A DNA stretch of 45,706 nucleotides, from UHGV virus genome UHGV-1374573; one strand, 5' to 3'. The stretch is from a virus. Numbering within the stretch: the first letter of the stretch is position 1; every line of letters begins with the position of its first letter. Both the position numbers and the translations under genes were made by a program. Positions 1 through 45,706 of this stretch are shown piece by piece. The notes under the pieces were generated by a model, which saw only the letters and a list, made by a program, of their open reading frames with translations, did no database searches and was not told the origin of the DNA.

Positions 1-1011
1 ATCAGCTACAATATATTCAGGTAAATGACCGTAGGTCTCTTGAATTGAATTTAAAAATGGTATCATCGTTCTTGTATCAGTCGGATTTTGATACACATTA
101 TAAGATAAAACGAATTGAGAATTTGTCGCTATTTGTAAATTATAACCTGGCTTGAGTTGTCCATTTTTCATATGATCTTCTTTCATTCTCATAAATGTGG
201 CATCATGATCTGTTTTAGAATAACTATTTCTATCCTTTAAAATAGATTTTTGGACGTCGTATTTATGCTTTCGCCCAGAGTAATCATTAATTTGCTTTTT
301 ATATTGTTTAATTTTAGTTCTTTTGAGCCGTATTTGTTTTCTTATTTTAGTACATTTTTCATTATCGATATGTTGATTTAAATCTTCGATTTCTTTATCC
401 AAATGACTACCAATCAAATCTATTTCTTCCTTTGTTAAGTCATTATCGTGATCTTTTTTAATCTCAGGTATGATTTTATTTGTTACCAATTCATGATAGA
501 GTGCTTTAGAATCTTCATTCATCTTTGTCTCATGGTTTTGAATACTCTTTTTCCATACAAATGTATATCGATTGGCATTCGCCTCAACTTTCGTACCATC
601 AATAAAAATGGTTTGATCATCTATAAGATGTTGTTTCAAACACTGACTATGAAATTGAATAAATAATGATTCTAATAAAGCATCTACTTTTGGATTGACT
701 CTAAATCGATTAATCGTTTTATAAGAAGGCTTTTGATTTTGTGATAACCACATCATCCGGATGCTATCATTAAGTAATTTTTCTATCTTACGTCCTGAAA
801 ACACAGATTGTGTGTAGGCATATAGAATGACTTTTAACATCATTTTGGGATGGTACGAGGTTGCACCACGATGATGTCTGAATTCATCGAATTCAGTTTT
901 AGGAATTGTTTCTACAATATCATTGACATGTCGTGAAATATCATTTGTGGGGATAAGAACTGAAGTTTCCAATGGTAGAGTAAGTTGAGTCATGTTATAA
1001 TCTTTATACAT
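1..1011 (-). CDS. IS1182-family DDE transposase, N-terminal 337 codons (ATG at 1011). The ORF runs off the window start and continues in frame at 45706..45047
   Basis: The reverse-complement translation is [41 protein letters not shown]...PEYIVAD. A GAGGTG RBS lies 7 nt upstream of the ATG. The ORF is still open at window position 1, which is why it is absent from the ORF track. Confidence 0.8.
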
Positions 1012-1217
1012 AAGGCACCTCGTTAATTTAGTTTAGTGACGTTTATTAAATTATACGAAAGTGCCTTATTTTTTTAAAGTATTTCAATGTAAAATTACAT
1101 ATAAATACAAAGTATTTTGGCGAGACTCTTGAGGGAACAGGACAAGCTGAAGACTACAGGCTGAAGCTGTCCCCTAAGAAAGCGAGCCAACAATACGGAG
1201 TATTGTAAATAAAGAAG

Positions 1218-1251
1218 CCAGTAAATGAATTTGTTAAAACTCATTTACTGG
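1218..1251 (-). terminator. Perfect 11-bp stem-loop (CCAGTAAATGA/TCATTTACTGG, 12-nt loop) in the IS leader, followed on the minus strand by a T-rich tract. Likely a read-through barrier upstream of tnp
   Basis: Inverted repeat read directly from the sequence. IS elements commonly carry such terminators inside their ends. Confidence 0.4.
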
Positions 1252-1265
1252 CTATTTCTCTAGGG

Positions 1266-1281
1266 TTTATGTCCCAGACTC
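1266..1281. repeat. IS terminal inverted repeat (int-proximal end)
   Basis: 15 of 16 positions match the reverse complement of 45051-45066. Confidence 0.7.
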
Positions 1282-1319
1282 TTATTATTTTTTTACTTTT
1301 TTAAGGAGGAACACGGAAA

Positions 1320-2369
1320 ATGGCAACATTTACAGTAACAAAACGCAAAAATAAGACAAGCTCATCATGGCAATACGATGTTAAACACCCTAGTTTGAAA
1401 TCTGGCAAAAAACGTAAATCTGGATTTAAAACAAAAGCTGAGGCTACAAACGCAGCACAACAATTAATTAGAGATTTAGAAGATGGCAACAACATTGAAG
1501 ATAATAAAAAGTTCGTTGACTACTACGATGACTGGATAAAAATTAAGAACAAGAAACAGTTGTCTAGCAAACAATTCTACTGGTATGAAAGATCGATTAA
1601 ATTATTCAGTGAGTATTTCGGAGAAAATATGTTAGTTAAAAATATCACACGTAGTGAGTATCAAAAGTTTTTAAATCAATACGCACAAGGTCACACTGAT
1701 GAAACAGTAAGAAAAGTTCACGGTTGTCTTGCTAGATGTATTAGAGACGCGTTATACGATGGCTATTTGAAGAAAGACCCTACTTATAATGTAAATATCA
1801 AAGGGACTGAAAAAGCTAAAGATGAGAAATTTAAGTTTATTACGATAAAAGACTATTTAAACTTGCTAGATTATTTCAAGAAAAGAGATGAAGAAAGTTA
1901 TGTTTTGCTATATCTATTAGGCATTACTGGCGCAAGATATAGCGATGTCATCAATATGACTTACAAAGATCTAAACAAAGCGAATGGCATAATTCATTTG
2001 CCTGGAACGAAAACAAAGAATTCAAAACGTGATGTAGAAGTAAATTCAAAAGATATCATGCACATAAATTCAAAATTAGCTAAAATGCCACGTAGAATTG
2101 ATGGCAAGTTATTCTCGGTTAGTCATACATCAGTAAGTAAAGCATTCAGAAAAGCAAAAGAAGTGATAGGATTAAACGATAATAATATAACTCCCTATTC
2201 ACTCAGACATACGCACACATCTTACTTACTATCTAAAGGCATACCAATCGAGTACATAAGTAAACGTTTAGGTCACGCTACTATATCACAAACGTTAGAT
2301 ACGTATTCACATTTATTAGAAGAACATAAAAAAGAGCAAGGTCAACGTGTCAGAGAAATATTCTCTTGA
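1320..2369 (+). CDS. int: Tyrosine recombinase / phage integrase
   Basis: 349 aa. C-terminal catalytic motifs: R (YSLRHTH), H-x-x-R (GHATISQTLDTYSHLL), Y. AGGAGG RBS 8 nt upstream. Located at the lysogeny end, next to the attP-like repeats. Confidence 0.9.
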   Translation: MATFTVTKRKNKTSSSWQYDVKHPSLKSGKKRKSGFKTKAEATNAAQQLIRDLEDGNNIEDNKKFVDYYDDWIKIKNKKQLSSKQFYWYERSIKLFSEYFGENMLVKNITRSEYQKFLNQYAQGHTDETVRKVHGCLARCIRDALYDGYLKKDPTYNVNIKGTEKAKDEKFKFITIKDYLNLLDYFKKRDEESYVLLYLLGITGARYSDVINMTYKDLNKANGIIHLPGTKTKNSKRDVEVNSKDIMHINSKLAKMPRRIDGKLFSVSHTSVSKAFRKAKEVIGLNDNNITPYSLRHTHTSYLLSKGIPIEYISKRLGHATISQTLDTYSHLLEEHKKEQGQRVREIFS

Positions 2370-2386
2370 CACTTATTTGACACTTA
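2366..2386. promoter_or_regulatory. attP arm-type direct repeats: TTGACACTTA x2, 11-bp period, overlapping the int stop codon
   Basis: Direct repeat read from the sequence. It has the same TTGACAC core as the pair at 2528-2547. Confidence 0.5.
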
Positions 2387-2446
2387 CTCTCTCGAAAGCC
2401 TGTCATATCAACGGTATAGTACGGAAACGGAGGGATAAAAATAAAT

Positions 2447-2513
2447 TTCTAAATAAAACTAAATAGCCATAAGTACAGTGTTTTCAAAGATTTATTTTCT
2501 AAATAGAACTAAA
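2447..2513. promoter_or_regulatory. Second attP repeat family: TTCTAAATA(A/G)AACTAAA x2, 50 bp apart, possibly flanking the core
   Basis: 17-bp direct repeats at 2447-2463 and 2497-2513 with one mismatch. Confidence 0.4.
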
Positions 2514-2527
2514 AGATTATAACTATT

Positions 2528-2547
2528 TTGACACGTATTTGACACGT
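2528..2547. promoter_or_regulatory. attP arm-type direct repeats: TTGACACGT x2, 11-bp period
   Basis: Direct repeat. TTGACAC core is shared with 2366-2386. Confidence 0.5.
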
Positions 2548-2629
2548 GTACACAAAAAACCACGCTCATAAAGAACGCGGTTTAGAATATAGTATTAGTT
2601 TGAAATCGGGAACAAAGAATATTATACAA

Positions 2630-2660
2630 TAAAAAAGAGGGTAGCCATAGTGACTACCCT
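2630..2660 (-). terminator. Rho-independent terminator downstream of the lysis cassette
   Basis: On the minus strand: AGGGTAG-9 nt loop-CTACCCT followed by CTTTTTTATTG. It lies 29 nt after the endolysin stop. Confidence 0.7.
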
Positions 2661-2688
2661 TGTATAATGACGTGGTAATTTAATTATA

Positions 2689-4161
2689 TCAAACTGCACT
2701 AAATTTACCAAAACTATTTAAACGTTTGCCGTCTTTATCTACTTCGCCTGTTGCTATATAACGACGTTTACCGTTATTCGCAATATAAGTTATCCAACGA
2801 TAACCATTTATACAATAAGCACCGTCATAGATAATAGATGTGCCATTCGGTAATACACCTGTAATTGTTGCAGTCGTATTGTATGATGTTCTTACGTTGT
2901 TACCTTTAACAGTCGTAACTGTATATTTGCCACTCTCTTTTTTGTAAGGTACACCATTCTTATCTAACACATAGCCATTTGGTACAACTGGTTTCTTTTC
3001 ATCTTTCGGTTTAGGTTTCTTACTACTAGCGACCACACCACCGATAGGCTTACCGTGAATCGCTCCAGCTATCAACTTAGCATACTTTTTACTATTCTTC
3101 TTAATCCAATCCATATCAGCTTTGTTAGTGATAAAACCTAATTCAGTTAAACGATAATTCATGTTGATTTCTGCCGAAACATTAGCGTTTAGTAAGTCGT
3201 TTCTTGGTGTGATGTCTCTAATCTGACCTACATTATCTTTAATCACTTTTTGTATGTCTTTATCAATTCTATCTGCACTGAACGCACTAGAGATGATAAC
3301 ATGACCGCCCGACGCAGACGCACCTGCTGCGTCCAAATGGAATTCTGCTATAATATCGTATTTCTGTTTTTTAACCCAATACATACCGTAATCTGACCTA
3401 TTACCTACATTCTGACCGTAAGCAGTATCTTGATACATATCTTGCGACTGTTTAGTACCACCATATAAAGCTACTTCGTGGCCTGCTTGTCGTAAATAAC
3501 TCGCAACATGAGGTGTGATGTTTTTACGAATGAAATCGCGTTCGTTTGTACCATTTCCAACCGCTCCTGGATCACTATATCCGTGGCCTGCAACAATCAT
3601 AATTTTCTTAGGTTTAATTTTAGCTTTTGCTTTCTCATTTTTAGATACTGCGTTCTTGATGATTTTTTTTGCTTTCTTACCTGCATTGATATTACTTGGG
3701 AAGTCAAAGCGAATGAAGTACATAGGATCATCATAATAATGCCAACGTCTTGTCACTCTCTCTGGTCCCCAACCTGGAGACGCTACACCATTCGTCCAAC
3801 CTTGTCCGTTCCAATTTTGCTCTAACACTTCAAATTGTGTGAGTGTTGCTCGCGTTACTGGTGCAACGTGACCAGCACCACCGCCATAGCCACCGTTAAA
3901 CACTGCTATATCAGTTTTTCGAGGTAAGAAAGAATCATAGTTTTTAATCACTTTTGCATATTTGCTTATTACCTTTTCATTATCAAATGGTATGTTTTTC
4001 GCATATAAACCTGTTAATCTAGCACCTGTGACTGCATTAAAAAATGCATTTGCGTAATCGTAACACTGAAAACCTGCATAATTGTCAAAGTTATATTGTT
4101 TACCTTCTGAATTATCAAGCCATTTTTCCGCTTGAGATTTAGTCATTAACATATGTGCCAC
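2689..4161 (-). CDS. Endolysin with CHAP + Amidase_3 (MurNAc-L-Ala amidase) + SH3b cell-wall-binding domains
   Basis: 490 aa. N-terminal CHAP Cys/His (FQCYDYANA ... GHVAPV), Amidase_3-like centre (MIVAGHGYSDPGAVG) and SH3_5-like C-terminus. Sits after the holin at the end of the late operon. Confidence 0.9.
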   Translation of the reverse strand: MAHMLMTKSQAEKWLDNSEGKQYNFDNYAGFQCYDYANAFFNAVTGARLTGLYAKNIPFDNEKVISKYAKVIKNYDSFLPRKTDIAVFNGGYGGGAGHVAPVTRATLTQFEVLEQNWNGQGWTNGVASPGWGPERVTRRWHYYDDPMYFIRFDFPSNINAGKKAKKIIKNAVSKNEKAKAKIKPKKIMIVAGHGYSDPGAVGNGTNERDFIRKNITPHVASYLRQAGHEVALYGGTKQSQDMYQDTAYGQNVGNRSDYGMYWVKKQKYDIIAEFHLDAAGASASGGHVIISSAFSADRIDKDIQKVIKDNVGQIRDITPRNDLLNANVSAEINMNYRLTELGFITNKADMDWIKKNSKKYAKLIAGAIHGKPIGGVVASSKKPKPKDEKKPVVPNGYVLDKNGVPYKKESGKYTVTTVKGNNVRTSYNTTATITGVLPNGTSIIYDGAYCINGYRWITYIANNGKRRYIATGEVDKDGKRLNSFGKFSAV

Positions 4162-4458
4162 CTACCCTAATTCGTCTAAATTCGTAGGTTCTACGTTTTC
4201 GTTTGTAATTGGTGCTTGACCTGTTGCGTTACGATATTTCTTTTCTGCTTTGTACTTTTTAAGTTTTTGATTAGCCCAACGCCCTTCTTTCGTAGTTGGA
4301 TTGTCTTTATACGTTGTATATAAAGCTATGACAGTTAAGATGATAGACGAAATCGTTTCTTCATCTACTGGAATCGGACTAATACCTTTGTTTGCTAAAA
4401 ACTGATTGATTAATGCTAAAACTAATACCGCATATCTAGTTATTACTTTTGCTTTCAT
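4162..4458 (-). CDS. Holin
   Basis: 98 aa with two hydrophobic segments and a charged C-terminal tail. Immediately upstream of the endolysin, with abutting start and stop. Confidence 0.8.
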   Translation of the reverse strand: MKAKVITRYAVLVLALINQFLANKGISPIPVDEETISSIILTVIALYTTYKDNPTTKEGRWANQKLKKYKAEKKYRNATGQAPITNENVEPTNLDELG

Positions 4459-4497
4459 TTATTTATGCTCCTTTTAGTTAAATTAAAAAGCCAACCG

Positions 4498-5037
4498 TTA
4501 TTGGTTAGCTTTGACGTATTTGTATTCTTCGATTGGATTATCGTTATAGATATATCTAGTCTCTAATTTTGAACCTTCCTCAATTAATGCATTCGTTATA
4601 TCGGAGTTGTTTGTAATAGTATTCACTTTTGGAACAACTATAAAATTACCTTCACTATCTTCAATTTGAACATTTAGATTGAAAGTGTCTGGCATAACAT
4701 TGTAAATCTGTAATTTTTCTATAAAATCATTTAAATTGAAGTTTTTGAATGAAGATAACTTTTCTACAATATTCTTTAGATGTGTTTCTAAACTGATTTT
4801 ATAATTTTTTTGGTTATCAACGATGTCAGTACCTTTTTGAGCTGTATTATAAAATATGGCAACACGAACAACATCATCGTATTGTGTACTTGCCTCTATT
4901 AGCAAGCAATCAAGTTGTCCTTTTGTTTTCAACCAATCTTCTTTCATAATTTTAACCACTTCATCTGCTATAGGTTTAGCCATTAATTCAATCCATTGTC
5001 CTTTTTCTTTGTCGAAAATTTTAGGTATAGCTTTCAT
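4498..5037 (-). CDS. Hypothetical tail or lysis-region protein
   Basis: 179-aa ORF between the virion hydrolase and the holin. Its stop and the next start overlap (ATGA). Confidence 0.5.
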   Translation of the reverse strand: MKAIPKIFDKEKGQWIELMAKPIADEVVKIMKEDWLKTKGQLDCLLIEASTQYDDVVRVAIFYNTAQKGTDIVDNQKNYKISLETHLKNIVEKLSSFKNFNLNDFIEKLQIYNVMPDTFNLNVQIEDSEGNFIVVPKVNTITNNSDITNALIEEGSKLETRYIYNDNPIEEYKYVKANQ

Positions 5038-5546
5038 TATTCATTACCTCCAGTAGTGTCAATCCAAATTTTAGTTGTATCAGTCGGTGCGTTTTCTCCA
5101 ATGACAAAATTTTCTTCGCTTTCAGTTTGATTCTTAATCAATCCATTTTTTACACCATATTCAATTATCTCTTGCCATAAGTCATGGTTTTGTGTGTTGA
5201 TTAATTGTCTACCAATCACACTCTCTGTCACTTGAATTTTTGCTTTATTGTCAGACGGGAATACATACTTGTTATCAACCCATATTTCTAATGAATACGT
5301 GTTTGCAGGGATAATCTGATTGATTACAACATCGCACACATAGGCATTGTCATATTGCCTAACTGTAGTGTCGTAGATATATTTGACACCTGTACTGTCA
5401 GTGAGAAAAACTTTTGCAGGTAATCCGTCTAGTTTTAAGTCGTCGTTGTTAGTGTCAGATAAGATGTATCGCATGTGTGATAAGTCACCTTGTTTAATGC
5501 GATTGCCGTCTTGTGAGTCATTTAAATTAAGTACATTTATTAACAT
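5037..5546 (-). CDS. Hypothetical tail-associated protein
   Basis: 169-aa ORF downstream of the virion-associated hydrolase. Confidence 0.5.
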   Translation of the reverse strand: MLINVLNLNDSQDGNRIKQGDLSHMRYILSDTNNDDLKLDGLPAKVFLTDSTGVKYIYDTTVRQYDNAYVCDVVINQIIPANTYSLEIWVDNKYVFPSDNKAKIQVTESVIGRQLINTQNHDLWQEIIEYGVKNGLIKNQTESEENFVIGENAPTDTTKIWIDTTGGNE

Positions 5547-5598
5547 TAGAAACCACCCTTCAATTATTAAAGGCTACCCACCGTCAGTGAGTAGCCTT

Positions 5599-7401
5599 TT
5601 ATCTATATTTATCTCTGATATAATACATACCTTTTAATCCTACTTTTTTGTATAAACTGTTTATTGTTGTTGCTTGGAAATTACACCACTCAATAGCAGT
5701 AGCGTACTGCATACGACCTGGATTTTTAGGGTTCCAACGCATTCGATATAAAGTATTCTTTCCTTTATTAAAGAATTGTTTTCTAACGAACTTAGCGCCA
5801 CCTATAATACCGTTACGTGGACTCGTCCAACCTTGTCGTTTGGCGTATGCTATAGAAGCATTAGGGTTATTGTCATATGCTGCAATACCAAAGTAGTTAT
5901 AAATACCATAACGTCCACTAGCAAAGTTACTACGTCCATATCCACTCTCTAAGAATGCGTGAGCAATTAAATATATTTCGTTAACGTTGTATTTCTTACA
6001 ACCGTCTGCGAAAGCTTTACCTTGACCGGATAAAGTACCTTTACCTTTAAGTATCTTATTCAACTTACTTACTGGTATACCTTGATACTTACCTAAATCC
6101 AACATTTGATACCTTTGTACTGAACTATTCCATATAGTGTTAGGGTTCATATACTTACTTGTTTGTGACCTAGAAGCATTGCCCCAACCCCAACTGTAAG
6201 ATTTTTGAGGCATACCATGTGCCATTTGCGCGTTCAGTGCTTGTTGGAAAGTATATTTACTTTTCTCTACAACTACACGAGGTTTATTCGAAGTTCTGTT
6301 TGTTGTTTTGCTTTTTTTGTCTGTCGGTTTGTCGTTCTGTTCAGGGTTATCGACCGAAGTTTTAGGTTTAATCTTTATGGTTGTCTTTGTAGTTGTTGTG
6401 GTAATCGTTTCTGTGAGTAATTTATCTCTTTTTAAATATAAACCTATTATTTTCTTTTCAACTTCTTTATATTTACTTTCATCAGGAATACCGTTTTTGA
6501 TTAAGTCGTAATTAATTAAATCTTTCATAGAACGCCATATATTAGGGTCTGCTTTGATTGATGATTCAGATAGTTTTACCTTACTCCAACTTAGCAACCA
6601 AACGCCGTAGATTAACGCTCTGATTTGATTGAGCATGAATTGCCGTTTACTCTCTGTTTGTCCTCCACAAACTTCCATAACAAGCCAACCTGGATGTTCT
6701 GGCGCTTCTTCTGAATCAGGTCTAGGCGTCCATACACGCTCACGGTCTATATATACATGAGGGTATTCATCCTCATTTACATATTTATTACGTTGTAAAT
6801 ATAATTCTTCAACAGAACGCATATGTGTACTCTCTTTGATATATATACCTTTTACTTTCCCTATCAACTTTTGACCTTCAACCATATAATGATAAATGTA
6901 CTCCAAATCATCGTCTAAATCATATGCGAATGATGTATAGGAAACTTTAGTAACCTCTTTGGTTATAGGTTTCGTTTGTTCTTTTTTGTTTTTAGGAGTG
7001 TTGTCATTAGAGGGTTTAGACGGTGTGTTACTTGATTTAGATGGTTTCTTAGTTTCTGCATGATAAGGAGGTCTGACGAACCCACTTATACCATAGTATG
7101 TGTGTTTTTCTAACGAACCAGGAGAACCGGTATAACCGTTGGAATTTCGCCAATTTTGGTCCACACTGGTGAAGTAACTCTTGTTAGATGGACCTACTAC
7201 AACAGCTGTATGTCCTGTACCATTATTATAGGAACCCTTTCCCCAAACTGCCATGTCACCAGGTTTCGGAACAAAGTTTCTAGTATTTCTATAAAATTTA
7301 AATCCTCTAGGGTATCTATACCATGCCATAGCTATAGCGTTTCCTGTTGTTTTAAAATGCCAATATCTATTGAAAATGTAGTTTGGTAAATCCCAACATT
7401 G
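5599..7401 (-). CDS. Tail-associated peptidoglycan hydrolase (CHAP + GH73 glucosaminidase), exon 2. Spliced product is 636 aa
   Basis: The frame is open upstream of the annotated ATG at 7329 as far as 7401 and encodes QCWDLPNYIFNRYWHFKTTGNAIA, the CHAP catalytic-Cys motif, with no in-frame start codon. The C-terminus is GH73-like (YLIAHAFLESGYG...). Ends at the stop at 5599. Confidence 0.8.
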   Translation of the reverse strand, partial: QCWDLPNYIFNRYWHFKTTGNAIAMAWYRYPRGFKFYRNTRNFVPKPGDMAVWGKGSYNNGTGHTAVVVGPSNKSYFTSVDQNWRNSNGYTGSPGSLEKHTYYGISGFVRPPYHAETKKPSKSSNTPSKPSNDNTPKNKKEQTKPITKEVTKVSYTSFAYDLDDDLEYIYHYMVEGQKLIGKVKGIYIKESTHMRSVEELYLQRNKYVNEDEYPHVYIDRERVWTPRPDSEEAPEHPGWLVMEVCGGQTESKRQFMLNQIRALIYGVWLLSWSKVKLSESSIKADPNIWRSMKDLINYDLIKNGIPDESKYKEVEKKIIGLYLKRDKLLTETITTTTTKTTIKIKPKTSVDNPEQNDKPTDKKSKTTNRTSNKPRVVVEKSKYTFQQALNAQMAHGMPQKSYSWGWGNASRSQTSKYMNPNTIWNSSVQRYQMLDLGKYQGIPVSKLNKILKGKGTLSGQGKAFADGCKKYNVNEIYLIAHAFLESGYGRSNFASGRYGIYNYFGIAAYDNNPNASIAYAKRQGWTSPRNGIIGGAKFVRKQFFNKGKNTLYRMRWNPKNPGRMQYATAIEWCNFQATTINSLYKKVGLKGMYYIRDKYR

Positions 7402-8384
7402 CGTTTGTATTTAACTTAACGCCTTTCCCCGCATTAATTTCTTAATACGCTTGTGTAACGTTAAATTGCTCTATAAAAAGAGCCTCATGCTTTCACATGA
7501 GACTAGACTATATCTTAATATTCATTTTTAGCTTTTTTATAAGCTAAGTGTGCTTCTTCTGCAGTTTCATAAACACCTAAGTATATAAATTTCTTGTTTT
7601 TGTAAAGCTGCGCTTGATATTTGTTTAGATGTGGTTTGTAAGTTACTCCTGTATATCCTGTCTTATTATGATATTTTCGTCGATTGTTTGCATTTTCTTC
7701 ATGACTAACCCATCTGCAATTTGATGGTTTATAATCGTCATCGTTGTTAATTCTGTCTAATTCAGCACCTTCGAATGGTACATCCCCCATATCTTTGTAG
7801 AATTGCATAAAGTCATCTTTCCACTCATCACAAACCTTTATACCTCTACCGCCATATGCGCTGTAAAAATCATAGTTAGAGTTGTAACATCGTTGCTTCA
7901 TACCTTTCCATTTATTATAAATTAAAGTTCCAGTCATACCATGTTTTTTAGAATGACTAACTTTATTCAAACAACCACAACTTTTAGAATAACCATTTTT
8001 CACTTCGGTACCAATCATTATTTTTTCATTACCGCATCTCGTACAGTAACATTTATATAGTTTCTTTTTATGTTTATTTCTGCCATAAAACTCTAGAACT
8101 TTAAGATAATTAAACTGCATTCCTACAATGTCCATTTGACCGCTCCTTATCAATCGTCAAATACATTGTATCACACATGAATATTTAATGCACTGCCTAT
8201 CAATTGATAGTACATAGTCGTTGAAGCTTCCTCTACTATTACCATAGAGGCTTGCCTGCTGATTGCCCAATCCTTAATATTTTTTAACTTTCACGCTTAC
8301 CGTTACCAGTTACGTTGTAGTTATTAAGGTTCTAAGGGTGTCCCAGCAATTCACATTATTTTTTTACATGGAACCCATTAATTA
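7402..8384 (-). mobile_element. Group I intron (983 nt) interrupting the virion-hydrolase gene and carrying an HNH homing endonuclease ORF
   Basis: Exon 1 ends ...GGAGCU. Intron nt 10-15 (GGUUCC) can pair with it as a 6-bp P1 helix, with U.G at the splice site. The intron ends in G (..ACAAACG|CAATGTTGG). Joining the exons restores ...VDVDGYYGA-QCWDLPNY..., a contiguous CHAP N-terminus. The HEG lies within the intron at 7515-8153. Confidence 0.75.
7515..8153 (-). CDS. Intron-encoded HNH homing endonuclease (Zn-finger-like CxxC/CxC N-terminus, HNH_3 motif, AP2-like DNA-binding C-terminus)
   Basis: 212 aa. ELDRINNDDDYKPSNCRWVSHEENANN is an HNH_3 motif. YTGVTYKPHLNKYQAQLYKNKKFIYLGVYETAEEAHLAYKKA resembles an AP2 domain. 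It is a paralog of 22297-22980. Confidence 0.75.
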   Translation of the reverse strand: MIRSGQMDIVGMQFNYLKVLEFYGRNKHKKKLYKCYCTRCGNEKIMIGTEVKNGYSKSCGCLNKVSHSKKHGMTGTLIYNKWKGMKQRCYNSNYDFYSAYGGRGIKVCDEWKDDFMQFYKDMGDVPFEGAELDRINNDDDYKPSNCRWVSHEENANNRRKYHNKTGYTGVTYKPHLNKYQAQLYKNKKFIYLGVYETAEEAHLAYKKAKNEY

Positions 8385-8492
8385 AGCTCCATAATAACCA
8401 TCTACATCAACTCTTCTGCCAATCATCCTTTTTGCCCATGCTGCAACTTCCGAAGCAGTAGGTTTTCTTTTTTTAGGGCTAGGTAATCCCAT
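8385..8492 (-). CDS. Tail-associated peptidoglycan hydrolase, exon 1 (36 codons, MGLPSPKKRKPTASEVAAWAKRMIGRRVDVDGYYGA)
   Basis: ATG at 8492 with a GAGGTGG RBS. The ORF ends in TAA right after the 5' splice site. Confidence 0.75.
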
Positions 8493-8542
8493 ATATCCAC
8501 CTCATTTCTGGCATAATAAAAAGTCGATACATAAGTACCGAC

Positions 8543-8989
8543 TTAGTTTCCAAATAGCAAAGGGGCAATTACTTTACTTAGTGTTTCTAATAGTGCGAAT
8601 GCACCTACAAGTATAGCGCCTAAAGTTTTATTAGATAATTTCCTTTCTTCCAATATAAATTGCTTATCTTCAATCTTGCTATCTAATGTTTTTCTGATAT
8701 CCCTTACTTCTTCGTTAACTTCTTCAAAACGCCTATTTGTATTAGAATTTGATTGCCTCAACTCTTTCACAAGTCCTTCTATGCTATTCGCCATTCTATC
8801 CGTATTTTTTTCAGTGTTAGCAGATGTACCTTTTAATTCTGTAATAACTTGTATCGTTTCCGTATATCTATCGTCATGTTTTTCATCAACTTTGTATAAC
8901 TTTTCAGTCGTTTTATCTATATTAGTTTCGGCTTTATCCATACGTTTTTCTAAGCTAGTAATTCTTTGTTCTTCTATTGTTTTTTGCAT
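8543..8989 (-). CDS. XhlA-like protein: coiled coil plus a C-terminal transmembrane anchor
   Basis: 148 aa, charged and coiled-coil over most of its length. C-terminal TM segment TLGAILVGAFALLETLSKVIAPLLFG. Confidence 0.5.
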   Translation of the reverse strand: MQKTIEEQRITSLEKRMDKAETNIDKTTEKLYKVDEKHDDRYTETIQVITELKGTSANTEKNTDRMANSIEGLVKELRQSNSNTNRRFEEVNEEVRDIRKTLDSKIEDKQFILEERKLSNKTLGAILVGAFALLETLSKVIAPLLFGN

Positions 8990-9417
8990 AAAATCAAAAC
9001 TCCAATTGCAACCAAGATGATTTGTATGATACCAACACTCAAATTAATGTAATAGGTCGTGAACATCTCTGCACCACTTACTGACAATAAACCGAAAAGT
9101 ATATGGATGAAACCACTTAAACTATTACCTAAAACGATGAATATAGCATATGCTTTACCATCTAAGAACATCGCTGCAATAAGAATGAATGAACCTATTA
9201 ACATAAACCAACCCATAGTCTGAATGTCAAAATAAAGACTTATTTTGGTATACAAAGGAGATATTTTTTCTAGTTCATCTACCGTTTTATCAATCCACTC
9301 TAAGCTTCTTATTCCACCTGTAACAGCTAACAATAAAAGTAAAAGGTTGGACATTAAGTCTGATGTGTTTATTTTCTTCAAGGTTAATACACCTACTTCA
9401 CTTAAAATAAAAACCAC
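8974..9417 (-). CDS. Multi-pass membrane protein, holin-like. The real start is probably the internal Met in MSNLLLLLLAVTGG
   Basis: 147-aa ORF with three or four predicted TM helices. Confidence 0.5.
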   Translation of the reverse strand: MVFILSEVGVLTLKKINTSDLMSNLLLLLLAVTGGIRSLEWIDKTVDELEKISPLYTKISLYFDIQTMGWFMLIGSFILIAAMFLDGKAYAIFIVLGNSLSGFIHILFGLLSVSGAEMFTTYYINLSVGIIQIILVAIGVLILCKKQ

Positions 9418-9420
9418 AAG

Positions 9421-9561
9421 TTATTTAACTTGCGGTTCGTAATCTTTACCTGTAGTTTCTTTAAATTGCTCCGGAGTAATCCAACCAACTCTAACAAACT
9501 TTTTGAAAGTTTCGTCAGTGTATAATTTCTTCTTATATAAATCGATTACTACTTTGTCCAT
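9421..9561 (-). CDS. XkdX-family small phage protein (46 aa). Absent from the ORF track because it is under 60 aa
   Basis: rc translation: MDKVVIDLYKKKLYTDETFKKFVRVGWITPEQFKETTGKDYEPQVK. GGGGGAAG RBS upstream. Exactly fills the gap between 9417 and 9563. Confidence 0.6.
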   Translation of the reverse strand: MDKVVIDLYKKKLYTDETFKKFVRVGWITPEQFKETTGKDYEPQVK

Positions 9562-9562
9562 A

Positions 9563-9922
9563 TTATGCTTCCCCCAATTTTTGATTTGCTTGTTCTTCAG
9601 TTATTAGTGCGATGTTCTGCTTCAAACTCATAACTTCTTCTTGTAAATCGACAACTAAGCTAGTTAATTTAGCTATAGCAATATCTTTGTCATCAACAGG
9701 AATTTCTACTTCAGGCAACATCTTTTCTAGCTCATCTTGGGTTTGTCCAACCCATTGTTTACCGTCATAATAGCAAGGTAAGATAATACCTTGAGGAGGT
9801 TTGTTCTCAGTCCATTTTTCATCAGGATAAACATATTCATCTTCTTCGTTTTTGTGAACAATAATTGCTTGTCCATTTTTCCATAAATAAACTACTTTCA
9901 TTTCATCACTCCGTCCATTCAT
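9563..9922 (-). CDS. Hypothetical tail or baseplate protein
   Basis: 119-aa ORF whose start overlaps the stop of the upstream RBP gene. Confidence 0.5.
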   Translation of the reverse strand: MNGRSDEMKVVYLWKNGQAIIVHKNEEDEYVYPDEKWTENKPPQGIILPCYYDGKQWVGQTQDELEKMLPEVEIPVDDKDIAIAKLTSLVVDLQEEVMSLKQNIALITEEQANQKLGEA

Positions 9923-11438
9923 ATTGACCGTAAATATAATCTGTATCAGTCCACGCTGATGGATCTACAGTAGCGTCAAAATTCACTGTTCCTGATGTGT
10001 TCAACGAAATACGTCCACTATTTTTGTTTCTAGGTGCACTTATTGAGAAAAACATTAAGTTTTTGACGAATTCTTTAGGTAAAAGTGCAATGGTCTGTCC
10101 ATGTTTAATCGTTGTAGCATTAATGCGTAACATTTTCTTAGTAACTCCATTTTGTGTAATTGTTCTGTACGCACTAGTGAAGCCACCCTTAGTAACTAAG
10201 TCGTTATGAGGTGATGCACTGTTCACTAGTTGTAAATCAATCCAACCAGTATCTACAACATCTGAACCGACACGTTCCCAACCACTCCAACTCTTATAAA
10301 ATCTTTTTTGGTAGATTACAGTTGAATTGTAAGGTTGGTATTGTATTAGAACTGCATCTCCATTTCTTTTATACTTTGTTAACCACCCATTATTATTTGT
10401 TCCAGTTGGGTTGTTCAAAGTAAGAACAACATATCTAGTTCCTATCGGTAAAGACATTAATTGTTCGTTATTATCGAAATCTATTTGTAGGTTAGCATCA
10501 TAAAAATTAGTACCATCATCATTTGTTAATTTAAATTTTTGCCAATCCTTTTCTGTAAACTTACTTTCTACATATTCAGGAGTAGTAAAGCCATCTCTTT
10601 CAAGGGTTTCATTAAATGTTTGTAGCTTTTCATCAATTGTTGTGTTAGCTTGATTAACATTTGAATTAAAAGCGTCCACATTGCTATCATAAATTTTTTG
10701 GAATGTATCTGAAGCTAAATCATAATCCGTCTTGATAGCGTCACGTTTAGCATCTATTTGTCTTAACGCTTCTTCTCTCTCTAAGTCAATGCTTTGGTTA
10801 GACGACAATAATGCGTCTGTAATTGAAACAATAGCATCTGCTTGAGCCTTGTTTATTTTAATGAGGTATTCTTCAGCTGTTTGCTTAATAGATTCAATCA
10901 ACGTTTGTGTATCGCCTATATCTTGCTTAAGTTGTTGCACTTTCTTTTCTAATTCCGAACGCAAATCATCAAACATGCGAATATAAGATACTTTAATGTC
11001 GCTTTCTATTTGATTGATAAGACTGTCGCGTACCGTGAATTTAAAAGTACCTAACACAACAGTGTCGTCTTTCCCTACGTTATTCACATCATTGAGTGAT
11101 AAGTAAATTTCACCCAACACTTCAGAATCGACAACATTTTTCAGAAACCATTGAGGTACCGTAATGCCTATTAATCCTTTCATTGGATCAATGAACTCTA
11201 CGTCTAATACACCCGATGTACTAGGTCGTTTTTCTTCTGTTCCGTTCGCAGCTTTAAAGAAAGCATAACCTTTAACGTTCTTATCGCTGATTAACAAAGG
11301 TTTGTTGTCTTTTTGTACTACAAATTGAAATTTAGCAGTATTTTTATCGAGATTATAAAAACCGATACCTCTATTAGATATCGGTTGTAAATATGGTTCT
11401 TCATTTAAATCAAGTTTACCTACTTTTTCTAATTCCAT
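9906..11438 (-). CDS. Baseplate upper protein / receptor-binding protein (BppU-like N-terminus, coiled-coil stalk, C-terminal head domain)
   Basis: 510 aa. MELEKVGKLDLNEEPYLQPISNRGIGFYNL resembles a BppU N-terminus. Long coiled-coil centre. Position is immediately downstream of the beta-helix protein in the baseplate cluster. Confidence 0.6.
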   Translation of the reverse strand: MELEKVGKLDLNEEPYLQPISNRGIGFYNLDKNTAKFQFVVQKDNKPLLISDKNVKGYAFFKAANGTEEKRPSTSGVLDVEFIDPMKGLIGITVPQWFLKNVVDSEVLGEIYLSLNDVNNVGKDDTVVLGTFKFTVRDSLINQIESDIKVSYIRMFDDLRSELEKKVQQLKQDIGDTQTLIESIKQTAEEYLIKINKAQADAIVSITDALLSSNQSIDLEREEALRQIDAKRDAIKTDYDLASDTFQKIYDSNVDAFNSNVNQANTTIDEKLQTFNETLERDGFTTPEYVESKFTEKDWQKFKLTNDDGTNFYDANLQIDFDNNEQLMSLPIGTRYVVLTLNNPTGTNNNGWLTKYKRNGDAVLIQYQPYNSTVIYQKRFYKSWSGWERVGSDVVDTGWIDLQLVNSASPHNDLVTKGGFTSAYRTITQNGVTKKMLRINATTIKHGQTIALLPKEFVKNLMFFSISAPRNKNSGRISLNTSGTVNFDATVDPSAWTDTDYIYGQYEWTE

Positions 11439-14104
11439 TATTTAGCACCCCACAATACTAATGCTATTGCACAGCCACGTTCTTCAGTGTATTCAGAAGT
11501 TATCTTCATGACTCTGCCTTTACCATTCACATTATCTTTATATCCTACACCTGCTCTACCGTTGATATAGTCGCCTGGTATAACGTCTTTCTCAATGTTT
11601 GTGTAGATTTGACCTAATAATCCGACTACATTCCATTCAGGTCTTTCTGAACGTGATTGATAATCGATTTTGTCGTTATATTCAGGGTTTTCTACTGGTA
11701 TGTCACGCCATTCGAAAGAAACGTTGCCCTCATCATCTACAAATTCAACTTGTTTTCTATTCGTGATAGTCACACCATATTCGTTTTTAAGAAATCTATC
11801 TTTGTGGTGGAACGTTTTTTCGTTCGCTACCAACGCGGCAGTTCCAGATATAACGCCAATTGGTGTGTCATTAGGTTGCGCTTTTCTTATCTTATCGCCG
11901 TCTAATGTAACGATAGTTCCTAAATCGATTGCTAATCCATTTTGTGACTCAAATAACTCTGCGATATCGGCACTATCTTGTTTAAGTTGACCGGCTAAAG
12001 TTAAGTTTCCTGAATAAGTGCTTAAATCAAATTTAATGTTAGATGTAGAAGCATTACCACTAGAACCATATCCAGCGACAACATGATAGTTACCAGGTGA
12101 CTTAACACGATTACTATTCATAATCAGTTGTGTATGGCCTTTTTTATCAGTTTCAGAATTAAGTGAATTGATAATACCGCTACGTGAACCATAAGATTTG
12201 GAGTTAGCACCAGAACCTAATACAAAGCTACGATTACTGTATGCTTTCGAACCACCTGTAGATGCAATAACTGCACTAGCGTTTGCTACACCAGCACTTC
12301 CTGTAGACGCTATACTAGCGCCGCCTTTTCCTACTGTAGGTGGTGTGTCGTACTTTTCTCCTGCTATCCATGCAGAAGTTGAATAATTATCAGCTGTGAC
12401 GCCGCTAATCATAGCGTGGTTATTTGTCAAACGTAATCCTATACCTGAACCATTGCCGTGTAAGTTACAATTAGTTATTTTAGTGTCGTATATTTTACTT
12501 CCAACACCGATACCGATATTGTTAGATGAATTCCAAATATTTATGTTATTTAGTGATACTCTAGACGGTCTATTATCTCCGCCAAATAATCTAATATCTA
12601 CTTCTGCATTTTTAAAGTTACGCACATTAATATTATTAAGCGAGATGTTTTCGGACATGAATTGGATGGCTATTGCTGGTTGTTTTTTATCTAGTTTTCC
12701 ACCTTCTAATTTTCCGAAATCACTATCACCTATAGCTGTAAAGTTATTTACAGAAACATTTCTATAAGCACTGATTAATAATGCTCTAGGTGTTGAGCCT
12801 GGATACACACCATTGTATTTAGGGTTTAAAGCTAAGCAATTATTTAGCACCACGTCATAAGCAGTCAAACTTTTATTGTCCGTTTTAGCTCTATGATGAC
12901 CGATGTGTCGAATGTTGTAAGCTCTTGTATCTTCGATTGATACGTGACCGTTAACGAATACGCCACTTGCAGCACTTGTGTTACTGTGTGCTTTGATTTC
13001 TAAACCACCGAAGTTACCTTTGGTTCTGTTGTTTGATAAGAACACATATTGTGAGCCATCGTCAATTTCTATACCATTGTTATTACTTCCACCTGTTGGT
13101 GTATGTGCATAACAATTAGAAATTGTAATGTAACGAGAGTGATGGGTAGTGATACCATCATCTCCGCAACCATATGCCTCACAATTATCAATATGAATAT
13201 GCTTACTTTCTAATGCGTAAGGCACTCTGTTTCCATCGCCTTCGTAGTAATAATTGTCATTTGCATATGTTACATCGATACAGTGTAGTAAAGCGTCATA
13301 TGATTTAACGTTATAGATATATCCATTAGTTACACCCGCAAATCTAATGTTAGATGAACGAGAGCCACCGGTAGCTTTAAGTGTTTTATTTTGTCTAAAC
13401 TTATTCCCATTGAACGAAAAACTTTCTAAAGAAATGTTTTCAGCTCCGCCACTCATTTTTAAGTTAGTGATACCTATGTTCTCTGCTGGTGTTTTATCCA
13501 TTAGCTTAATAGTAGTAATGTCTTTACCTTGTCCTACCAAACGAGAGTTGTTAGGCATTTTAATACCTGTTGTAAGGTAAGTACCGCCACTCATAGTTAC
13601 CTGTACATTGCCGTTACCTAATGCGTCTTGAAATGCCTTTGTACTGTCTTTTTGTCCTGTTGGATCTCCTCCGAAATCATCAACATTAACAATACGTTGT
13701 ATTTTCTTGGTTAAGTCGGCTCTTAGTTCTTCTCTAGCGTTACTTTCTCTTAAAAAGTCGTGATATAGACGTTGGTGTAAAGAATCGAAACTTTGAGCGT
13801 CCATTGATGTGTGACTTGCTCTTAATTCTTGTATTCCATCTCCATTATGTCCTAACACAAGATGTTCAATAAGTTCATCTTGATAATTTTCATGATTAGA
13901 TAATACAACATCTTTACCTTTTGTAGTTTTGTGTTTGATTTGATCAGTTGTATGCGCATTTTTTTGAGTGGTTAAATGCTCGTTAAAGCTATCATCACTT
14001 TTATTAGTCCAGTATTTTATTTGTTCGAAGTTATTCTCAAGTTGACTTACAAACTTTTGACTAAAGTACGAGTGAAGTTTCGTAATTAAGTTATCTAATT
14101 TCAA
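11438..14104 (-). CDS. Large tail fibre / baseplate protein with a pectate-lyase-like right-handed beta-helix (possible depolymerase)
   Basis: 888 aa. Many NxxG/N-rich beta-helix rungs (NNINIWNSSNNIGIGVG, ITNCNLHGNGSGIG). Sits between Tal and the RBP. Confidence 0.6.
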   Translation of the reverse strand: MKLDNLITKLHSYFSQKFVSQLENNFEQIKYWTNKSDDSFNEHLTTQKNAHTTDQIKHKTTKGKDVVLSNHENYQDELIEHLVLGHNGDGIQELRASHTSMDAQSFDSLHQRLYHDFLRESNAREELRADLTKKIQRIVNVDDFGGDPTGQKDSTKAFQDALGNGNVQVTMSGGTYLTTGIKMPNNSRLVGQGKDITTIKLMDKTPAENIGITNLKMSGGAENISLESFSFNGNKFRQNKTLKATGGSRSSNIRFAGVTNGYIYNVKSYDALLHCIDVTYANDNYYYEGDGNRVPYALESKHIHIDNCEAYGCGDDGITTHHSRYITISNCYAHTPTGGSNNNGIEIDDGSQYVFLSNNRTKGNFGGLEIKAHSNTSAASGVFVNGHVSIEDTRAYNIRHIGHHRAKTDNKSLTAYDVVLNNCLALNPKYNGVYPGSTPRALLISAYRNVSVNNFTAIGDSDFGKLEGGKLDKKQPAIAIQFMSENISLNNINVRNFKNAEVDIRLFGGDNRPSRVSLNNINIWNSSNNIGIGVGSKIYDTKITNCNLHGNGSGIGLRLTNNHAMISGVTADNYSTSAWIAGEKYDTPPTVGKGGASIASTGSAGVANASAVIASTGGSKAYSNRSFVLGSGANSKSYGSRSGIINSLNSETDKKGHTQLIMNSNRVKSPGNYHVVAGYGSSGNASTSNIKFDLSTYSGNLTLAGQLKQDSADIAELFESQNGLAIDLGTIVTLDGDKIRKAQPNDTPIGVISGTAALVANEKTFHHKDRFLKNEYGVTITNRKQVEFVDDEGNVSFEWRDIPVENPEYNDKIDYQSRSERPEWNVVGLLGQIYTNIEKDVIPGDYINGRAGVGYKDNVNGKGRVMKITSEYTEERGCAIALVLWGAK

Positions 14105-14118
14105 ATTTTTTGACCTCC

Positions 14119-15975
14119 TTAGCCATAAAAACCATAAAAGTTTTTAATCAATTCATACATAATGACCTCGTGCCCTTTTTCATTAGGGTGTACCCCGTCA
14201 GGCATACTCGATTTTCTGTACGAAGGTATATTGGGTTTGAATTGTGTTGAATGATAAGCGTCATACACAGGTATATCCAGTTCGTTACAAGCGTCTATTT
14301 GAACATCTACATAATCAGCTAAAGTATGACCTAAATCGTTCTTAGTAGTGTCTTTTCTTACGGTTTTGCCGTCTTTTATATAACATTGTTTAGTAGGTGT
14401 CATAACAATTATTTTAGAGTTAGGGTTATTACTCTTGATTTTAGTGATAGCACTATAAAAGGCACCGTAAAACGTTTTAGTATCCGTTTTATCAGTGCCT
14501 ATATTAATATCATTAGTCCAATCATCATCTGTACCTTGCACAATGATTAAATCAGATTTAATTTTGGTCGCTTGTTCATAAATGCTATTATCTTTGTTTG
14601 TGCTCATTGTCGCACCACTAACAGCTAAGTTTGTTGATTTAGCCTTTATCTTCTTAGCTAACATTTGAGTAAAGTTAGTTTTAGCACCAGTACCTTTAGC
14701 GACAGAATCTCCAATAGTACCTATTGTTTTAACTTTCCTAATCTTAGACTTAGGTGTAAAGTCGTGAACAATAGTACCGTTTGCAGTTGTAACACTCTTA
14801 GCATGCGCGCTTTCTAATCTTCTTTTTATTTCATCGGTTTTCTTCTGCAAATCTTGTGCAGTCTTAGTATTTGCGTTGTTTTGAGCTTGAATCATCCTTA
14901 AGTCTTTAGCTGGATCAGATTTGTTAGACTTAATAGCTTTAACATAATTTGCAGCAGTGTTTACTGCTTTCATGTATCTATCTTGTAATCTAAATTCCCC
15001 AAGCACTACGTCTTGTTTTATAATCTTGTTGTTAATATCTCGTTGTGTAGTGATTTCGATAATTCTAACAAACTCATTTAAACCTATTAAATCATCAATT
15101 ACATTCACAATATCCCCAACTCTAGGTACTGCTTCTTTAAAATGTTTTTGCAAAGAAATGAAATCTAGTGTTACAGATGTTTTTAAACTTTCTTGTATAA
15201 CTAACTCCATAGCTTTTTTCAGTGTATCCCCTTTAGTTATGCGTCCATCTATAACAGGTGGTGCATGGCGTTTGCCTATTAAGTCAGCTAAGGGGTGTGT
15301 ATACTCATATTGCAAGCTGGCTTCGTTGAAAGTTTGTTGCTCATCAAAGCCACCATAACCTCTGATGTATGTGTAACACTTAGAAGCATCTTCTTGGACT
15401 TTTACATTATTAGCATTGACACCTGCTTTAATGTAATAGTTAGCTTTTCTTTGAACAATATCATATAAATGAAATGTCTTTGTTTTGGCGTTATATTCAT
15501 ATTCTAAGTTATATCTTTCCAAACCTTTTTTGAATAATTCTAAATTGGTATCGTGGTTACCTAGATTTTCAAATTTGGAAGATGAAACCTTAGCGTGTAA
15601 TTCATACTTATAACCGGTATCTTTAAAAACTAAATCGAAGTAGCTTTTTCCTGTAAAACTACCGTTATATACTTCGTATACTCTTAAATTGTTTAGATCA
15701 TCTAATTCGACAGGACGCGCTTTGATTGTTAACTTTTCCTTTTGACCTACAGTTGTTTTGTCTAACATAACGATACGGTATTCGTTTAGGTCATCAGCAC
15801 CACCAACACCTGTAATCGTCCACATTTTAGTAATAGCCCCTATAGCGTCAAATGTAGCTTTGTTTTCTACCATTTCTATTTCTAAGGAGCCATCTTCATT
15901 TAATTTCTCGTTTAATTTTGTTTCTACAGGTAGGGATTGCCCAATGCCCTGTAACGTTTTTAATAATATTGGCAA
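14119..15975 (-). CDS. Tail-associated lysin / tip protein (Tal) with a C-terminal SGNH/GDSL hydrolase domain
   Basis: 618 aa. N-terminal prophage tail endopeptidase-like region. C-terminal GDS(V) block (TIGTIGDSVAKG) and DGVHPN (DxxH) catalytic block. Follows Dit. Confidence 0.7.
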   Translation of the reverse strand: MPILLKTLQGIGQSLPVETKLNEKLNEDGSLEIEMVENKATFDAIGAITKMWTITGVGGADDLNEYRIVMLDKTTVGQKEKLTIKARPVELDDLNNLRVYEVYNGSFTGKSYFDLVFKDTGYKYELHAKVSSSKFENLGNHDTNLELFKKGLERYNLEYEYNAKTKTFHLYDIVQRKANYYIKAGVNANNVKVQEDASKCYTYIRGYGGFDEQQTFNEASLQYEYTHPLADLIGKRHAPPVIDGRITKGDTLKKAMELVIQESLKTSVTLDFISLQKHFKEAVPRVGDIVNVIDDLIGLNEFVRIIEITTQRDINNKIIKQDVVLGEFRLQDRYMKAVNTAANYVKAIKSNKSDPAKDLRMIQAQNNANTKTAQDLQKKTDEIKRRLESAHAKSVTTANGTIVHDFTPKSKIRKVKTIGTIGDSVAKGTGAKTNFTQMLAKKIKAKSTNLAVSGATMSTNKDNSIYEQATKIKSDLIIVQGTDDDWTNDINIGTDKTDTKTFYGAFYSAITKIKSNNPNSKIIVMTPTKQCYIKDGKTVRKDTTKNDLGHTLADYVDVQIDACNELDIPVYDAYHSTQFKPNIPSYRKSSMPDGVHPNEKGHEVIMYELIKNFYGFYG

Positions 15976-15988
15976 TTAAGCAACCTCC

Positions 15989-16927
15989 TTACAAGTAATA
16001 TCTTTTATGTTTAAACGTAATTTTTTGAAGTTTCTTAGTAGTATGGAAGGTATTCCAACCAGGCATTAATACAGGTTGTTGTTTTGTCTTGTTGTAATCA
16101 TCAATGCGTAAGTTATTACGATATACATGAATGCCGTCAAATTTGATAACATCACCTGCTTTCAACTCTAAACCACTTATTTTCATAATGTCGCTATGTG
16201 TCATGTAGAAGTTGAAACCGTCACTATCTTTTTTGCTAACGTTTTCTCCTAGAACCATTTCTACAACACTATCTTGGTTGAATTGGTTAATTTCAGCTGT
16301 ACCACCGTAATATACATCGCCCACTTTAGTGTCATAGAATGTGTATCTACGTTCTTTATGAGATGTATTGAACGGGTTTTTGTCTGGAATACCCCATTTA
16401 TTCAAGTTACCACTCTCTTTTTCTAAATCTGTACTATACCCAATACTCTCAAAGTATGGTAATTCAATCGTTTCGAAATCTAGTGTGAATTCACCTGACG
16501 TTTTAGTAGTATCGAATGACACTTCATTAACTAAGCCAACAAGTATCTGCCTGCCGTCAACATATTCTAGTTCAAAAGATTGTTCCTTAGGTTCGAATAT
16601 ATTCTCGAATTTAATTTCACTTTCAGACGCTGCTAATTCTCTAAGATAAAAATGACCTCTGAGCATAGCTTGTATGTTCGCTTTTAAATGAGAAGCATAA
16701 GCTATCTTTTCTACATCGTATCTAACCGTCATAGATATACTTTTCTTTTCTTCTTTAGTAGCATTATGAAATCTACCGTTAACACGATCAATTTCATCAA
16801 ACTTTCGGTCATAGCCTGCACCTTTAACATCGTAAGAAACAACTCTCAACGCAGTACCAGTGAAGCGATTGTCACTGATACGCAAACGTTCTTTATTTTT
16901 GTAAACTTCAACATCATGTAATATCAA
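15989..16927 (-). CDS. Distal tail protein (Dit)
   Basis: 312-aa ORF immediately after the tape measure protein, the canonical Dit position. Confidence 0.65.
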   Translation of the reverse strand: MILHDVEVYKNKERLRISDNRFTGTALRVVSYDVKGAGYDRKFDEIDRVNGRFHNATKEEKKSISMTVRYDVEKIAYASHLKANIQAMLRGHFYLRELAASESEIKFENIFEPKEQSFELEYVDGRQILVGLVNEVSFDTTKTSGEFTLDFETIELPYFESIGYSTDLEKESGNLNKWGIPDKNPFNTSHKERRYTFYDTKVGDVYYGGTAEINQFNQDSVVEMVLGENVSKKDSDGFNFYMTHSDIMKISGLELKAGDVIKFDGIHVYRNNLRIDDYNKTKQQPVLMPGWNTFHTTKKLQKITFKHKRYYL

Positions 16928-16942
16928 TTAACAATCACTCCT

Positions 16943-19900
16943 TTAAAATAATCCGAAACTTGCGTCTTTTGAGTTGGAATCTTCAATGTATGATTTAATA
17001 GCTGGTATATCTGACTCGTTGCGAACAGTCACATTAACGATAGGTTTATTGTTCTCTTGCATGCTATGGCGCACGTCTTTACTCATATGCGCGTTCACAT
17101 CGCTATTTAATCCACCTGTTAAGTCTGATGTTAAATCAGTGTTTAAATCAGGGCTAAATGCGTTAGTTACATCTTTCGCTAAACGACGACTGGCATTAAT
17201 AGCACTATTGCTTTGTTCCATAATACCAATACCTAAACCTTGAGAAATGTATCCACCTATGCCTCTGAATACACGTGAAGGTGAGTGAATACCTAGTACA
17301 TTTTTAGCTGCACTAACTGCTTTTTTAGCAATGTTTGCGGCAGCATTTATAACTCTACTTGCGCCATTCGCAATACCTCGTGCAATACCTGAAGCAATAT
17401 GCAATCCTGCAGATACCATTTTTCCGAAGAAACTTCTGACTTTGGAAACAGCTTTACCCATACCAGAAGCCACTTGTGATACAACTCTAACAAAACCACT
17501 AACCACGCCTTGAACAAATCTACTCATCGCAGAAATGATACTTGAAACCCAACGAGCACCACCAGAAATGATGCGACTTAATGCTTGCATCATTTTTTGA
17601 GCAACAGTTGAAACTACACGTGAAAACCAACTTGATACTGTATTCCATATTCTAGTAACTGCACCTGAAATCGCAGACCAAATTTGGTTCCAACTTGTAA
17701 TATTAGTACCAAGTATTCTGTTCAAAACATTGAATATGAAGTTAGAAATTTGGCCCCAAATTGACAATATGGTATTCCAAATCGTAGTCATTACATTAGA
17801 AATCGTAGTTTGTAAAGTTTGCCAAGCGCCAGAAAAATCTCCGGTAAGGAGCTGTATTAATGCAGTAAACAAACCGAAAATCAATTGCGTAGCAGCTTGT
17901 AGTATTCCACCTATCGCAGTGAATACTACTGAAATCACAGTCCAAAGAGATTGGAAAGCAGTTACTAAACCATTGATAAGGCTGATGAATAAGAAGCCGA
18001 GAACTTGGTTTGCAACTTGTCCTAACATTTGTAAGATAGGCATAATTGGTTGGAGCGTTTGTTCGATAGACGCTCTGAACTGATTAAACCAGTTAATCAC
18101 TGTTTTTACAGCGTTCATTATCGTATCTTTAATCGTGTTCCAAGCTTCAACGCAAGTTTTTCTGAAATTCTCATTTGTTTTCCATAACCAAACAATAATA
18201 CCTATCAAAGCAACGATAACGCCTATGATAGCCAATACAGGCCATGAAATCGCACCTATAGCTACACCTAATGCTTCGAACGCTCCACTTAACATAGGTA
18301 AGATGCGCATAATTGTACTAATAGGGCTCATAAGAAGTCTAAAAGCAATTTTGACTAGGTTTAATGCACTTCTAAGTATTTGAGTGTTTCTAGCAAAAGT
18401 TAACATTTTACCGATAGCTTGAATTAAAGTTACACCAAACACGTTAGATAACATGGTACTTACTGCAATGATTGGTGCTAGTAAAGCCCACAACATACCA
18501 CCAAGTATCATACCTATACCAACCATTCGAGCTATAGCAGGGTGTGTTTCGAACAACTTAGCGATGAAACCAGCTAATGCTGTTACTACTTTTAATATCA
18601 CACTTGCTATTGGTGCCATTGCAGTACCGAAAGCAACCAATACTCTTACAATATTACCGATTAGATCCATAATGACTGGACCATTCTCTTGTACATATTG
18701 AACAAACTTTTTAAACCCTTCAGATTTACCAACTTGTTCAGACCATTCTCTAAACTTAGCAGTCATTTTAACTAACCAATCAAAGATATTAGAACTGTTT
18801 TGAGCAAATGCTTTCATCAAGTTACCAATACCCATGAATACATTGCCGAATATTTGACCTATTTTAGGTAAATTAGTTTTAGTGTATTCAATAAATGATT
18901 TAATAGCGTTCTGACCTGCTACACTGTTAGCCCAGTTTTGGAACTTTTTACCTAGATTATCTAAGCCTTTAGCAGTCCATAAGAACAATGGACCTAACTG
19001 TGTGAACACATTGATAAGTCCGTCACCAAAGCGTCCTGCAGCACTTAATAATGTGTTAAACGTCTTAACGCCTGTTGTATTCATCATATTAAAGAACTTG
19101 CTAGCAGTTTGACTGTTTTGAGCCCATTTTAAGACACTCTGTGATGCTTGTTCCATTCCTTTAGAGATACCTGCCAAGAATGGTTTCATACGTCCTAAAG
19201 CTACGTTAACTGTATCTAAAGCATTAGATAGCGTGTTGAATATCTGTGCTTGATTTTGCTTGATGATGCCTTCCCAAGTTGACTTAACTTGTTCTAAAGA
19301 TGCTTGATATCTTCTTGTTTGTGCAGTGGCTTGTAATGTTCCGTCGTTCAACATTTTAATTGCACTTACTGCCATAGCACCAAATGCAAACGCACCACTT
19401 GCAGCAATACCAAATGCACCTGCTACACCTAATGCACCACCAGCAACTACACCTAATGCGTTAGCTACTGCCATAATGGCGGGTACTAAACCAGCTATAA
19501 TAGGGATAAGACCTTGAAAGCTTGCGATTAGCAAACCTTTTATTTGTTGTCCAAATACAGTACCGAATGTTCTAATCTTAGTTGCTAAACGGTCCATTTT
19601 GTCGCCGTACTCATCTAAAGACTGACCTAAAGCTCTAGTTAATACTTGAGCTCTTGTCATTCCTCTTGTATCAAAGTTAACCTTTACTGTTTTGTCATGT
19701 AAGGTTGCCAACATAGCTTTAGCACCTAATACTGAACGTTTTAAGGGGTTATTGTTCCCTTTGATATCTACTTCTTTATCTCTTAATTGCTGTAATTTCT
19801 CTTTAACTACTGCAATTGCTCGTTTGATAGGGTTGTTGTTACCGTCTATTTCAACGGTGTGTTCACGCCAACGTTGAGCCATTGCTTTTGCAGTGTTTAA

Positions 19901-20047
19901 GGCTCGTTTAAACTTACTGATATTCGCATCGACTTGTGTTTCAATCTCGTCAGGTATTTCAGTTTTAGCCATACGTTGAGCTTTTCTGATATTCCTTTGA
20001 AAATCAGTAATAATCGCCGATATACGAGCCATAAAGTTTTTGTTCAT
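16943..20047 (-). CDS. Tail tape measure protein
   Basis: 1034 aa. Rich in coiled coils and hydrophobic repeats. Located after the G/GT chaperones. Confidence 0.85.
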   Translation of the reverse strand: MNKNFMARISAIITDFQRNIRKAQRMAKTEIPDEIETQVDANISKFKRALNTAKAMAQRWREHTVEIDGNNNPIKRAIAVVKEKLQQLRDKEVDIKGNNNPLKRSVLGAKAMLATLHDKTVKVNFDTRGMTRAQVLTRALGQSLDEYGDKMDRLATKIRTFGTVFGQQIKGLLIASFQGLIPIIAGLVPAIMAVANALGVVAGGALGVAGAFGIAASGAFAFGAMAVSAIKMLNDGTLQATAQTRRYQASLEQVKSTWEGIIKQNQAQIFNTLSNALDTVNVALGRMKPFLAGISKGMEQASQSVLKWAQNSQTASKFFNMMNTTGVKTFNTLLSAAGRFGDGLINVFTQLGPLFLWTAKGLDNLGKKFQNWANSVAGQNAIKSFIEYTKTNLPKIGQIFGNVFMGIGNLMKAFAQNSSNIFDWLVKMTAKFREWSEQVGKSEGFKKFVQYVQENGPVIMDLIGNIVRVLVAFGTAMAPIASVILKVVTALAGFIAKLFETHPAIARMVGIGMILGGMLWALLAPIIAVSTMLSNVFGVTLIQAIGKMLTFARNTQILRSALNLVKIAFRLLMSPISTIMRILPMLSGAFEALGVAIGAISWPVLAIIGVIVALIGIIVWLWKTNENFRKTCVEAWNTIKDTIMNAVKTVINWFNQFRASIEQTLQPIMPILQMLGQVANQVLGFLFISLINGLVTAFQSLWTVISVVFTAIGGILQAATQLIFGLFTALIQLLTGDFSGAWQTLQTTISNVMTTIWNTILSIWGQISNFIFNVLNRILGTNITSWNQIWSAISGAVTRIWNTVSSWFSRVVSTVAQKMMQALSRIISGGARWVSSIISAMSRFVQGVVSGFVRVVSQVASGMGKAVSKVRSFFGKMVSAGLHIASGIARGIANGASRVINAAANIAKKAVSAAKNVLGIHSPSRVFRGIGGYISQGLGIGIMEQSNSAINASRRLAKDVTNAFSPDLNTDLTSDLTGGLNSDVNAHMSKDVRHSMQENNKPIVNVTVRNESDIPAIKSYIEDSNSKDASFGLF

Positions 20048-20049
20048 GG

Positions 20050-20909
20050 CTAACCTCCTTTTTGACTAGTATTACGTAATGAATTCATAAAGCGTCGTGT
20101 ACCTCGTTTCTGAACTTCTCTATTTCGTTTGTTCTGTGCTAACTTACGTTCTTTCATACGTTCGTATTCTTCTGATTGTCCACGCACTTCATATCTTGCA
20201 CGTTCTAATTGCTTCTGTAATCGTTTAAGTGATTTACCAGCTTGCACAAGACCGTTAGCTTGAGCACCGAACAACAACGTTTCTTGTTCATCAAGTAACG
20301 CTTGTTTACGACCAATAATCCAGTCTTTCCATTCATTAGGCGTCAAACTCATTAATTCATCATAAGGAAGATAGCCTATGTATTGACTGGTTATCTGCCG
20401 TATTTCTGAATAATCTAGTACGGTAGCTCGCCCATGATTTCTTTGTAGTTGTTCTTCATGAACTCGATTCCGTTCTTCGTAGATTCTTTTTCTTCTTCTT
20501 TCACCATAGATGGAGCCGAGTTCATTTGTGTCCAGAATAGACGTGATTTCTGCTTGAAAAAACCACTATGATTTAAAACTTGCAAAGCACCTTGTAATAA
20601 TTCGATAGAGTCTTGTTTTTCTTCGATAATATACATCAATGTTATTTCGATATCTTCACGTTTAGGTGCGTTCTTACCTAGATAAGCTGTCGCGCATTCC
20701 CAGAAGTCTGCAATTGCGATTGGATCACGTTCTAAAATACCGTTATAGATAGCATTGAAACCAGACACTTTAGTTGTTTTACCATTTTCGTCTTGCTCGT
20801 CTTTAGCAAACTTTTTAGCAGTTTTATCAAATAAGAAAGTCGCTTTAGCTTCAACTTCTTCTCCATTGATTTCTAATTCAGTAATAGGATTGATTGTATT
20901 TTCAGTCAT
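20050..20909 (-). CDS. Tail assembly chaperone GT fusion (~286 aa), made by a programmed -1 frameshift at 20562..20556
   Basis: The -1 frame opens at the TAG at 20568-20566 and runs unbroken to 20050. A U_UUU_UUC heptamer lies in the zero frame at codons G-F-F. The ORF at 20050-20352 listed in the track is the tail end of this frame. Confidence 0.7.
20415..20909 (-). CDS. Tail assembly chaperone G (zero-frame product, 164 aa)
   Basis: Acidic ORF between the major tail protein and the TMP. Contains the slippery site. Confidence 0.75.
   Translation of the reverse strand: MTENTINPITELEINGEEVEAKATFLFDKTAKKFAKDEQDENGKTTKVSGFNAIYNGILERDPIAIADFWECATAYLGKNAPKREDIEITLMYIIEEKQDSIELLQGALQVLNHSGFFKQKSRLFWTQMNSAPSMVKEEEKESTKNGIEFMKNNYKEIMGELPY
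20556..20562 (-). other. Slippery heptanucleotide T_TTT_TTC for the -1 ribosomal frameshift
   Basis: Read directly from the sequence. The -1 frame was opened by a stop codon just upstream. Confidence 0.65.
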
Positions 20910-20933
20910 TATTTAACCTCTTTCTGTTATTTT

Positions 20934-20962
20934 GTACAAAAAAATAGAGGGCTTAATGCCCT
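20934..20962 (-). terminator. Rho-independent terminator between the major tail protein and chaperone genes
   Basis: On the minus strand: GAGGGC-attaa-GCCCTC followed by TATTTTTTTGT. Confidence 0.7.
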
Positions 20963-20970
20963 CGTAAAGC

Positions 20971-21510
20971 TTATGCACCAGCTTTAGGTGTACGATTTTC
21001 ATATGAGTCGGAATATTCGCCCATATCTTCCCATTCAACTGTTGGAGCAGAAGCACTAGGGTTAAGCCATTCAGGAGGAAGTGATTCAACAGAACCATCT
21101 GCACTGTTAAACTTAACTTTTGCAGTGATTTCGATTTTGTCATCCTCATCATCAAATGACCATTCGTGCTCTTCTACAATTACATAAGCGAAAGTACCGT
21201 GATGTTTACCATCACGTTTTTTAACTTCCCAAATCCATAAACGTAACTGTTTGAAGTTTTTAACTGACTCTTTTAAAGCTTCTTGACCTTTGTCGCCAGG
21301 AACACGGTCAACAGTTAACTTGATTTCTTCTTCTACAGAGTTACGACCATAGTCTTTTTTGCCACCTGTAATCATTTCAGCTAAGTCATTACTGATTGTG
21401 TGTCCACCTTCAGCTAAACTAGCTAACAGAATAGCATCTTCTTCTTTTAACTGACTTGCTAAAACTTTGTCAGCAATTTGTAACGCTGCAATGTATTTAT
21501 TCTGCGCCAT
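20971..21510 (-). CDS. Major tail protein
   Basis: 179 aa, acidic C-terminus. Position follows the tail-completion genes. Strong terminator downstream. Confidence 0.75.
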   Translation of the reverse strand: MAQNKYIAALQIADKVLASQLKEEDAILLASLAEGGHTISNDLAEMITGGKKDYGRNSVEEEIKLTVDRVPGDKGQEALKESVKNFKQLRLWIWEVKKRDGKHHGTFAYVIVEEHEWSFDDEDDKIEITAKVKFNSADGSVESLPPEWLNPSASAPTVEWEDMGEYSDSYENRTPKAGA

Positions 21511-21934
21511 TCGTTACACTCCTTTGTAAAGTATTGTGTCTGTATTTAAAAATAAGCCGAATGATACCGTGCTTCGTGTACTGATCTATGTCAGTTATCA
21601 CTTCTTGTGTATCAATCCGACTTTTAATGAATGAGTAATGTTCGATTTCAAATTCAGTATTAAGTACATGACCTAAAAACTGAATGATTTGTGCTACTTC
21701 ATCACGATTTCTCGCTTGACTATACACGTGTAAGGTTACGCCTACATCTTCAAACATACTCGTTGTCGTTTCTTTATTAGTGACGTTTGTTTCACCCACA
21801 ACGATATATGGGTAAACAGCGTCTTTTTGAACGCAATCAAAAACCCTACCACCAAGCTGTTTTTTGATGATAGGGTTGCTTTTTAATTTGTTATATATCT
21901 TGTTAAACAGATACCGTTCTACTGATACCCACAT
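21497..21934 (-). CDS. Tail completion / tail-component protein
   Basis: 145-aa ORF between the gp10-like gene and the major tail protein. Confidence 0.55.
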   Translation of the reverse strand: MWVSVERYLFNKIYNKLKSNPIIKKQLGGRVFDCVQKDAVYPYIVVGETNVTNKETTTSMFEDVGVTLHVYSQARNRDEVAQIIQFLGHVLNTEFEIEHYSFIKSRIDTQEVITDIDQYTKHGIIRLIFKYRHNTLQRSVTNGAE

Positions 21935-21946
21935 ATCTTAACCACC

Positions 21947-22094
21947 TTATGAAAAATACTTATTGAAAAACGCTCTACCTTCATCGATTGCAGGTTCCCA
22001 AAAAGGCTGTGCATGTTGCCCTTTAGTTGTGTGCCAATGTCCGTCTGCGTCTTTGTAACGCCACGGGATATTCTTTGCACGACTACCACCTGGA
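21947..22094 (-). CDS. HK97-gp10-family head-tail joining protein, exon 2 (...PGGSRAKNIPWRYKDADGHWHTTKGQHAQPFWEPAIDEGRAFFNKYFS)
   Basis: Open frame downstream of the second HEG. It encodes the conserved QPFxxPA C-terminal motif of the gp10 family and has no start codon of its own. The 3' splice site is inferred to within about 10 nt. Confidence 0.6.
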
Positions 22095-23109
22095 CCGACT
22101 GCGTATCATCTTGTTATCGTAAAGGCTTTTTATCCTTTACTTCTTACAGTCACCTGTAAGTTCGGCGTACATTTTCAACCAATAAAAAAGACAACCATTA
22201 TTGGTTGTCGGACACTCTTGGGAAGATTATATTTATTCACTTCCTACGCTCTACAGTGCTCAATAGCCTTTCGCAATCTATTAAGTTACCTCGGTGTTAT
22301 CTTTTCCAGAATTGTCTTTGTCCTAAAGGTCTAACAACAGCGTAACCTTTATCACCACGAGCAATCCTTGCATATATTGTGTTAACTGATATTTTGTATA
22401 TTTTTTCTAATTCTTGCGGCGAGTACTTAATACCATCTAGGAATACCCATTTATTGCTAGTTCTGTTTTTAGCTTGTTCATTCCTTGTTATCCAAGTACA
22501 ATTTGAAGGTTCGTAGTTACCGTTAATATCTTTTCTTTCAATAGTTAAGCGTTCATTGTAACCATTATTATATGCCCAGTCATAGAAATTTTTATAACTA
22601 TTTTTCCATTCTTCACAGATAGTTATTCCTCTAGCACCATAATTTTTGTATCTATCGGAATTTGGTTTATAGCAACGTTTCTTCATATTTTCCCATATAT
22701 AATACAGTCTAGAATCTGTATCACCATGAGTTTTTTTAGCCTTGCTTGTCGCTATCTTTTGTAAGCATCCACAACTTTTGGAATAACCTGTTGTTATAGA
22801 TTTTGCAGATTTAACTGCAGTATTTCCACAATCACACTCTACTAACCAATACAGGTATCTATCTCCTTTAGGTGGATTGTGAATCCTTACTGGTTCTATG
22901 ACTTTTAACATATTGAATTTTTTGCCTGTCAAGTCTCTAAAATTACCTTCAAAAACTTCGCCTTTAGAATTGGTTAGCATAACATCACTCCTTATGGATA
23001 TTATACCAAACCTTCATCGTATATACCAGTCGATATTTTACATATAAGACTTTCACCGATTTTGCCCGATTTTTAACTTACCATTACTGATAAGTGGGAC
23101 ATACACACT
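22095..23109 (-). mobile_element. Second group I intron (~1015 nt) interrupting the HK97-gp10-like gene and carrying an HNH homing endonuclease ORF
   Basis: Exon 1 ends ...GGGGU. Intron nt 10-14 (GUCCC) form P1 with U.G at the splice site, the same spacing as in intron 1. The exon-1 ORF runs on into VVCMSHLSVMVS* instead of the conserved C-terminus, which lies beyond the HEG. The proposed intron end is ...GCAGUCGG. Confidence 0.65.
22297..22980 (-). CDS. Intron-encoded HNH homing endonuclease (paralog of 7515-8153)
   Basis: 227 aa. Shares the FNMLKVIE / YSKSCGCL / RCY blocks with HEG 1. HNH_3 motif: IERKDINGNYEPSNCTWITRNEQAKN. Confidence 0.75.
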   Translation of the reverse strand: MLTNSKGEVFEGNFRDLTGKKFNMLKVIEPVRIHNPPKGDRYLYWLVECDCGNTAVKSAKSITTGYSKSCGCLQKIATSKAKKTHGDTDSRLYYIWENMKKRCYKPNSDRYKNYGARGITICEEWKNSYKNFYDWAYNNGYNERLTIERKDINGNYEPSNCTWITRNEQAKNRTSNKWVFLDGIKYSPQELEKIYKISVNTIYARIARGDKGYAVVRPLGQRQFWKR

Positions 23110-23363
23110 ACCCCTGTACCGTAGTTGACGTACACTGCATACTCACTACCAATATTAATAACGCCTGTTAATCCGCCCTTCTTAAAGTCCATAGAAACAC
23201 TTTCTCTAAGATAACCGGTATCAACAGGCATATTACTAACTATTGAATTGTGAATAATTGTTGTTGTCTTGGCTATACCTTTTTTAGCCCATCTAATCGT
23301 TTCTTTTTCGAACTCCTCAAGTTCCTTAACTAAGTCCCAATTACCATATTTAACCTTAGCCAA
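23110..23363 (-). CDS. HK97-gp10-family head-tail joining protein, exon 1 (...VDTGYLRESV...YVNYGTG)
   Basis: The N-terminal 84 residues match the gp10 family (VDTGxLRxS). The listed ORF 23073-23363 includes 12 intron-encoded codons. Confidence 0.65.
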
Positions 23364-23685
23364 TAGGACACTCTTTCAACCGAGTAAGATTGATCTCTTG
23401 TTGTCCGCCTTGGTCGACAGGTTCTCCTACTACTTCGTAAGTTTTACCGTTGTGTTTAAATAAGTTTGTGTTAGTTATTGGCAGGCTGTACGGCGTATAT
23501 AGGTTTCTGTCGTATGATTGGTTCATTTGATGAAACTTGAGTTGTTCAGATGAAGTAGGCGTATCCATAAATCCTTGTATTGTTTTTTCGCTCTTAAAGC
23601 GCTCTTGTTCACGTGGATACTCTCCTACAACTTCTCTTGAACCTAATTCGATTGTATGAGGAAACTCATTTAATGGATTAAACAT
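23356..23685 (-). CDS. Head closure / head-tail connector protein
   Basis: 109-aa ORF in the conserved position between the adaptor and the gp10-like gene. Confidence 0.5.
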   Translation of the reverse strand: MFNPLNEFPHTIELGSREVVGEYPREQERFKSEKTIQGFMDTPTSSEQLKFHQMNQSYDRNLYTPYSLPITNTNLFKHNGKTYEVVGEPVDQGGQQEINLTRLKECPIG

Positions 23686-23992
23686 GATAACCAGTCCAAC
23701 GTAAGCGTCTAAATGGTTTAAGGTACCCGTATGTTTCTTTAGGTAGATCAGTAACGAATGTGTAGCTTACAGTTCCCATAGTACGTGAAGAAATATTGCT
23801 AGTCGTACCTTGTTTGATACAGTTGGCAATAAATTTCTCTACATTACTAGGTAATGACTGCCTATTGAATGTTTGATTACAATATTCTTCAGCTACATTC
23901 AGATACTTTTCAATAAGTAATTCGATTGTTTCGTCATTTGAAATATCGTCGAGTGAGAGGTTGTTTAATAATTTAACGTCTTGTGCGTTCAT
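23678..23992 (-). CDS. Head-tail adaptor (gp6-like)
   Basis: 104-aa ORF after the capsid module. Confidence 0.5.
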   Translation of the reverse strand: MNAQDVKLLNNLSLDDISNDETIELLIEKYLNVAEEYCNQTFNRQSLPSNVEKFIANCIKQGTTSNISSRTMGTVSYTFVTDLPKETYGYLKPFRRLRWTGYHV

Positions 23993-24282
23993 TACTCAAC
24001 ACTTCCTAATGCTTCAATGAGTTCATCTTTTTTCATACTAGAAAAGCCCTCTATTTCACGTTCTTTAGCGAGTTCTCTTAATTCTGATACTTTCATACCT
24101 TTTAAGTCTTTGTCGCTCTCTACACGCTCAATAAGGGGCTTGTTTTGACGGTTCTCTTTTGTGGATAGTTCAGTTAATCGTTCATTACTTACATTTAAAC
24201 CTTTACGAGGGAACGTATCTCCAACGTTATATTCGTAGTTGTTATCTTGTAAGTCTGTGAAGTATTCGATTACTTTATACAT
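23992..24282 (-). CDS. Small protein with a Rho-N-like (SAP-like) C-terminal domain
   Basis: 96 aa. LKGMKVSELRELAKEREIEGFSSMKKDELIEAL resembles the Rho termination factor N-terminal domain. Confidence 0.5.
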   Translation of the reverse strand: MYKVIEYFTDLQDNNYEYNVGDTFPRKGLNVSNERLTELSTKENRQNKPLIERVESDKDLKGMKVSELRELAKEREIEGFSSMKKDELIEALGSVE

Positions 24283-24298
24283 ACGTCACTACCTCCTT

Positions 24299-25129
24299 TT
24301 ATGCGCCTGAGTCTGTAGTTCCTGCGCCTTTAGTAACCTTAACTGCTTTAGATTCATCATATAAGTATGCTACATAATGTTTATCACTGTATAAAGCAGT
24401 TGTTTTAGTTGAAGGATCACGGTCAGTTTCTAAGAAGAAATCACGTTTAGTGATAAGTTTAACTGCACCACGTTTAGCTAAAATAGCTTCGCCCTCATCT
24501 AATTTCTTAGAACGTACAATTACTGCACCTAAAGCTTCACCAAATGCACCTTTAACGATAATGTTATCGCCTAATTCAGTAGCTCGAGTGAAGTTATCTG
24601 AAGCACTAGAGCGCAACTTACCAGCGTCTTTAGGATTAATGAATAATACCATTGGTTCTAAATCTTCATCGTCAAATGTATCAATAGCAGCTTCTAAACC
24701 TGCTAATGTGCCGATGTCTGCACTTACAGTTAATTTCGTACCTCGTAAAGCTTCTAATACGTCATTATCTACTTTGTTAGCAATAGCTAAACCGTGTTGA
24801 CGTACTGCTTCGCCTTGTGGGTCTCCATAACCAGACAATAAAGCTTCGTCAGTAATATCAGTACCTTTACCGATTTTATGAATTTTAGCTTCACGTCTGT
24901 TAGTTTCAATTTTGTCTACAGGAATTTTTTGTCCTTCAGGTACTACTGTAGCGTCACCACTATAAACAAATGCAGGGAAAGTTAAAGTGTCACCTGGTTG
25001 TCCTACTAATGTACTGTCGATGTCCGCAAATTGCGCAAATCTTAATTTCTTATCTAATTCTGCTTGCATCATAGGTGCTAATACTTCTGGAACGATTTGT
25101 GTACTTTTAGTTGTTGTTCCTTGTGCCAT
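24299..25129 (-). CDS. Major capsid protein
   Basis: 276 aa. Immediately downstream of the scaffold gene with a strong RBS. Confidence 0.75.
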   Translation of the reverse strand: MAQGTTTKSTQIVPEVLAPMMQAELDKKLRFAQFADIDSTLVGQPGDTLTFPAFVYSGDATVVPEGQKIPVDKIETNRREAKIHKIGKGTDITDEALLSGYGDPQGEAVRQHGLAIANKVDNDVLEALRGTKLTVSADIGTLAGLEAAIDTFDDEDLEPMVLFINPKDAGKLRSSASDNFTRATELGDNIIVKGAFGEALGAVIVRSKKLDEGEAILAKRGAVKLITKRDFFLETDRDPSTKTTALYSDKHYVAYLYDESKAVKVTKGAGTTDSGA

Positions 25130-25146
25130 ATGTTATTACCTCTTTT

Positions 25147-25743
25147 CTAATTGTTTATTAGAGCGTCGTATGTTTTTCTATCATTCATAAATAGATCAGT
25201 TCTTTCATCTACGCTCATATTGTTGAACTGTTCTTGTGTTATTCCGCCAGCAACGCTTTTTCCGTCATTCGGCGTACGTCCGCTTGGTTTAGATTGTTCA
25301 AACAAATGCTCATTCTCTTTTTTGAACTCACTCATGTAATCATCTAATCCTTTGACATTTCCGTTGTCATCAACTTCTAAATTATCTTTATCAATTAGTT
25401 TGATTACTTGTTCAGGTTTAATCGCTTTTTCTTTAGCTAAAGATACTTCGATAGCTTTATTTAACTGAACGTCTTTGAGTTTTTGATCGTAGTTAGCGTT
25501 TTGTTCTTTATATTTTTCTAACTCTTGTTTAAGTTCATCGTTATCACCAACATTATTTTTGAGTTCTTCAATTTGATTATCACGATTTTTAATTTCTTCG
25601 TTAGCAGTGTCTAATTGTTCTTTTAGTGAATCAACTTTCTCTGCCTTCTCTTTATATGATTGCAAACCTTCATGATGTTCGTCGATAATCTTTTGAATAG
25701 CATCTTCTTCGACACCTAAACCACGTAAAAATTCTCTTTTCAT
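25147..25743 (-). CDS. Scaffolding protein
   Basis: 198 aa, highly charged coiled coil. Precedes the capsid gene. Confidence 0.75.
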   Translation of the reverse strand: MKREFLRGLGVEEDAIQKIIDEHHEGLQSYKEKAEKVDSLKEQLDTANEEIKNRDNQIEELKNNVGDNDELKQELEKYKEQNANYDQKLKDVQLNKAIEVSLAKEKAIKPEQVIKLIDKDNLEVDDNGNVKGLDDYMSEFKKENEHLFEQSKPSGRTPNDGKSVAGGITQEQFNNMSVDERTDLFMNDRKTYDALINN

Positions 25744-25828
25744 TATTACTACTCCTCACATTTTTTATTACGGTGGTCTTATCCACCATGAGTTTGCACC
25801 TTTTAACGCCTTGAGCATTTTTGGGCAT

Positions 25829-25859
25829 AAAAAATAGCCAACACATTTTAGTGTTAGCT
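25829..25859 (-). terminator. Terminator-like hairpin plus T-tract after the small ORF 25858-26064
   Basis: On the minus strand: AGCTAACAC-taaaat-GTGTTGGCT followed by ATTTTTTATG. Confidence 0.45.
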
Positions 25860-26064
25860 AGAATAAGTTAAAATTTGCATTTTCAGCATTACTTTTATTA
25901 ATGTGATTTTTAATTTGTTCTGTGTTAGCTTCGTTGCTTATTCCTACCTTTACAACTGATCTATCGTTCTTTAATCGGTTAATTTCTTCGTATAGTTGTT
26001 TGATACGCTCTAATTTCTCAATTGCTTCATCAGCATCGACATTAACCTTTACACTAAACTCCAT
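25858..26064 (-). CDS. Hypothetical small head-module protein
   Basis: 68-aa ORF. Confidence 0.45.
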   Translation of the reverse strand: MEFSVKVNVDADEAIEKLERIKQLYEEINRLKNDRSVVKVGISNEANTEQIKNHINKSNAENANFNLF

Positions 26065-26171
26065 CTAAACACCTTCTTTATACTTTCTTCTTTCTTCACT
26101 ACCGTCTGAGTGAATAACAAGAATGTAATCTTTTAAGAAATATAACTTAATTAAATTATCTTCGCTCATAA

Positions 26172-27125
26172 TCAGACACTACCTTTCCGTTTATTCTTCT
26201 CCCACTCTCTATAGTTAGTGAAAGGTATTACGCCATCTTCTTTAGTTCTCATCGTTGTAGGTAATTCATCTTCGTCTATGTAATAAAGAAGCTTACAACG
26301 ACAATTGATGTTCTCTTTTGCACTAGCTACACCTACAAATAACTTAGGTGCAGGACCTACACAACCACTAGAATGAAAGTTATCTTCAATATCGACTGAA
26401 GTGCCGTCTAAGTGTCTATGTGTATCACGTGTGCGTGTGTCTTTAGTAGCATACCAACGTTTCTTCATATCGAGTCCATTATCTTTAGCTACCATTGCGC
26501 TATCTAATCCAGCTTGTGACAATGCACGCCCTGTTTCTGTTCTAGCTACACGCACTGATTGAGCTTTTGACATACCTAAATCATTTCTTAATGCTTTAGC
26601 TATCTTAGAATATCCCTCACCACTCATAATGCCTTGTGTTATGTGTGTACGAATACGTTTTAATGTATCGTCACGATGTTTCTGCAGTGTAGGTACTAAC
26701 TTAATAAACTCAATAGGTTGTTCAATTGCCGTCTGTATTGTCTGCGAAGTAGGTATATCAAAGTTCATAGACGTTTGACTTGCTACTTCATACAAAAATA
26801 GGCTCATCATGTACTTTTCGATATAGACGTTCTGTTGTGATTGTTTGATAGCCTTAACGACTTCTCTGTAGTCTTGTGACAACATTTGACCTATACGATT
26901 AAGTTCTTTGTTGAGCCTGTTGTATTTATTAAATTCAGTCCACGTTACTTGTGGTTCATCTCTATCGTACTTTTCGTACATATTCGCAATAATCTGTTTG
27001 ATTTCTTTCAAACGTTTAGCAAATAGTATTTCGATTTCTTTCTCTGCTTGATTAACCAGTTTGTCGATGTAGTTATCTATGTCATTCTGATTGGTTATCT
27101 TCGGATTGTCTTTGTTGTTCGTCAT
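26172..27125 (-). CDS. Head morphogenesis protein (SPP1 gp7 / Mu F-like minor head protein)
   Basis: 317 aa. Follows the portal gene and overlaps it by 44 nt. Confidence 0.7.
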   Translation of the reverse strand: MTNNKDNPKITNQNDIDNYIDKLVNQAEKEIEILFAKRLKEIKQIIANMYEKYDRDEPQVTWTEFNKYNRLNKELNRIGQMLSQDYREVVKAIKQSQQNVYIEKYMMSLFLYEVASQTSMNFDIPTSQTIQTAIEQPIEFIKLVPTLQKHRDDTLKRIRTHITQGIMSGEGYSKIAKALRNDLGMSKAQSVRVARTETGRALSQAGLDSAMVAKDNGLDMKKRWYATKDTRTRDTHRHLDGTSVDIEDNFHSSGCVGPAPKLFVGVASAKENINCRCKLLYYIDEDELPTTMRTKEDGVIPFTNYREWEKNKRKGSV

Positions 27126-28518
27126 TCAATCCCTCCTCAATGTCAGGGAGTTGTTGATTGAGTTCTATGTTTTCTTGCTCTATTCTTTCCATTTCGGCCA
27201 CAGGATCTTCAACCCAAGCATGGTTAGAAAGAATAGTTTCTTTAGATAATAACCCTGTAGAATTCATAGCGATTTGAGAGTTTTCTAACTCATTAACCAT
27301 TACATTGAAGTTGAATGTAATCTCGATGTCTTGCACTTTCACATCTAATCTGTAGAAGTCGATAATGTACTGCAATAACTCTTGTAATGCAGTAAGTGTT
27401 TTATTCTTTAGCTTGTTAGCTTTTAAGTCTAAGTTGCTGTACATAAATTTAAGTGCAATACCACTCGGGCTATTGCCAAATTTATCTTGTTGGAAGTCTA
27501 CACCTTGTCCAAACTCTATAATGTAATCACGTAACATCTTCGTGTATTCCTTAACAGAGTCAATAGGCACTTCTACTTTGATAGTGTCTACACCCGAACC
27601 ACTTTCCCCTGCAACACTAATCGCTTTATAGTATTTAAGGTTATGCATGAAATCTTTCATATCTTCGCCTTCATAACCTTTTAAGATATAGATTAACTCT
27701 ACTGATTCGTCAAAAGTGTTTTGTGTATCTGATAATCGCTTATCTAACGCATCTATGATTGTCTTATACATGAATAAGTCAGATACTTCTTGCGGGTTGT
27801 TCTTGAACGGAATAAAAGGAACACGTCCCCAACTCATCAATTTATTACCTTGATAATAATGAGGTTGTATATGATCTTCACTACGGTAGAAATCAGGGAT
27901 AAGTTGTCCTTCTTTCAACTCATAGAATGTCACATCATCTTTAGTCCAATACTCAACGCGTTCTGCTCCGTCTAATTCATATACACGGATAAACGCTTGC
28001 AGTTCATCTCTTTCCTTATTAGTCCAAATAGGTACAGCTTGTTCTGCAGGTACACGAAACGTTTTAAATTCTCCCTCTTCATCTACATAAGGTTGAACCC
28101 ATTCGATACCCTTATTACTTGCAGCAGTTAATATATCCACTAATTTGTCATCCCACTTGTGATTAAGTGTATGTTGTATTTGTTTTAATGCTTTGTCATT
28201 ATCTACACCAAATGTCACAGGATTAGCAACTGCATATGCTACTTTCTGGTCTACTAAGTTTTGATGGTAGTTAGTATACATGCGCCAGTCTGGTTTAGTT
28301 TCGTCGTAGTCGCCGTTCACATCTCTTTTGAAAGGAGCGTCTAATATATCTGGGTGATGATTATAATATCTTTCACCCATTGTAATATTGTCTATGTTCT
28401 CTTTATGCTCTCTAACTAAGCGCAATATCATTTCTTCTTGCGTTTCATACTTCGGTTTGATTTGTTCTACCACTTGTTCGTGATATGGTTTATCCCACGG
28501 CCAGTTAATGCTAATCAC
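27082..28518 (-). CDS. Portal protein
   Basis: 478 aa. Immediately downstream of TerL. Confidence 0.8.
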   Translation of the reverse strand: MISINWPWDKPYHEQVVEQIKPKYETQEEMILRLVREHKENIDNITMGERYYNHHPDILDAPFKRDVNGDYDETKPDWRMYTNYHQNLVDQKVAYAVANPVTFGVDNDKALKQIQHTLNHKWDDKLVDILTAASNKGIEWVQPYVDEEGEFKTFRVPAEQAVPIWTNKERDELQAFIRVYELDGAERVEYWTKDDVTFYELKEGQLIPDFYRSEDHIQPHYYQGNKLMSWGRVPFIPFKNNPQEVSDLFMYKTIIDALDKRLSDTQNTFDESVELIYILKGYEGEDMKDFMHNLKYYKAISVAGESGSGVDTIKVEVPIDSVKEYTKMLRDYIIEFGQGVDFQQDKFGNSPSGIALKFMYSNLDLKANKLKNKTLTALQELLQYIIDFYRLDVKVQDIEITFNFNVMVNELENSQIAMNSTGLLSKETILSNHAWVEDPVAEMERIEQENIELNQQLPDIEEGLNDEQQRQSEDNQSE

Positions 28519-28523
28519 CTCGT

Positions 28524-29789
28524 TTACGTAAGTATGCTAAGTTTATTCTGCCTCATGTCACGCTCTAAGGCGTATCTAGTGGCGTCAATTGTATGGTCGT
28601 TTTTATCTTCTAATTTAGGAATAATATCTCCATCTTTATCAGTTTGATAATCTATGTTTTCAAATTCTCTTGCTATATTCGGTGTACGTTTTGGATCTAT
28701 TATGATAGCTTCTAAATCAGATAACCATTGTTCACCATATTCTCTGCTATCAGGTCCTTTTTTAACCGGTCTTACTTTTTTCATGCCATGTTCTCGCTTT
28801 AATTCAGCTATTGATTTAGGTTCGGCATGGTCAGCGTAAATGTCGTCTGACTGATATTTTCTTTCCCACATTTCGTTTGCATATTGCCTATTACTAATCT
28901 GAACACCGTAATATTCATCGATAGCGTAAATAACCCGTTTCTTTTTATCATAATGCCAACGGACAAACGCTAACGGATCGTCAGCATATCCAAAGTCAAG
29001 GCCATTCCTTATGTTGTCAAAACCGTCAATCATTTCTTGGGGTATCGTTTCTATTTGTAAGTTATTAAACGGTACAACGCCACTACCAATAGCTTCACCC
29101 ATATATTCCCAACGATAACGTTGTTCGTTACGTTCTTTAGCACTCTCTGCCTCTTGTATGAATTGTTTAGATATAAAAGGATTATCTAAGTACGTTGAAT
29201 GATGTACAAACGTATTATCCGGTTGGAATGAGGTTTCGTATTTTTTGTTAACCCACGATTGTTTTCTCTTAGGTGGGTTGTAACTAAAGAAAAACTTGTA
29301 AAATAACCCGTCGTCTAGTTCTCCACGTAACATAGAGTTAGTAATTGTTGTGACTTCATCTTCTGTCTTAAATTCTGCCAACTCCTCTATCCACATGATA
29401 GAAAAAGGGAACCGACTATCTTTTAACGACTTTAATCGCTCAGGGTTCTGCGCCCCTCTAAAGATAATCCGATTCCCTCTAGGAACATACGTGATTTCCA
29501 TTGGCGACACTTTAACTTTGAACAGGTGCGACACCTTTTGTTCTTCTATCGCCCACTTAATTTGCTCAAATACTGATGTAGCTAATGTATTATCTGTCTT
29601 ACGTACTACAACTGCATTCATAGGATAGCGCATGATTAACTGTGTAATGATGATAGATATATCTGAGGACTTACCACTACCACGTCCACCTTTAGCTACT
29701 ATGTTAAGCTTCTCTCTATCTTTAGTCGCTTTCCATAAGCTATGGAAGTGTTTAGGTAACAGTTCAGATAGGTTAATCGATATCGTCAT
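28524..29789 (-). CDS. terL: Terminase large subunit (PBSX/XtmB-like)
   Basis: 421 aa. Walker A-like AKGGRGSGKS. Overlaps the TerS stop. Confidence 0.85.
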   Translation of the reverse strand: MTISINLSELLPKHFHSLWKATKDREKLNIVAKGGRGSGKSSDISIIITQLIMRYPMNAVVVRKTDNTLATSVFEQIKWAIEEQKVSHLFKVKVSPMEITYVPRGNRIIFRGAQNPERLKSLKDSRFPFSIMWIEELAEFKTEDEVTTITNSMLRGELDDGLFYKFFFSYNPPKRKQSWVNKKYETSFQPDNTFVHHSTYLDNPFISKQFIQEAESAKERNEQRYRWEYMGEAIGSGVVPFNNLQIETIPQEMIDGFDNIRNGLDFGYADDPLAFVRWHYDKKKRVIYAIDEYYGVQISNRQYANEMWERKYQSDDIYADHAEPKSIAELKREHGMKKVRPVKKGPDSREYGEQWLSDLEAIIIDPKRTPNIAREFENIDYQTDKDGDIIPKLEDKNDHTIDATRYALERDMRQNKLSILT

Positions 29790-30153
29790 TGAACTGTACC
29801 GTCGCAGTCGTTTCGATTTGTTGTCTTTCTACAGGTGTATATCCTGTACGATCTAATATATCTTTAGAGGCTTGGTAGCGTACTAGTTCGCTTTTAGCGT
29901 CTAACAAGTTAATCATCGTTTGTAAGGCTTTCGGTACCTGCTTAGATAAATGCTCTGCTTGGTAACCTTTAAAACCCTCTCTGAATTTATCATTATGCTT
30001 CCAACGGGATATAGTAGAACGATTAACGTCAATTTCTACTGCTATCTCTCCCTCTGCTAAATCTGTTTCGTTCTTCAAACGTATATATTCTTGTTGTTTC
30101 TTAGTTAATTCTAAGTACGCCCCGAATGTTGCGTTATTTTGCATGTTAGTCAT
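29773..30153 (-). CDS. terS: Terminase small subunit
   Basis: 126 aa. HTH-like N-terminus. Precedes and overlaps terL. AGGTGG RBS. Confidence 0.75.
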   Translation of the reverse strand: MTNMQNNATFGAYLELTKKQQEYIRLKNETDLAEGEIAVEIDVNRSTISRWKHNDKFREGFKGYQAEHLSKQVPKALQTMINLLDAKSELVRYQASKDILDRTGYTPVERQQIETTATVQFNDDID

Positions 30154-30193
30154 CGTATATTACCACCTACTTTACGTTATACACTCTTTATAT

Positions 30194-30222
30194 TTAAAAA
30201 AAGACACTGCGTAAACAGTGCC
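30194..30222 (-). terminator. Terminator-like hairpin plus T7 tract 40 nt upstream of the terS start
   Basis: On the minus strand: GGCACTG-tttacg-CAGTGTC followed by TTTTTTT. Confidence 0.5.
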
Positions 30223-30601
30223 TAATGATTATGTTTTGTTATTTATTTGAGTTTATGTACTCATGTCACATCTCTATGTCACATCAATACATAAAAATAA
30301 GTTACCCGTGTGTTCTCACGGATAACTAATTAAGGGAGGAGAAAAATTACATGTCAAGTATTCATATCATCGTATCGGAAGCCGTGTTGTAAGATTCAAT
30401 AAAACTACCCGCCACTCTGACGGATAGTTAAGTAATCGGATGCGCAACGTCTAATCAAGGACGATAAACACTTATCCAATCACTTCAATATTGAATACCC
30501 CACCATAGTGCGAAAGGATAAACACTATGTCTTGTGAGGTAATTCTTACAATATCATAATACACCGATTATAAACGGACTTACACACTTCAAAAGTCCAC
30601 C

Positions 30602-31018
30602 TTACACATAACCTATGAATTCTGCTAATCTATTTATCATCGCATCACGTCGTCTTAATATACTCGTCTTACTTGTTCCAAAGTAGTCAGCTATATCTTC
30701 CCATTCACTACAACCTATTGGACATTCCCAATATCTCAAACGCATTAAGTCTTGTGTGTCTTCATCTGATTCATAAATAAGTTTATCTACACCTTTTACA
30801 ATGTTCCGTAAGTTGTTATAACGATTGTCACTTAACTTCTTAATTGATTCTCTCTCGATAGGATTACCTGGTATATTACTTTTACCTGCACCTACATTCT
30901 CGGGTTCGTGGTTTTCTAGTAATTCATACTCTCTTACTTTTAACTCTCGTCTGTAGCGTTCTATGTTTTTGATATAATCTTCTAGTTTCTTTATATCGTG
31001 TCGTTCAATCGTTATCAT
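30602..31018 (-). CDS. rinA: RinA-family late-gene transcriptional activator
   Basis: 138 aa. Last gene before the terS-proximal gap. C-terminal HTH / sigma region-4-like (TSKTSILRRRDAMINRLAE). Confidence 0.7.
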   Translation of the reverse strand: MITIERHDIKKLEDYIKNIERYRRELKVREYELLENHEPENVGAGKSNIPGNPIERESIKKLSDNRYNNLRNIVKGVDKLIYESDEDTQDLMRLRYWECPIGCSEWEDIADYFGTSKTSILRRRDAMINRLAEFIGYV

Positions 31019-31035
31019 ACTTACCCTCCATTCCT

Positions 31036-31257
31036 TTAGTTTTCTTTTTTATTAATTCGCTTTTTGTGTTCTTCGTACTTTAAATTTTGAAAATCATTAC
31101 CGCCGTCATATTCATCCATTTTACTTAATATACTTTCTAAAGCTACAATTTCACCGATTTTAACATGGGTACTACGGTCTTTATCGTTTTGCATCATCAA
31201 AATTAAACTAAGAACTAGAGTTTTTAATTTAATCCACTTGGATTTATAAAACATCAC
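31036..31257 (-). CDS. Small membrane protein
   Basis: 73 aa with one TM helix. Confidence 0.4.
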   Translation of the reverse strand: MMFYKSKWIKLKTLVLSLILMMQNDKDRSTHVKIGEIVALESILSKMDEYDGGNDFQNLKYEEHKKRINKKEN

Positions 31258-31385
31258 TTACCCTCCATTCTCCAACTTATCTTTCAATGTCTTAATCTCA
31301 TACTCTTTCACTTCTAACTGATGTTTTAGATCATTCTGTTCAAGTATAGAGCCAAATAGTAGTAAAACTAATATAATGATTGCTA

Positions 31386-31784
31386 TTACGCCCCACATTG
31401 TTTGACCACCTCTAAATTAGGTTTGTGTTCTAGTACACGTCCGTTAAAACTACATGCATCTTCTTTAGCTGAATATAAATCGTCGTAAGATAAAGCTTCA
31501 AATACATTGTCAGTGATTATGCATGTGTTTCCATAACTACCTATATATTTTTTCACTAAATATACTCCTTTTTTTAACTCAACCACGTATTTGCCTATGT
31601 TGTTTTTATTATCCTTATTTTTCAACCAAGATACCTCTCTTTCTAAATGTAACTTATCTAATTGCAATCCATGTTTATCTTCCTGTAACTCATTAACTCT
31701 TTTCTCTGCTTTAATCCACTTATATATAGCAAAAATACACAGTACTAACACAATTATTACCGATGAAAAACTTATCCAAATCAC
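31386..31784 (-). CDS. N-terminally membrane-anchored hypothetical protein
   Basis: 132 aa. N-terminal TM helix followed by a coiled coil. Confidence 0.45.
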   Translation of the reverse strand: MIWISFSSVIIVLVLCIFAIYKWIKAEKRVNELQEDKHGLQLDKLHLEREVSWLKNKDNKNNIGKYVVELKKGVYLVKKYIGSYGNTCIITDNVFEALSYDDLYSAKEDACSFNGRVLEHKPNLEVVKQCGA

Positions 31785-31785
31785 A

Positions 31786-31986
31786 TTAATAACCTCCTAA
31801 AATCCCAAAATATAAAAAGTGTAAAAATAGCAAGATAGAAAGTAAAAACATGGTAACGGAAAACCCAATCGTTACATATTCCTTGTATTTAATTCCTTCA
31901 ACAAAAAGATATATTATAAATATCTCCATTAAAACAAAGACTATAGACAATGTTATAATTGTAATCATATATATAATTTCACCCAA
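31786..31986 (-). CDS. Small two-TM membrane protein
   Basis: 66 aa, almost entirely hydrophobic. Confidence 0.4.
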   Translation of the reverse strand: MGEIIYMITIITLSIVFVLMEIFIIYLFVEGIKYKEYVTIGFSVTMFLLSILLFLHFLYFGILGGY

Positions 31987-31989
31987 TAT

Positions 31990-32304
31990 TTAATAACCTC
32001 CGTATATGCCATTTAAATGAGCGTGGTCATTCTCGTCAAAGTCCTTAGGTACTTCCACCTCATCGTTTGCAGTCAACTTGTAATAAACTTCTCTGCCAAT
32101 CCACTTACCTAACTCGTACATTGCGATAGTGAACCAAATTTTTAATATTCGTTTAATCATCTTATCCTCCTCATATATCTTCATTGCCTTTTCTTTACTC
32201 TCTGCATTAATCACAGTTGCCGTCTGATTATCTTTAAGCTTTGCTACATGTCTGTGTTGTATACCTGTTGAATCTGTGAATGTTGTGATTAAGTATTGTG
32301 TCAC
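31990..32304 (-). CDS. Hypothetical protein
   Basis: 104-aa ORF. Confidence 0.45.
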   Translation of the reverse strand: MTQYLITTFTDSTGIQHRHVAKLKDNQTATVINAESKEKAMKIYEEDKMIKRILKIWFTIAMYELGKWIGREVYYKLTANDEVEVPKDFDENDHAHLNGIYGGY

Positions 32305-32319
32305 TTACCAAGCACCTCT

Positions 32320-32523
32320 TTACTCTTTCTTTTTAAATTTCAAAGTCACTACATCTCTAAAATGTTGGTTTCTTGTATGAGTTTCTGAAAGTTTATAATT
32401 AGTTATCATTTCAATAACTTCATAATCTACTAGGTTCAGATAAGATATATGAATATTAGTTTCATCTTTTCCGTTAAATAATCTTTTTAATATTTTTATT
32501 GTCGGTTGTTCAAAGTCTTTCAC
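32320..32523 (-). CDS. Hypothetical protein
   Basis: 67-aa ORF. Confidence 0.4.
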   Translation of the reverse strand: MKDFEQPTIKILKRLFNGKDETNIHISYLNLVDYEVIEMITNYKLSETHTRNQHFRDVVTLKFKKKE

Positions 32524-32559
32524 TTTTTCAACACCTCTTTTACTTTTTCTACTATGTCC

Positions 32560-32883
32560 TTACTCTTTAAGGTCTGCTTCTTTGACGAATGTTCCATTGA
32601 TTGTCTTTCCTTTTCTTCCTTTAATCTCATCATATGCAAACTGTAAACACTCCTGTAACGTCATATCATGTTGTTGTGCTAATATGATTAATGTAACGAC
32701 TGTATCGCCTATACCGTCTTTTAATGCCTCTAAATTACTACGTGATAATGCTGCGCCGACTTCTCCTGCCTCTTCATAAAACTTCAACGCTTGTCTATCC
32801 GGATTGCCATTGTGCAAATCTTTATCCTTACTCCATTGTTCTACCTGTTTAATTAATTGATCTACTGTTAATTGATTAGTCAT
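32560..32883 (-). CDS. MazG-like nucleoside triphosphate pyrophosphohydrolase
   Basis: 107 aa. EEAGEVGAA metal-binding motif typical of the MazG/HisE fold. Confidence 0.7.
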   Translation of the reverse strand: MTNQLTVDQLIKQVEQWSKDKDLHNGNPDRQALKFYEEAGEVGAALSRSNLEALKDGIGDTVVTLIILAQQHDMTLQECLQFAYDEIKGRKGKTINGTFVKEADLKE

Positions 32884-33073
32884 TTATTGTTCCTCCATTT
32901 TCTACTAAACTCTTTGAATTATTTTCCACTATTTTGTCGTACAACTCTGCCTTGCGATATACTTCGTTAAGCTCTTTGATTAACAAACACCCGTCGTGTC
33001 CTGTAAAAGCTGTAGAGGATACTATGCAACGTTGGATAAATTCTCTATTGTCCATTGCAAGCCTCCAAATCAC
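32876..33073 (-). CDS. Hypothetical protein
   Basis: 65-aa ORF. Confidence 0.35.
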   Translation of the reverse strand: MIWRLAMDNREFIQRCIVSSTAFTGHDGCLLIKELNEVYRKAELYDKIVENNSKSLVENGGTIND

Positions 33074-33302
33074 TTAATAAATTTTGAAACTCATGCGTTC
33101 CGTCTAGTTGGTCCATGTATTTTAAATCTCGATTTAATTCGTTTTCACTTACCATTGCGTTAGCTATTTGAAACAACTGATATTGATTGTTTGGTGTTAT
33201 TATTTGATTTACTGAGCGATGTACTTCCACATATTCTTTTAATTTCTTCTCTTTCAACTTTATCCATAAACTTTTATAATCTTTATCTTTCATTATCTGC
33301 AC
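33045..33302 (-). CDS. Hypothetical protein
   Basis: 85-aa ORF. Confidence 0.4.
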   Translation of the reverse strand: MQIMKDKDYKSLWIKLKEKKLKEYVEVHRSVNQIITPNNQYQLFQIANAMVSENELNRDLKYMDQLDGTHEFQNLLSDLEACNGQ

Positions 33303-33582
33303 GCTCCTTAAAATTTATAATCACATGACAGATGTTTTGAAATATTGCATCCGGTTCTCTATCTTTTAATGTCCCGTTAACGATTAAATCATCTATCTCA
33401 TCAAACGCCTCTGCCTTCTTTTTAATTTCTGCCATATCATTGATGAGTTCATCACGTTGTTTCTTGTATGAGTCACGTTCATCTCTGAACTTCCACCAAT
33501 CACTACGCGGATAGCTTTCGTCTAAATCTAAGTCTTTATTCCTGATAAATTCTAATAATTGTTCTTTAGTTATTTCTGCCAT
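33283..33582 (-). CDS. Hypothetical protein
   Basis: 99-aa acidic ORF. Confidence 0.4.
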   Translation of the reverse strand: MAEITKEQLLEFIRNKDLDLDESYPRSDWWKFRDERDSYKKQRDELINDMAEIKKKAEAFDEIDDLIVNGTLKDREPDAIFQNICHVIINFKERADNER

Positions 33583-33584
33583 TC

Positions 33585-33941
33585 CTATCCCTCATTCCAT
33601 TTAGAATTCTCTTTCAAAAGCCCTGCTTTTCTTAACTCATCGTTTAAGCAATATTTCCCGTCCTCGTACCACACATTAGCTAGGTATCTACCGAACACAT
33701 CGCTCTTGTAGGTCTGTACGTATATCTTCTTGCCTTCTACACACGTTTTAGTAAAGTCGGTAGCTTCTTTATAATTCTCTTGTCCTCTTTCAGGTGTATC
33801 TACATTAAGTAACCTTACTCTACGTTCTGCAGTTGTCTTGAAGCCTAAATCCAGTAAAATATCTATCGTGTCACCGTCAACTACATTGGTACATATAGCT
33901 TGGAAAGTATATAAATGATTTTTTATATCTATCTCAAACAC
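33585..33941 (-). CDS. SNase-like (staphylococcal/micrococcal nuclease fold) protein
   Basis: 118 aa. DGDTIDILL and RVRLLNVDTPE match the SNase Ca-binding and catalytic blocks. Confidence 0.65.
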   Translation of the reverse strand: MFEIDIKNHLYTFQAICTNVVDGDTIDILLDLGFKTTAERRVRLLNVDTPERGQENYKEATDFTKTCVEGKKIYVQTYKSDVFGRYLANVWYEDGKYCLNDELRKAGLLKENSKWNEG

Positions 33942-34114
33942 TCCCTGTTCTTTTTAATATCGTTTTCACTAACTTTCATCGTCACTCTACTTCCTGCTAC
34001 CTTAACCACAAAGCCTTTAACACCTAGCTGTCGTAATTCACGCTGTATCTCTGTAGGTGTCTTGCCTTGTGTGTTGTATTTGTATCGTTGAGATACCGTG
34101 TCACTTAGCAGCAT
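33929..34114 (-). CDS. Hypothetical small protein
   Basis: 61-aa ORF. Confidence 0.35.
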   Translation of the reverse strand: MLLSDTVSQRYKYNTQGKTPTEIQRELRQLGVKGFVVKVAGSRVTMKVSENDIKKNRECLR

Positions 34115-34715
34115 TTATTTTGTCCTTAACTTCTTTTTGTTTGTGTAATAATTTAACAAAGTTGATTCCTGCTTTAGTCAGGTCGCGATCAGTCGACGTT
34201 AAATTAAGTTTGTTAATGCGCACTAATTCTTTACGACTTACCAATGCTATATTTTCTTCGCTACAGTCTGACCTGTTTTGATTCAAATGTATTAAACAAT
34301 ATCCTTTGGGCACAGGTCCGTGCTTTTGTTCCCATAAATAATGTGTGTATTGTTTCCAGCATTCGTTTTTTGAACCTCGTTTTTTGATTTTTATAAACTT
34401 ATAACCGTCAGTAGTGATTTTTATCGTTCCTAAAGGAAATGTGTTATCGGGCTTTTGTCCTTTCTTAAATTGAGTTTCAGCGCTTCTACCTCTGGAAGGA
34501 AAGCTTTTACCTTTGTTCCAAGAAGGCACACCTTTTTTAAACTTACAATCAACCCCACTTCTTATCCTTTTTCTCGAACAAAACCCTTTCATTTTATCTG
34601 TAGTAACATCAGTGCCAAACTCCTTATTAAACATTTCTGTCATTTCTTTCTTAGTTTTACCTTTGATGTTATTACGAATATATTTTTCATGCTCATCAGT
34701 CCATACATGTCTCAT
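34101..34715 (-). CDS. Free-standing HNH endonuclease
   Basis: 204 aa. HNH_3 motif (GYCLIHLNQNRSDCSEENIALVSRKEL). Basic, Zn-finger-like N-terminus. Confidence 0.7.
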   Translation of the reverse strand: MRHVWTDEHEKYIRNNIKGKTKKEMTEMFNKEFGTDVTTDKMKGFCSRKRIRSGVDCKFKKGVPSWNKGKSFPSRGRSAETQFKKGQKPDNTFPLGTIKITTDGYKFIKIKKRGSKNECWKQYTHYLWEQKHGPVPKGYCLIHLNQNRSDCSEENIALVSRKELVRINKLNLTSTDRDLTKAGINFVKLLHKQKEVKDKINAAK

Positions 34716-34720
34716 GGCTA

Positions 34721-34975
34721 TTACTCTCCTAACAACTTAGGGATTTCTGATTCTGCGTCTAATTTTTCATCTTTAAACTTTTGTGCTTGCAGCACTAAAC
34801 TGCCGTTATTAATGATATTTTGAGCCACTTTAGAAACTGCACTAGATCTTTGTAACTCCTCTTTTAATTCATCGCCTTTTAAATCTTCATCGCTTAATCT
34901 TTCTAATTGTGCAAATAAATGATTGTTTAAATCTGTCAATGTGTTTCTCATTTCATTAACCCTCCCACTTTTCAA
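34721..34975 (-). CDS. Hypothetical protein
   Basis: 84-aa ORF. Confidence 0.4.
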   Translation of the reverse strand: MKSGRVNEMRNTLTDLNNHLFAQLERLSDEDLKGDELKEELQRSSAVSKVAQNIINNGSLVLQAQKFKDEKLDAESEIPKLLGE

Positions 34976-35399
34976 ATACTCTATTTAGGTACCAACGCGC
35001 TTTGTCTAAATCTTCTTTACCGTTCTTACGATTAGCTCTACTTATATATTTAATTGCATTACCAATCGCAAATGCTAACTCTGGTTTGTAATCTTTAGTG
35101 ACTTGCTCTATGAAGTCTATGATTTCTATTTCTCCATACGTATAATGCGACGGGTGGTTAACCTTGTCATCTAATGTCTTTTTAGTTCCTTCATTTCCAT
35201 TAGGTAATGAGTAAAAATCGTAACTATCATCAATAGTCCAAGTTCTCCCGTCAATTGCTTCTACATCAGCAACCCATCTATCTATATCAAGACTTGACTG
35301 AACTAAACGATAAACATTTTTTATTTGCATTGTAATTTCAACACCGTTAACTTCTTGGATTCTGATTCTATCGCCTATAATCAAATCTTTAATGCTCAT
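34956..35399 (-). CDS. Conserved phage protein (NHPSHY motif, DUF3310-like)
   Basis: 147-aa ORF containing VNHPSHYTYGEIEIIDFIE. Confidence 0.45.
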   Translation of the reverse strand: MSIKDLIIGDRIRIQEVNGVEITMQIKNVYRLVQSSLDIDRWVADVEAIDGRTWTIDDSYDFYSLPNGNEGTKKTLDDKVNHPSHYTYGEIEIIDFIEQVTKDYKPELAFAIGNAIKYISRANRKNGKEDLDKARWYLNRVFEKWEG

Positions 35400-35755
35400 G
35401 ATCTAACCACCTTTCTAGGGAATATGTCATTCTCCATAAGATGCTTGCACCATTTACCACGAGGGTGTTTTTGAGGCACTGTGAATAAATGTGGTTTCTT
35501 ACGTTTCAACTCTTGTAATCTACGTTGTGCCATTCTCTCTTTATAACTAGCGATTCCGTCCTCTTTAGGTTTTAAACTATCCCATTCACTACGTCTTACT
35601 CCCAAAGGAGCTTCTATTGCATCTTCAAAATTCCAACCAGAAGCTAATCTTTGTCTTAAGATATCGAGATTGATATCTGCTTCTTTCATTTTCTCTACTA
35701 CATCTGGTGTAATAGAGAAGTATTTATTTTTAACTCTCATTTTTGTCGATTCCAT
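35396..35755 (-). CDS. Hypothetical protein
   Basis: 119-aa ORF. Confidence 0.45.
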   Translation of the reverse strand: MESTKMRVKNKYFSITPDVVEKMKEADINLDILRQRLASGWNFEDAIEAPLGVRRSEWDSLKPKEDGIASYKERMAQRRLQELKRKKPHLFTVPQKHPRGKWCKHLMENDIFPRKVVRS

Positions 35756-35947
35756 TTACTCCACCTCTATTAATTCAACTAGTTCAAAATCTTCATTCAT
35801 CAACTCTTTGTCAGGATTGTTACTGATTAAATCTAAAATGCGTTCCTTTTCATCACTTGCAGTAATTTGATTGTTTACCCAAACTGGATACTTACATCTA
35901 ACTTTCATTGTTGCTTCGACTGTGATTGTTTCTTCTCTGTTAGCCAT
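35756..35947 (-). CDS. Hypothetical protein
   Basis: 63-aa ORF. Confidence 0.35.
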   Translation of the reverse strand: MANREETITVEATMKVRCKYPVWVNNQITASDEKERILDLISNNPDKELMNEDFELVELIEVE

Positions 35948-36321
35948 TACTCATCACCTACTAATTCGCCATCATTCCAGATGAGTGTCATTGTATCTCC
36001 ATCTTTCAACCAAAATTCTTTGCTAAAATCATCTTTTAGTTCATTGATAGATTTTTCAACCCGTTTAACTCCACCACCATTTACAAATATTTCCAACATT
36101 TCTGGTATCTTTGTTTCTTCCGTAACTTCTTCTTCAACTTCTACTGTGAAAGTTTCATCTACAACGATTGAATACTCTATCGACACTGTTTGCACCATGT
36201 CAAAATACACAGAACCTCTGTCAATATTGCTATAAAATGCTTTTTCTTTAACACCATTCTTCCAAGCCCACTCAATCAATTCTGGTAATGTCATTTCAAC
36301 TTTCTTTTTAATCTTTACCAT
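35947..36321 (-). CDS. Hypothetical protein
   Basis: 124-aa acidic ORF. Confidence 0.45.
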   Translation of the reverse strand: MVKIKKKVEMTLPELIEWAWKNGVKEKAFYSNIDRGSVYFDMVQTVSIEYSIVVDETFTVEVEEEVTEETKIPEMLEIFVNGGGVKRVEKSINELKDDFSKEFWLKDGDTMTLIWNDGELVGDE

Positions 36322-36724
36322 CCTTCATCTTCTCCTTCTTACGTTTTTTGCGTACCTTGATTAGTTCTTCATACGTTATCCACTCTTGACCTGTGTATTT
36401 AGGCGCTTTACATATCCACGTGAGTGGTACTTCTCTGTTTTGATATCTAAATATCTTTGATTTTATTTTGGCTTCTGGAGTAGGCATACCTTTTACATCT
36501 ATCACTTCGATTAGCTTGCCATCTTTCCATAAAGCAAAATCTGCTACATAGTTAATAGATCTGAAATTTTCAAATTTAGGTTGTAATTCGTACTTAGGTT
36601 GCAACTCTATATGGTCATATCCCTTACCTAAGTTACGTTCTAAATATTGGTAGTAGTCGCATTCAATTTTGCTATCGAACACAAAACCTTTATATTCAAC
36701 TTTCTTAGCATTGTATTTACTCAA
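36308..36724 (-). CDS. DUF1064-like protein (putative PD-(D/E)xK nuclease or resolvase fold)
   Basis: 138 aa containing ECDYYQYLE ... YVADFALWKDG ... IEVIDVKG. Confidence 0.5.
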   Translation of the reverse strand: MSKYNAKKVEYKGFVFDSKIECDYYQYLERNLGKGYDHIELQPKYELQPKFENFRSINYVADFALWKDGKLIEVIDVKGMPTPEAKIKSKIFRYQNREVPLTWICKAPKYTGQEWITYEELIKVRKKRKKEKMKDGKD

Positions 36725-36733
36725 AGTTCCACC

Positions 36734-37003
36734 TCAAAATAATAATTCGTTAATTGTCATTTGCTGTTGCAGTTCTTCTTTTCTGAAAAGCTTATGTTTG
36801 CGTTTCAGTTTTTCTAGTTCATCTTTCGTTACTGTTCCTGAGAATGTGTTTCTAAAGTGTATGCCTGCATAGTTACCTAGTTTGAATGTATCTTCTCCTA
36901 ACGGCGTTACACTGCACATCTTCCAACCGTCAATCTGATATAACGTGTATTGCTTTTTAAGTCCGTCGATAAGTCCCATCTGGTTGCCTCCACTTCGTTT
37001 CAT
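36734..37003 (-). CDS. Hypothetical protein
   Basis: 89-aa ORF. Confidence 0.4.
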   Translation of the reverse strand: MKRSGGNQMGLIDGLKKQYTLYQIDGWKMCSVTPLGEDTFKLGNYAGIHFRNTFSGTVTKDELEKLKRKHKLFRKEELQQQMTINELLF

Positions 37004-37178
37004 TCATGATTAACTCCTGAACTTTTTCATATTCGTCAAATGGTGATATCGTTTTGTTTTCTAACAAACGTTTAACTGCCCAGCCTGACTCAATAAGCGT
37101 CTTAGCTATTAATGGGTCGTTTTGATAATCTTCTCGATACATAACGCCTAACAACTTTTGATATTCAACTACTTTCAT
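36957..37178 (-). CDS. Hypothetical protein
   Basis: 73-aa ORF. Confidence 0.4.
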   Translation of the reverse strand: MKVVEYQKLLGVMYREDYQNDPLIAKTLIESGWAVKRLLENKTISPFDEYEKVQELIMNETKWRQPDGTYRRT

Positions 37179-38416
37179 GTGAAGAACCTCTGCGTTTTCT
37201 TGTAGTACTCAAACTCAACTACACCTGTTTCTCCGTCTTTATTTTTTGCGATGTTACATTCAACAATTGACTTGCCTGAGTCATCAACATCATCACGGTT
37301 GTAGTAATCATCTCGATATAACAACATAGCTAAACTTGCATCTGCTTCAATTCCACCTGCTTCTTTCATGTCAGATAGCATAGGTCTTTTGTCATTTCTT
37401 GTTTCTACACCTCTGCTCAATTGAGATAGCAACACAATAATTGCACCTGTTTCATTTGCAATAATCTTCAAATCTCGCGATATCTTTTCGATACCATTAC
37501 GACGATCTAACTTACTGTCTGTCTGCATAAGTTGTAAGTAGTCAATGAAGATAACCTGTTGCACATCTTTGTTCTTCATCGCTTGTTTACGTACATCATG
37601 TGTAGTAATATTGCTTTTATCGTGTATATCTATATCAAGTTTGAGTATTCTGTCTGCTGCAGTTGTTAAACGTGTTAATTCATCCGGTTCTAAATCTTTA
37701 ATTTCTTTGATACGAGTTAGTTCTATCCCAGTTTCTGCTGATAACATCCTTTTCAATACAGACACGCCAGTTGTCTCTAGACTGAAGAATGAAGTTTTAT
37801 AGCCTTGAGACGCTATATTAAGCATCATATTAAGCGCAAACCCCGTTTTACCTACTGACGGTCTCGCAGCGATTACAATCAACTGTGTAGGTTCTAAACC
37901 ACCTATTTTGTAATCCACCAGTTTATAACCTGTATTGATTTTTTGTTTTGGTTCTTCGCTATATAATTCTTCGACAAAGTGATCTACAATTTTTTTAGTC
38001 CCACTTTCTTCACTTGCACTAATTAAACTGACCTTTTGTAGTTTGTTAAGCATTTCATCAAAATTTTGTATATTCGGATCAGAATTGAATTCTTGTAATA
38101 CGTTTTGCGTACGCTCTATTTGATAAAGATTGAGCAAATCTTGTTGGTATCTTTCAAAGAATCCGTAACCTATAAATTTTGAGTTATACAAATTTGAAAT
38201 GGTGTCCATATCTAGGAATGACTTATCTTTTGTGGTTTTTAAATAGATTTCGTTATGATCTACCTTACCGACTTCGAATACATATTCCATAAATGACTTC
38301 ATACCATCATGTGAGAACATTTCCGGTCTCACACGTAACTTCTCAATTATGTCCGGTTTTTGAAGTAAACTAGCAACGATTGTACTTTCGATTTCATGAC
38401 GTTCATTCATCGTCAC
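37175..38416 (-). CDS. DnaB-family replicative helicase
   Basis: 413 aa. Walker A IAARPSVGKTGFALN. RecA-like C-terminal domain. Confidence 0.85.
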   Translation of the reverse strand: MTMNERHEIESTIVASLLQKPDIIEKLRVRPEMFSHDGMKSFMEYVFEVGKVDHNEIYLKTTKDKSFLDMDTISNLYNSKFIGYGFFERYQQDLLNLYQIERTQNVLQEFNSDPNIQNFDEMLNKLQKVSLISASEESGTKKIVDHFVEELYSEEPKQKINTGYKLVDYKIGGLEPTQLIVIAARPSVGKTGFALNMMLNIASQGYKTSFFSLETTGVSVLKRMLSAETGIELTRIKEIKDLEPDELTRLTTAADRILKLDIDIHDKSNITTHDVRKQAMKNKDVQQVIFIDYLQLMQTDSKLDRRNGIEKISRDLKIIANETGAIIVLLSQLSRGVETRNDKRPMLSDMKEAGGIEADASLAMLLYRDDYYNRDDVDDSGKSIVECNIAKNKDGETGVVEFEYYKKTQRFFT

Positions 38417-38762
38417 TCACTCCAAACTCACTTAACTTCTTTCTGAAGTCGTCTAATATCTTTTTACGTTGTGCTACGTATTCTGGATCATTTTTCATTC
38501 TCCAACGATGTCTAGCAGTTTTTTCGTCGACAGGTTCTTCTTTTACGACTTTGACTTCTTTCCTCATTATGTTTGGAATACTAGGTGGATAAGGATTAGC
38601 ATCATTGATATATTGCATTACTGTTTTTTTAGTCGGTTCATAATCCCCGTTTTGGCTCAAAATGTTAACCCATGTTTCTAATTTAGGTCTGTCAAAGTCA
38701 ATGTTGTATACATGTCTAATTGTCTTAATTACTTCTAGGGCTTGTTGTTTAGTCATAGGCAT
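38403..38762 (-). CDS. Hypothetical replication-module protein
   Basis: 119-aa ORF between the DnaD-like gene and the helicase gene. Confidence 0.45.
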   Translation of the reverse strand: MPMTKQQALEVIKTIRHVYNIDFDRPKLETWVNILSQNGDYEPTKKTVMQYINDANPYPPSIPNIMRKEVKVVKEEPVDEKTARHRWRMKNDPEYVAQRKKILDDFRKKLSEFGVSDDE

Positions 38763-39562
38763 TAACTTTCATCTCCTAGCTCTTTCTCCATTTGAGCAAT
38801 TACATCATCTGTTACAGATTTTTTATTTTTAGGTTTAATTTTATTTTCAGCCTCTTTTTTATTCTTAACGTTCTCTTTAGCCCAGTTGTTTAACACTTTG
38901 ATTAGGTAACCTGCATGACAACCTTTGTCTTTTGTATAATTAGTAGCTACCTCAACAACTTCATCTGCATGTTCCCCAATATCATCAACTGCATATCCTA
39001 TCTGTTCCATCTGATGAGGAGTTAAGTTATTATCAAGGTTATTCATGATGTAATTAATTGAATTTTTAAAGACGTCGTCACTTCTATCTTCTTTATTCTT
39101 TTTCTTATTCTTATATTCTTCTTCTAATTCTTCTTCTGTATCGTTACGTAACGTTACTGTAACGTTATTCTCTAGTTGTTTTTGTCTTTCTCTATATCTT
39201 TGTTGTCGAAGTCGGTTCTTTTCTCTGTGCTTACTTTTACTATCTAAGCTTTGATGTTTTTCCCAATTAGTTACTTTAAAGACACCATTCACTTCTTCAA
39301 TCATGCTTAGCTTTTCGAATGTTTGTAACGCTAATCTTATTGAATTGATAGGTCTATTAAATTCGTTAGCTAACATTTCTTCGTTATAGGGTAGACTTTC
39401 GGATAACATAATGTATCCTTGTTCGTTGTACTTTCCAGCTAATGTCAGTAACTTAACCCATAAAGTGATGATTGTATCTCGTTCTGGCAATGCTTCTATA
39501 TACTTGATTTTGCTATCATCGAACATTCCGACTTTTAATTTAATCCACGATACTTCTGCCAT
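38762..39562 (-). CDS. Phage replisome organiser (N-terminal phage_rep_org domain plus DnaD-like C-terminal domain)
   Basis: 266-aa ORF upstream of the helicase. Charged linker. Confidence 0.65.
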   Translation of the reverse strand: MAEVSWIKLKVGMFDDSKIKYIEALPERDTIITLWVKLLTLAGKYNEQGYIMLSESLPYNEEMLANEFNRPINSIRLALQTFEKLSMIEEVNGVFKVTNWEKHQSLDSKSKHREKNRLRQQRYRERQKQLENNVTVTLRNDTEEELEEEYKNKKKNKEDRSDDVFKNSINYIMNNLDNNLTPHQMEQIGYAVDDIGEHADEVVEVATNYTKDKGCHAGYLIKVLNNWAKENVKNKKEAENKIKPKNKKSVTDDVIAQMEKELGDES

Positions 39563-40229
39563 TTACTTCTCCTTTCAACATTCGGTTGAGCCGTTCATCT
39601 ACGGACACCCAACTGTCATGTAATTTGTATTTCTCATTAAAACTGTCCATTCCTATTTGGTGCTGCTCTTTATGATGTCTTGAACATAGCGCTAATACTT
39701 TGTTGTCTGTGTGATCTATCTTTCGTCTGTTACGTCCTCGACCTACTGCGTGATAATGTGCAAGTTCGGCACGTGGTGTTCCGCATATTACACAGTTACG
39801 ATTGACTGTTGACCAGTAAAGGAACGCTTTATCATTTTTGAGTAAGTCACTCGTCTTATAATTAAGTGGTATATTGTTGTGAAACACCCAGTCGAGAATA
39901 ACTTCTATAACTTGTTTAGCTTGTTCTCTAGTGCAGTCGCTCAATGAGAGGCGTTTTTCATAGCCGTAGAGGACTTCTACATAATCCATGAATAAATACC
40001 TCATATAGTCACGGGGCTGGCCTGTATATGCTTCTATGTCGTTACAGAGAGCAAACACTTTTCTGCGTTGCTTATCTGTAATCTTGAATGGATCAATTAC
40101 CCTTACATCCACTTCAACTTCGTAACCATTGTCTAAAAGTAAAGATGTTTTGTTATCTAGTTCTACTCCCTTGATGACTACAGTTGTTGTGCCATCATCT
40201 TCTGTAATGTAGTTTTTTATTACTACCAT
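39540..40229 (-). CDS. HNH-motif nuclease-like protein
   Basis: 229 aa. CVICGTPRAELAHYHAVGRGRNRRKIDHTDNKVLALCSRHH contains Cys/His HNH-type ligands. Confidence 0.5.
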   Translation of the reverse strand: MVVIKNYITEDDGTTTVVIKGVELDNKTSLLLDNGYEVEVDVRVIDPFKITDKQRRKVFALCNDIEAYTGQPRDYMRYLFMDYVEVLYGYEKRLSLSDCTREQAKQVIEVILDWVFHNNIPLNYKTSDLLKNDKAFLYWSTVNRNCVICGTPRAELAHYHAVGRGRNRRKIDHTDNKVLALCSRHHKEQHQIGMDSFNEKYKLHDSWVSVDERLNRMLKGEVNGRSIVD

Positions 40230-40242
40230 CTAATCAGTCCAA

Positions 40243-40656
40243 TCAGAACGGTAATTCTGAATTATCTATGTCTGTGCCGTTAGCAAACGGGTTATTGCCT
40301 GCTGGTGCTTGTCTTCTTTGTTGTTGAAATTGACTATTTTGTTGATTACTACCTTTGCTATCTAAAAATTCAATTCTGTTAGCAATTACTCGTACTACTG
40401 AACGATTGTGTCCTTCTTTATCTTGGAAACGGTCTTGCTTCAAGTTGCCTTCGATTAAAACTTTGCTTCCCTTACCGCAATAGTCGTTTAATAGTTGTGC
40501 AGTTTTGCCAAACGCTACGATGTCAAAGAATGATGTGTCATCTTTTTTGAATGGATTGTCCACTGCCATAGAGAAGTTAGTTACTTGTGTTTGTCCTGCT
40601 TGTTTAAGTTCTAAATCTTTAGTGATACGTCCTGTCAAAATTGTTAAGTTAGTCAT
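40243..40656 (-). CDS. ssb: Single-stranded DNA-binding protein
   Basis: 137 aa. OB-fold N-terminus, Gln-rich linker and an acidic C-terminal tip ending ...SELPF. Confidence 0.85.
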   Translation of the reverse strand: MTNLTILTGRITKDLELKQAGQTQVTNFSMAVDNPFKKDDTSFFDIVAFGKTAQLLNDYCGKGSKVLIEGNLKQDRFQDKEGHNRSVVRVIANRIEFLDSKGSNQQNSQFQQQRRQAPAGNNPFANGTDIDNSELPF

Positions 40657-41342
40657 TATTTCGCCTCCGTATATTTTTTAGCCATTGTTTGAATTTTGTT
40701 GATTGTATTGATTGCTTGTTGTTCTGACATTGACGAATAGTTTTGTATGCCAAAAGTTTGTTCTGCTTGTTGTTGAGATACTTCTTTTCCTAACGATTTC
40801 ATCAAGTCGACAAATTTAAGTATTTCTTCTTTTAGAATGCCGACTGTTTGACTACTTACTTTGTTGTACTTTTCTTGCTTTTGTTTTGCGTCTGCGTCAT
40901 CTTCATCAGTTGGGATATTGAAGAATTTCATTAAGAAATAACGTTCTGCGTACGTTAATGCCGTACCATGTGCTTTCGATACATCATCTTGTTGACCTAC
41001 AGAATAAAAGTTCACTTCAAGTTGTTCTTCTGGTTTATCTGCATTGATCCATAAATAAGTTAATTTCATCTCAACAACAAACTCTGATGTTGTAACTTCT
41101 CGAGACGCTTTTTTGTTAAATCTAGTAACCTCGATTTGCTTGTAGTTTTCATCTGATGTTTTTGGTACGAGTAATAGATTATGTTCAATCATCTTGTTTC
41201 TAATTCTGTGTAATACTTGAGATCCACTTACGTAACTGTAGTTGTAGCCTTTAGTGTCTTTCGTAAACCCTTCGATATTAGCTTTAACGTCAGCTATTTT
41301 TTGGTATAAATTAAGTTCTTCAGTCATACTCAACCTCCTCAA
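40656..41342 (-). CDS. ERF-family single-strand annealing recombinase
   Basis: 228-aa ORF adjacent to ssb, with the conserved ERF core region. Confidence 0.7.
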   Translation of the reverse strand: MRRLSMTEELNLYQKIADVKANIEGFTKDTKGYNYSYVSGSQVLHRIRNKMIEHNLLLVPKTSDENYKQIEVTRFNKKASREVTTSEFVVEMKLTYLWINADKPEEQLEVNFYSVGQQDDVSKAHGTALTYAERYFLMKFFNIPTDEDDADAKQKQEKYNKVSSQTVGILKEEILKFVDLMKSLGKEVSQQQAEQTFGIQNYSSMSEQQAINTINKIQTMAKKYTEAK

Positions 41343-41553
41343 ATTTAGTTGTTTCAGTTACCGTCTTTTTAATTGCTATGTGTTTTGTCATGTCAATAAC
41401 AGTTTTATCTAAACCGTCAAAATCTTTAGCATCTCCACTACTTGTTGAATATTTGATTGTAGGAAAGTTCGCACTAGGTTTATTAGTGATATACAAGTCA
41501 AAAGGAGCGTCTTTCAGTTTAATTAGATATGTCACTGTTTCTTTCAATCCCAA
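41320..41553 (-). CDS. Hypothetical protein
   Basis: 77-aa ORF. Confidence 0.4.
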   Translation of the reverse strand: MGLKETVTYLIKLKDAPFDLYITNKPSANFPTIKYSTSSGDAKDFDGLDKTVIDMTKHIAIKKTVTETTKFEEVEYD

Positions 41554-41794
41554 TCACTCTTTTACGCAATATATCTATTGTTCTATCCATGACTTTGATT
41601 GTTTCGTTTTGTGTTTCGCATGATTCTATAGCTTTTCTGAAATCTTTTCTAAGTTCAAAATATCTATCGCACATATCTTCGTAACGTTTATTTAAATAAT
41701 CGTAATCGCTTTGCAAGAAATCTAAATCTGTTTGGCTCTTGATTAGTTGAGAGTATTCTTCTCTAGTCATCTTGACTGTGATTAACTCTTGCAT
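41519..41794 (-). CDS. Hypothetical protein
   Basis: 91-aa ORF. Confidence 0.45.
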   Translation of the reverse strand: MQELITVKMTREEYSQLIKSQTDLDFLQSDYDYLNKRYEDMCDRYFELRKDFRKAIESCETQNETIKVMDRTIDILRKRVIGIERNSDISN

Positions 41795-41848
41795 TTTCTC
41801 TCCTCCACTTGTATATTTAAGTTGTATATTTTAGTTAGTGTTTGACTG

Positions 41849-42025
41849 TTACTTGTTGGCGCAAGTTTCAGTCTTTTTTGTTATCTCAAGCCACTTCTCC
41901 CAGAAGAAACTGCTGAAAATAAGGGTTAACATTGAAAATGCTATTACCGTAAAGAAACCACCTCCTAAAAGTAATGTGATAATCATTGCGATAAACATCG
42001 TCATGTAGCTTAATAGATATTTCAT
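41849..42025 (-). CDS. Small membrane protein (58 aa, two TM segments). Not in the ORF track
   Basis: rc translation: MKYLLSYMTMFIAMIITLLLGGGFFTVIAFSMLTLIFSSFFWEKWLEITKKTETCANK. AGGAGAGG RBS upstream. Confidence 0.4.
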   Translation of the reverse strand: MKYLLSYMTMFIAMIITLLLGGGFFTVIAFSMLTLIFSSFFWEKWLEITKKTETCANK

Positions 42026-42090
42026 TTATCATCCTCTCCTTTCATTTCTAAAAATTTTTCGATATATCCTCTTTCTTCGGTAAACCTCCT

Positions 42091-42309
42091 CTAAAGTGCC
42101 GTTTCTGGCACCATTAAATTTTGTTCTATAAAGTCAATTGCCGGTCTAATCTTGATGTAGCGTTTATGATTCTTGCCAAATCTGTACATACATTTCTCTT
42201 GGAACTCTTTATTGCTATAAACGTGCTTTTCTAAATCGTTTTTAGAAATTCCACTTATTTTCACAAACTCGATAGCGTCCGCAAATCCAATGTATTCCAT
42301 TGCTATCAC
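42091..42309 (-). CDS. Hypothetical protein
   Basis: 72-aa ORF. Confidence 0.45.
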   Translation of the reverse strand: MIAMEYIGFADAIEFVKISGISKNDLEKHVYSNKEFQEKCMYRFGKNHKRYIKIRPAIDFIEQNLMVPETAL

Positions 42310-42312
42310 TCC

Positions 42313-43029
42313 TTATACTTCGTTTTCAAAGTCCATTTCTAATTGTTTGATGACATACATTGTTGATTGAGATGGAAACCAATTTGTGATCATATTCATT
42401 ACGTCATCGAAATGTTTTTGTTTTAATTGTGTTCTTGTTTTAATACCAGCCATCGTATTTACGTTACTGTTAATATCTCTATATAAAGGTTTGTTAACTT
42501 CTTTATTATTAGGTAGTCCGTGAATTTGTCTGATATAAGCAACGCGTTGATGAACTGTTTTTGTTATCAATCCGTATTCTCCTGCATCTAGCTTTTGATT
42601 TTCTTTGATATCAATAACATCTGCTTTCACTGTTGCAATTTCTTCTTTAGTTTGTTCCGTTGCTTCAAACATCAGTTTTAATGCTTGCATTGGATCATTA
42701 GGTATTTGATAAGTTCCAGTTTTTCTTAATGTAGGTAAAACTTCTGATGTTACCCAGCGTTTGAAACGTTTAGCTGATTCTAATTTTGATGAAAATATTA
42801 AGCTGTATAATCCTGATTCGTTGATAATAGTTTGACTTTGTTTACCACCAAGGGTGTCGAGTTTCACGACGTCCTTATCTTCACCGTCAACGTGTCTATA
42901 TAATGCGTCTCTCGTGTTTGAGTAGCCCAAGATTTCCGCTACATCTTTACCGACGAAAAATGGTTCCTCATTTACTGTTAACGTCCTTACTGGTAATTCT
43001 TCAAAATTGAAAATTTGTAAATCTTGCAT
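42313..43029 (-). CDS. Phage antirepressor (Bro-N domain plus KilA-C/ORF6C-like C-terminal domain). Start re-called to the Met at 43029
   Basis: The conserved Bro-N block MQDLQIFNFEELPVRTLTVNEEPFFVGKDVAEILGY begins at the ATG at 43029, which has an AAAGGAGGAA RBS. The longer ORF in the track (to 43155) overlaps cro. Confidence 0.7.
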   Translation of the reverse strand: MQDLQIFNFEELPVRTLTVNEEPFFVGKDVAEILGYSNTRDALYRHVDGEDKDVVKLDTLGGKQSQTIINESGLYSLIFSSKLESAKRFKRWVTSEVLPTLRKTGTYQIPNDPMQALKLMFEATEQTKEEIATVKADVIDIKENQKLDAGEYGLITKTVHQRVAYIRQIHGLPNNKEVNKPLYRDINSNVNTMAGIKTRTQLKQKHFDDVMNMITNWFPSQSTMYVIKQLEMDFENEV

Positions 43030-43042
43030 TTGAATTCCTCCT

Positions 43043-43258
43043 TTAATTTGTTTGTCGTTCTTTTTCTTTTTCAAAAAGATATTCAATGTCATACTCTGGA
43101 AAATATTCATTTTTAATAAGTAATGCCTCTCCAAATTTAAAATCAGAAACACCATTTATCTTATCTGCTACCGTTTGGTATCTGACTTCTAATAAGTCTG
43201 CTAAATCAACCAGAGATACTTTTTTCTCTTTTCTAATATCGTTGAAATTCTTCAACAT
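43043..43258 (-). CDS. cro: Cro-like HTH_XRE regulator (71 aa). Start re-called to 43258
   Basis: MLKNFNDIRKEKKVSLVDLADLLEVRYQTVADKING... has an XRE helix-turn-helix. AGGAGGGG RBS 6 nt upstream. The 129-aa ORF in the track is an artefactual N-terminal extension running through the operator region. Confidence 0.7.
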   Translation of the reverse strand: MLKNFNDIRKEKKVSLVDLADLLEVRYQTVADKINGVSDFKFGEALLIKNEYFPEYDIEYLFEKEKERQTN

Positions 43259-43272
43259 AGTACCCCTCCTAA

Positions 43273-43286
43273 TACGAATTTTCGTA
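43273..43286. promoter_or_regulatory. Operator 1: palindrome TACGAATTTTCGTA
   Basis: Perfect 6+2+6 inverted repeat in the cro-cI intergenic region. Confidence 0.6.
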
Positions 43287-43336
43287 TTCCAAATTATAAT
43301 TTTTAGCAACCTTTCCGATTGCTTAACTAAAGTGTA

Positions 43337-43350
43337 TACGAATTTTCGTA
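43337..43350. promoter_or_regulatory. Operator 2: TACGAATTTTCGTA, identical to operator 1 and 64 bp away
   Basis: Identical 14-mer palindrome. Confidence 0.6.
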
Positions 43351-43393
43351 CTGAGTCAACACTAAAATTCGCATTTTTTATTTTTATTTTTAC

Positions 43394-43422
43394 TTGATAT
43401 ACGATTTTTCGCATGGTATTAT
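43394..43422 (+). promoter_or_regulatory. Sigma-A-type promoter reading toward cI (-35 TTGATA, 17-nt spacer, -10 TATTAT)
   Basis: Hexamers read from the sequence. Followed by a GAGGTAA RBS and the cI ATG at 43455. Confidence 0.5.
43400..43413. promoter_or_regulatory. Operator 3 (degenerate): TACGATTTTTCGCA, inside the spacer of the cI promoter
   Basis: 10 of 12 half-site positions match. Centre-to-centre spacing from operator 2 is 63 bp. Confidence 0.45.
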
Positions 43423-43454
43423 ATAGGTACAAATTAGAAATGAGGTAAACGAAA

Positions 43455-44066
43455 ATGACTAAAGAAAAAGATTTAAAACGACTTATGGAATTGAAATCTG
43501 GGAGTATAAAAGCTTTTTCAAAAGAAATTGGTTTAGCTTATACAACTGTTAGATCTATTTTAGAAAGAGGAGTATTTAATGCTAAGGTAGAAAATGTCAT
43601 CAAAATTTGTAAAGGGTTAAATATTAAACCAGAGGAAATTATGGATATCGAGCAACCTCAACTAGAAACCCTACCAGTCAAAAAGATTCCAGTTGTTTCA
43701 AAAATATCTGCAGGCTTACCTATCTATAGTGAAGAAAATTTAGTTGATTACATATACTTCGCTACTAAAAATCTTAATTCTGACAAAGAAGAATTTGGTT
43801 TGAGAGTGTCTGGCGATAGCATGGATAAAATTTTCCAAGAAAACGATGTAGTTGTAGTCGAAAAAGATTCTATAGTAGAAAATGGTCAGTTGGGCGTCGT
43901 TATGGTTAATGGTTATAACGCTACTGTTAAACGAGTTAGATATAACAAGAATCAAATTATCTTAATTCCAGAATCAAACAACCCAGAACATTTACCTCAA
44001 GTTTACGGAGAAGATGACGAAGTTAAAATAATTGGTAGAGTTGTAGCAAGTCAAAAACTGTTTTAA
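43455..44066 (+). CDS. cI: CI-like repressor (HTH_XRE plus S24 LexA-type peptidase domain)
   Basis: 203 aa. N-terminal HTH. C-terminal GDSM (catalytic Ser) and ...VKRV... (catalytic Lys). Divergent from cro across the operators. Confidence 0.85.
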   Translation: MTKEKDLKRLMELKSGSIKAFSKEIGLAYTTVRSILERGVFNAKVENVIKICKGLNIKPEEIMDIEQPQLETLPVKKIPVVSKISAGLPIYSEENLVDYIYFATKNLNSDKEEFGLRVSGDSMDKIFQENDVVVVEKDSIVENGQLGVVMVNGYNATVKRVRYNKNQIILIPESNNPEHLPQVYGEDDEVKIIGRVVASQKLF

Positions 44067-44121
44067 TAAGCGTCCTTTGTGGCGCTTTAATATAAATATT
44101 TATTCAGAGGAGAAATGTAAA

Positions 44122-45045
44122 ATGAAAAAAGTCTTATTTATTTTATTATCTTGTTTCTTAGTTTTAGCGGCATGTAGCAACAACAATAACGATTCAAAAA
44201 AGTCGACGTCCGTTGATGAAAACAAAGTACAATTCACTAATGATACTTTAGTCCTTGATCAAGCTGTTTTAAAAATAAAAGATACATTTTTAGTTAATGA
44301 TAAGGATTCGGATAATGGCAAGAAACTATTAGCTTTTAAATACGAAGTTAAAAGTAAAGACGGGGACGAACAAATCACACCAATGAATGTTTGGATATCG
44401 TCGATGGAGACTACACAAGATAGTGAAAATACTGAAAGTAAACTTGAAGTTGGTCCAACGCCTAATACTGGTAAATTCGAAGAATGGGACAAACACAACA
44501 ATGATGTAATTAAGAAAGGTAAAACTGCTAAAGGTATTATTACTTATGAATTAGAAAATGATAAGCAAGTGACACTTAAAGCTACTAAAGGCACAGAGGG
44601 TAAAAAACTGGGTACCAAGAAAATAAATATTAGTAAACTAAAGACCGTAGATTATTCTGCAGCAGATGATATTACAAACGATTCTGCTAGTAGTTCAAAA
44701 GAAGGCAATAAAGATGTTGCGAATAACGAATCAGAAAGCACATCTAAAAATGATAATGGCAAATCACAAGACAATAATGGTAATAATGAACGTACGCAAG
44801 GTAAGCAAGTGCAAACAGCACAAAGTAATAATCAGCAATCCGAACAACAAGACCCAAACTCTCCTAGTTACCAAGAATATTTAAATGCTAAAAAACTTAC
44901 AGAAAACATTCAAAATAATCCGGATAAATTTCAACATATAGGTGGTGGGCCTGGTATGGCATTATCTAGTCCTAACCAATCGTATGATAGTTTCAAACAA
45001 GACGTAACTAAAGCAAGAAATGAGTCACAAGCATTACAACAATAA
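44122..45045 (+). CDS. Prophage lipoprotein (lipobox LAAC|S, Ig-like/DUF4352-like domain, N/S/Q-rich low-complexity C-terminus). Start re-called to 44122
   Basis: MKKVLFILLSCFLVLAACSNN is a signal peptide with a lipobox. GAGGAG RBS. The track's start at 44077 adds a non-signal-peptide extension. Co-oriented with cI, between cI and int. Confidence 0.65.
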   Translation: MKKVLFILLSCFLVLAACSNNNNDSKKSTSVDENKVQFTNDTLVLDQAVLKIKDTFLVNDKDSDNGKKLLAFKYEVKSKDGDEQITPMNVWISSMETTQDSENTESKLEVGPTPNTGKFEEWDKHNNDVIKKGKTAKGIITYELENDKQVTLKATKGTEGKKLGTKKINISKLKTVDYSAADDITNDSASSSKEGNKDVANNESESTSKNDNGKSQDNNGNNERTQGKQVQTAQSNNQQSEQQDPNSPSYQEYLNAKKLTENIQNNPDKFQHIGGGPGMALSSPNQSYDSFKQDVTKARNESQALQQ

Positions 45046-45046
45046 T

Positions 45047-45706
45047 TTATGAGTCCGGGACATAAAGTTCTTGGATAAGTGAAAAAAAGACAATTTCTAT
45101 TGAAATAATATAGAAATTGTCTTTTTTATAAATTTTTTGATTATTTTCAGCTCGTTGAGCTACTACTTTTCTTATATTAAGTGCCATTAATACAAAACCA
45201 AGTTCTCTTTTGACTTTATTGAGTCCTCGGACAGACATCCGAGTGAAACCCAAAATAGCCTTCATAAATCCAAAAACAGGTTCCACATCAATTTTTCTTT
45301 GACTGTAGATATTTTTTGTTTCTGGTTCTGAAAGCTTTTTGTTAATTTGGGATTTAAAATATTCCCAGTTATAATTCTTCATTATTTTTTTGTTTGTTTT
45401 TGAATTGAAGTTCATACATTGATTTTTCAGAGGACATTCTGAACAATCATCACATTCATATAATTTGAAGTCTCGCTTATAACCATACTTATCATGACGA
45501 TAGGCATATCTTTTAAAACCTAGCCGTTTATTATTCGGACAAATGAATTCGTCATTAATTTCGTCATAGTTCCAATTTTGAGTATTAAAGATGTCACTTT
45601 TATATTTTTTAGTTTTATCTTTTATAAACATTCCATATGTTATGAGTGGCGTTCGATTAAAGTCATCTATAATTGCCTTATAATTTGATTCACTACCATA
45701 ACCTGC
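45047..45706 (-). CDS. IS1182-family DDE transposase, C-terminal 219 codons. The 5' part of this gene is at window positions 1011..1
   Basis: rc translation from 45706: AGYGSESNYKAIIDDFNRTPLITYGMFIKDK ... EPVFGFMKAILGFTRMSVRGLNKVKRELGFVLMALNIRKVVAQR ... LYVPDS*. It is in frame with the ORF ending at position 1. Confidence 0.8.
   Translation of the reverse strand, partial: AGYGSESNYKAIIDDFNRTPLITYGMFIKDKTKKYKSDIFNTQNWNYDEINDEFICPNNKRLGFKRYAYRHDKYGYKRDFKLYECDDCSECPLKNQCMNFNSKTNKKIMKNYNWEYFKSQINKKLSEPETKNIYSQRKIDVEPVFGFMKAILGFTRMSVRGLNKVKRELGFVLMALNIRKVVAQRAENNQKIYKKDNFYIISIEIVFFSLIQELYVPDS
45047..45706 (-). mobile_element. IS1182-family insertion sequence, part 2 (3' third of tnp plus a terminal IR at 45051-45066). 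The whole element is about 1.94 kb and wraps across the window ends
   Basis: IR GAGTCCGGGACATAAA overlaps the tnp stop. It pairs with the IR at 1266-1281. Confidence 0.7.

Follow-up and report, generated by a model that had tools for sequence, protein, structure and literature searches.

A probable IS1272-type insertion at a terminator hairpin of a Rockefellervirus-like Staphylococcus epidermidis phage

The virus genome UHGV-1374573 (45,706 nt, analyzed over its whole length and here called the window) begins and ends within open reading frames for a transposase. Are these the two halves of one gene in a complete, circular phage genome that carries a single insertion sequence (IS), and how would the element have come to lie where it does? 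The explanation that we consider probable as a whole is a temperate pac-type siphophage of Staphylococcus epidermidis in its attP form, with one IS1272 that replaced a hairpin, written as a sequence that was cut open within this IS.

Two transposase fragments at the window ends

The N-terminal part of the transposase gene (tnp) comprises 337 codons (M1–D337) on the minus strand of positions 1–1011; it starts with the ATG at 1011, stays open to position 1 and ends with LPEYIVAD. The C-terminal part (219 codons, A338–S556; 45047–45706, minus strand) starts with AGYGSESNYK and stops at a TAA at 45047–45049. Fused across 45706|1, both halves yield a single in-frame ORF of 556 aa. The NCBIfam model NF033551 (IS1182 family transposase) matched the joined protein in one stretch, from residue 5 to 520 and over model positions 2–487 of 488, with 447 bits at a cutoff of 270, and the Pfam domains DUF772, DDE_Tnp_1, and DDE_Tnp_1_6 were found on it as well. 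In an alignment with six homologs, the junction D337|A338 falls within an invariant block without any indel, and D138, D337, and E479 are invariant; D337, the last codon before the window edge, is probably the second D of the DDE triad. The joined DNA aligned to the IS copies of phages phiPV83 and phiPVL108 as one HSP over the junction (81.6% over 1,956 nt), with the nearest gap more than 500 nt away from it, and a 32-mer spanning the junction has exact copies in four independent contigs. The in-frame join, the full-length model match, and the junction-spanning alignments thus bear out what the sequence-only reading had proposed, namely that the window ends are halves of one tnp gene and that its product is an IS1182-family protein of about 556 aa.

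We also considered a prophage that interrupts a transposase gene but rejected it, since the C-terminal half precedes the N-terminal half on the minus strand, an order that is circularly permuted rather than that of a split gene.

The element and its insertion site

Joined across the window ends, the IS measures 1,937 bp, with termini that match those in four other contigs and in plasmid copies. Its left part (IS positions 1–656; 45051–45706, minus strand) contains the left inverted repeat (IRL), a sub-terminal hairpin, and the 3′ part of tnp, its right part (IS positions 657–1937; 1–1281, minus strand) the 5′ part of tnp, a 270-bp leader, and the right inverted repeat (IRR). IRL (GAGTCCGGGACATAAA; 45051–45066, plus strand) and IRR (GAGTCTGGGACATAAA; 1266–1281, minus strand) confirm the previously noted pair of terminal inverted repeats; they are 16 bp long, match at 15 of 16 positions, and are the only two matches of this repeat within the window. 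A DDE transposase of the IS1182 type and short terminal inverted repeats that bound an element of roughly 1.3–2 kb characterize the IS1182 family, and both were found here.

Within this family, the element is by its sequence of the IS1272 type, an assignment made through plasmid copies and a named homolog as proxies for the S. haemolyticus Y176 reference. The 25 best-listed staphylococcal plasmid copies aligned to the joined IS without gaps over 1,937/1,937 bp at 95.8% identity; copies at this level of identity sit on plasmids of S. epidermidis, S. haemolyticus, and S. aureus, and 102 plasmid records span at least 80% of the IS. The transposase shares 96% amino acid identity with protein clusters of 1,710 and 1,260 members and, along 73% of the query, with a protein that bears the name “IS1272 transposase.” Searches for the exact joined 556-aa protein, its 550-aa alternative start version, and the N-terminal half in a collection of 15 billion proteins gave no match, nor did a lookup of the C-terminal partial product on contigs by exact protein.

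The IS1272 element and its mode of insertion are already known, and IS1272-like copies in staphylococcal phages have been described previously. IS1272 of S. haemolyticus resembles the element found here in its length of about 1.94 kb, its 16-bp terminal inverted repeats matching at 15 of 16 positions, and its single DDE transposase. In the window, tnp stops at a TAA located in phage DNA, 2 bp beyond the IS, so that the element itself lacks an in-frame stop for this gene; a tnp reading frame without an internal stop is likewise reported for the copy in TnSha1, which was described together with TnSha2 by Furi et al. 2016 (as cited in PMC5678879). The S. aureus copies called “IS1272” or ISSau3 that were studied in PMC5678879 are only about 81% identical to the IS in the window. 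An IS of the same family, annotated as IS1272-like or ISSau3, is also found inside the temperate siphophages phiPV83, phiPVL108, and PVL-Sa2GN1, the PVL phages of S. aureus. These are, however, members of Peeveelvirus, a group different from that of the phage in the window, and their IS copies (81–84% nucleotide identity) sit at other sites, in the head-tail gene region or between endolysin and lukS-PV. Moreover, the copy in phiPV83 carries an annotated 3-bp repeat, whereas the IS in the window is not flanked by a target-site duplication.

Both IS/phage junctions lead to one identical point of the phage genome. In 17 IS-free relatives (7 phage genomes and 10 prophage loci), the empty site reads TTTAT-GGGTACCTAGTACCC-TTATTATTTTT-RBS-int, or has a variant hairpin in the same place, whereas the filled site in the window reads TTTAT-IS-TTATTATTTTT, with both flanks otherwise identical. 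GGGTACCTAGTACCC is a 15-bp hairpin with 6-bp stems and is located exactly where the IS lies; in phage BE21, the hairpin of the empty site scored as terminator-like. Comparison to the empty sites identifies the T-tract TTATTATTTTTTT (1282–1294, plus strand) as what is left of this phage terminator. The motif TTAT, present beside the IS on both sides, might be taken for a target-site duplication. We rejected this possibility, since TTAT also flanks the hairpin on both sides in the empty sites, hence nothing was duplicated by the insertion. The comparison with IS-free relatives that the sequence-only reading had suggested has thereby defined the empty site as a 15-bp hairpin and found no target-site duplication; the hairpin has been replaced flush by the IS.

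Deletion of a stem-loop target flush with the element and without target-site duplication is what defines an insertion that replaces an inverted repeat, and IS1272 was found to replace such stem-loop targets in this way (Wan et al. 2017, PLoS One; PMC5678879), in one case on a PVL prophage. The targets in that study were, as in the window, hairpins directly downstream of a gene that had been removed flush, but the structures tabulated there comprise 21–85 bp compared to the 15 bp here. IS1272 thus probably entered by the stem-loop-replacing route: the terminator hairpin between the gene for a DUF5067 protein and int was removed flush, and the 1,937-bp element took its place without making a target duplication.

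The insertion has possible consequences for transcription at this locus. About 35 bp inside IRL, a sub-terminal hairpin with an 18-bp stem and flanking A and T runs (45083–45127; −19.0 and −18.1 kcal/mol, z −6.3 and −7.0) resembles a bidirectional terminator and now occupies the place at which the phage had its own terminator hairpin. Another sub-terminal hairpin with a T-rich tail (1216–1253, minus strand), located upstream of tnp, is terminator-like and would stop transcription that reaches the IS from the direction of int. The full Rfam model RF02577 (S. aureus tsr24 sRNA) matched positions 999–1224 (plus strand) with E 3e-24 and 112 bits against a gathering score of 50. This match lies in antisense orientation over the leader and start codon of tnp and points outward to IRR and int. 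A consensus scan of the IS end and of the empty site for sigma-70-like promoters reading into int found none. Expression of int is probably altered by the IS.

The phage genome and its unintegrated form

The phage body of 43,769 bp (1282–45050) is collinear with S. epidermidis phage BE21 (Rockefellervirus) as a circular permutation. Homologs over the full length were found for the small and large terminase subunits, portal, scaffold, major head, head-tail, major tail, tail, and lysis proteins, as well as for integrase, CI, anti-repressor, and replication genes. Altogether, 43 BE21 proteins have full-length homologs in the window, and Pfam matches support the modules, too: packaging, head, tail, lysis, lysogeny, and replication are all present and uninterrupted. 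An insert of 1 kb divides one of the neck genes, but plaque-forming relatives have this insert as well; an Rfam search (E ≤ 1) for a group I intron in this gene returned nothing relevant. With the full set of modules, a single insertion site, and an IS of 1,937 bp, the proposal of a complete temperate siphovirus of about 43.8 kb with one IS1182-family insertion holds.

A CI/LexA-like repressor (HTH and Peptidase_S24 domains; 43455–44066, plus strand) and the DUF5067 lipoprotein-like gene (44122–45045, plus strand), which is intact and stops 5 bp before IRL, are both 100% identical to BE21. On the other side, the tyrosine integrase gene int (1320–2369, plus strand; protein 100% identical to BE21) starts 38 bp after the IS end. 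The S. epidermidis Rockefellervirus relatives vB_SepS_BE21, BE01, PG-2021_90/91, phiIPLA5, and CNPx, pac-type phages with circularly permuted genomes, share the gene order and the attP core with the window at 84–100% identity over 70–79% of the length, and in BE21 the CI, DUF5067, and Int proteins are the same as here. In contrast, all of these relatives lack the IS and have kept the terminator hairpin upstream of int, their replication and lysis modules are swapped with respect to the window phage in the usual mosaicism, and the window is 1.2–5.8 kb longer than they are; at 45.7 kb, it exceeds the largest close relative seen (44,493 bp) by 1.2 kb. By ICTV convention, a genome belongs to a genus if it shares at least about 70% nucleotide identity with a member across its full length. 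The values found here are borderline: BE21 aligns with 70% of the whole window at 71–99% identity, and BE01 with 79% at 94% identity, a value that applies only to positions 20100–45050. As part of the overall explanation, and with the same confidence, we regard the phage as a Rockefellervirus-like temperate pac-type S. epidermidis siphophage and a mosaic relative of BE01, BE21, and PG-2021_90/91.

The form in which the genome exists is indicated by the region downstream of int. The 18-bp attP core GTACGGAAACGGAGGGAT at 2419–2436 has exactly the sequence of the annotated att core of phage IME1323_01 and of the tRNA-Ser(GCT) 3′ end where the prophage joins the chromosome. In eight chromosomal prophages, tRNA-Ser(GCT) and comK come after this core, whereas in the window the phage lysis side comes next, as in BE21 and virion-derived genomes, with the endolysin gene (CHAP, Amidase_3, and SH3_5 domains by Pfam; 2689–4161, minus strand). 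Since endolysin and int are contiguous, this is the attP configuration, and the arrangement of int, attP, and endolysin identifies the genome as unintegrated. An ordinary integrated prophage with chromosomal flanks was rejected because attP is intact. A phage-plasmid was considered as well: the scan of replication-region ORFs for plasmid-type functions (Par and Rep families) found none, and those scanned were all phage-type (replisome organizer, DnaB helicase, ERF, SSB, and HNHc), hence the suggested phage-plasmid-like state is not supported. Circular permutation and the pac type are described for the relatives phiIPLA5 and phiIPLA7 (PMC3505474); virion DNA of such phages yields a circle on assembly, and packaging by the headful can accommodate an additional 1.9 kb.

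Mosaic structure, the cut and circularity

Two IS1272 variants, both common on S. epidermidis and S. haemolyticus plasmids, can be distinguished along the element. All 67 of the 67 discriminating sites in the left part are of type 1, the common staphylococcal variant. Window positions 61–1065 are of type 2 (99.4% identity to the S. epidermidis plasmid pCSF41498_2), with five isolated type-1 sites inside the block, and positions 1147–1281 are of type 1 again. Overall, the IS is therefore a type 1/type 2/type 1 mosaic, in which both termini adjoining phage DNA are of type 1. This mosaic was not seen among about 140 plasmid-borne copies, for which the best full-length match was 95.8%, and a search of viral contigs with the type-2 block gave no match, its 99.4% match being on plasmids instead. 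The first switch lies in a 74-bp interval (IS positions 643–716) in which both variants are identical and which contains the window junction, divided into 45693–45706 and 1–60; the second stretch common to both variants comprises 81 bp (IS positions 1722–1802).

Position 1 is located exactly 60 nt upstream of the first discriminating base (window position 61), which suggests that the cut is the boundary of an assembly-graph edge with k−1 = 60. The sequence would then have been assembled as a cycle and opened inside the IS, where this copy stops matching the common IS1272 variant; a cut at a variant boundary within the IS makes the window ends two halves of one transposase gene. This bears on the odds of about one in 2000 that had been given for a join as clean as this by chance. 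The arithmetic (about 1/1937) holds for random cuts, but the cut was not random, and the argument fails. Moreover, a closure that runs through IS sequence shared with other copies is not independent evidence of circularity, and a clean join is also what an assembler yields at a repeat, hence it does not independently prove that both halves belong to one physical IS. From the claim of a circular or circularly assembled molecule, what stands is a complete genome written as a circle, collinear with BE21 and with one insertion site; what does not is the clean join as proof of a physical circle. The most parsimonious reading is nevertheless a phage genome, circular or circularly permuted, with one insertion. 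Both halves are then presumably one physical IS copy, and the molecule itself is likely circular or circularly permuted, the DNA of a headful-packaging phage in its virion or replicative state. Neither the left nor the right k-mer of the IS/phage junctions was present elsewhere in the viral, genome, and metagenome contig collections, so the combination of phage and IS has no independent sighting.

Other histories could lead to a similar sequence. Homologous recombination with a resident IS1272 of the other variant could have placed the phage with its IS into a chromosome or plasmid and left the phage body between two direct hybrid IS copies, through whose shared sequence the assembler cycled. 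In favor of this, the halves at the window ends are of different variants that switch within the 74-bp shared stretch holding the junction, and the cut lies within a repeat that makes up 4% of the sequence, exactly 60 nt before the first discriminating base; an intact attP is expected as well if integration ran through the IS rather than att, and both variants are frequent on plasmids of S. epidermidis and S. haemolyticus. Yet this requires an additional rare event, recombination in short identical stretches of IS copies diverged by 8–10%, and an assembler that passed the 81-bp shared stretch should have passed the 74-bp one, too. The asymmetry is better explained by the segments of 716 bp versus 216 bp shared with pure type-1 copies, which fits a single mosaic IS, and both phage-adjoining IS ends are of type 1 and meet at one phage site. 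We consider such a false circle rather unlikely. That the circle of phage and IS is right but the IS sequence wrong, with the type-2 block (61–1065) threaded from a co-resident plasmid copy into one ordinary type-1 IS1272, appears improbable to us. The absence of the mosaic from the plasmid copies and the protein collection, the location of both switch points in stretches identical between the variants, and the type-1 ends would all be expected from a chimeric consensus. But only 216 bp separate the type-2 block from the int flank, a distance that ordinary reads or read pairs would resolve correctly, and the five isolated type-1 sites resemble a natural gene-conversion patchwork and not a clean graph switch.

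The attP-type junction also occurs between the copies of a tandem prophage array. Related prophage copies were found 43.7 kb apart on one metagenome scaffold, one with an attP-type junction (L020) and the other with a tRNA-Ser junction (L019), and another contig (L023) shows int followed by endolysin, too. It is nevertheless extremely unlikely that the window represents one chromosomal unit of such a double lysogen with an IS in each copy: it spans exactly one period without attL, attR, or host DNA, an array would produce branches at the 18-bp att core, through which the contig runs unbroken, and the cut at the IS variant boundary would be left unexplained. Very doubtful is a functional scenario in which the IS, 38 bp upstream of int, severs this gene from the cI-DUF5067 transcription unit, so that the phage, unable to express its integrase normally, persists as a repressed non-integrated circular episome or as an IS-mediated cointegrate; if true, it would explain why an attP-form genome occurs in a sample with further IS1272 copies, and an outward tsr24-like transcript from the element might then be all that is left to transcribe int.

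For scans of assembled genomes, the window is a reminder that ends joining perfectly inside a repeat do not alone prove a circle, and that the cut should be checked against the variants of the repeat. With its IS-free relatives, the locus provides a clean natural before/after pair for the unusual stem-loop-replacing insertion of IS1272, with a phage terminator as target that is smaller than any tabulated so far. It shows that IS1272 also reaches Rockefellervirus-like phages of S. epidermidis, which transduce plasmids and islands between skin staphylococci.

Transposase and terminal repeats of the IS1272-type element

The ends of the window divide a minus-strand transposase gene (tnp). By ORF reading, its N-terminal part runs from an ATG at 1011 to base 1, where it is still open (...LPEYIVAD), and its C-terminal part is already open at 45706 (AGYGSESNYK...) and ends with a TAA at 45047–45049. 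Across 45706|1 the frame continues unbroken and gives a protein of 556 aa, which matches positions 2–487 of the 488 in the NCBIfam model for IS1182-family transposases as one continuous hit (447 bits; cutoff 270 bits) and has the Pfam architecture DUF772 + DDE_Tnp_1 + DDE_Tnp_1_6. Aligned with six homologues (52–96% identity), the junction D337|A338 lies without indel within an invariant block of 14 residues. At the DNA level, the IS1272-like/ISSau3 copies of the S. aureus phages phiPV83 and phiPVL108 match through the junction in one HSP (81.6% over 1,956 nt), and the 25 best-listed copies on staphylococcal plasmids align ungapped over 1,937/1,937 bp (95.8%). Plasmid records covering at least 80% of the element numbered 102, and an exact 32-mer spanning the junction was found in four unrelated contigs. 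Because family model, homologue block, DNA alignments and shared 32-mer agree, the join is more than a coincidence of frame. The element (45051–45706 plus 1–1281) ends in GAGTCCGGGACATAAA and a 15/16 inverted copy of it, the sole two matches to this repeat within the window. Thus, an IS1182-family transposase of about 556 aa, joined in phase and enclosed by matching terminal inverted repeats, as proposed by the sequence-only reading, was borne out.

The tnp ORF lacks a stop codon inside the element; it passes a sub-terminal, terminator-like hairpin and the left inverted repeat (IRL) and stops 2 bp beyond the element, in phage DNA (45047–45130, minus strand). In this it resembles the IS1272 copy TnSha1, whose tnp also has no stop codon (PMC5678879). 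The two nearest database proteins, P0001 and P0002, differ in their tails from directly after ...VPDS in the alignment, which would follow if each ORF ran on into the DNA flanking its copy. If transcription stops at the sub-terminal hairpin, the tnp mRNA would be without a stop codon.

Copies of the element also turned up in other records. Two contigs of 1.9–2.1 kb, L011 (CAXORL010000031.1, 'Moraxella osloensis') and L012 (NZ_NGUZ01000044.1, 'Corynebacterium kefirresidentii'), are little more than this staphylococcal IS (95% identity), with flanks of just tens of bases. Both belong to assemblies of unrelated skin bacteria; contamination with staphylococcal DNA is a likelier explanation than transfer. 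The IMG/VR viral contig L014 (IMGVR_UViG_2693429546_000002, 7758–9341) carries a copy of the common staphylococcal IS1272 variant (type 1) that ends at IS position 1584, so that the tnp 5′ end is absent; the initial 656 bp match window 45051–45706 at 100%.

A Rockefellervirus-like phage in attP form

The phage part (43,769 bp; 1282–45050) is collinear with S. epidermidis phage vB_SepS_BE21 (Rockefellervirus), circularly permuted. BE21 aligned to 70% of the window at 71–99% identity (mostly 84–98%), and for 43 of its proteins the window encodes a homologue of full or nearly full length, with the order retained. Among them are the two terminase subunits, portal, scaffold, major head, head-tail and tail proteins, tail lysin, holin and endolysin, as well as integrase, CI-like repressor, anti-repressor, SSB, replisome organiser and DnaB helicase. 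The best overall relatives were BE01 (79% coverage, 94% identity over window 20100–45050), PG-2021_90, BE21 and PG-2021_91. By its collinearity with BE21 and its coverage by BE01, PG-2021_90 and PG-2021_91, the window adds a new mosaic phage to a group already known. The BE21 record itself (OQ355700.1) has an apparent 77-bp repeat at both ends (1–77 and 43487–43563), located in the tape-measure region and corresponding to window 18797–18873; it has the look of an assembly overlap (k = 77) that was left untrimmed rather than of a genuine terminal repeat.

The 18-bp att core GTACGGAAACGGAGGGAT (2419–2436), 49 bp past the int stop codon, is the one annotated for phage IME1323_01. Eight chromosomal S. 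epidermidis prophages with an identical DUF5067 gene have the remainder of tRNA-Ser(GCT), tRNA-Asn and comK behind this core, whereas in the window it leads to the lysis end of the phage, matching virion-derived genomes. Judged by this arrangement, the phage genome is in its unintegrated form. A complete temperate siphovirus with one IS1182-family element, written circularly, had been suggested before, and the BE21-collinear body and attP form support this in substance; the phage-plasmid-like state considered alongside it found no support in the replication-region ORFs that were scanned.

The phage has at least three mobile endonuclease-like ORFs. The tail-completion/Neck1 (HK97 gp10-like) gene (21950–23240, minus strand) is split after ...NYGTG by an insert of about 1 kb (22106–23112), which contains an ORF of 227 aa (22297–22980) without a Pfam match that resembles the free-standing AP2-domain ORF located between tail genes (7515–8153, minus strand). 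A free-standing HNH_3-domain ORF lies in the early region (34101–34715, minus strand); BE21 has neither free-standing ORF at these places. The same neck-gene insert is present in PG-2021_90 (100%) and BE20; BE28 and PG-2021_93 carry another insert with an HNH ORF at the same spot; and CNPx, CNPH82 and BE21 have the gene without insert. The pattern resembles a polymorphism of a mobile intron or a homing endonuclease, but an Rfam search found no group I intron in the split gene.

A mosaic IS and the position of the cut

Numbered from IRL, the window junction lies at IS 656|657. Compared with type 1 (L011–L014 and plasmid copies), the IS is identical over positions 1–716, about 8% different from 717 to about 1720, and identical again from 1803 to the end. 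In the divergent block the IS matches a second variant (type 2) at 99.4% identity, for instance on S. epidermidis plasmid pCSF41498_2, whose copy shows 67 differences from the window in IS 5–642, none in 643–922 and six in 643–1800. At 170 sites that discriminate the variants, IS 5–642 is type 1 throughout, 717–1721 is type 2 save five isolated exceptions, and 1803–1937 is type 1. The first switch therefore falls within IS 643–716, a stretch of 74 bp that is the same in both variants and holds the window junction, and the first discriminating base follows exactly 60 nt downstream of window position 1. For a circle of 45.7 kb opened at random, the chance of a cut in the IS is 4%, and in this stretch about 0.2%; the cut is not random. 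We infer that one or more additional IS1272 copies were present in the source sample, and that the sequence is an assembly-graph cycle opened at an edge boundary (k−1 = 60). An assembler is expected to join seamlessly at such a shared repeat whatever the topology, so the earlier argument that a clean join would arise by chance only about once in 2000 does not apply. From the claim that the join implies a circle, the circular writing of phage plus IS stands, and the join as proof of circularity falls. Taken by itself, the seamless join does not establish that both halves belong to one physical IS copy.

The most parsimonious reading, and in our judgement a probable one, is one IS within a phage genome that is circular or circularly permuted, because both IS/phage junctions converge on one phage site, both phage-touching IS ends are of the same variant, and the phage part is whole and has the attP arrangement. 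On this reading, a true mosaic together with pure type-1 copies in the sample would explain why the path broke after the shared left part of 716 bp and passed the shared right part of 216 bp. Relatives are pac-type phages with circularly permuted virion DNA (PMC3505474), so that such genomes naturally assemble as circles and can accommodate 1.9 kb by giving up terminal redundancy. An intact attP would likewise be kept in a cointegrate, with the phage flanked by two hybrid IS copies, which we consider unlikely. Still less probable is a correct circle into whose IS the middle block was threaded from a co-resident plasmid copy.

That the unit was cut out of a tandem prophage array is very improbable, though such arrays do exist. 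On scaffold_11 of a skin metagenome (ENA ERZ28570981), two related prophage copies, L019 and L020 (121283–134206 and 165008–177931), lie 43.7 kb apart, the first leading to an attP-type int-endolysin junction and the second to tRNA-Ser/comK, which makes this a tandem double lysogen. L023 (VPXX01000001.1) also has int followed by endolysin, inside a contig of 244 kb.

Replacement of a terminator hairpin and expected effects on int

Seven genomes of related phages and ten prophage loci, all without the IS, define the empty site. All 17 have a short G+C-rich hairpin and then a T-tract between the DUF5067 gene and int; the closest read TTTAT-GGGTACCTAGTACCC-TTATTATTTTTTT-RBS-ATG, and the BE21 hairpin was scored as terminator-like (−9.6 kcal/mol with context). 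In the window the site reads TTTAT-[GAGTCC...GACTC]-TTATTATTTTTTT: the 15-bp hairpin is absent, the IS stands in its place, and the flanks are identical base for base. In all IS-free relatives, TTAT direct repeats bracket the hairpin (e.g., in relative L001, 4147–4170), and the stem differs by phage (GGGTAC.., GGGTAGGC.., GGGTAGTCC..) with constant flanks. The TTAT on either side of the IS was rejected as a target-site duplication, as the same TTAT already brackets the empty-site hairpin. The comparison with IS-free phages that the sequence-only reading called for thus revealed a replaced hairpin and no target-site duplication. This corresponds to IS1272, which replaces inverted-repeat targets flush and without target-site duplication ("IR-replacing", "cut-paste-and-cut"; Wan et al. 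2017, PMC5678879), a model derived from three new insertion events, of which one lies on a PVL prophage, together with 19 pairs from databases whose targets measure 21–85 bp; according to the same paper, the element often lands directly downstream of genes, as it does here behind the DUF5067 gene. In the same way, the IS here took the place of the terminator hairpin. A junction search of viral, genome and metagenome contigs did not find this phage insertion elsewhere. Element and family, the way of inserting and the occurrence on staphylococcal phages are therefore already known; new are the particular insertion, the host phage group and the small target size.

Termination after the DUF5067 gene is probably preserved, since the IS brings its own strong sub-terminal hairpin in place of the lost terminator (35 bp inside IRL, with A and T runs on its sides; −19 kcal/mol, z = −6.3). 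The start of int lies 38 bp beyond the right inverted repeat (IRR), and 1.9 kb now separate int from all upstream sequence; a promoter scan detected no consensus promoter reading into int in the window or the empty site. The IS leader contains a full-length match to the S. aureus sRNA tsr24 (Rfam RF02577, 112 bits; 999–1224, plus strand, opposite tnp), which overlaps the tnp start codon in antisense and is oriented outward to int, and an extended −10-like motif, TGTTATAAT, can be read just upstream of it. This suggests that tsr24 is an antisense RNA borne by IS1272/ISSau3, and regulation of tnp or transcription into int could be among the roles of this candidate RNA.

Follow-up and report, generated by a model that had tools for sequence, protein, structure and literature searches.

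An IS1272-type element in the place of a terminator-like hairpin upstream of the integrase gene in a temperate phage of Staphylococcus epidermidis

The phage genome and its lysogeny region

The window, that is, the whole stretch of DNA that was analysed, is a circular genome of 45,706 bp with seamless closure, and corresponds to a temperate siphovirus of Staphylococcus epidermidis. This genome is mosaic, yet collinear with those of the Rockefellervirus phages BE28, phiIPLA5, BE01, BE21 and PG-2021_90/91, with 92-97% identity over most modules. Including the insertion sequence (IS) described below, it is longer, at 45.7 kb, than the genomes of the relatives (42.2-44.6 kb); exchanging the IS for the hairpin that the relatives carry at the same place gives 43,784 bp.

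The features of the region are listed in Table 1. The gene order cI, DUF5067 lipoprotein, int, attP and lysin is shared by the window, by its IS-free siblings vB_SepS_BE21, BE01, PG-2021_91 and phiIPLA5 (Rockefellervirus) and by prophages with an identical integrase (Int). Where the window has the IS, these siblings and the S. epidermidis prophages with the identical Int have a 15-bp hairpin. The sequence flanking the insertion is 98-100% identical between the siblings and the window.

Table 1. Positions of genes, IS parts, promoter-like sites and hairpins around int in the window
Feature	Position	Strand	Basis or remark
Repressor promoter-like site, TTGATA-17-TATTAT with TG	43394..43422	+	promoter scan; same site in BE21
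cI/LexA-like repressor (HTH and Peptidase_S24)	43455..44066	+	domain matches
Lipoprotein gene, DUF5067 family, 307 aa	44122..45045	+	stop TAA 45043-45045; PF16729 on the identical-length product in relatives; phrog_5610
IS, right part: IRR (45051-45066) and 3' part of the transposase gene	45051..45706	-	
Hairpin inside the IS between an A-run and a T-run, 18 pairs, -19 kcal/mol on one strand and -18 kcal/mol on the other	45083..45127	both	about 30 nt inside IRR
IS, left part: 5' part of the transposase gene (ATG at 1012), promoter-like site (1078..1050) and IRL (1266-1281)	1..1281	-	
IRL-proximal hairpin	1216..1253	-	17 pairs, -26 kcal/mol, then TCTTTATTT
Surviving int leader: T-run of the lost terminator-like hairpin (TTATTATTTTTTTAC TTTTTT) and RBS AAGGAGG (1303-1309)	1282..1319	+	identical to BE21
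Tyrosine integrase, 349 aa, intact	1320..2369	+	PF00589, PF13102, PF14657; phrog_1 integrase, E = 1.6e-74
attP core (approximate)	2415..2437		match to integrated prophages ends at ~2436 (…ACGGAAACGGAGGGAT)

Int exhibits the Phage_integrase catalytic domain, the N-terminal SAM-like domain and the arm-binding domain. The identical protein is listed in 1,972 blocks of the assembly collection, and many integrated S. epidermidis prophages encode it. We examined ten of the listed loci, all on bacterial chromosomes of about 2.4-2.6 Mb that are complete or nearly so, and in most of them int lies at the junction between prophage and host (tRNA-like sequence, comK). Past ~2436, the integrated prophages pass into tRNA-like host sequence; the window goes on through phage DNA into the lysin gene. 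Judged from this comparison, the att junction in the window is attP, with phage DNA on both sides, and not attL or attR. The order int-attP-lysin is the same in the virion-derived IS-free relatives.

No excisionase is recognisable near int, in agreement with the first-pass annotation of this DNA, or among the small ORFs of the early region, where Pfam and PHROGs returned only families of "unknown function". Since the IS-free relatives are equally devoid of a recognisable xis, its absence is not tied to the IS.

An IS1272-type element interrupts the region between the lipoprotein gene and int

The IS is 1,937 bp long and is split by the window junction into the two parts given in Table 1. It is bounded by 16-bp terminal inverted repeats, IRR (GAGTCCGGGACATAAA) and IRL (TTTATGTCCCAGACTC, reverse complement GAGTCTGGGACATAAA), which pair with each other at 15 of 16 positions. 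The transposase is encoded by one ORF of 556 aa, which reads in frame through the window junction (…PEYIVAD/AGYGSES…) and ends at a TAA codon at 45047-45049, that is, outside the IS. As this ORF is unbroken at the junction, the two ends of the window join seamlessly into a circle.

The transposase scores 447 bits against the NCBIfam model NF033551 "IS1182 family transposase" (cut-off 270), and exhibits the Pfam domains DDE_Tnp_1, DDE_Tnp_1_6 and DUF772. At the nucleotide level the IS is 95.8% identical, over all 1,937 bp, to IS1272 copies found on many staphylococcal plasmids, a full-length agreement that is no chance match. One of these, the copy on pAMT2 (95.8% identity to the window IS), adjoins fabI and is the IS1272 of TnSha1 (PMC4923244). 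Identity falls to only ~82% for the ISSau3/IS1272-like copies that the S. aureus phages phiPVL108, phiPV83 and PVL-Sa2GN1 carry. The ISfinder threshold for isoforms is 95% nucleotide identity. By its family score, inverted repeats, length and nucleotide identity, the window IS can thus be called an IS1272, a member of the IS1182 family. With its ORF and both inverted repeats intact, this IS1272-type element is also active-looking. The exact transposase sequence of the window has no match in the protein collection, and the phage collection holds no record with this IS at >82% identity.

The insertion site

The IS starts 5 bp past the stop codon of the lipoprotein gene and ends 38 bp ahead of the int ATG (1320-1322). 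The first-pass annotation had let the element abut the lipoprotein stop codon at 45045, and had placed the end of its inverted repeat at about 1281-1285 and the int start at 1320, with the int RBS in the gap between the two. All of this agrees with the present limits, in which the last base of the IS is 1281 and the gap (1282-1319) is exactly 38 bp long.

In BE21, BE01 and phiIPLA5 the empty site reads …CAACAATAA TTTAT GGGTACCTAGTACCC TTATTATTTTTTTAC TTTTTT AAGGAGG AACACGGAAA ATG, and the occupied site of the window reads …TTTAT [IS] TTATTATTTTTTT…. The core of the comparison is TTTAT-GGGTACCTAGTACCC-TTATT in the empty site versus TTTAT-[IS]-TTATT in the occupied one. Exactly 15 extra bp lie between the flanks in BE21, BE01, PG-2021_91 and phiIPLA5, the letters having been read in BE21, BE01 and phiIPLA5 and the length also in PG-2021_91. 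Around this site, BE21 is 100% identical to the window over 1,651 bp on the left and 98.1% identical on the right. As read from the aligned empty and occupied sites, the IS has replaced the 15-bp palindrome foot to foot, without a target-site duplication. A 4-bp target duplication "TTAT" was considered and rejected, both TTAT copies being native and flanking the hairpin in the empty site.

In the IS-free relatives (BE21, BE01, PG-2021_91 and phiIPLA5), int starts 58-62 bp past the preceding gene and on the same strand; in the empty site given above, the distance from the lipoprotein gene is 58 bp. The same spacing is found at the ten chromosomal prophage loci with the identical Int, taken among the matches listed. 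Neither in these relatives nor at the ten loci is there an xis or any other gene between int and the gene preceding it, and an IS upstream of int was seen at none of the ten loci (0/10). The proposal that int sits directly downstream of cI and the lipoprotein gene in the uninterrupted phage is therefore borne out. The first-pass annotation had regarded a promoter and additional genes such as xis at this place in IS-free phages as evidence to the contrary; the relatives show no such gene, and a scan of BE21 found no promoter-like site between the hairpin and int.

The sequences of the two IS junctions have no exact match in IMG/VR or the JGI metagenomes. Two matches to a relaxed junction pattern (L143 and L144) proved to be unrelated chromosomal hairpins and were discarded.

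The lost hairpin

The lost target is the 15-bp palindrome GGGTACCTAGTACCC, followed by a T-run. In BE21 it can form a hairpin of 6 pairs (4 of them G-C) with a loop of 3 nt and the tail TTATTATTTT, located 5 nt past the stop codon, and this int-proximal hairpin is the sole terminator-like site in the 2.1-kb lysogeny region of that phage. The native hairpin is weak: a stretch of 57 nt containing it folds at -9.8 kcal/mol, with z = -1.1 relative to shuffled sequences.

The hairpin accompanies this type of int in phages of Staphylococcus and Mammaliicoccus, despite differing upstream genes. Besides the BE21 form, we identified the variants GGGTAG-CATGC-CTACCC (BE28 and L129), GGGTAG-TCCAC-CTACCC (S-CoN_Ph18), GGGTAG-CTCGC-CTACCC (S. 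aureus phage Henu2), GGGTAGT-TCCA-ACTACCC (L133), GGGTAGC-TAT-GCTGCCC (IME1354_01), GGGTAG-CCCGC-CTACCC (Mammaliicoccus phage phi6228) and GGGTAG-CCCAC-CTACCC (S-CoN_Ph25). Each variant is followed by a T-rich run, which is TTATTATTTTTT in seven of the eight, and then by an RBS. In the alignment of these eight variants, a small sample, all 6 pairs are kept, with one compensatory change (C:G to G:C) and one wobble, and the loops vary from 3 to 6 nt. The relative BM31 has no such hairpin, and its int abuts the upstream ORF. Palindrome and T-run together exhibit the anatomy of an intrinsic terminator, and we regard them as a terminator-like hairpin closing the upstream gene block.

Promoters and hairpins between cI and int

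The repressor promoter-like site (Table 1) is the only strong promoter candidate on the + strand upstream of int. In BE21, no sigma-70-like site was found between the hairpin and the int ATG or spanning the hairpin. Among the phages with this hairpin and int, the sequences upstream of the two are unrelated, which makes a conserved promoter dedicated to int unlikely. The first-pass annotation had suggested that int could be co-transcribed from the immunity-region promoter. The genes do adjoin on the same strand, but the suggestion overlooked the conserved terminator-like hairpin that intervenes in the empty site, owing to which a simple co-transcription of int with cI is not a given. It had further supposed that the insertion removes any native upstream promoter of int and places the whole IS in between; the physical separation of int from the upstream genes is right.

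A promoter scan of positions 1014-1320 of the window gave no promoter-like site on the + strand, and the best hexamer pairs found by eye in the IS end and the leader reach only about 6/12 matches. A literature search likewise yielded no outward promoter of IS1272. The idea that int is driven anew from an outward promoter of the IS thus finds no backing at this end of the element. Farther inside, the IS contains weak promoter-like sites on the + strand. The best of them is TTGGGA-17-TATAAT at 45347-45375 (10/12 matches), others with 9/12 matches being located at 115, 214, 483, 572 and 741, and the nearest such site is >250 bp away from int. The numbers of promoter-like sites equal the expectation from shuffled sequences (14 versus 13.1±3.9; 12 versus 14.0±3.8). 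Weak as they are, such sites could feed int, and this counts against a strong silencing of the gene.

Two hairpins of the IS deserve attention. The one at 45083-45127 lies between an A-run and a T-run. It resembles a terminator for both directions and would be the likeliest stop for cI-lipoprotein transcripts entering the IS. The other (1216-1253), near IRL, had been described as an 11-bp perfect hairpin resembling a terminator. The hairpin is real, but its perfect pairs number 13 and not 11; on the + strand these form an outer stem (-20 kcal/mol), the T-run is poor and the 12-nt loop contains a short inner helix. The hairpin is strongest, and has its T-run, on the - strand, so that it looks oriented against read-in to the transposase gene and is not aimed at int. 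Taken together, the arrangement of these elements suggests that int is probably uncoupled from the cI promoter by the IS. For an actual lowering of int expression by the IS we would put the odds at roughly even or somewhat better.

Mode of insertion and published precedents

Wan 2017 compared sibling genomes of S. aureus and found three new IS1272 insertions, each replacing an inverted-repeat structure (PMC5678879). The replaced structures were 22-30 bp long and no target-site duplication was made; one of the insertions lay 66 bp beyond lukF-PV in a PVL prophage (PMC5678879). These authors termed the process stem-loop-replacing (IR-replacing) transposition, and proposed a strand transfer at the 3' feet of a cruciform (PMC5678879). 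Furi 2016 had reported that TnSha1/IS1272 always inserts into hairpins, several of which are confirmed terminators, with loss of target sequence (PMC4923244).

The window IS resembles the IS1272 of TnSha1 and TnSha2 (S. haemolyticus) in several respects. Both have 16-bp inverted repeats and a single DDE transposase, whose ORF exits through IRR into the flank, and both have inserted into a terminator-type hairpin directly after a gene, losing target sequence and making no target-site duplication (PMC4923244). They differ by a sequence divergence of about 4% and in the replicon, which is a temperate phage in the case of the window. In addition, the whole stem-loop is gone foot to foot in the window, as in Wan 2017, whereas Furi 2016 reports partial deletions.

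IS1182-family elements in staphylococcal temperate phages are also represented by the IS1272 copy P1 in the PVL prophage of S. aureus GN1 (LC086374) and by the ISSau3/IS1272-like copies in phiPVL108 and phiPV83. Like the window IS, the GN1 copy P1 (LC086374) has taken the place of an inverted-repeat structure that lay just past a gene and near an att end of the prophage (PMC5678879). In contrast, its identity to the window IS is ~82%, its target lies downstream of lukF-PV instead of upstream of int, and its host is S. aureus. We rechecked this PVL case: a 542-bp query made by joining the flanks of the GN1 IS aligns to 568 bp of the IS-free PVL phages, leaving the occupied site short by about 24-26 bp.

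We also scanned genomes for the 16-mer inverted repeats. Outside Staphylococcaceae the scan gave many chance matches, and we used no loci but those of staphylococci, Mammaliicoccus and Macrococcus. The sequence just outside the ends of full-length IS elements of this type very often starts with TTTT or TTTA in species-representative genomes, as expected if such elements occupy former terminator stems. On the evidence of its junctions, the insertion in the window is a case of the stem-loop-replacing transposition already published for IS1272; the event is ordinary in kind, and the window provides a fresh and clean instance of it.

Proposed explanation

We propose, with a probability of about 0.85, that an IS1272-type element replaced the terminator-like hairpin by the stem-loop-replacing route and that read-through to int from the cI block is now obstructed. 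The comparison of the sites shows the structural part: the target was the palindrome GGGTACCTAGTACCC, which forms the hairpin together with the T-run after it, between the last gene of the repressor (lysogeny) block and int, and the element, having transposed into a Rockefellervirus-like temperate phage of S. epidermidis, has taken the place of the hairpin. In the intact phage, the 38-bp leader presumably offers no promoter for int, and int would most likely be reached by transcripts that start at the promoter(s) of cI and the lipoprotein gene and in part read through the weak terminator. Such read-through from the repressor operon appears to be the most economical model for int.

In the window, a polymerase coming from the cI block would meet three putative obstacles: the hairpin at 45083-45127, terminator-like in both directions and much stronger than the native one; about 1.9 kb of DNA whose own transcription, starting at the transposase promoter-like site, probably runs the other way; and the second strong hairpin at 1216-1253. 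int retains its RBS and an intact coding sequence, and is probably expressed much less. The expected outcome would be poor integration after infection, rather than a prophage locked in place. The attP form of the molecule implies that the phage has been excised at least once or has propagated without integrating, which puts an upper limit on the severity of any int defect, or else suggests that the IS arrived late.

Alternative explanations

The first-pass annotation had gone further, supposing that the IS either locks the prophage in place or turns the phage into an integration-deficient circular episome. It is true that int is physically apart from every upstream + strand promoter and that the window closes as a circle. 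The attP junction, however, contradicts the locked prophage, since DNA fixed in a chromosome would not give such a molecule. As for the episome, circular closure is normal for any complete assembly of excised (attP) phage DNA, so that the topology invoked in its support is no evidence for an episomal lifestyle; moreover, the virion-isolated relatives have the same int-attP-lysin order. We consider the whole proposal quite unlikely. At the other extreme, the insertion may be functionally neutral, int being adequately transcribed either by way of promoters within the IS, reading on through the 1216-1253 hairpin, or by way of a promoter in the T-rich leader that escaped recognition. This is possible, though on balance doubtful. 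Several promoter-like sites lie on the + strand of the IS, antisense to the transposase gene (including the 10/12 site at 45347-45375), on that strand the 1216-1253 hairpin combines a large loop with a poor T-run, and the phage is in attP form with int, its RBS and attP intact. However, the promoter-like sites do not exceed the shuffled expectation and none is within 250 bp of int, and the hexamers of the IS end and leader stay at about 6/12.

Another alternative concerns the palindrome itself, which might be an operator or a recombination-related site for int, its loss then deregulating int, possibly upwards. We hold this to be very unlikely. The variation of the loop in length (3-6 nt) and sequence, as well as the compensatory change and the wobble in the stem, fits an RNA or DNA hairpin, and the palindrome always occurs a few nt past the upstream stop codon and directly before the T-run, which is how an intrinsic terminator is built. 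These features outweigh the invariance of the outer GGGTA…TACCC in the eight variants and the fact that palindromes are typical of operators. Finally, the IS could be an artefact of assembly, a host IS repeat having been misthreaded into the phage contig. IS1272 is multicopy in staphylococci and the junction has no exact match in IMG/VR and the JGI metagenomes, but both junctions fall exactly at the feet of the palindrome, with the palindrome lost and no target-site duplication. This is the signature of genuine IS1272 insertion, and a mis-join would not produce it. In addition, the transposase ORF and the inverted repeats show no damage, and the reading frame continues where the circle closes, all of which makes an artefact extremely improbable.

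Implications

The locus reveals no new mechanism and no new kind of element. It is a precisely resolved case of IS1272 stem-loop-replacing transposition in a phage of coagulase-negative staphylococci, and indicates that an intact IS1272 can be present in such phages, which may also spread it. The locus further brings to attention the conserved terminator-like hairpin directly before int in many phages of Staphylococcus and Mammaliicoccus. Speculatively, hairpin and T-run might be a tuned attenuator that meters int from the repressor operon; the replacement by the IS would then be a natural knockout, leaving a phage that cannot integrate and that also ferries an intact IS1272 between S. epidermidis strains. 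We find this conceivable rather than likely; if true, it would imply an abortive or carrier-state lysogeny. The window phage and its IS-free siblings form a ready-made pair for studying the expression of int in this group.

3' end of the transposase gene

The IS1272-type element contains no stop codon for its own transposase ORF. The reading frame crosses the terminator-like hairpin internal to the IS, then the inverted repeat IRR, and terminates only in the flanking DNA, where it meets a TAA one base off the lipoprotein stop codon on the opposite strand. A transposase transcript terminated at this hairpin would carry no stop codon. The family model match stops at residue 520 of 556. Similarly, the annotated transposase CDS of the IS1272 copy in plasmid pAMT2 (L141) extends 43 nt past the IS end.

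Coordinates of the features and loci discussed
Feature	Sequence	Position	Strand
Transposase ORF, 3' end	window	45047-45127	-
Flank-supplied TAA	window	45047-45049	-
Terminator-like hairpin	window	45083-45127	
Weak second hairpin	window	44068-44087	
U-run/RBS pairing	window	about 1289-1311	
attP core	window	2415-2437	
Sequence beyond attP core	L127	6100-6290	
S-CoN_Ph25 int, two CDS	L140 (1238-2288)	1238-1957; 2004-2288	
S. borealis repeat	L011, L023, L042, L059, L069, L095, L096, L109, L119		
Paired-repeat hairpin	L075	746-792	
Paired-repeat hairpin	L065	about 5150-5190	
Paired-repeat hairpin	L006/L007		
Paired-repeat hairpin	L143	4545-4605	

Lysogeny region and integrase leader

Between the repressor stop codon and the lipoprotein gene lies a weak second hairpin, AGCGTC-CTTTGT-GGCGCT. 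Given its presence, a succession of leaky terminators may divide the lysogeny genes from one another. Folding of the aligned int leaders from Staphylococcus and Mammaliicoccus phages with RNAalifold (alignment A2, columns 40-62) pairs the U-run with the AAGGAGG RBS region in all eight variants. These predicted pairs are mostly weak U-A or U-G. Such pairing could partially mask the int RBS, an idea with thin support.

Integrase and integration site

The attP core is located about 50-70 bp past the int stop codon. Beyond this core, integrated relatives exhibit, on the opposite strand, sequence that by its appearance looks like tRNA gene 3' ends, followed by comK. From this arrangement, the phage group probably integrates at a tRNA gene adjoining comK. 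In S-CoN_Ph25, a record deposited as a "complete" phage, the annotation splits the homologous int into two CDS, suggesting that the integrase there is disrupted.

Related inverted repeats in other genomes

A sequence recurring in Staphylococcus borealis (…GTCAGCTACTGCGAATTTGCAAAATAGC…ATTATATTA) is directly followed by one IS1272-type inverted repeat, TTTATGTCCCRGACTC, for which a partner is mostly absent within the 8-kb locus. The sequence is unlike either end of the IS studied here. It may be another element sharing the same terminal repeat. Genomes of Macrococcus, S. edaphicus and Mammaliicoccus contain short hairpins in which the two IS1272-type inverted repeats face each other with next to nothing in between, as in Macrococcus brunensis (GAGTCTGGGACATAAA-15 nt-TTTATGTCCCAGACTC). 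Flanked by A-runs and T-runs, they look like intrinsic terminators, and could be either MITE-like remnants or native palindromes mimicked by the IS ends.

What the first reader, a model, noticed from the sequence alone, without database searches (positions are those of the whole stretch)
7402..8384. Group I intron with an HNH homing endonuclease splitting the tail-associated CHAP-glucosaminidase hydrolase gene
The annotated 576-aa ORF begins after the CHAP catalytic cysteine. Its frame is open 72 nt further upstream (QCWDLPNYIFNRYW...) with no start codon. The true N-terminus (MGLPSPKKRKPTASEV...GYYGA) lies 1 kb upstream at 8492-8385 and runs straight into a stop. Exon 1 ends GGAGCU, which base-pairs with intron nt 10-15 (GGUUCC) to give a P1 helix with the obligate U.G pair. 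The intervening 983 nt end in G immediately before CAA-TGT-TGG and contain a 212-aa HNH-AP2 endonuclease ORF. Splicing restores a 636-aa hydrolase. The virion-associated murein hydrolase is essential for infection, so the phage depends on ribozyme activity for infectivity.
Basis: partly seen in the sequence, partly recalled or inferred. Interest (0 to 1): 0.75.

Follow-up and report, generated by a model that had tools for sequence, protein, structure and literature searches.

The report
Group I intron splitting phage hydrolase gene

Summary
On the minus strand a 36-codon exon (8492..8385) and a 1803-nt exon (7401..5599) are separated by 983 nt (8384..7402). Removing them gives a 636-aa CHAP-glucosaminidase that is 96.5% identical, without gaps, to the uninterrupted hydrolase of phage CNPx. 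The insert is a group I intron. A region-limited Rfam scan gives E=1.8e-8, the ORF-less homologue in phage DW2 scores 80 bits, and a nine-sequence alignment shows 97.8% pairing with 51 of 81 pairs compensated. A 206-aa ORF sits in the P8 loop. Its AP2 domain is solid. Its "HNH" domain is only weakly supported, because the canonical first His is an invariant Arg.

The kind is known. The same genus has a different, in-vivo-spliced intron 6 nt downstream (PH15), and DW2's copy of this intron was proposed in 2014. "Essential for infectivity" is overstated.

Two things are new here. This ORF-bearing copy goes unannotated in its nearest relatives. The intron/ORF lineage also recurs at the CHAP Gln-Cys codons of tail hydrolases and endolysins in staphylococcal and streptococcal phages.

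Verdict: supported, a new member of a known kind, modest interest.

The parts
8385..8492 (-). Exon 1 of the tail-associated hydrolase (36 codons, MGLPSPKK...DVDGYYGA). Its last 8 nt, AUGGAGCU (8392..8385), form the 5' strand of P1.
   Evidence: Identical in register to codons 1-36 of the CNPx hydrolase.
7402..8384 (-). Group I intron, 983 nt. It begins UAAUUAAUGGGUUCC and ends ...ACAAACG (terminal G).
   Evidence: Boundaries come from intron-less alleles. Rfam RF00028 hits 8394..8140 (40.2 bits, E 1.8e-8) and 7518..7486 (21.3 bits). Covariation.
8177..8384 (-). 5' ribozyme half. P1 3' strand / guide sequence 8376..8368. P3 8358..8352. P4 8348..8343 with 8262..8257. P5 and extensions 8338..8266, including a GUAA-capped hairpin at 8310..8299. 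P6 8256..8225. P7 5' strand 8221..8215. P7.1 hairpin 8210..8197. P3 3' strand 8192..8186. P8 5' strand 8185..8177.
   Evidence: Coordinates. Helices recovered by RNAalifold. Pair counts.
7515..8135 (-). Intron ORF in the P8 loop, 206 aa from ATG 8135 (the mechanical TTG start at 8153 gives 212 aa). It has an N-terminal Cys-rich strand region, a central HNH-like region (ELDRINNDDDYKPSNCRWVSHEENANN) and a C-terminal AP2 domain (res 159-206). RBS AAGGAG at 8148..8143. An extended -10-like TGATACAAT lies at 8173..8165.
   Evidence: dN/dS 0.024 against the S. aureus copy.
7402..7525 (-). 3' ribozyme half. P8 3' strand 7525..7517, which overlaps the last ORF codons and the stop. J8/7 and P7 3' strand 7512..7505. 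P9 GAAA hairpin 7501..7484. P9.1 7483..7468. P9.2 7467..7413. Terminal G at 7402.
5599..7401 (-). Exon 2 of the hydrolase. It starts CAA UGU UGG (Gln-Cys-Trp; the Cys is the CHAP nucleophile) and includes the rest of CHAP, the linker and the glucosaminidase domain.

Best explanation
The 983 nt at 8384..7402 (minus strand) are a mobile group I intron of subgroup IA type. It has no P2, a single P7.1 hairpin and P9.1/P9.2 extensions. It is inserted in phase 0 between the Ala36 and Gln37 codons of the tail-associated CHAP-glucosaminidase gene of a Rockefellervirus-like S. epidermidis prophage, two codons before the catalytic Cys.

Inferred mechanism, following the established group I pathway:
1. 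The pre-mRNA folds into the P3-P9 core.
2. Exon 1 (..AUGGAGCU) pairs with the internal guide GGGUUCCAU, giving a U.G pair at the cleavage site.
3. An external guanosine bound at the G-C pair of P7 attacks after that U.
4. The terminal G (7402) then replaces it, and the exons are ligated to GGAGCU|CAAUGU.
5. The result is an mRNA for a 636-aa hydrolase with an intact Gln-Cys active site.

Unspliced RNA can give only a 36-aa peptide. Perhaps it also gives a Cys-less 576-aa product from the internal AUG.

The 206-aa protein encoded in the P8 loop has a Cys-rich region, a non-canonical HNH-like region and an AP2 DNA-binding domain. It is most likely the homing endonuclease that cuts or nicks intron-less alleles (GGCGCC CAGTGT) during co-infection or prophage-phage encounters, so that repair copies in the intron together with a few flanking exon bases.

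What is shown: the boundaries, the fold with covariation, the restored reading frame, and purifying selection on the ORF. What is inferred: splicing itself, nuclease activity and homing.
For: - Junction: the intron-less CNPx allele reads GGCGCC|CAGTGTTGGGAT, and the in-silico spliced product is 636 aa, 96.5% identical and gap-free over 636 aa.
- RNA family: Rfam Intron_gpI 40.2 bits, E 1.8e-8, over P1-P8, plus 21.3 bits over J8/7-P9. The ORF-less homologue at the same site in DW2 (about 91% identical in the ribozyme parts) scores 80.1 bits, above gathering. All seven fetched relatives are Rfam group I hits.
- Structure: on nine P8-trimmed relatives RNAalifold recovers P1, P3, P4, P5, P6, P7.1, P8, P9, P9.1 and P9.2. 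With P7 added, 97.8% of cells pair against 35-45% when partners are slid. 51 of 81 pairs have compensatory changes. 0 of 500 shuffles reach any measure. P4 and P7 are invariant, and the splice-site U.G is kept in 8 of 9 sequences.
- Exon-intron co-variation: the third-codon bases at -4, -1 and +3 (GGA GCT|CAA versus GGC GCC CAG) segregate perfectly with presence of this intron among eight alleles. The U at -1 and A at -4 are exactly the bases needed for P1.
- Viability: 98% identical copies occur in the phage records BE28 and PG-2021_93.
- Precedent: PH15, in the same genus, has its hydrolase annotated as a joined CDS, and both of its introns were reported to splice in vivo.
Against: - No RNA data exist for this intron. 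Splicing is inferred.
- The window hit is below Rfam's gathering score (40.2 against 50), and both whole-window scans missed it. This is explained by the 651-nt ORF-containing loop in P8.
- P10 is weak, with about 2 bp readable in the sequence.
- The ORF matches no Pfam HNH model, and none of the 120 listed homologues has a precomputed Pfam HNH domain. The profile match to I-HmuI is not significant (E 0.78). The first His of the HNH motif is an invariant Arg. Nuclease activity is therefore unproven.
- The three exon differences could reflect selection for P1 pairing rather than co-conversion by homing.
Confidence: 0.9

Rival explanations
1. The RNA is a functional self-splicing intron, but the P8-loop protein is not, or is no longer, a DNA endonuclease. 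It could be a DNA- or RNA-binding protein (AP2 plus zinc ribbon) acting as a maturase or regulator. In that case the intron now spreads only by ordinary recombination between phages.
For: No Pfam HNH hit. NCBI names the family only 'AP2 domain-containing protein'. The general-base His is replaced by an invariant Arg128. The I-HmuI profile match is E 0.78. The best fold matches are all AP2 domains.
Against: - Strong purifying selection (dN/dS 0.024).
- The family is very large and patchily distributed in phages: 1366 phage records and 5415 proteins.
- It is tightly associated with intron loops and with one target motif.
- N139 is invariant and N151 nearly invariant, at the HNH Asn positions, and Y135 is invariant.
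- PHROG groups the ORF with HNH endonucleases.
Confidence: 0.15
2. The intron is a dead relic in a defective prophage. It no longer splices, and the hydrolase gene is a pseudogene or yields only a truncated, Cys-less 576-aa protein.
For: There is no direct splicing evidence. The window looks like an integrated prophage, since phage homology starts at about 1278. The phi11 homologue is reported to be dispensable for replication, so loss would be tolerated.
Against: - Every core helix is intact, and all conserved single-stranded core motifs (J3/4 AAU, J6/7, J8/7 GAUAUAGUC, P7 with bulge) match the invariant columns.
- Both exons are open and 96.5% identical to an intact allele, with no frameshift.
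- Near-identical copies are carried by the phage records BE28 and PG-2021_93.
- The exon bases needed for P1 are maintained.
Confidence: 0.05
3. There is no intron. A free-standing homing-endonuclease gene cassette has inserted and split the hydrolase into two separately translated polypeptides that reassemble, as in some HEG-split phage genes.
For: BE28 is annotated in just this way, as separate CDSs. A 2026 preprint describes HNH insertions that interrupt lysis genes in the Sb-1 lineage.
Against: - The flanks of the ORF fold into a complete, covarying group I core.
- Exon 2 has no start codon or RBS at the junction. The first AUG is 24 codons past the catalytic Cys.
- The ORF-less DW2 copy keeps the same 5' and 3' RNA halves.
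Confidence: 0.02

Closest known systems
[quoted passage not shown] 2014, PMC4124061)
   Same: It is the same intron lineage at the same codon boundary (GGTGCT|CAATGT). It is about 91% identical over the ribozyme parts and has the same helices. It passes Rfam gathering at 80.1 bits.
   Different: DW2's copy has no ORF. Its P8 loop is 22 nt, against 651 nt here. Its host is an S. aureus Phietavirus, and its hydrolase is only 61% identical. Splicing was never shown there either. An ORF-bearing S. aureus copy also exists (L016).
Hydrolase intron of S. epidermidis phages PH15, phiIPLA5 and E72 (Daniel et al. 2007 as cited in PMC7235722; Fisarova et al. 2021, PMC8125051)
   Same: Same gene and same phage genus (Rockefellervirus). 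It is a group I intron in phase 0 next to the catalytic Cys codon. PH15 and E72 are annotated as joined CDSs. In vivo splicing is reported for both PH15 introns.
   Different: It is a different intron: 246 nt, ORF-less, with P7.1 and P7.2, scoring 93.8 bits. It is inserted 6 nt downstream, after the Cys codon (CAGTGT|TGG).
Group I introns with homing-endonuclease ORFs in staphylococcal phage genes (phage K lysK intron with the ksaI endonuclease; Twort nrdE-I2; endolysin introns in 20 of 205 phages)
   Same: Self-splicing intron plus intron-encoded endonuclease gene interrupting a cell-wall hydrolase or DNA-metabolism gene at a conserved site. DW2's intron shows partial identity to Twort nrdE-I2.
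   Different: Different host genes and insertion sites. Here the target is the virion-associated tail hydrolase, and the ORF is an AP2-containing protein lacking the canonical HNH His.
HNH-AP2 homing endonucleases (from memory: Magnani et al. 2004; phage and cyanobacterial examples)
   Same: An endonuclease-type N-terminal part fused to a C-terminal AP2 DNA-binding domain, encoded in mobile elements.
   Different: The HNH-like motif here is DR..Y...N.RW......N, with Arg in place of the first His. No Pfam HNH model matches.

Membership tests
Group I intron (Rfam RF00028) | P1 helix between the end of exon 1 and an internal guide sequence, with a U.G wobble at the 5' splice site | tested here: met
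   AUGGAGCU (8392..8385) pairs with GGGUUCCAU (8376..8368), and U(-1) pairs with G10. The U.G is conserved in 8 of 9 relatives. The exon bases at -1 and -4 co-vary with intron presence.
Group I intron (Rfam RF00028) | Terminal G at the 3' end of the intron, with exon ligation restoring the reading frame | tested here: met
   The intron ends ...ACAAACG at 7402. The ligated exons give 636 aa, collinear with the intron-less CNPx allele.
Group I intron (Rfam RF00028) | Conserved core P3-P4-P5-P6-P7-P8 with the P3/P7 pseudoknot, supported by covariation | tested here: met
   RNAalifold and pair counting give 97.8% paired cells, 51 of 81 compensated pairs and 0 of 500 shuffles. Five of the 7 P3 pairs have compensatory (both-side) changes, one changes on one side only (G-C to G-U) and one never varies. 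P4 and P7 are invariant.
Group I intron (Rfam RF00028) | Guanosine-binding site: a G-C pair in P7 next to a bulged nucleotide | tested here: met
   A-U, bulged C, then G-C, A-U, C-G, U-A, A-U (8221..8215 with 7512..7505), invariant in all 9 sequences. Binding itself cannot be tested here.
Group I intron (Rfam RF00028) | Score at or above Rfam's gathering cut-off (50 bits) | tested here: inconclusive
   The window scores 40.2 bits (E 1.8e-8) plus a separate 21.3-bit 3' hit, because the 651-nt ORF-containing P8 loop splits the model. Whole-window scans missed it. The ORF-less homologue DW2 scores 80.1 bits.
Group I intron (Rfam RF00028) | Self-splicing shown in vitro or in vivo | not testable with these tools
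   There are no RNA data. The only precedent is the neighbouring PH15 intron, reported to splice in vivo.
HNH (His-Me finger) homing endonuclease | Match to curated HNH sequence models | tested here: not met
   Pfam finds only AP2, even at E<=10. NCBIfam finds nothing. None of the 120 listed homologues has a precomputed Pfam HNH domain. Only PHROG 374, labelled 'HNH endonuclease', matches (E 9e-83).
HNH (His-Me finger) homing endonuclease | Catalytic H...N...H/N residues on a beta-beta-alpha-metal fold | tested here: inconclusive
HNH (His-Me finger) homing endonuclease | Site-specific cleavage of the intron-less allele and super-Mendelian inheritance | not testable with these tools
   Only indirect evidence exists: patchy distribution among near-identical phages, intron-linked exon markers and purifying selection.
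AP2/ERF DNA-binding domain (PF00847) | Pfam gathering score and a three-strand-plus-helix fold | tested here: met
Virion/tail-associated CHAP-glucosaminidase hydrolase (phi11 gp49 / HydH5 type) | N-terminal CHAP domain with a Cys nucleophile, a C-terminal glucosaminidase domain, and a gene located in the tail/baseplate module | tested here: met
   The spliced protein matches CHAP (E 2.8e-9, res 31-119) and Glucosaminidase (E 9e-12, res 498-619). It is 96.5% identical to CNPx gp24, 'tail associated cell-wall hydrolase'. It is flanked by tail-fibre, XkdX and DUF2951 genes in relatives.

The most novel reading that the evidence does not exclude
This intron and its AP2-containing ORF belong to a lineage specialised on one protein motif rather than one gene: the DNA encoding the CHAP active site (..Y-G-x|Q-C..).

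Related copies sit at that boundary or within a few bases of it in:
- tail hydrolases of S. epidermidis, S. aureus and S. hominis phages;
- endolysins of staphylococcal phages (SEP9, Lacachita, OPT-SC01);
- CHAP lysins of streptococcal phages.

This implies repeated jumps between functionally different genes and between genera. The jumps would be driven by an endonuclease with a non-canonical HNH-like site (Arg in place of the general-base His, with an invariant Tyr as in PacI). Together with the unrelated PH15-type intron 6 nt away, the Gln-Cys codons of CHAP would be a hotspot colonised independently by several introns.
Probability: 0.45. Interest if true: 0.45.

Novelty: new member of a known kind. 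Interest (0 to 1): 0.3.

Why it matters
**Annotation.** The true product is a 636-aa hydrolase with an intact CHAP active site. Closest relatives such as BE28 list instead a 36-aa 'hypothetical protein' plus a truncated hydrolase, along with a spurious ORF inside the ribozyme. This matters for people who clone staphylococcal virion-associated hydrolases as enzybiotics. The DW2 study expressed a truncated protein with low activity for just this reason.

**Biology.** It adds an endonuclease-bearing member to the introns known in this gene. It also shows two unrelated introns flanking the catalytic Gln-Cys codons. This fits the established rule that mobile introns target the most conserved, active-site-coding DNA.

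It does not open a new question. Splicing and homing here would follow well-understood mechanisms.

Tried and rejected
- Whole-window Rfam scans at gathering and at E<=0.1 did not report the intron. Only the region-limited scan did. Absence in a large scan is therefore not evidence against ORF-containing introns.
- I did not build my own covariance model. A model of about 350 nt would exceed the calibration limit, so I used a MAFFT alignment of P8-trimmed introns with RNAalifold and pair counting instead. MAFFT misaligns part of P1, so P1 was also read per sequence.
- The sub-threshold Rfam hits SpF51 sRNA (7463..7509), PyrR and TP53TG1 were rejected as artefacts. SpF51 is the intron's P9/P9.1 hairpins.
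- The consensus promoter scan found nothing above shuffles. The extended -10-like motif in the P8 loop is therefore only a sequence observation.
- A motif scan for a second intron or a second HNH-like ORF in the window found nothing coherent.
- Three papers could not be read: Landthaler 2002, Rodriguez-Rubio 2013 and Daniel 2007 are not held. Their content is cited only as reported in papers that are held.
- Intein, group II intron and translational bypass were considered and dropped. The insert starts with an in-frame stop, has a group I core and lacks any reverse-transcriptase ORF.

Full report
**Observation.** Reading the minus strand of 7200..8700 and listing ORFs confirms every sequence statement of the finding.
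- A 36-codon ORF (8492..8385, MGLPSPKKRKPTASEVAAWAKRMIGRRVDVDGYYGA) runs into TAA.
- A 576-aa ORF (7329..5599) begins downstream of the CHAP cysteine. Its frame is open upstream through QCWDLPNYIFNRYW without a start codon.
- Between them lie 983 nt (8384..7402) that begin TAATTAATGGGTTCC and end ACAAACG. They contain a 212-aa mechanical ORF (8153..7515).
- Joining 8492..8385 to 7401..5599 gives a 636-aa protein with Pfam CHAP (res 31-119) and Glucosaminidase (res 498-619) domains.

**Boundaries from intron-less alleles.** The window is a Rockefellervirus-like S. epidermidis prophage. It is 95-97% identical to phages BE28, phiIPLA5 and others from about position 1278 onward. Phage CNPx has an uninterrupted 636-aa 'tail associated cell-wall hydrolase' whose DNA reads GGTTATTATGGCGCC|CAGTGTTGGGATTTACC. 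The in-silico spliced product of the window is 96.5% identical to it over all 636 residues with no gap. BE28 and PG-2021_93 carry the same 983-nt insert at 98% identity. BE28 annotates it as four separate CDSs.

**It is a group I intron.**
- Rfam at gathering threshold on the whole window reports only an unrelated sRNA. A permissive whole-window scan also misses the intron.
- A scan limited to 7250..8550 gives Intron_gpI at 8394..8140 (40.2 bits, E 1.8e-8, model positions 1-253). A second hit at 7518..7486 (21.3 bits) covers J8/7, P7' and P9. The score falls below the 50-bit cut-off because the loop of P8 holds 651 nt.
- S. aureus phage DW2 has an ORF-less copy of the same intron at the same codon boundary, about 91% identical in the ribozyme parts. 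It scores 80.1 bits.
- blastn with the DW2 intron finds related sequence in 368 phage records. All seven relatives I fetched are Rfam group I hits.
- I trimmed the P8 loops of nine relatives and aligned them. RNAalifold recovered P1, P3, P4, P5, P6, P7.1, P8, P9, P9.1 and P9.2.
- With the P7 pseudoknot added, 97.8% of cells form standard pairs, against 35-45% when partners are slid by 1-3 columns. 51 of 81 pairs show compensatory changes. None of 500 shuffles reaches the observed values on any measure.
- Five of the 7 P3 pairs show compensatory changes. P4 and P7 are invariant. P7 shows the usual A-U, bulged C, G-C arrangement of the guanosine-binding site. Helix coordinates in the window are given.
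- The architecture (no P2, one P7.1 hairpin, P9.1/P9.2) looks like subgroup IA. That assignment is from memory and was not tested.

**Exon-intron co-variation.** Eight alleles were compared: three with this intron, three with the PH15-type intron and two with none. The third-codon bases at -4, -1 and +3 segregate perfectly with the presence of this intron (GGA GCT|CAA against GGC GCC CAG, or GGA GCA CAG in PH15). Over its first 119 exon bases, the intron-less PG-2021_91 allele differs from the window only at these three positions. U(-1) provides the U.G pair and A(-4) pairs with the guide sequence. The pattern fits either co-conversion during homing or selection for P1 pairing. The data do not separate the two.

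**The intron ORF.**
- The probable start is ATG 8135, behind AAGGAG (8148..8143). This gives 206 aa, as annotated in BE28. The last codons and the stop form the 3' strand of P8.
- Pfam finds only AP2 (res 159-206, E 5e-8), just at the cut-off, and no HNH model even at E<=10. NCBIfam finds nothing. PHROG 374 'HNH endonuclease' matches at E 9e-83.
- In a 44-sequence alignment the invariant or near-invariant residues include four Cys (31, 34, 53, 55), H65, R82, W105, R128, Y135, N139 and N151. The motif ELDRINN...Y...NCRW......N has Arg where HNH_3 proteins have the first His.
- 'AP2' is therefore solid. 'HNH' is plausible but non-canonical and untested.
- Against the S. aureus copy (L016) the ORF has dN/dS 0.024 with saturated dS. 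The protein is under strong constraint.

**What is already known.**
- Keary et al. 2014 proposed that the 349-bp insert in the DW2 tail hydrolase is a group I intron, without showing splicing. They noted it carries no endonuclease gene.
- In the same genus as the window, PH15's hydrolase is deposited as a joined CDS. PH15's two introns are reported to splice in vivo (citing Daniel et al. 2007, which I could not read). [quoted passage not shown]
- The PH15 intron is a different one: 246 nt, 93.8 bits, inserted after the Cys codon (CAGTGT|TGG), 6 nt downstream of the site used here. It is present in 14 Staphylococcus phage records.
- Group I introns with endonuclease genes are well documented in staphylococcal endolysin genes.
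- The finding is a new member of a known kind. The specific ORF-bearing copy is unannotated in its nearest relatives.

**The 'essential' claim.** The DW2 paper reports, citing Rodriguez-Rubio et al. 2013, that the homologous phi11 hydrolase is not necessary for replication but that particles lacking it are less stable. Unspliced RNA could still yield a Cys-less 576-aa protein with the glucosaminidase domain. Dependence of infectivity on the ribozyme is therefore plausible for full activity but not established.

**Wider pattern (partly followed).** Related introns sit at or next to the CHAP Gln-Cys codons in other genes.
- Streptococcus prophage Javan446 lysin: GGAACT|CAGTGT, with a 48% identical ORF in P8.
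- Streptococcal CHAP-choline-binding lysins: GGAGCT|CAATGT.
- An S. aureus prophage tail hydrolase carrying the ORF.
- An S. hominis prophage tail hydrolase, and the SEP9 and Lacachita endolysins, 2 nt upstream: GGGT|A(T/C)CAATGT and GGAT|ATCAATGC.
- A LysK-type endolysin in OPT-SC01, four codons upstream.

This suggests a lineage specialised on the CHAP active-site coding sequence. It is the most novel reading left open.

**Verdict.** The mechanism is standard group I splicing plus probable homing. Novelty is low to moderate.

Noticed in passing
L002:2823-3068 (phiIPLA5); also PH15 L012:2499-2744 and E72 L013:1501-1746: A second, unrelated ORF-less group I intron (246 nt, Rfam 93.8 bits) interrupts the same hydrolase gene 6 nt downstream, after the Cys codon (CAGTGT|TGG). 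It is found in 14 Staphylococcus phage records. PH15 and E72 annotate a joined CDS. phiIPLA5, BE01 and BE21 annotate a truncated hydrolase instead.
   Followed up: partly
L010 (Javan446), L019/L020 (streptococcal phage contigs), L016 (S. aureus), L017/L018 (S. hominis), L007 (SEP9), L011 (Lacachita), L006 (OPT-SC01): Relatives of this intron, often with the homologous AP2-containing ORF in P8, sit at or within a few bases of the CHAP Gln-Cys codons. They occur in endolysins and tail hydrolases of several staphylococcal and streptococcal phages. This suggests a lineage that targets the CHAP active-site motif across genes and genera.
   Followed up: partly
window 999-1224 (+): Rfam tsr24 (S. aureus small RNA) matches at 112 bits, E 3e-24. 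It lies just outside the stretch homologous to phage genomes, which starts at about 1278. It probably marks host DNA next to the prophage end.
   Followed up: no
window 8165-8173 (-), and the P8 loops of L006, L008, L010, L011 and L016: An extended -10-like element (TGATACAAT here; TGATATAAT, TGGTATAAT and TGCTATAAT in relatives) lies in the P8 loop upstream of the ORF. It is also present in the ORF-less PMBT8 and OPT-SC01 introns. It may be an internal promoter for the endonuclease gene. The consensus promoter scan did not flag it, as there is no -35.
   Followed up: partly
window 7463-7509 (-) and 7481-7504 (-): A sub-threshold Rfam hit to Streptococcus sRNA SpF51 and a terminator-like hairpin both correspond to the intron's P9 GAAA hairpin plus P9.1. 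They are not an sRNA or a real terminator call.
   Followed up: yes
window 8521-8544 (-): A terminator-like hairpin (10 pairs, followed by TTTATTAT) lies between the upstream gene (8989..8543) and the start of hydrolase exon 1 (8492). The hydrolase may therefore depend on read-through or on its own promoter.
   Followed up: no
window 8157-8270 (-); BE28 L001:2758-2871: A 37-aa ORF annotated as 'hypothetical protein' in BE28 lies entirely inside the ribozyme core (P5-P8). It is almost certainly not a gene. The 36-aa 'hypothetical protein' upstream of it is exon 1.
   Followed up: yes
window 7515-8135 (-) against L016:2501-3121: The intron ORF differs from the S. aureus copy at 77 of about 110 synonymous sites (dS about 2.2) but is 91% identical in protein (dN/dS 0.024). 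The flanking ribozyme RNA stays about 90% identical. ORF and ribozyme may have different histories, or the RNA is much more constrained.
   Followed up: partly
L004:2777-3125 (DW2) against L016: DW2's 22-nt P8 loop ends ...GCTATGTAAT, resembling the last bases of the ORF (...GCTAAAAAT) in the ORF-bearing S. aureus copy. DW2's intron therefore looks like an ORF-deletion derivative.
   Followed up: partly

What the first reader, a model, noticed from the sequence alone, without database searches (positions are those of the whole stretch)
22095..23109. Second group I intron (with a paralogous HNH endonuclease) in the HK97-gp10-like head-tail joining gene
ORF 23073-23363 matches the gp10 family through ...YVNYGTG and then diverges into 12 junk codons and a stop. 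The conserved family C-terminus (GPGGSRAKNIPW...HAQPFWEPAIDEGRAFFNKYFS) is encoded after the HNH gene, at 22094-21947, in an ORF that has no start codon. Exon 1 ends GGGGU and intron nt 10-14 (GUCCC) form P1. This is the same 9-nt-then-guide-sequence layout as intron 1. The two endonucleases share FNxLKVxE, YSKSCGCL and RCY motifs, so this phage carries two related mobile introns in two different essential structural genes. The exact 3' splice site (proposed after G at 22095) is an inference.
Basis: partly seen in the sequence, partly recalled or inferred. Interest (0 to 1): 0.75.

Follow-up and report, generated by a model that had tools for sequence, protein, structure and literature searches.

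The report
Group I intron splitting a phage neck gene
A 1003-base self-splicing-type (group I) intron carrying its own homing-endonuclease gene interrupts the head-tail joining (gp10-like) gene of this Staphylococcus epidermidis phage; it is real and mis-annotated in public records, but it is an ordinary member of a widespread phage intron family.

Summary
The gp10-like gene on the minus strand is split, with a 227-aa endonuclease ORF between the halves and a 38%-identical paralogue at 7515-8153.

The interpretation as a group I intron is supported, with one correction. The 3' splice site is after G22107, not G22095, so the intron is 23109..22107 (1003 nt).

- Removing the intron gives a 137-aa protein that is 80-99% identical (96-99% in close relatives) over its full length to 80 uninterrupted homologues.
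- A P10 pairing (exon 2 AUACGCA with intron nt 3-9) lies next to P1 (GGGGU/GUCCC). [quoted passage not shown]
- P2-P9.1, including the P3/P7 pseudoknot, are 96-97.5% paired, against 29-42% in slid controls. 46 of 66 pairs show compensatory changes.
- Rfam's Intron_gpI model misses the intron. It also misses an annotated split-gene member of the family, so that negative is uninformative.
- The family is widespread, with at least 120 viral contigs.
- Relatives (ROSA, BE28, a C. difficile phage, a Lysinibacillus prophage) sit 21 nt upstream in the same gene, with retuned guide sequences.

This is a new member of a known kind. Splicing itself is inferred, not shown.

The parts
23110..23363 (-). 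Exon 1 of the gp10-like (head-tail joining / tail-completion, Neck1) gene. TTG start at 23363; last bases GGGGU (23114..23110).
   Evidence: Pfam PF04883 E=2e-9. PHROG 5 E=9.6e-25 for the spliced protein. Aligns to CNPx gp11 up to this point.
22107..23109 (-). Group I intron, 1003 nt. It begins AGUGUGUAU and ends ...GAUAACAAGAUG, with the terminal G at 22107.
   Evidence: Exact insertion relative to intronless alleles. P1/P10 table. Covariation. Coordinates.
23096..23107 (-). Contiguous internal guide. Intron nt 3-9 UGUGUAU pair with exon 2 AUACGCA (P10). Intron nt 10-14 GUCCC pair with exon 1 GGGGU (P1, with a U.G pair at the splice site).
   Evidence: P1 of 5-6 bp and P10 of 6-8 bp are kept in 9 introns in 4 exon contexts, with compensatory changes.
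23076..23095 (-). P2, ACUUAUCA/UGGUAAGU with a GUAA loop. The in-frame stop UAA (23075..23073) follows directly, just before P3.
   Evidence: (helix 1).
23046..23069 (-). 5' strands of P3 (UCGGGCA), J3/4 (AAA), P4 (UCGGUG) and P5 (GUCUU).
   Evidence: In 43 sequences P3 is 99.3% paired and P4 98.4% paired.
22988..23008 (-). Extended -10-like TGGTATAAT (23008..23000) and RBS AAGGAG (22993..22988) in front of the endonuclease ORF.
   Evidence: Read from the sequence. A TATAAT is kept at the same place in ROSA, BE28, S. aureus and Lysinibacillus versions. The consensus scan did not flag it because there is no -35.
22297..22980 (-). Endonuclease ORF (227 aa) in the loop of P5. Its last codons overlap the P5 3' strand.
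22119..22303 (-). 3' ribozyme core: P5', P4', P6, P7 (GAGCGUA/UACGCC with a bulged A), P7.1, P3', P8, P7', P9 (GUGA loop) and P9.1.
   Evidence: 89-97.5% identical to ROSA, BE28 and PG-2021_93. 68-76% identical to introns of crAss-like, Clostridioides and Bacillus phages.
22184..22209 (-). Terminator-like hairpin GACAACC-AAUAAU-GGUUGUC plus U6 inside L8. It competes with P8 for the CAACC strand.
21947..22106 (-). Exon 2 of the gp10-like gene, starting AUACGCAGUC; stop codon at 21949..21947.
   Evidence: The spliced ORF is 414 nt (137 aa).

Best explanation
Window 23109..22107 (minus strand) is a mobile group I intron in the gp10-like head-tail joining gene of a Staphylococcus epidermidis Rockefellervirus-type phage.

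The intron is of subgroup IA type, with a P7.1 hairpin between P7 and P3'.

Proposed splicing. The late-operon transcript folds into the P3-P9 core. The guide sequence aligns exon 1 (GGGGU, P1) and exon 2 (AUACGCA, P10). Guanosine attacks after U23110, and exon ligation follows the terminal G22107. The product is a 137-aa protein, ...YVNYGTGVYAVGPGGS....

A ribosome that enters the intron stops at the UAA just before P3.

The P5 loop carries an endonuclease gene with its own -10 element and ribosome-binding site. This endonuclease presumably cuts intron-less alleles during co-infection, so that repair copies the intron in (homing).

Shown here: the insertion boundaries, restoration of the ORF, the RNA fold and its covariation, and family membership by homology.

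Inferred: splicing activity, endonuclease activity and its target, and homing.
For: - The same 1501-nt stretch is 100% identical in phage PG-2021_90. About 25 related phages carry the gene uninterrupted, with the flanks 95-97% identical.
- Alignment to CNPx places a 1003-nt insertion.
- 80 IMG/VR loci encode an uninterrupted 137-aa protein 80-99% identical to the predicted spliced product. Their DNA reads GGTACAGGGAT|ATACGCAGTCGG across the junction.
- P1 has a U.G pair and P10 is contiguous with it. Both are kept through compensatory changes in 9 introns.
- The hand-drawn P2-P9.1 structure with the P3/P7 pseudoknot is 96.1% paired. 46 of 66 pairs have changes on both sides, no shuffle out of 500 reaches this, and slid controls give 33-42%.
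- On 43 diverse sequences in a sequence-only MAFFT alignment, 97.5% of cells are paired against 29-40% in controls.
- RNAalifold independently recovers P3, P4, P6, P7.1, P8, P9 and P9.1.
- The MFE fold of the ORF-less construct gives the same helices, z=-4.1.
- The 3' core has homologues in 69 phage records. One is Lactobacillus phage JCL1032, whose terL is annotated as a joined CDS; removing that intron there restores the Walker A motif GRKNGKT.
- Tourasse & Kolsto 2008 (PMC2504315) list an intron of phage ROSA as a BLASTN match of a B. cereus prophage group I intron. They class those prophage introns as IA1 or IA2.
- PG-2021_90 and BE20 are deposited as isolated phages and carry this intron, so the gene must be expressed.
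Against: - There are no RNA or splicing data.
- Rfam RF00028 gives no hit, even at E<=10 on sub-regions. The same model also misses ORF-less family members and JCL1032, so the test lacks power for this family.
- P1 in the window has G.U where BE20 has A-U, which is slightly weaker.
- A terminator-like hairpin in L8 could reduce read-through.
- The endonuclease lacks the canonical HNH general-base His (Arg149 instead), so its activity is unproven.
Confidence: 0.93

Rival explanations
1. A free-standing homing-endonuclease gene has inserted into the gp10-like gene. It has split the gene into two separately translated polypeptides, or inactivated it. No RNA splicing is involved.
For: Public annotations of BE20, BE28, ROSA and phiCDKH02 treat the pieces as separate genes. 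HNH-type genes are often free-standing in phages (background knowledge).
Against: - Exon 2 has no ATG, GTG or TTG in frame and no RBS.
- About 330 nt of non-coding sequence flank the ORF and fold into a covarying group I core.
- Removing exactly 1003 nt restores the uninterrupted gene to within one base in 60.
- ORF-less versions of the same RNA interrupt other genes.
Confidence: 0.03
2. It is a group I intron that no longer splices: a decaying element in a defective prophage.
For: - The window differs from phage PG-2021_90 elsewhere and may be a prophage copy. A host-type sRNA match lies at 999-1224.
- P1 has a G.U pair at position -2.
- A terminator-like hairpin lies in L8.
Against: - Every helix of the window copy is intact. 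The structure was drawn on the window sequence and is matched by its relatives.
- The endonuclease ORF is intact and 96% identical to that of BE20.
- The intron region is 100% identical to that of an isolated phage.
Confidence: 0.04

Closest known systems
Group I introns of Bacillus cereus-group prophages (term-IVS1, term-IVS2, TMP-IVS1 to IVS3; Tourasse & Kolsto 2008, PMC2504315) and the phage ROSA intron they match
   Same: - Both are IA-type ribozymes in phage morphogenesis genes.
- Both occur with or without endonuclease genes.
- In both, homologous introns sit at different sites of one gene, with P1 and P10 adapted to each site.
- The ROSA 3' core is 89% identical to the window's.
   Different: The host gene here is the gp10-like gene, and the phage infects S. 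epidermidis. The insertion point is 21 nt downstream of the ROSA-type site. I found no paper describing an intron in this gene.
terL intron of Lactobacillus delbrueckii phage JCL1032 (CDS annotated as joined in NC_019456)
   Same: It has the same RNA family and layout: 8-10 nt of P10 guide, then the P1 guide, then P3, AAA, P4 and onwards. It aligns with the window intron throughout the core.
   Different: It is ORF-less (226 nt), lacks P2, and interrupts the P-loop of the terminase.
Phage T4 td, nrdB and sunY introns (subgroup IA2, with I-TevI to I-TevIII). This comparison is from background knowledge and was not tested here.
   Same: Each is a self-splicing intron in a phage protein gene, with the endonuclease ORF looped out of the core and carrying its own promoter. 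A stop codon lies early in the intron.
   Different: The T4 ORFs sit in P6 or elsewhere and are mostly GIY-YIG enzymes. Here the ORF is in L5 and is an uncharacterised HNH-like family. There is one P7.1 hairpin here rather than P7.1 plus P7.2.
Intron in the tail-hydrolase (hyd) gene of staphylococcal siphophages (DW2, PMC4124061; E72, PMC8125051), which is the window's 'intron 1'
   Same: It is in the same phage and is a group I intron in a structural gene. Its endonuclease is a paralogue of the one in intron 2.
   Different: The ribozyme is of a different class. Rfam RF00028 scores the ORF-less intron at that site in phiIPLA5 at 93.8 bits. The intron-2 profile finds no similarity to it in the window.

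Membership tests
Group I intron | 5' splice site follows a U that forms a U.G wobble with the internal guide sequence (P1) | tested here: met
   U23110 pairs with G at intron nt 10, in GGGGU/GUCCC. The IGS covaries with exon 1 in relatives: GCGAU/GUCGC, GCGGU/GCCGC, UGGGU/GCCCA, AACGGU/GCCGUU.
Group I intron | Intron ends in G (omega-G), and the start of exon 2 can pair with the guide (P10) | tested here: met
   G22107 is the terminal G. P10 is 7 bp (AUACGCA/UGUGUAU). The S. aureus version changes both sides (AUAUGCU/AGCAUAU).
Group I intron | Conserved core in the order P3-P4-P5-P6-P7-P3'-P8-P7'-P9, with a P3/P7 pseudoknot | tested here: met
   All helices were found in the canonical order. 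Pairing is 96.1% (8 sequences) and 97.5% (43 sequences), against 29-42% in controls. P3 is 99.3% and P7 100% paired.
Group I intron | Guanosine-binding site in P7 (a G-C pair next to a bulged nucleotide) and an A-rich J3/4 | tested here: met
   P7 is G-[A bulge]-GCGUA/UACGCC. The bulge column is A or C in all 43 sequences. The first J3/4 position is A in 43 of 43. Calling this the G-binding site is by analogy with Tetrahymena P7 (background knowledge).
Group I intron | Match to the Rfam covariance model RF00028 | tested here: not met
   There is no hit at gathering score or at E<=10. The model also misses ORF-less relatives and the annotated JCL1032 intron, yet it finds the hyd intron. The model is therefore insensitive to this family.
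Group I intron | Self-splicing that depends on guanosine and Mg2+ | not testable with these tools
   This needs an in vitro transcript or RT-PCR.
Group I intron, subgroup IA | Extra helix or helices (P7.1, with P7.1a or P7.2) between P7 and P3' | tested here: met
   P7.1 is GGAAG/CUUCC, replaced entirely by CCAGU/ACUGG in ROSA and BE28. It is 100% paired in 43 sequences. Some members carry a nested extra hairpin. I did not settle IA1 versus IA2.
HNH (beta-beta-alpha-Me) homing endonuclease | HNH motif: general-base His at the end of strand 1, then Asn, then a metal-binding His or Asn in the helix | tested here: inconclusive
   - PHROG 374 'HNH endonuclease' matches at E=7.6e-68.
- The model has a beta-beta-alpha unit at residues 145-170.
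- There is no Pfam, NCBIfam or PDB sequence hit, and Foldseek finds nothing.
- The position of the first His is an invariant Arg149. N160 and N172 are invariant.
HK97 gp10-like head-tail joining / tail-completion protein (host gene) | Match to PF04883 above the curated cut-off, and position between the head-closure and tail-terminator genes | tested here: met
   37.5 bits against a cut-off of 21.4. PHROG 5 E=9.6e-25. Gene order matches CNPx gp10-gp11-gp12.

The most novel reading that the evidence does not exclude
The gp10 introns form a natural series. One intron lineage moved 21 nt within a single gene, from site A (..GCGAU|AUACGU..) to site B (..GGGAU|AUACGC..).

Site B in intron-less alleles matches the spliced site-A junction at 9 of 10 bases. 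The only change needed in the contiguous P10+P1 guide was GUCGC to GUCCC.

The endonuclease closest to the window's outside Staphylococcus (Lysinibacillus, 61% identity) still sits at site A.

This pattern fits RNA-guided transposition by reverse splicing rather than endonuclease-driven homing. Direct evidence for that route is lacking in bacteria and phages (review PMC3984707).
Probability: 0.3. Interest if true: 0.55.

Novelty: new member of a known kind. Interest (0 to 1): 0.35.

Why it matters
Practical value. An essential neck gene is mis-annotated as two or three fragments plus a stray 'HNH endonuclease' (once even 'dUTPase') in several deposited Staphylococcus and Clostridioides phage genomes. 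The standard Rfam model cannot flag this intron family, although it occurs in at least 120 viral contigs, including crAss-like phages.

Biological value. Near-identical ribozymes (93-97.5% identity) sit at two sites 21 nt apart, with retuned guides and swapped endonuclease genes (43% identity). This gives a compact, testable case of how group I introns change target. It extends what was described for Bacillus prophage tape-measure genes and is not a new principle.

Tried and rejected
- Rfam was run on the whole window, on 21800-23500 and on 22080-22320. No group I hit appeared. I did not take this as evidence against an intron, because the model also fails on ORF-less relatives and on JCL1032.
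It removes YAVG, which is present in all 80 uninterrupted homologues, and it gives no P10.
- I considered P7 = GGACA/UGUCC, using the end of the ORF, and rejected it. UGUCCGA is the P3 3' strand: it covaries with UCGGGCA across BE28, ROSA and CDKH02.
- I considered the short hairpin GACAACC/GGUUGUC as P8. Relatives show that P8 is the strand directly before GAAAAUG (CAACCAAU/AUUGGUUG). This pairing covaries in Lysinibacillus as CAACCGUC/GAUGGUUG.
- A sequence profile of the intron found no second copy in the window.
- Pfam, NCBIfam, PDB sequence and Foldseek searches of the endonuclease gave nothing usable.
- Kwan et al. 2005 (the ROSA genome paper) and Lavigne & Vandersteegen 2013 could not be read. 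I cannot exclude that they mention the ROSA intron in this gene.
- A first regular expression for the P8 region was faulty and was replaced.

Full report
**What the window is.** The stretch 21900-23400 is 100% identical to Staphylococcus phage PG-2021_90 and 96% identical to vB_SepS_BE20. About 25 other S. epidermidis Rockefellervirus phages (CNPx, CNPH82, PH15, phiIPLA5, phiIPLA7 and others) match only the two flanks, 95-97% identical in about 498 nt. The gene order in CNPx is head-closure protein, then HK97 gp10 family protein (137 aa), then tail terminator.

**Checking the observation.**
- ORF 23073-23363 (-) is 96 aa and hits PF04883. After YVNYGTG it reads VVCMSHLSVMVS and then a stop.
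- The C-terminal family sequence lies at 22094-21947 in a frame without a start codon.
- Between them is a 227-aa ORF (22297-22980) matching PHROG 374 'HNH endonuclease' at E=7.6e-68.

All of this is confirmed.

**Exact boundaries.**
- BLAST against intron-less CNPx shows the two flanks abutting, with a 9-nt overlap.
- Eighty IMG/VR loci encode an uninterrupted 137-aa protein. Their DNA across the junction is GGTACAGGGAT ATACGCAGTCGG, encoding GTGIYAVGPGG.
- The window reads ...ACAGGGGT|AGTGTG... at the 5' side and ...CAAGATG|ATACGCAGTCGG... at the 3' side.
- With the group I rules (exon 1 ends in U, intron ends in G), the intron is 23109..22107, 1003 nt. The spliced ORF is 414 nt and encodes ...YGTGVYAVGPGGS.... 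It differs from the commonest intron-less alleles at one base in 60.

**Splice-site pairings.** Intron nt 10-14 (GUCCC) pair with exon 1 (GGGGU), giving a U.G pair at the splice site. Intron nt 3-9 (UGUGUAU) pair with the first seven bases of exon 2 (AUACGCA). P10 and P1 therefore use one contiguous guide. The same arrangement holds in nine introns in four exon contexts, with changes on both sides:

| Intron | P1 (exon 1 / guide) | P10 (exon 2 / guide) |
|---|---|---|
| BE20 | GGGAU/GUCCC | – |
| S. aureus prophage | – | AUAUGCU/AGCAUAU |
| ROSA, BE28, PG-2021_93 | GCGAU/GUCGC | AUACGU(U)/(A)ACGUAU |
| Lysinibacillus | GCGGU/GCCGC | – |
| Arcanobacterium phage (tape-measure gene) | UGGGU/GCCCA | 8-bp P10 |
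| JCL1032 terL | AACGGU/GCCGUU | – |

**The ribozyme core.** I read a structure from the window sequence (coordinates):
- P2, 8 bp with a GUAA loop.
- P3 UCGGGCA/UGUCCGA, spanning the ORF.
- J3/4 AAA.
- P4 UCGGUG/CACCGA.
- P5 GUCUU/AAGAU, with the ORF in its loop.
- P6 CUUAAUAG/CUAUUGAG.
- P7 G-A(bulge)-GCGUA/UACGCC, crossing P3 to form the pseudoknot.
- P7.1 GGAAG/CUUCC.
- P8 CAACCAAU/AUUGGUUG.
- P9 CUUACAG-GUGA-CUGUAAG.
- P9.1 GUAAAGG/CCUUUAC.

Tests of this structure:
- On an alignment of eight ORF-trimmed introns, 96.1% of cells are standard pairs. The eight are the window, BE28, ROSA, Clostridioides phiCDKH02, Arcanobacterium TPWB06, crAss-like cr7_1, JCL1032 and Bacillus PJN02.
- 46 of 66 pairs change on both sides. 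No shuffle out of 500 reaches this, and sliding the partner by 1-3 columns gives 33-42%.
- RNAalifold, with no guidance from my drawing, predicts P3, P4, P6, P7.1, P8, P9 and P9.1.
- The single-sequence MFE fold gives the same helices, z=-4.1.
- On 43 diverse sequences, including 35 ORF-less IMG/VR members in a sequence-only MAFFT alignment, pairing is 97.5% against 29-40% for slid partners. Up to six pair types occur per position. P3 is 99.3% and P7 100% paired.

This is the canonical group I architecture. The P7.1 helix between P7 and P3' places it in subgroup IA. I did not resolve IA1 versus IA2.

**Why Rfam is silent.** RF00028 gives nothing on the window or its sub-regions. It is equally silent on ORF-less relatives and on JCL1032 terL, which is annotated as a joined CDS. 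For JCL1032, removing the predicted 226-nt intron restores the Walker A motif GRKNGKT. The model itself works: it scores the ORF-less hyd-gene intron of phiIPLA5 at 93.8 bits. The negative result reflects a blind spot of the model for this family.

**Distribution.**
- The 3' core alone finds 69 phage records from Staphylococcus, Clostridium, Clostridioides, Bacillus, Streptococcus, Lactobacillus, crAss-like and cyanophage sources.
- A profile finds 144 copies in those loci, up to five per locus.
- The gp10-like gene is a recurrent target. It is interrupted in ROSA, Rosita, IME1365_01, BE28, PG-2021_93, phiCDKH02, S. aureus prophages and a Lysinibacillus prophage.

**Two sites, 21 nt apart.**
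- Most gp10 introns sit at site A, between YA(I/V) and YVE/N. These are ROSA, BE28, PG-2021_93, phiCDKH02 and Lysinibacillus.
- The window, PG-2021_90, BE20 and S. aureus prophages sit at site B, seven codons downstream, between GTG(I/V) and YA.
- The 3' cores of site-A and site-B introns in S. epidermidis phages are 93-97.5% identical. Their endonucleases are only 42-43% identical.
- The nearest non-staphylococcal relative of the window's endonuclease (Lysinibacillus, 61% identity) is at site A.
- The intron-less site B (GGGAU|AUACGC) resembles the spliced site-A junction (GCGAU|AUACGU) at 9 of 10 positions.
- The pattern is therefore retargeting by small guide changes, plus exchange of the endonuclease cassette.
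- The same kind of adaptation was described for Bacillus cereus prophage tape-measure introns. That paper also lists a ROSA intron as a BLASTN match of a prophage group I intron (PMC2504315).
- Reverse splicing is the textbook candidate for such moves, but it lacks direct evidence (PMC3984707). I cannot distinguish it here from endonuclease-driven ectopic homing.

**The endonuclease.**
- It has 1430 homologues, all unnamed and without Pfam domains.
- Invariant residues include C49, C51, C70 and C72 (a likely zinc site), plus R102, C103, R149, N160, Q169 and N172.
- The AlphaFold model is confident (pLDDT 92) and has a beta-beta-alpha unit at residues 145-170.
- The usual general-base His is Arg149.
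- 'HNH-like' is reasonable. Catalytic competence is untested.

**How it most likely works.**
- Shown: the boundaries, the fold and the restoration of the ORF.
- Inferred: the late transcript self-splices. Translation entering the intron stops at UAA 23075-23073, just before P3. The endonuclease is made from its own TGGTATAAT/AAGGAG signals and promotes homing into intron-less phages.
- Indirect support for splicing: phages deposited as isolates (PG-2021_90, BE20) carry the intron in a gene that is otherwise uninterrupted in all relatives.

**Novelty.** I found no paper describing an intron in this gene. Two relevant papers could not be read. The element is a new, currently unannotated member of a known intron family. 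It is not a new kind of system.

Noticed in passing
window 22184-22209 (-): L8 holds a terminator-like hairpin plus U6 that shares its 5' strand with P8. T-runs of 5 or more in the P8 region occur in 11 of 30 distinct family members whose P5 is interrupted. About half of all such hits have a long ORF ending there. T-runs occur in 0 of 40 ORF-less members (Fisher p=2.5e-5). A second design nests a clean hairpin (AAGACG..CGUCUU plus U5) inside L8. This may be a terminator or switch tied to the endonuclease cassette.
   Followed up: partly
window 7402-8384 (-): [quoted passage not shown] Exon 1 ends ..GGAGCU. The IGS GGUUCC is at intron nt 10-15 and the terminal G at 7402. It carries an HNH-AP2 ORF at 8153-7515 (AP2 domain E=6e-8). 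phiIPLA5 has an ORF-less intron at the same site, scored 93.8 bits by Rfam Intron_gpI. Comparable hyd introns are reported for DW2 and E72.
   Followed up: partly
window 7100-8800 compared with MZ417351.1: PG-2021_90 is 100% identical at the gp10 intron but lacks intron 1, matching only 25% of this stretch at 90.7%. PG-2021_93 and BE28 have intron 1. The window is therefore a mosaic relative, and the two introns assort independently among near-identical phages.
   Followed up: partly
[not shown]
   Followed up: partly
Rfam RF00028 against L007, L008, L009, L010: The Rfam group I model misses this whole phage intron family, including the ORF-less copy in JCL1032 terL, which is annotated as a joined CDS. 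Family members occur in crAss-like phages next to terminase and portal genes (cr7_1, cr131_1, cr6_1, cr118_1).
   Followed up: partly
L005 (PP197657.1 phage Rosita) 1850-2509; L003, L002, L006: Public annotations mislabel the intron ORF as 'deoxyuridine 5'-triphosphate nucleotidohydrolase' in Rosita. They list the gp10 exons as separate hypothetical proteins in BE20, BE28, ROSA and phiCDKH02.
   Followed up: no
window 999-1224 (+): This stretch matches the S. aureus small RNA tsr24 (RF02577, 112 bits, E=3e-24). The match lies near ORFs on the opposite strand to the phage late genes.
   Followed up: no
L093, L048, L083 (IMG/VR contigs): Single viral contigs carry three to five copies of this intron family within a few kilobases.
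   Followed up: no
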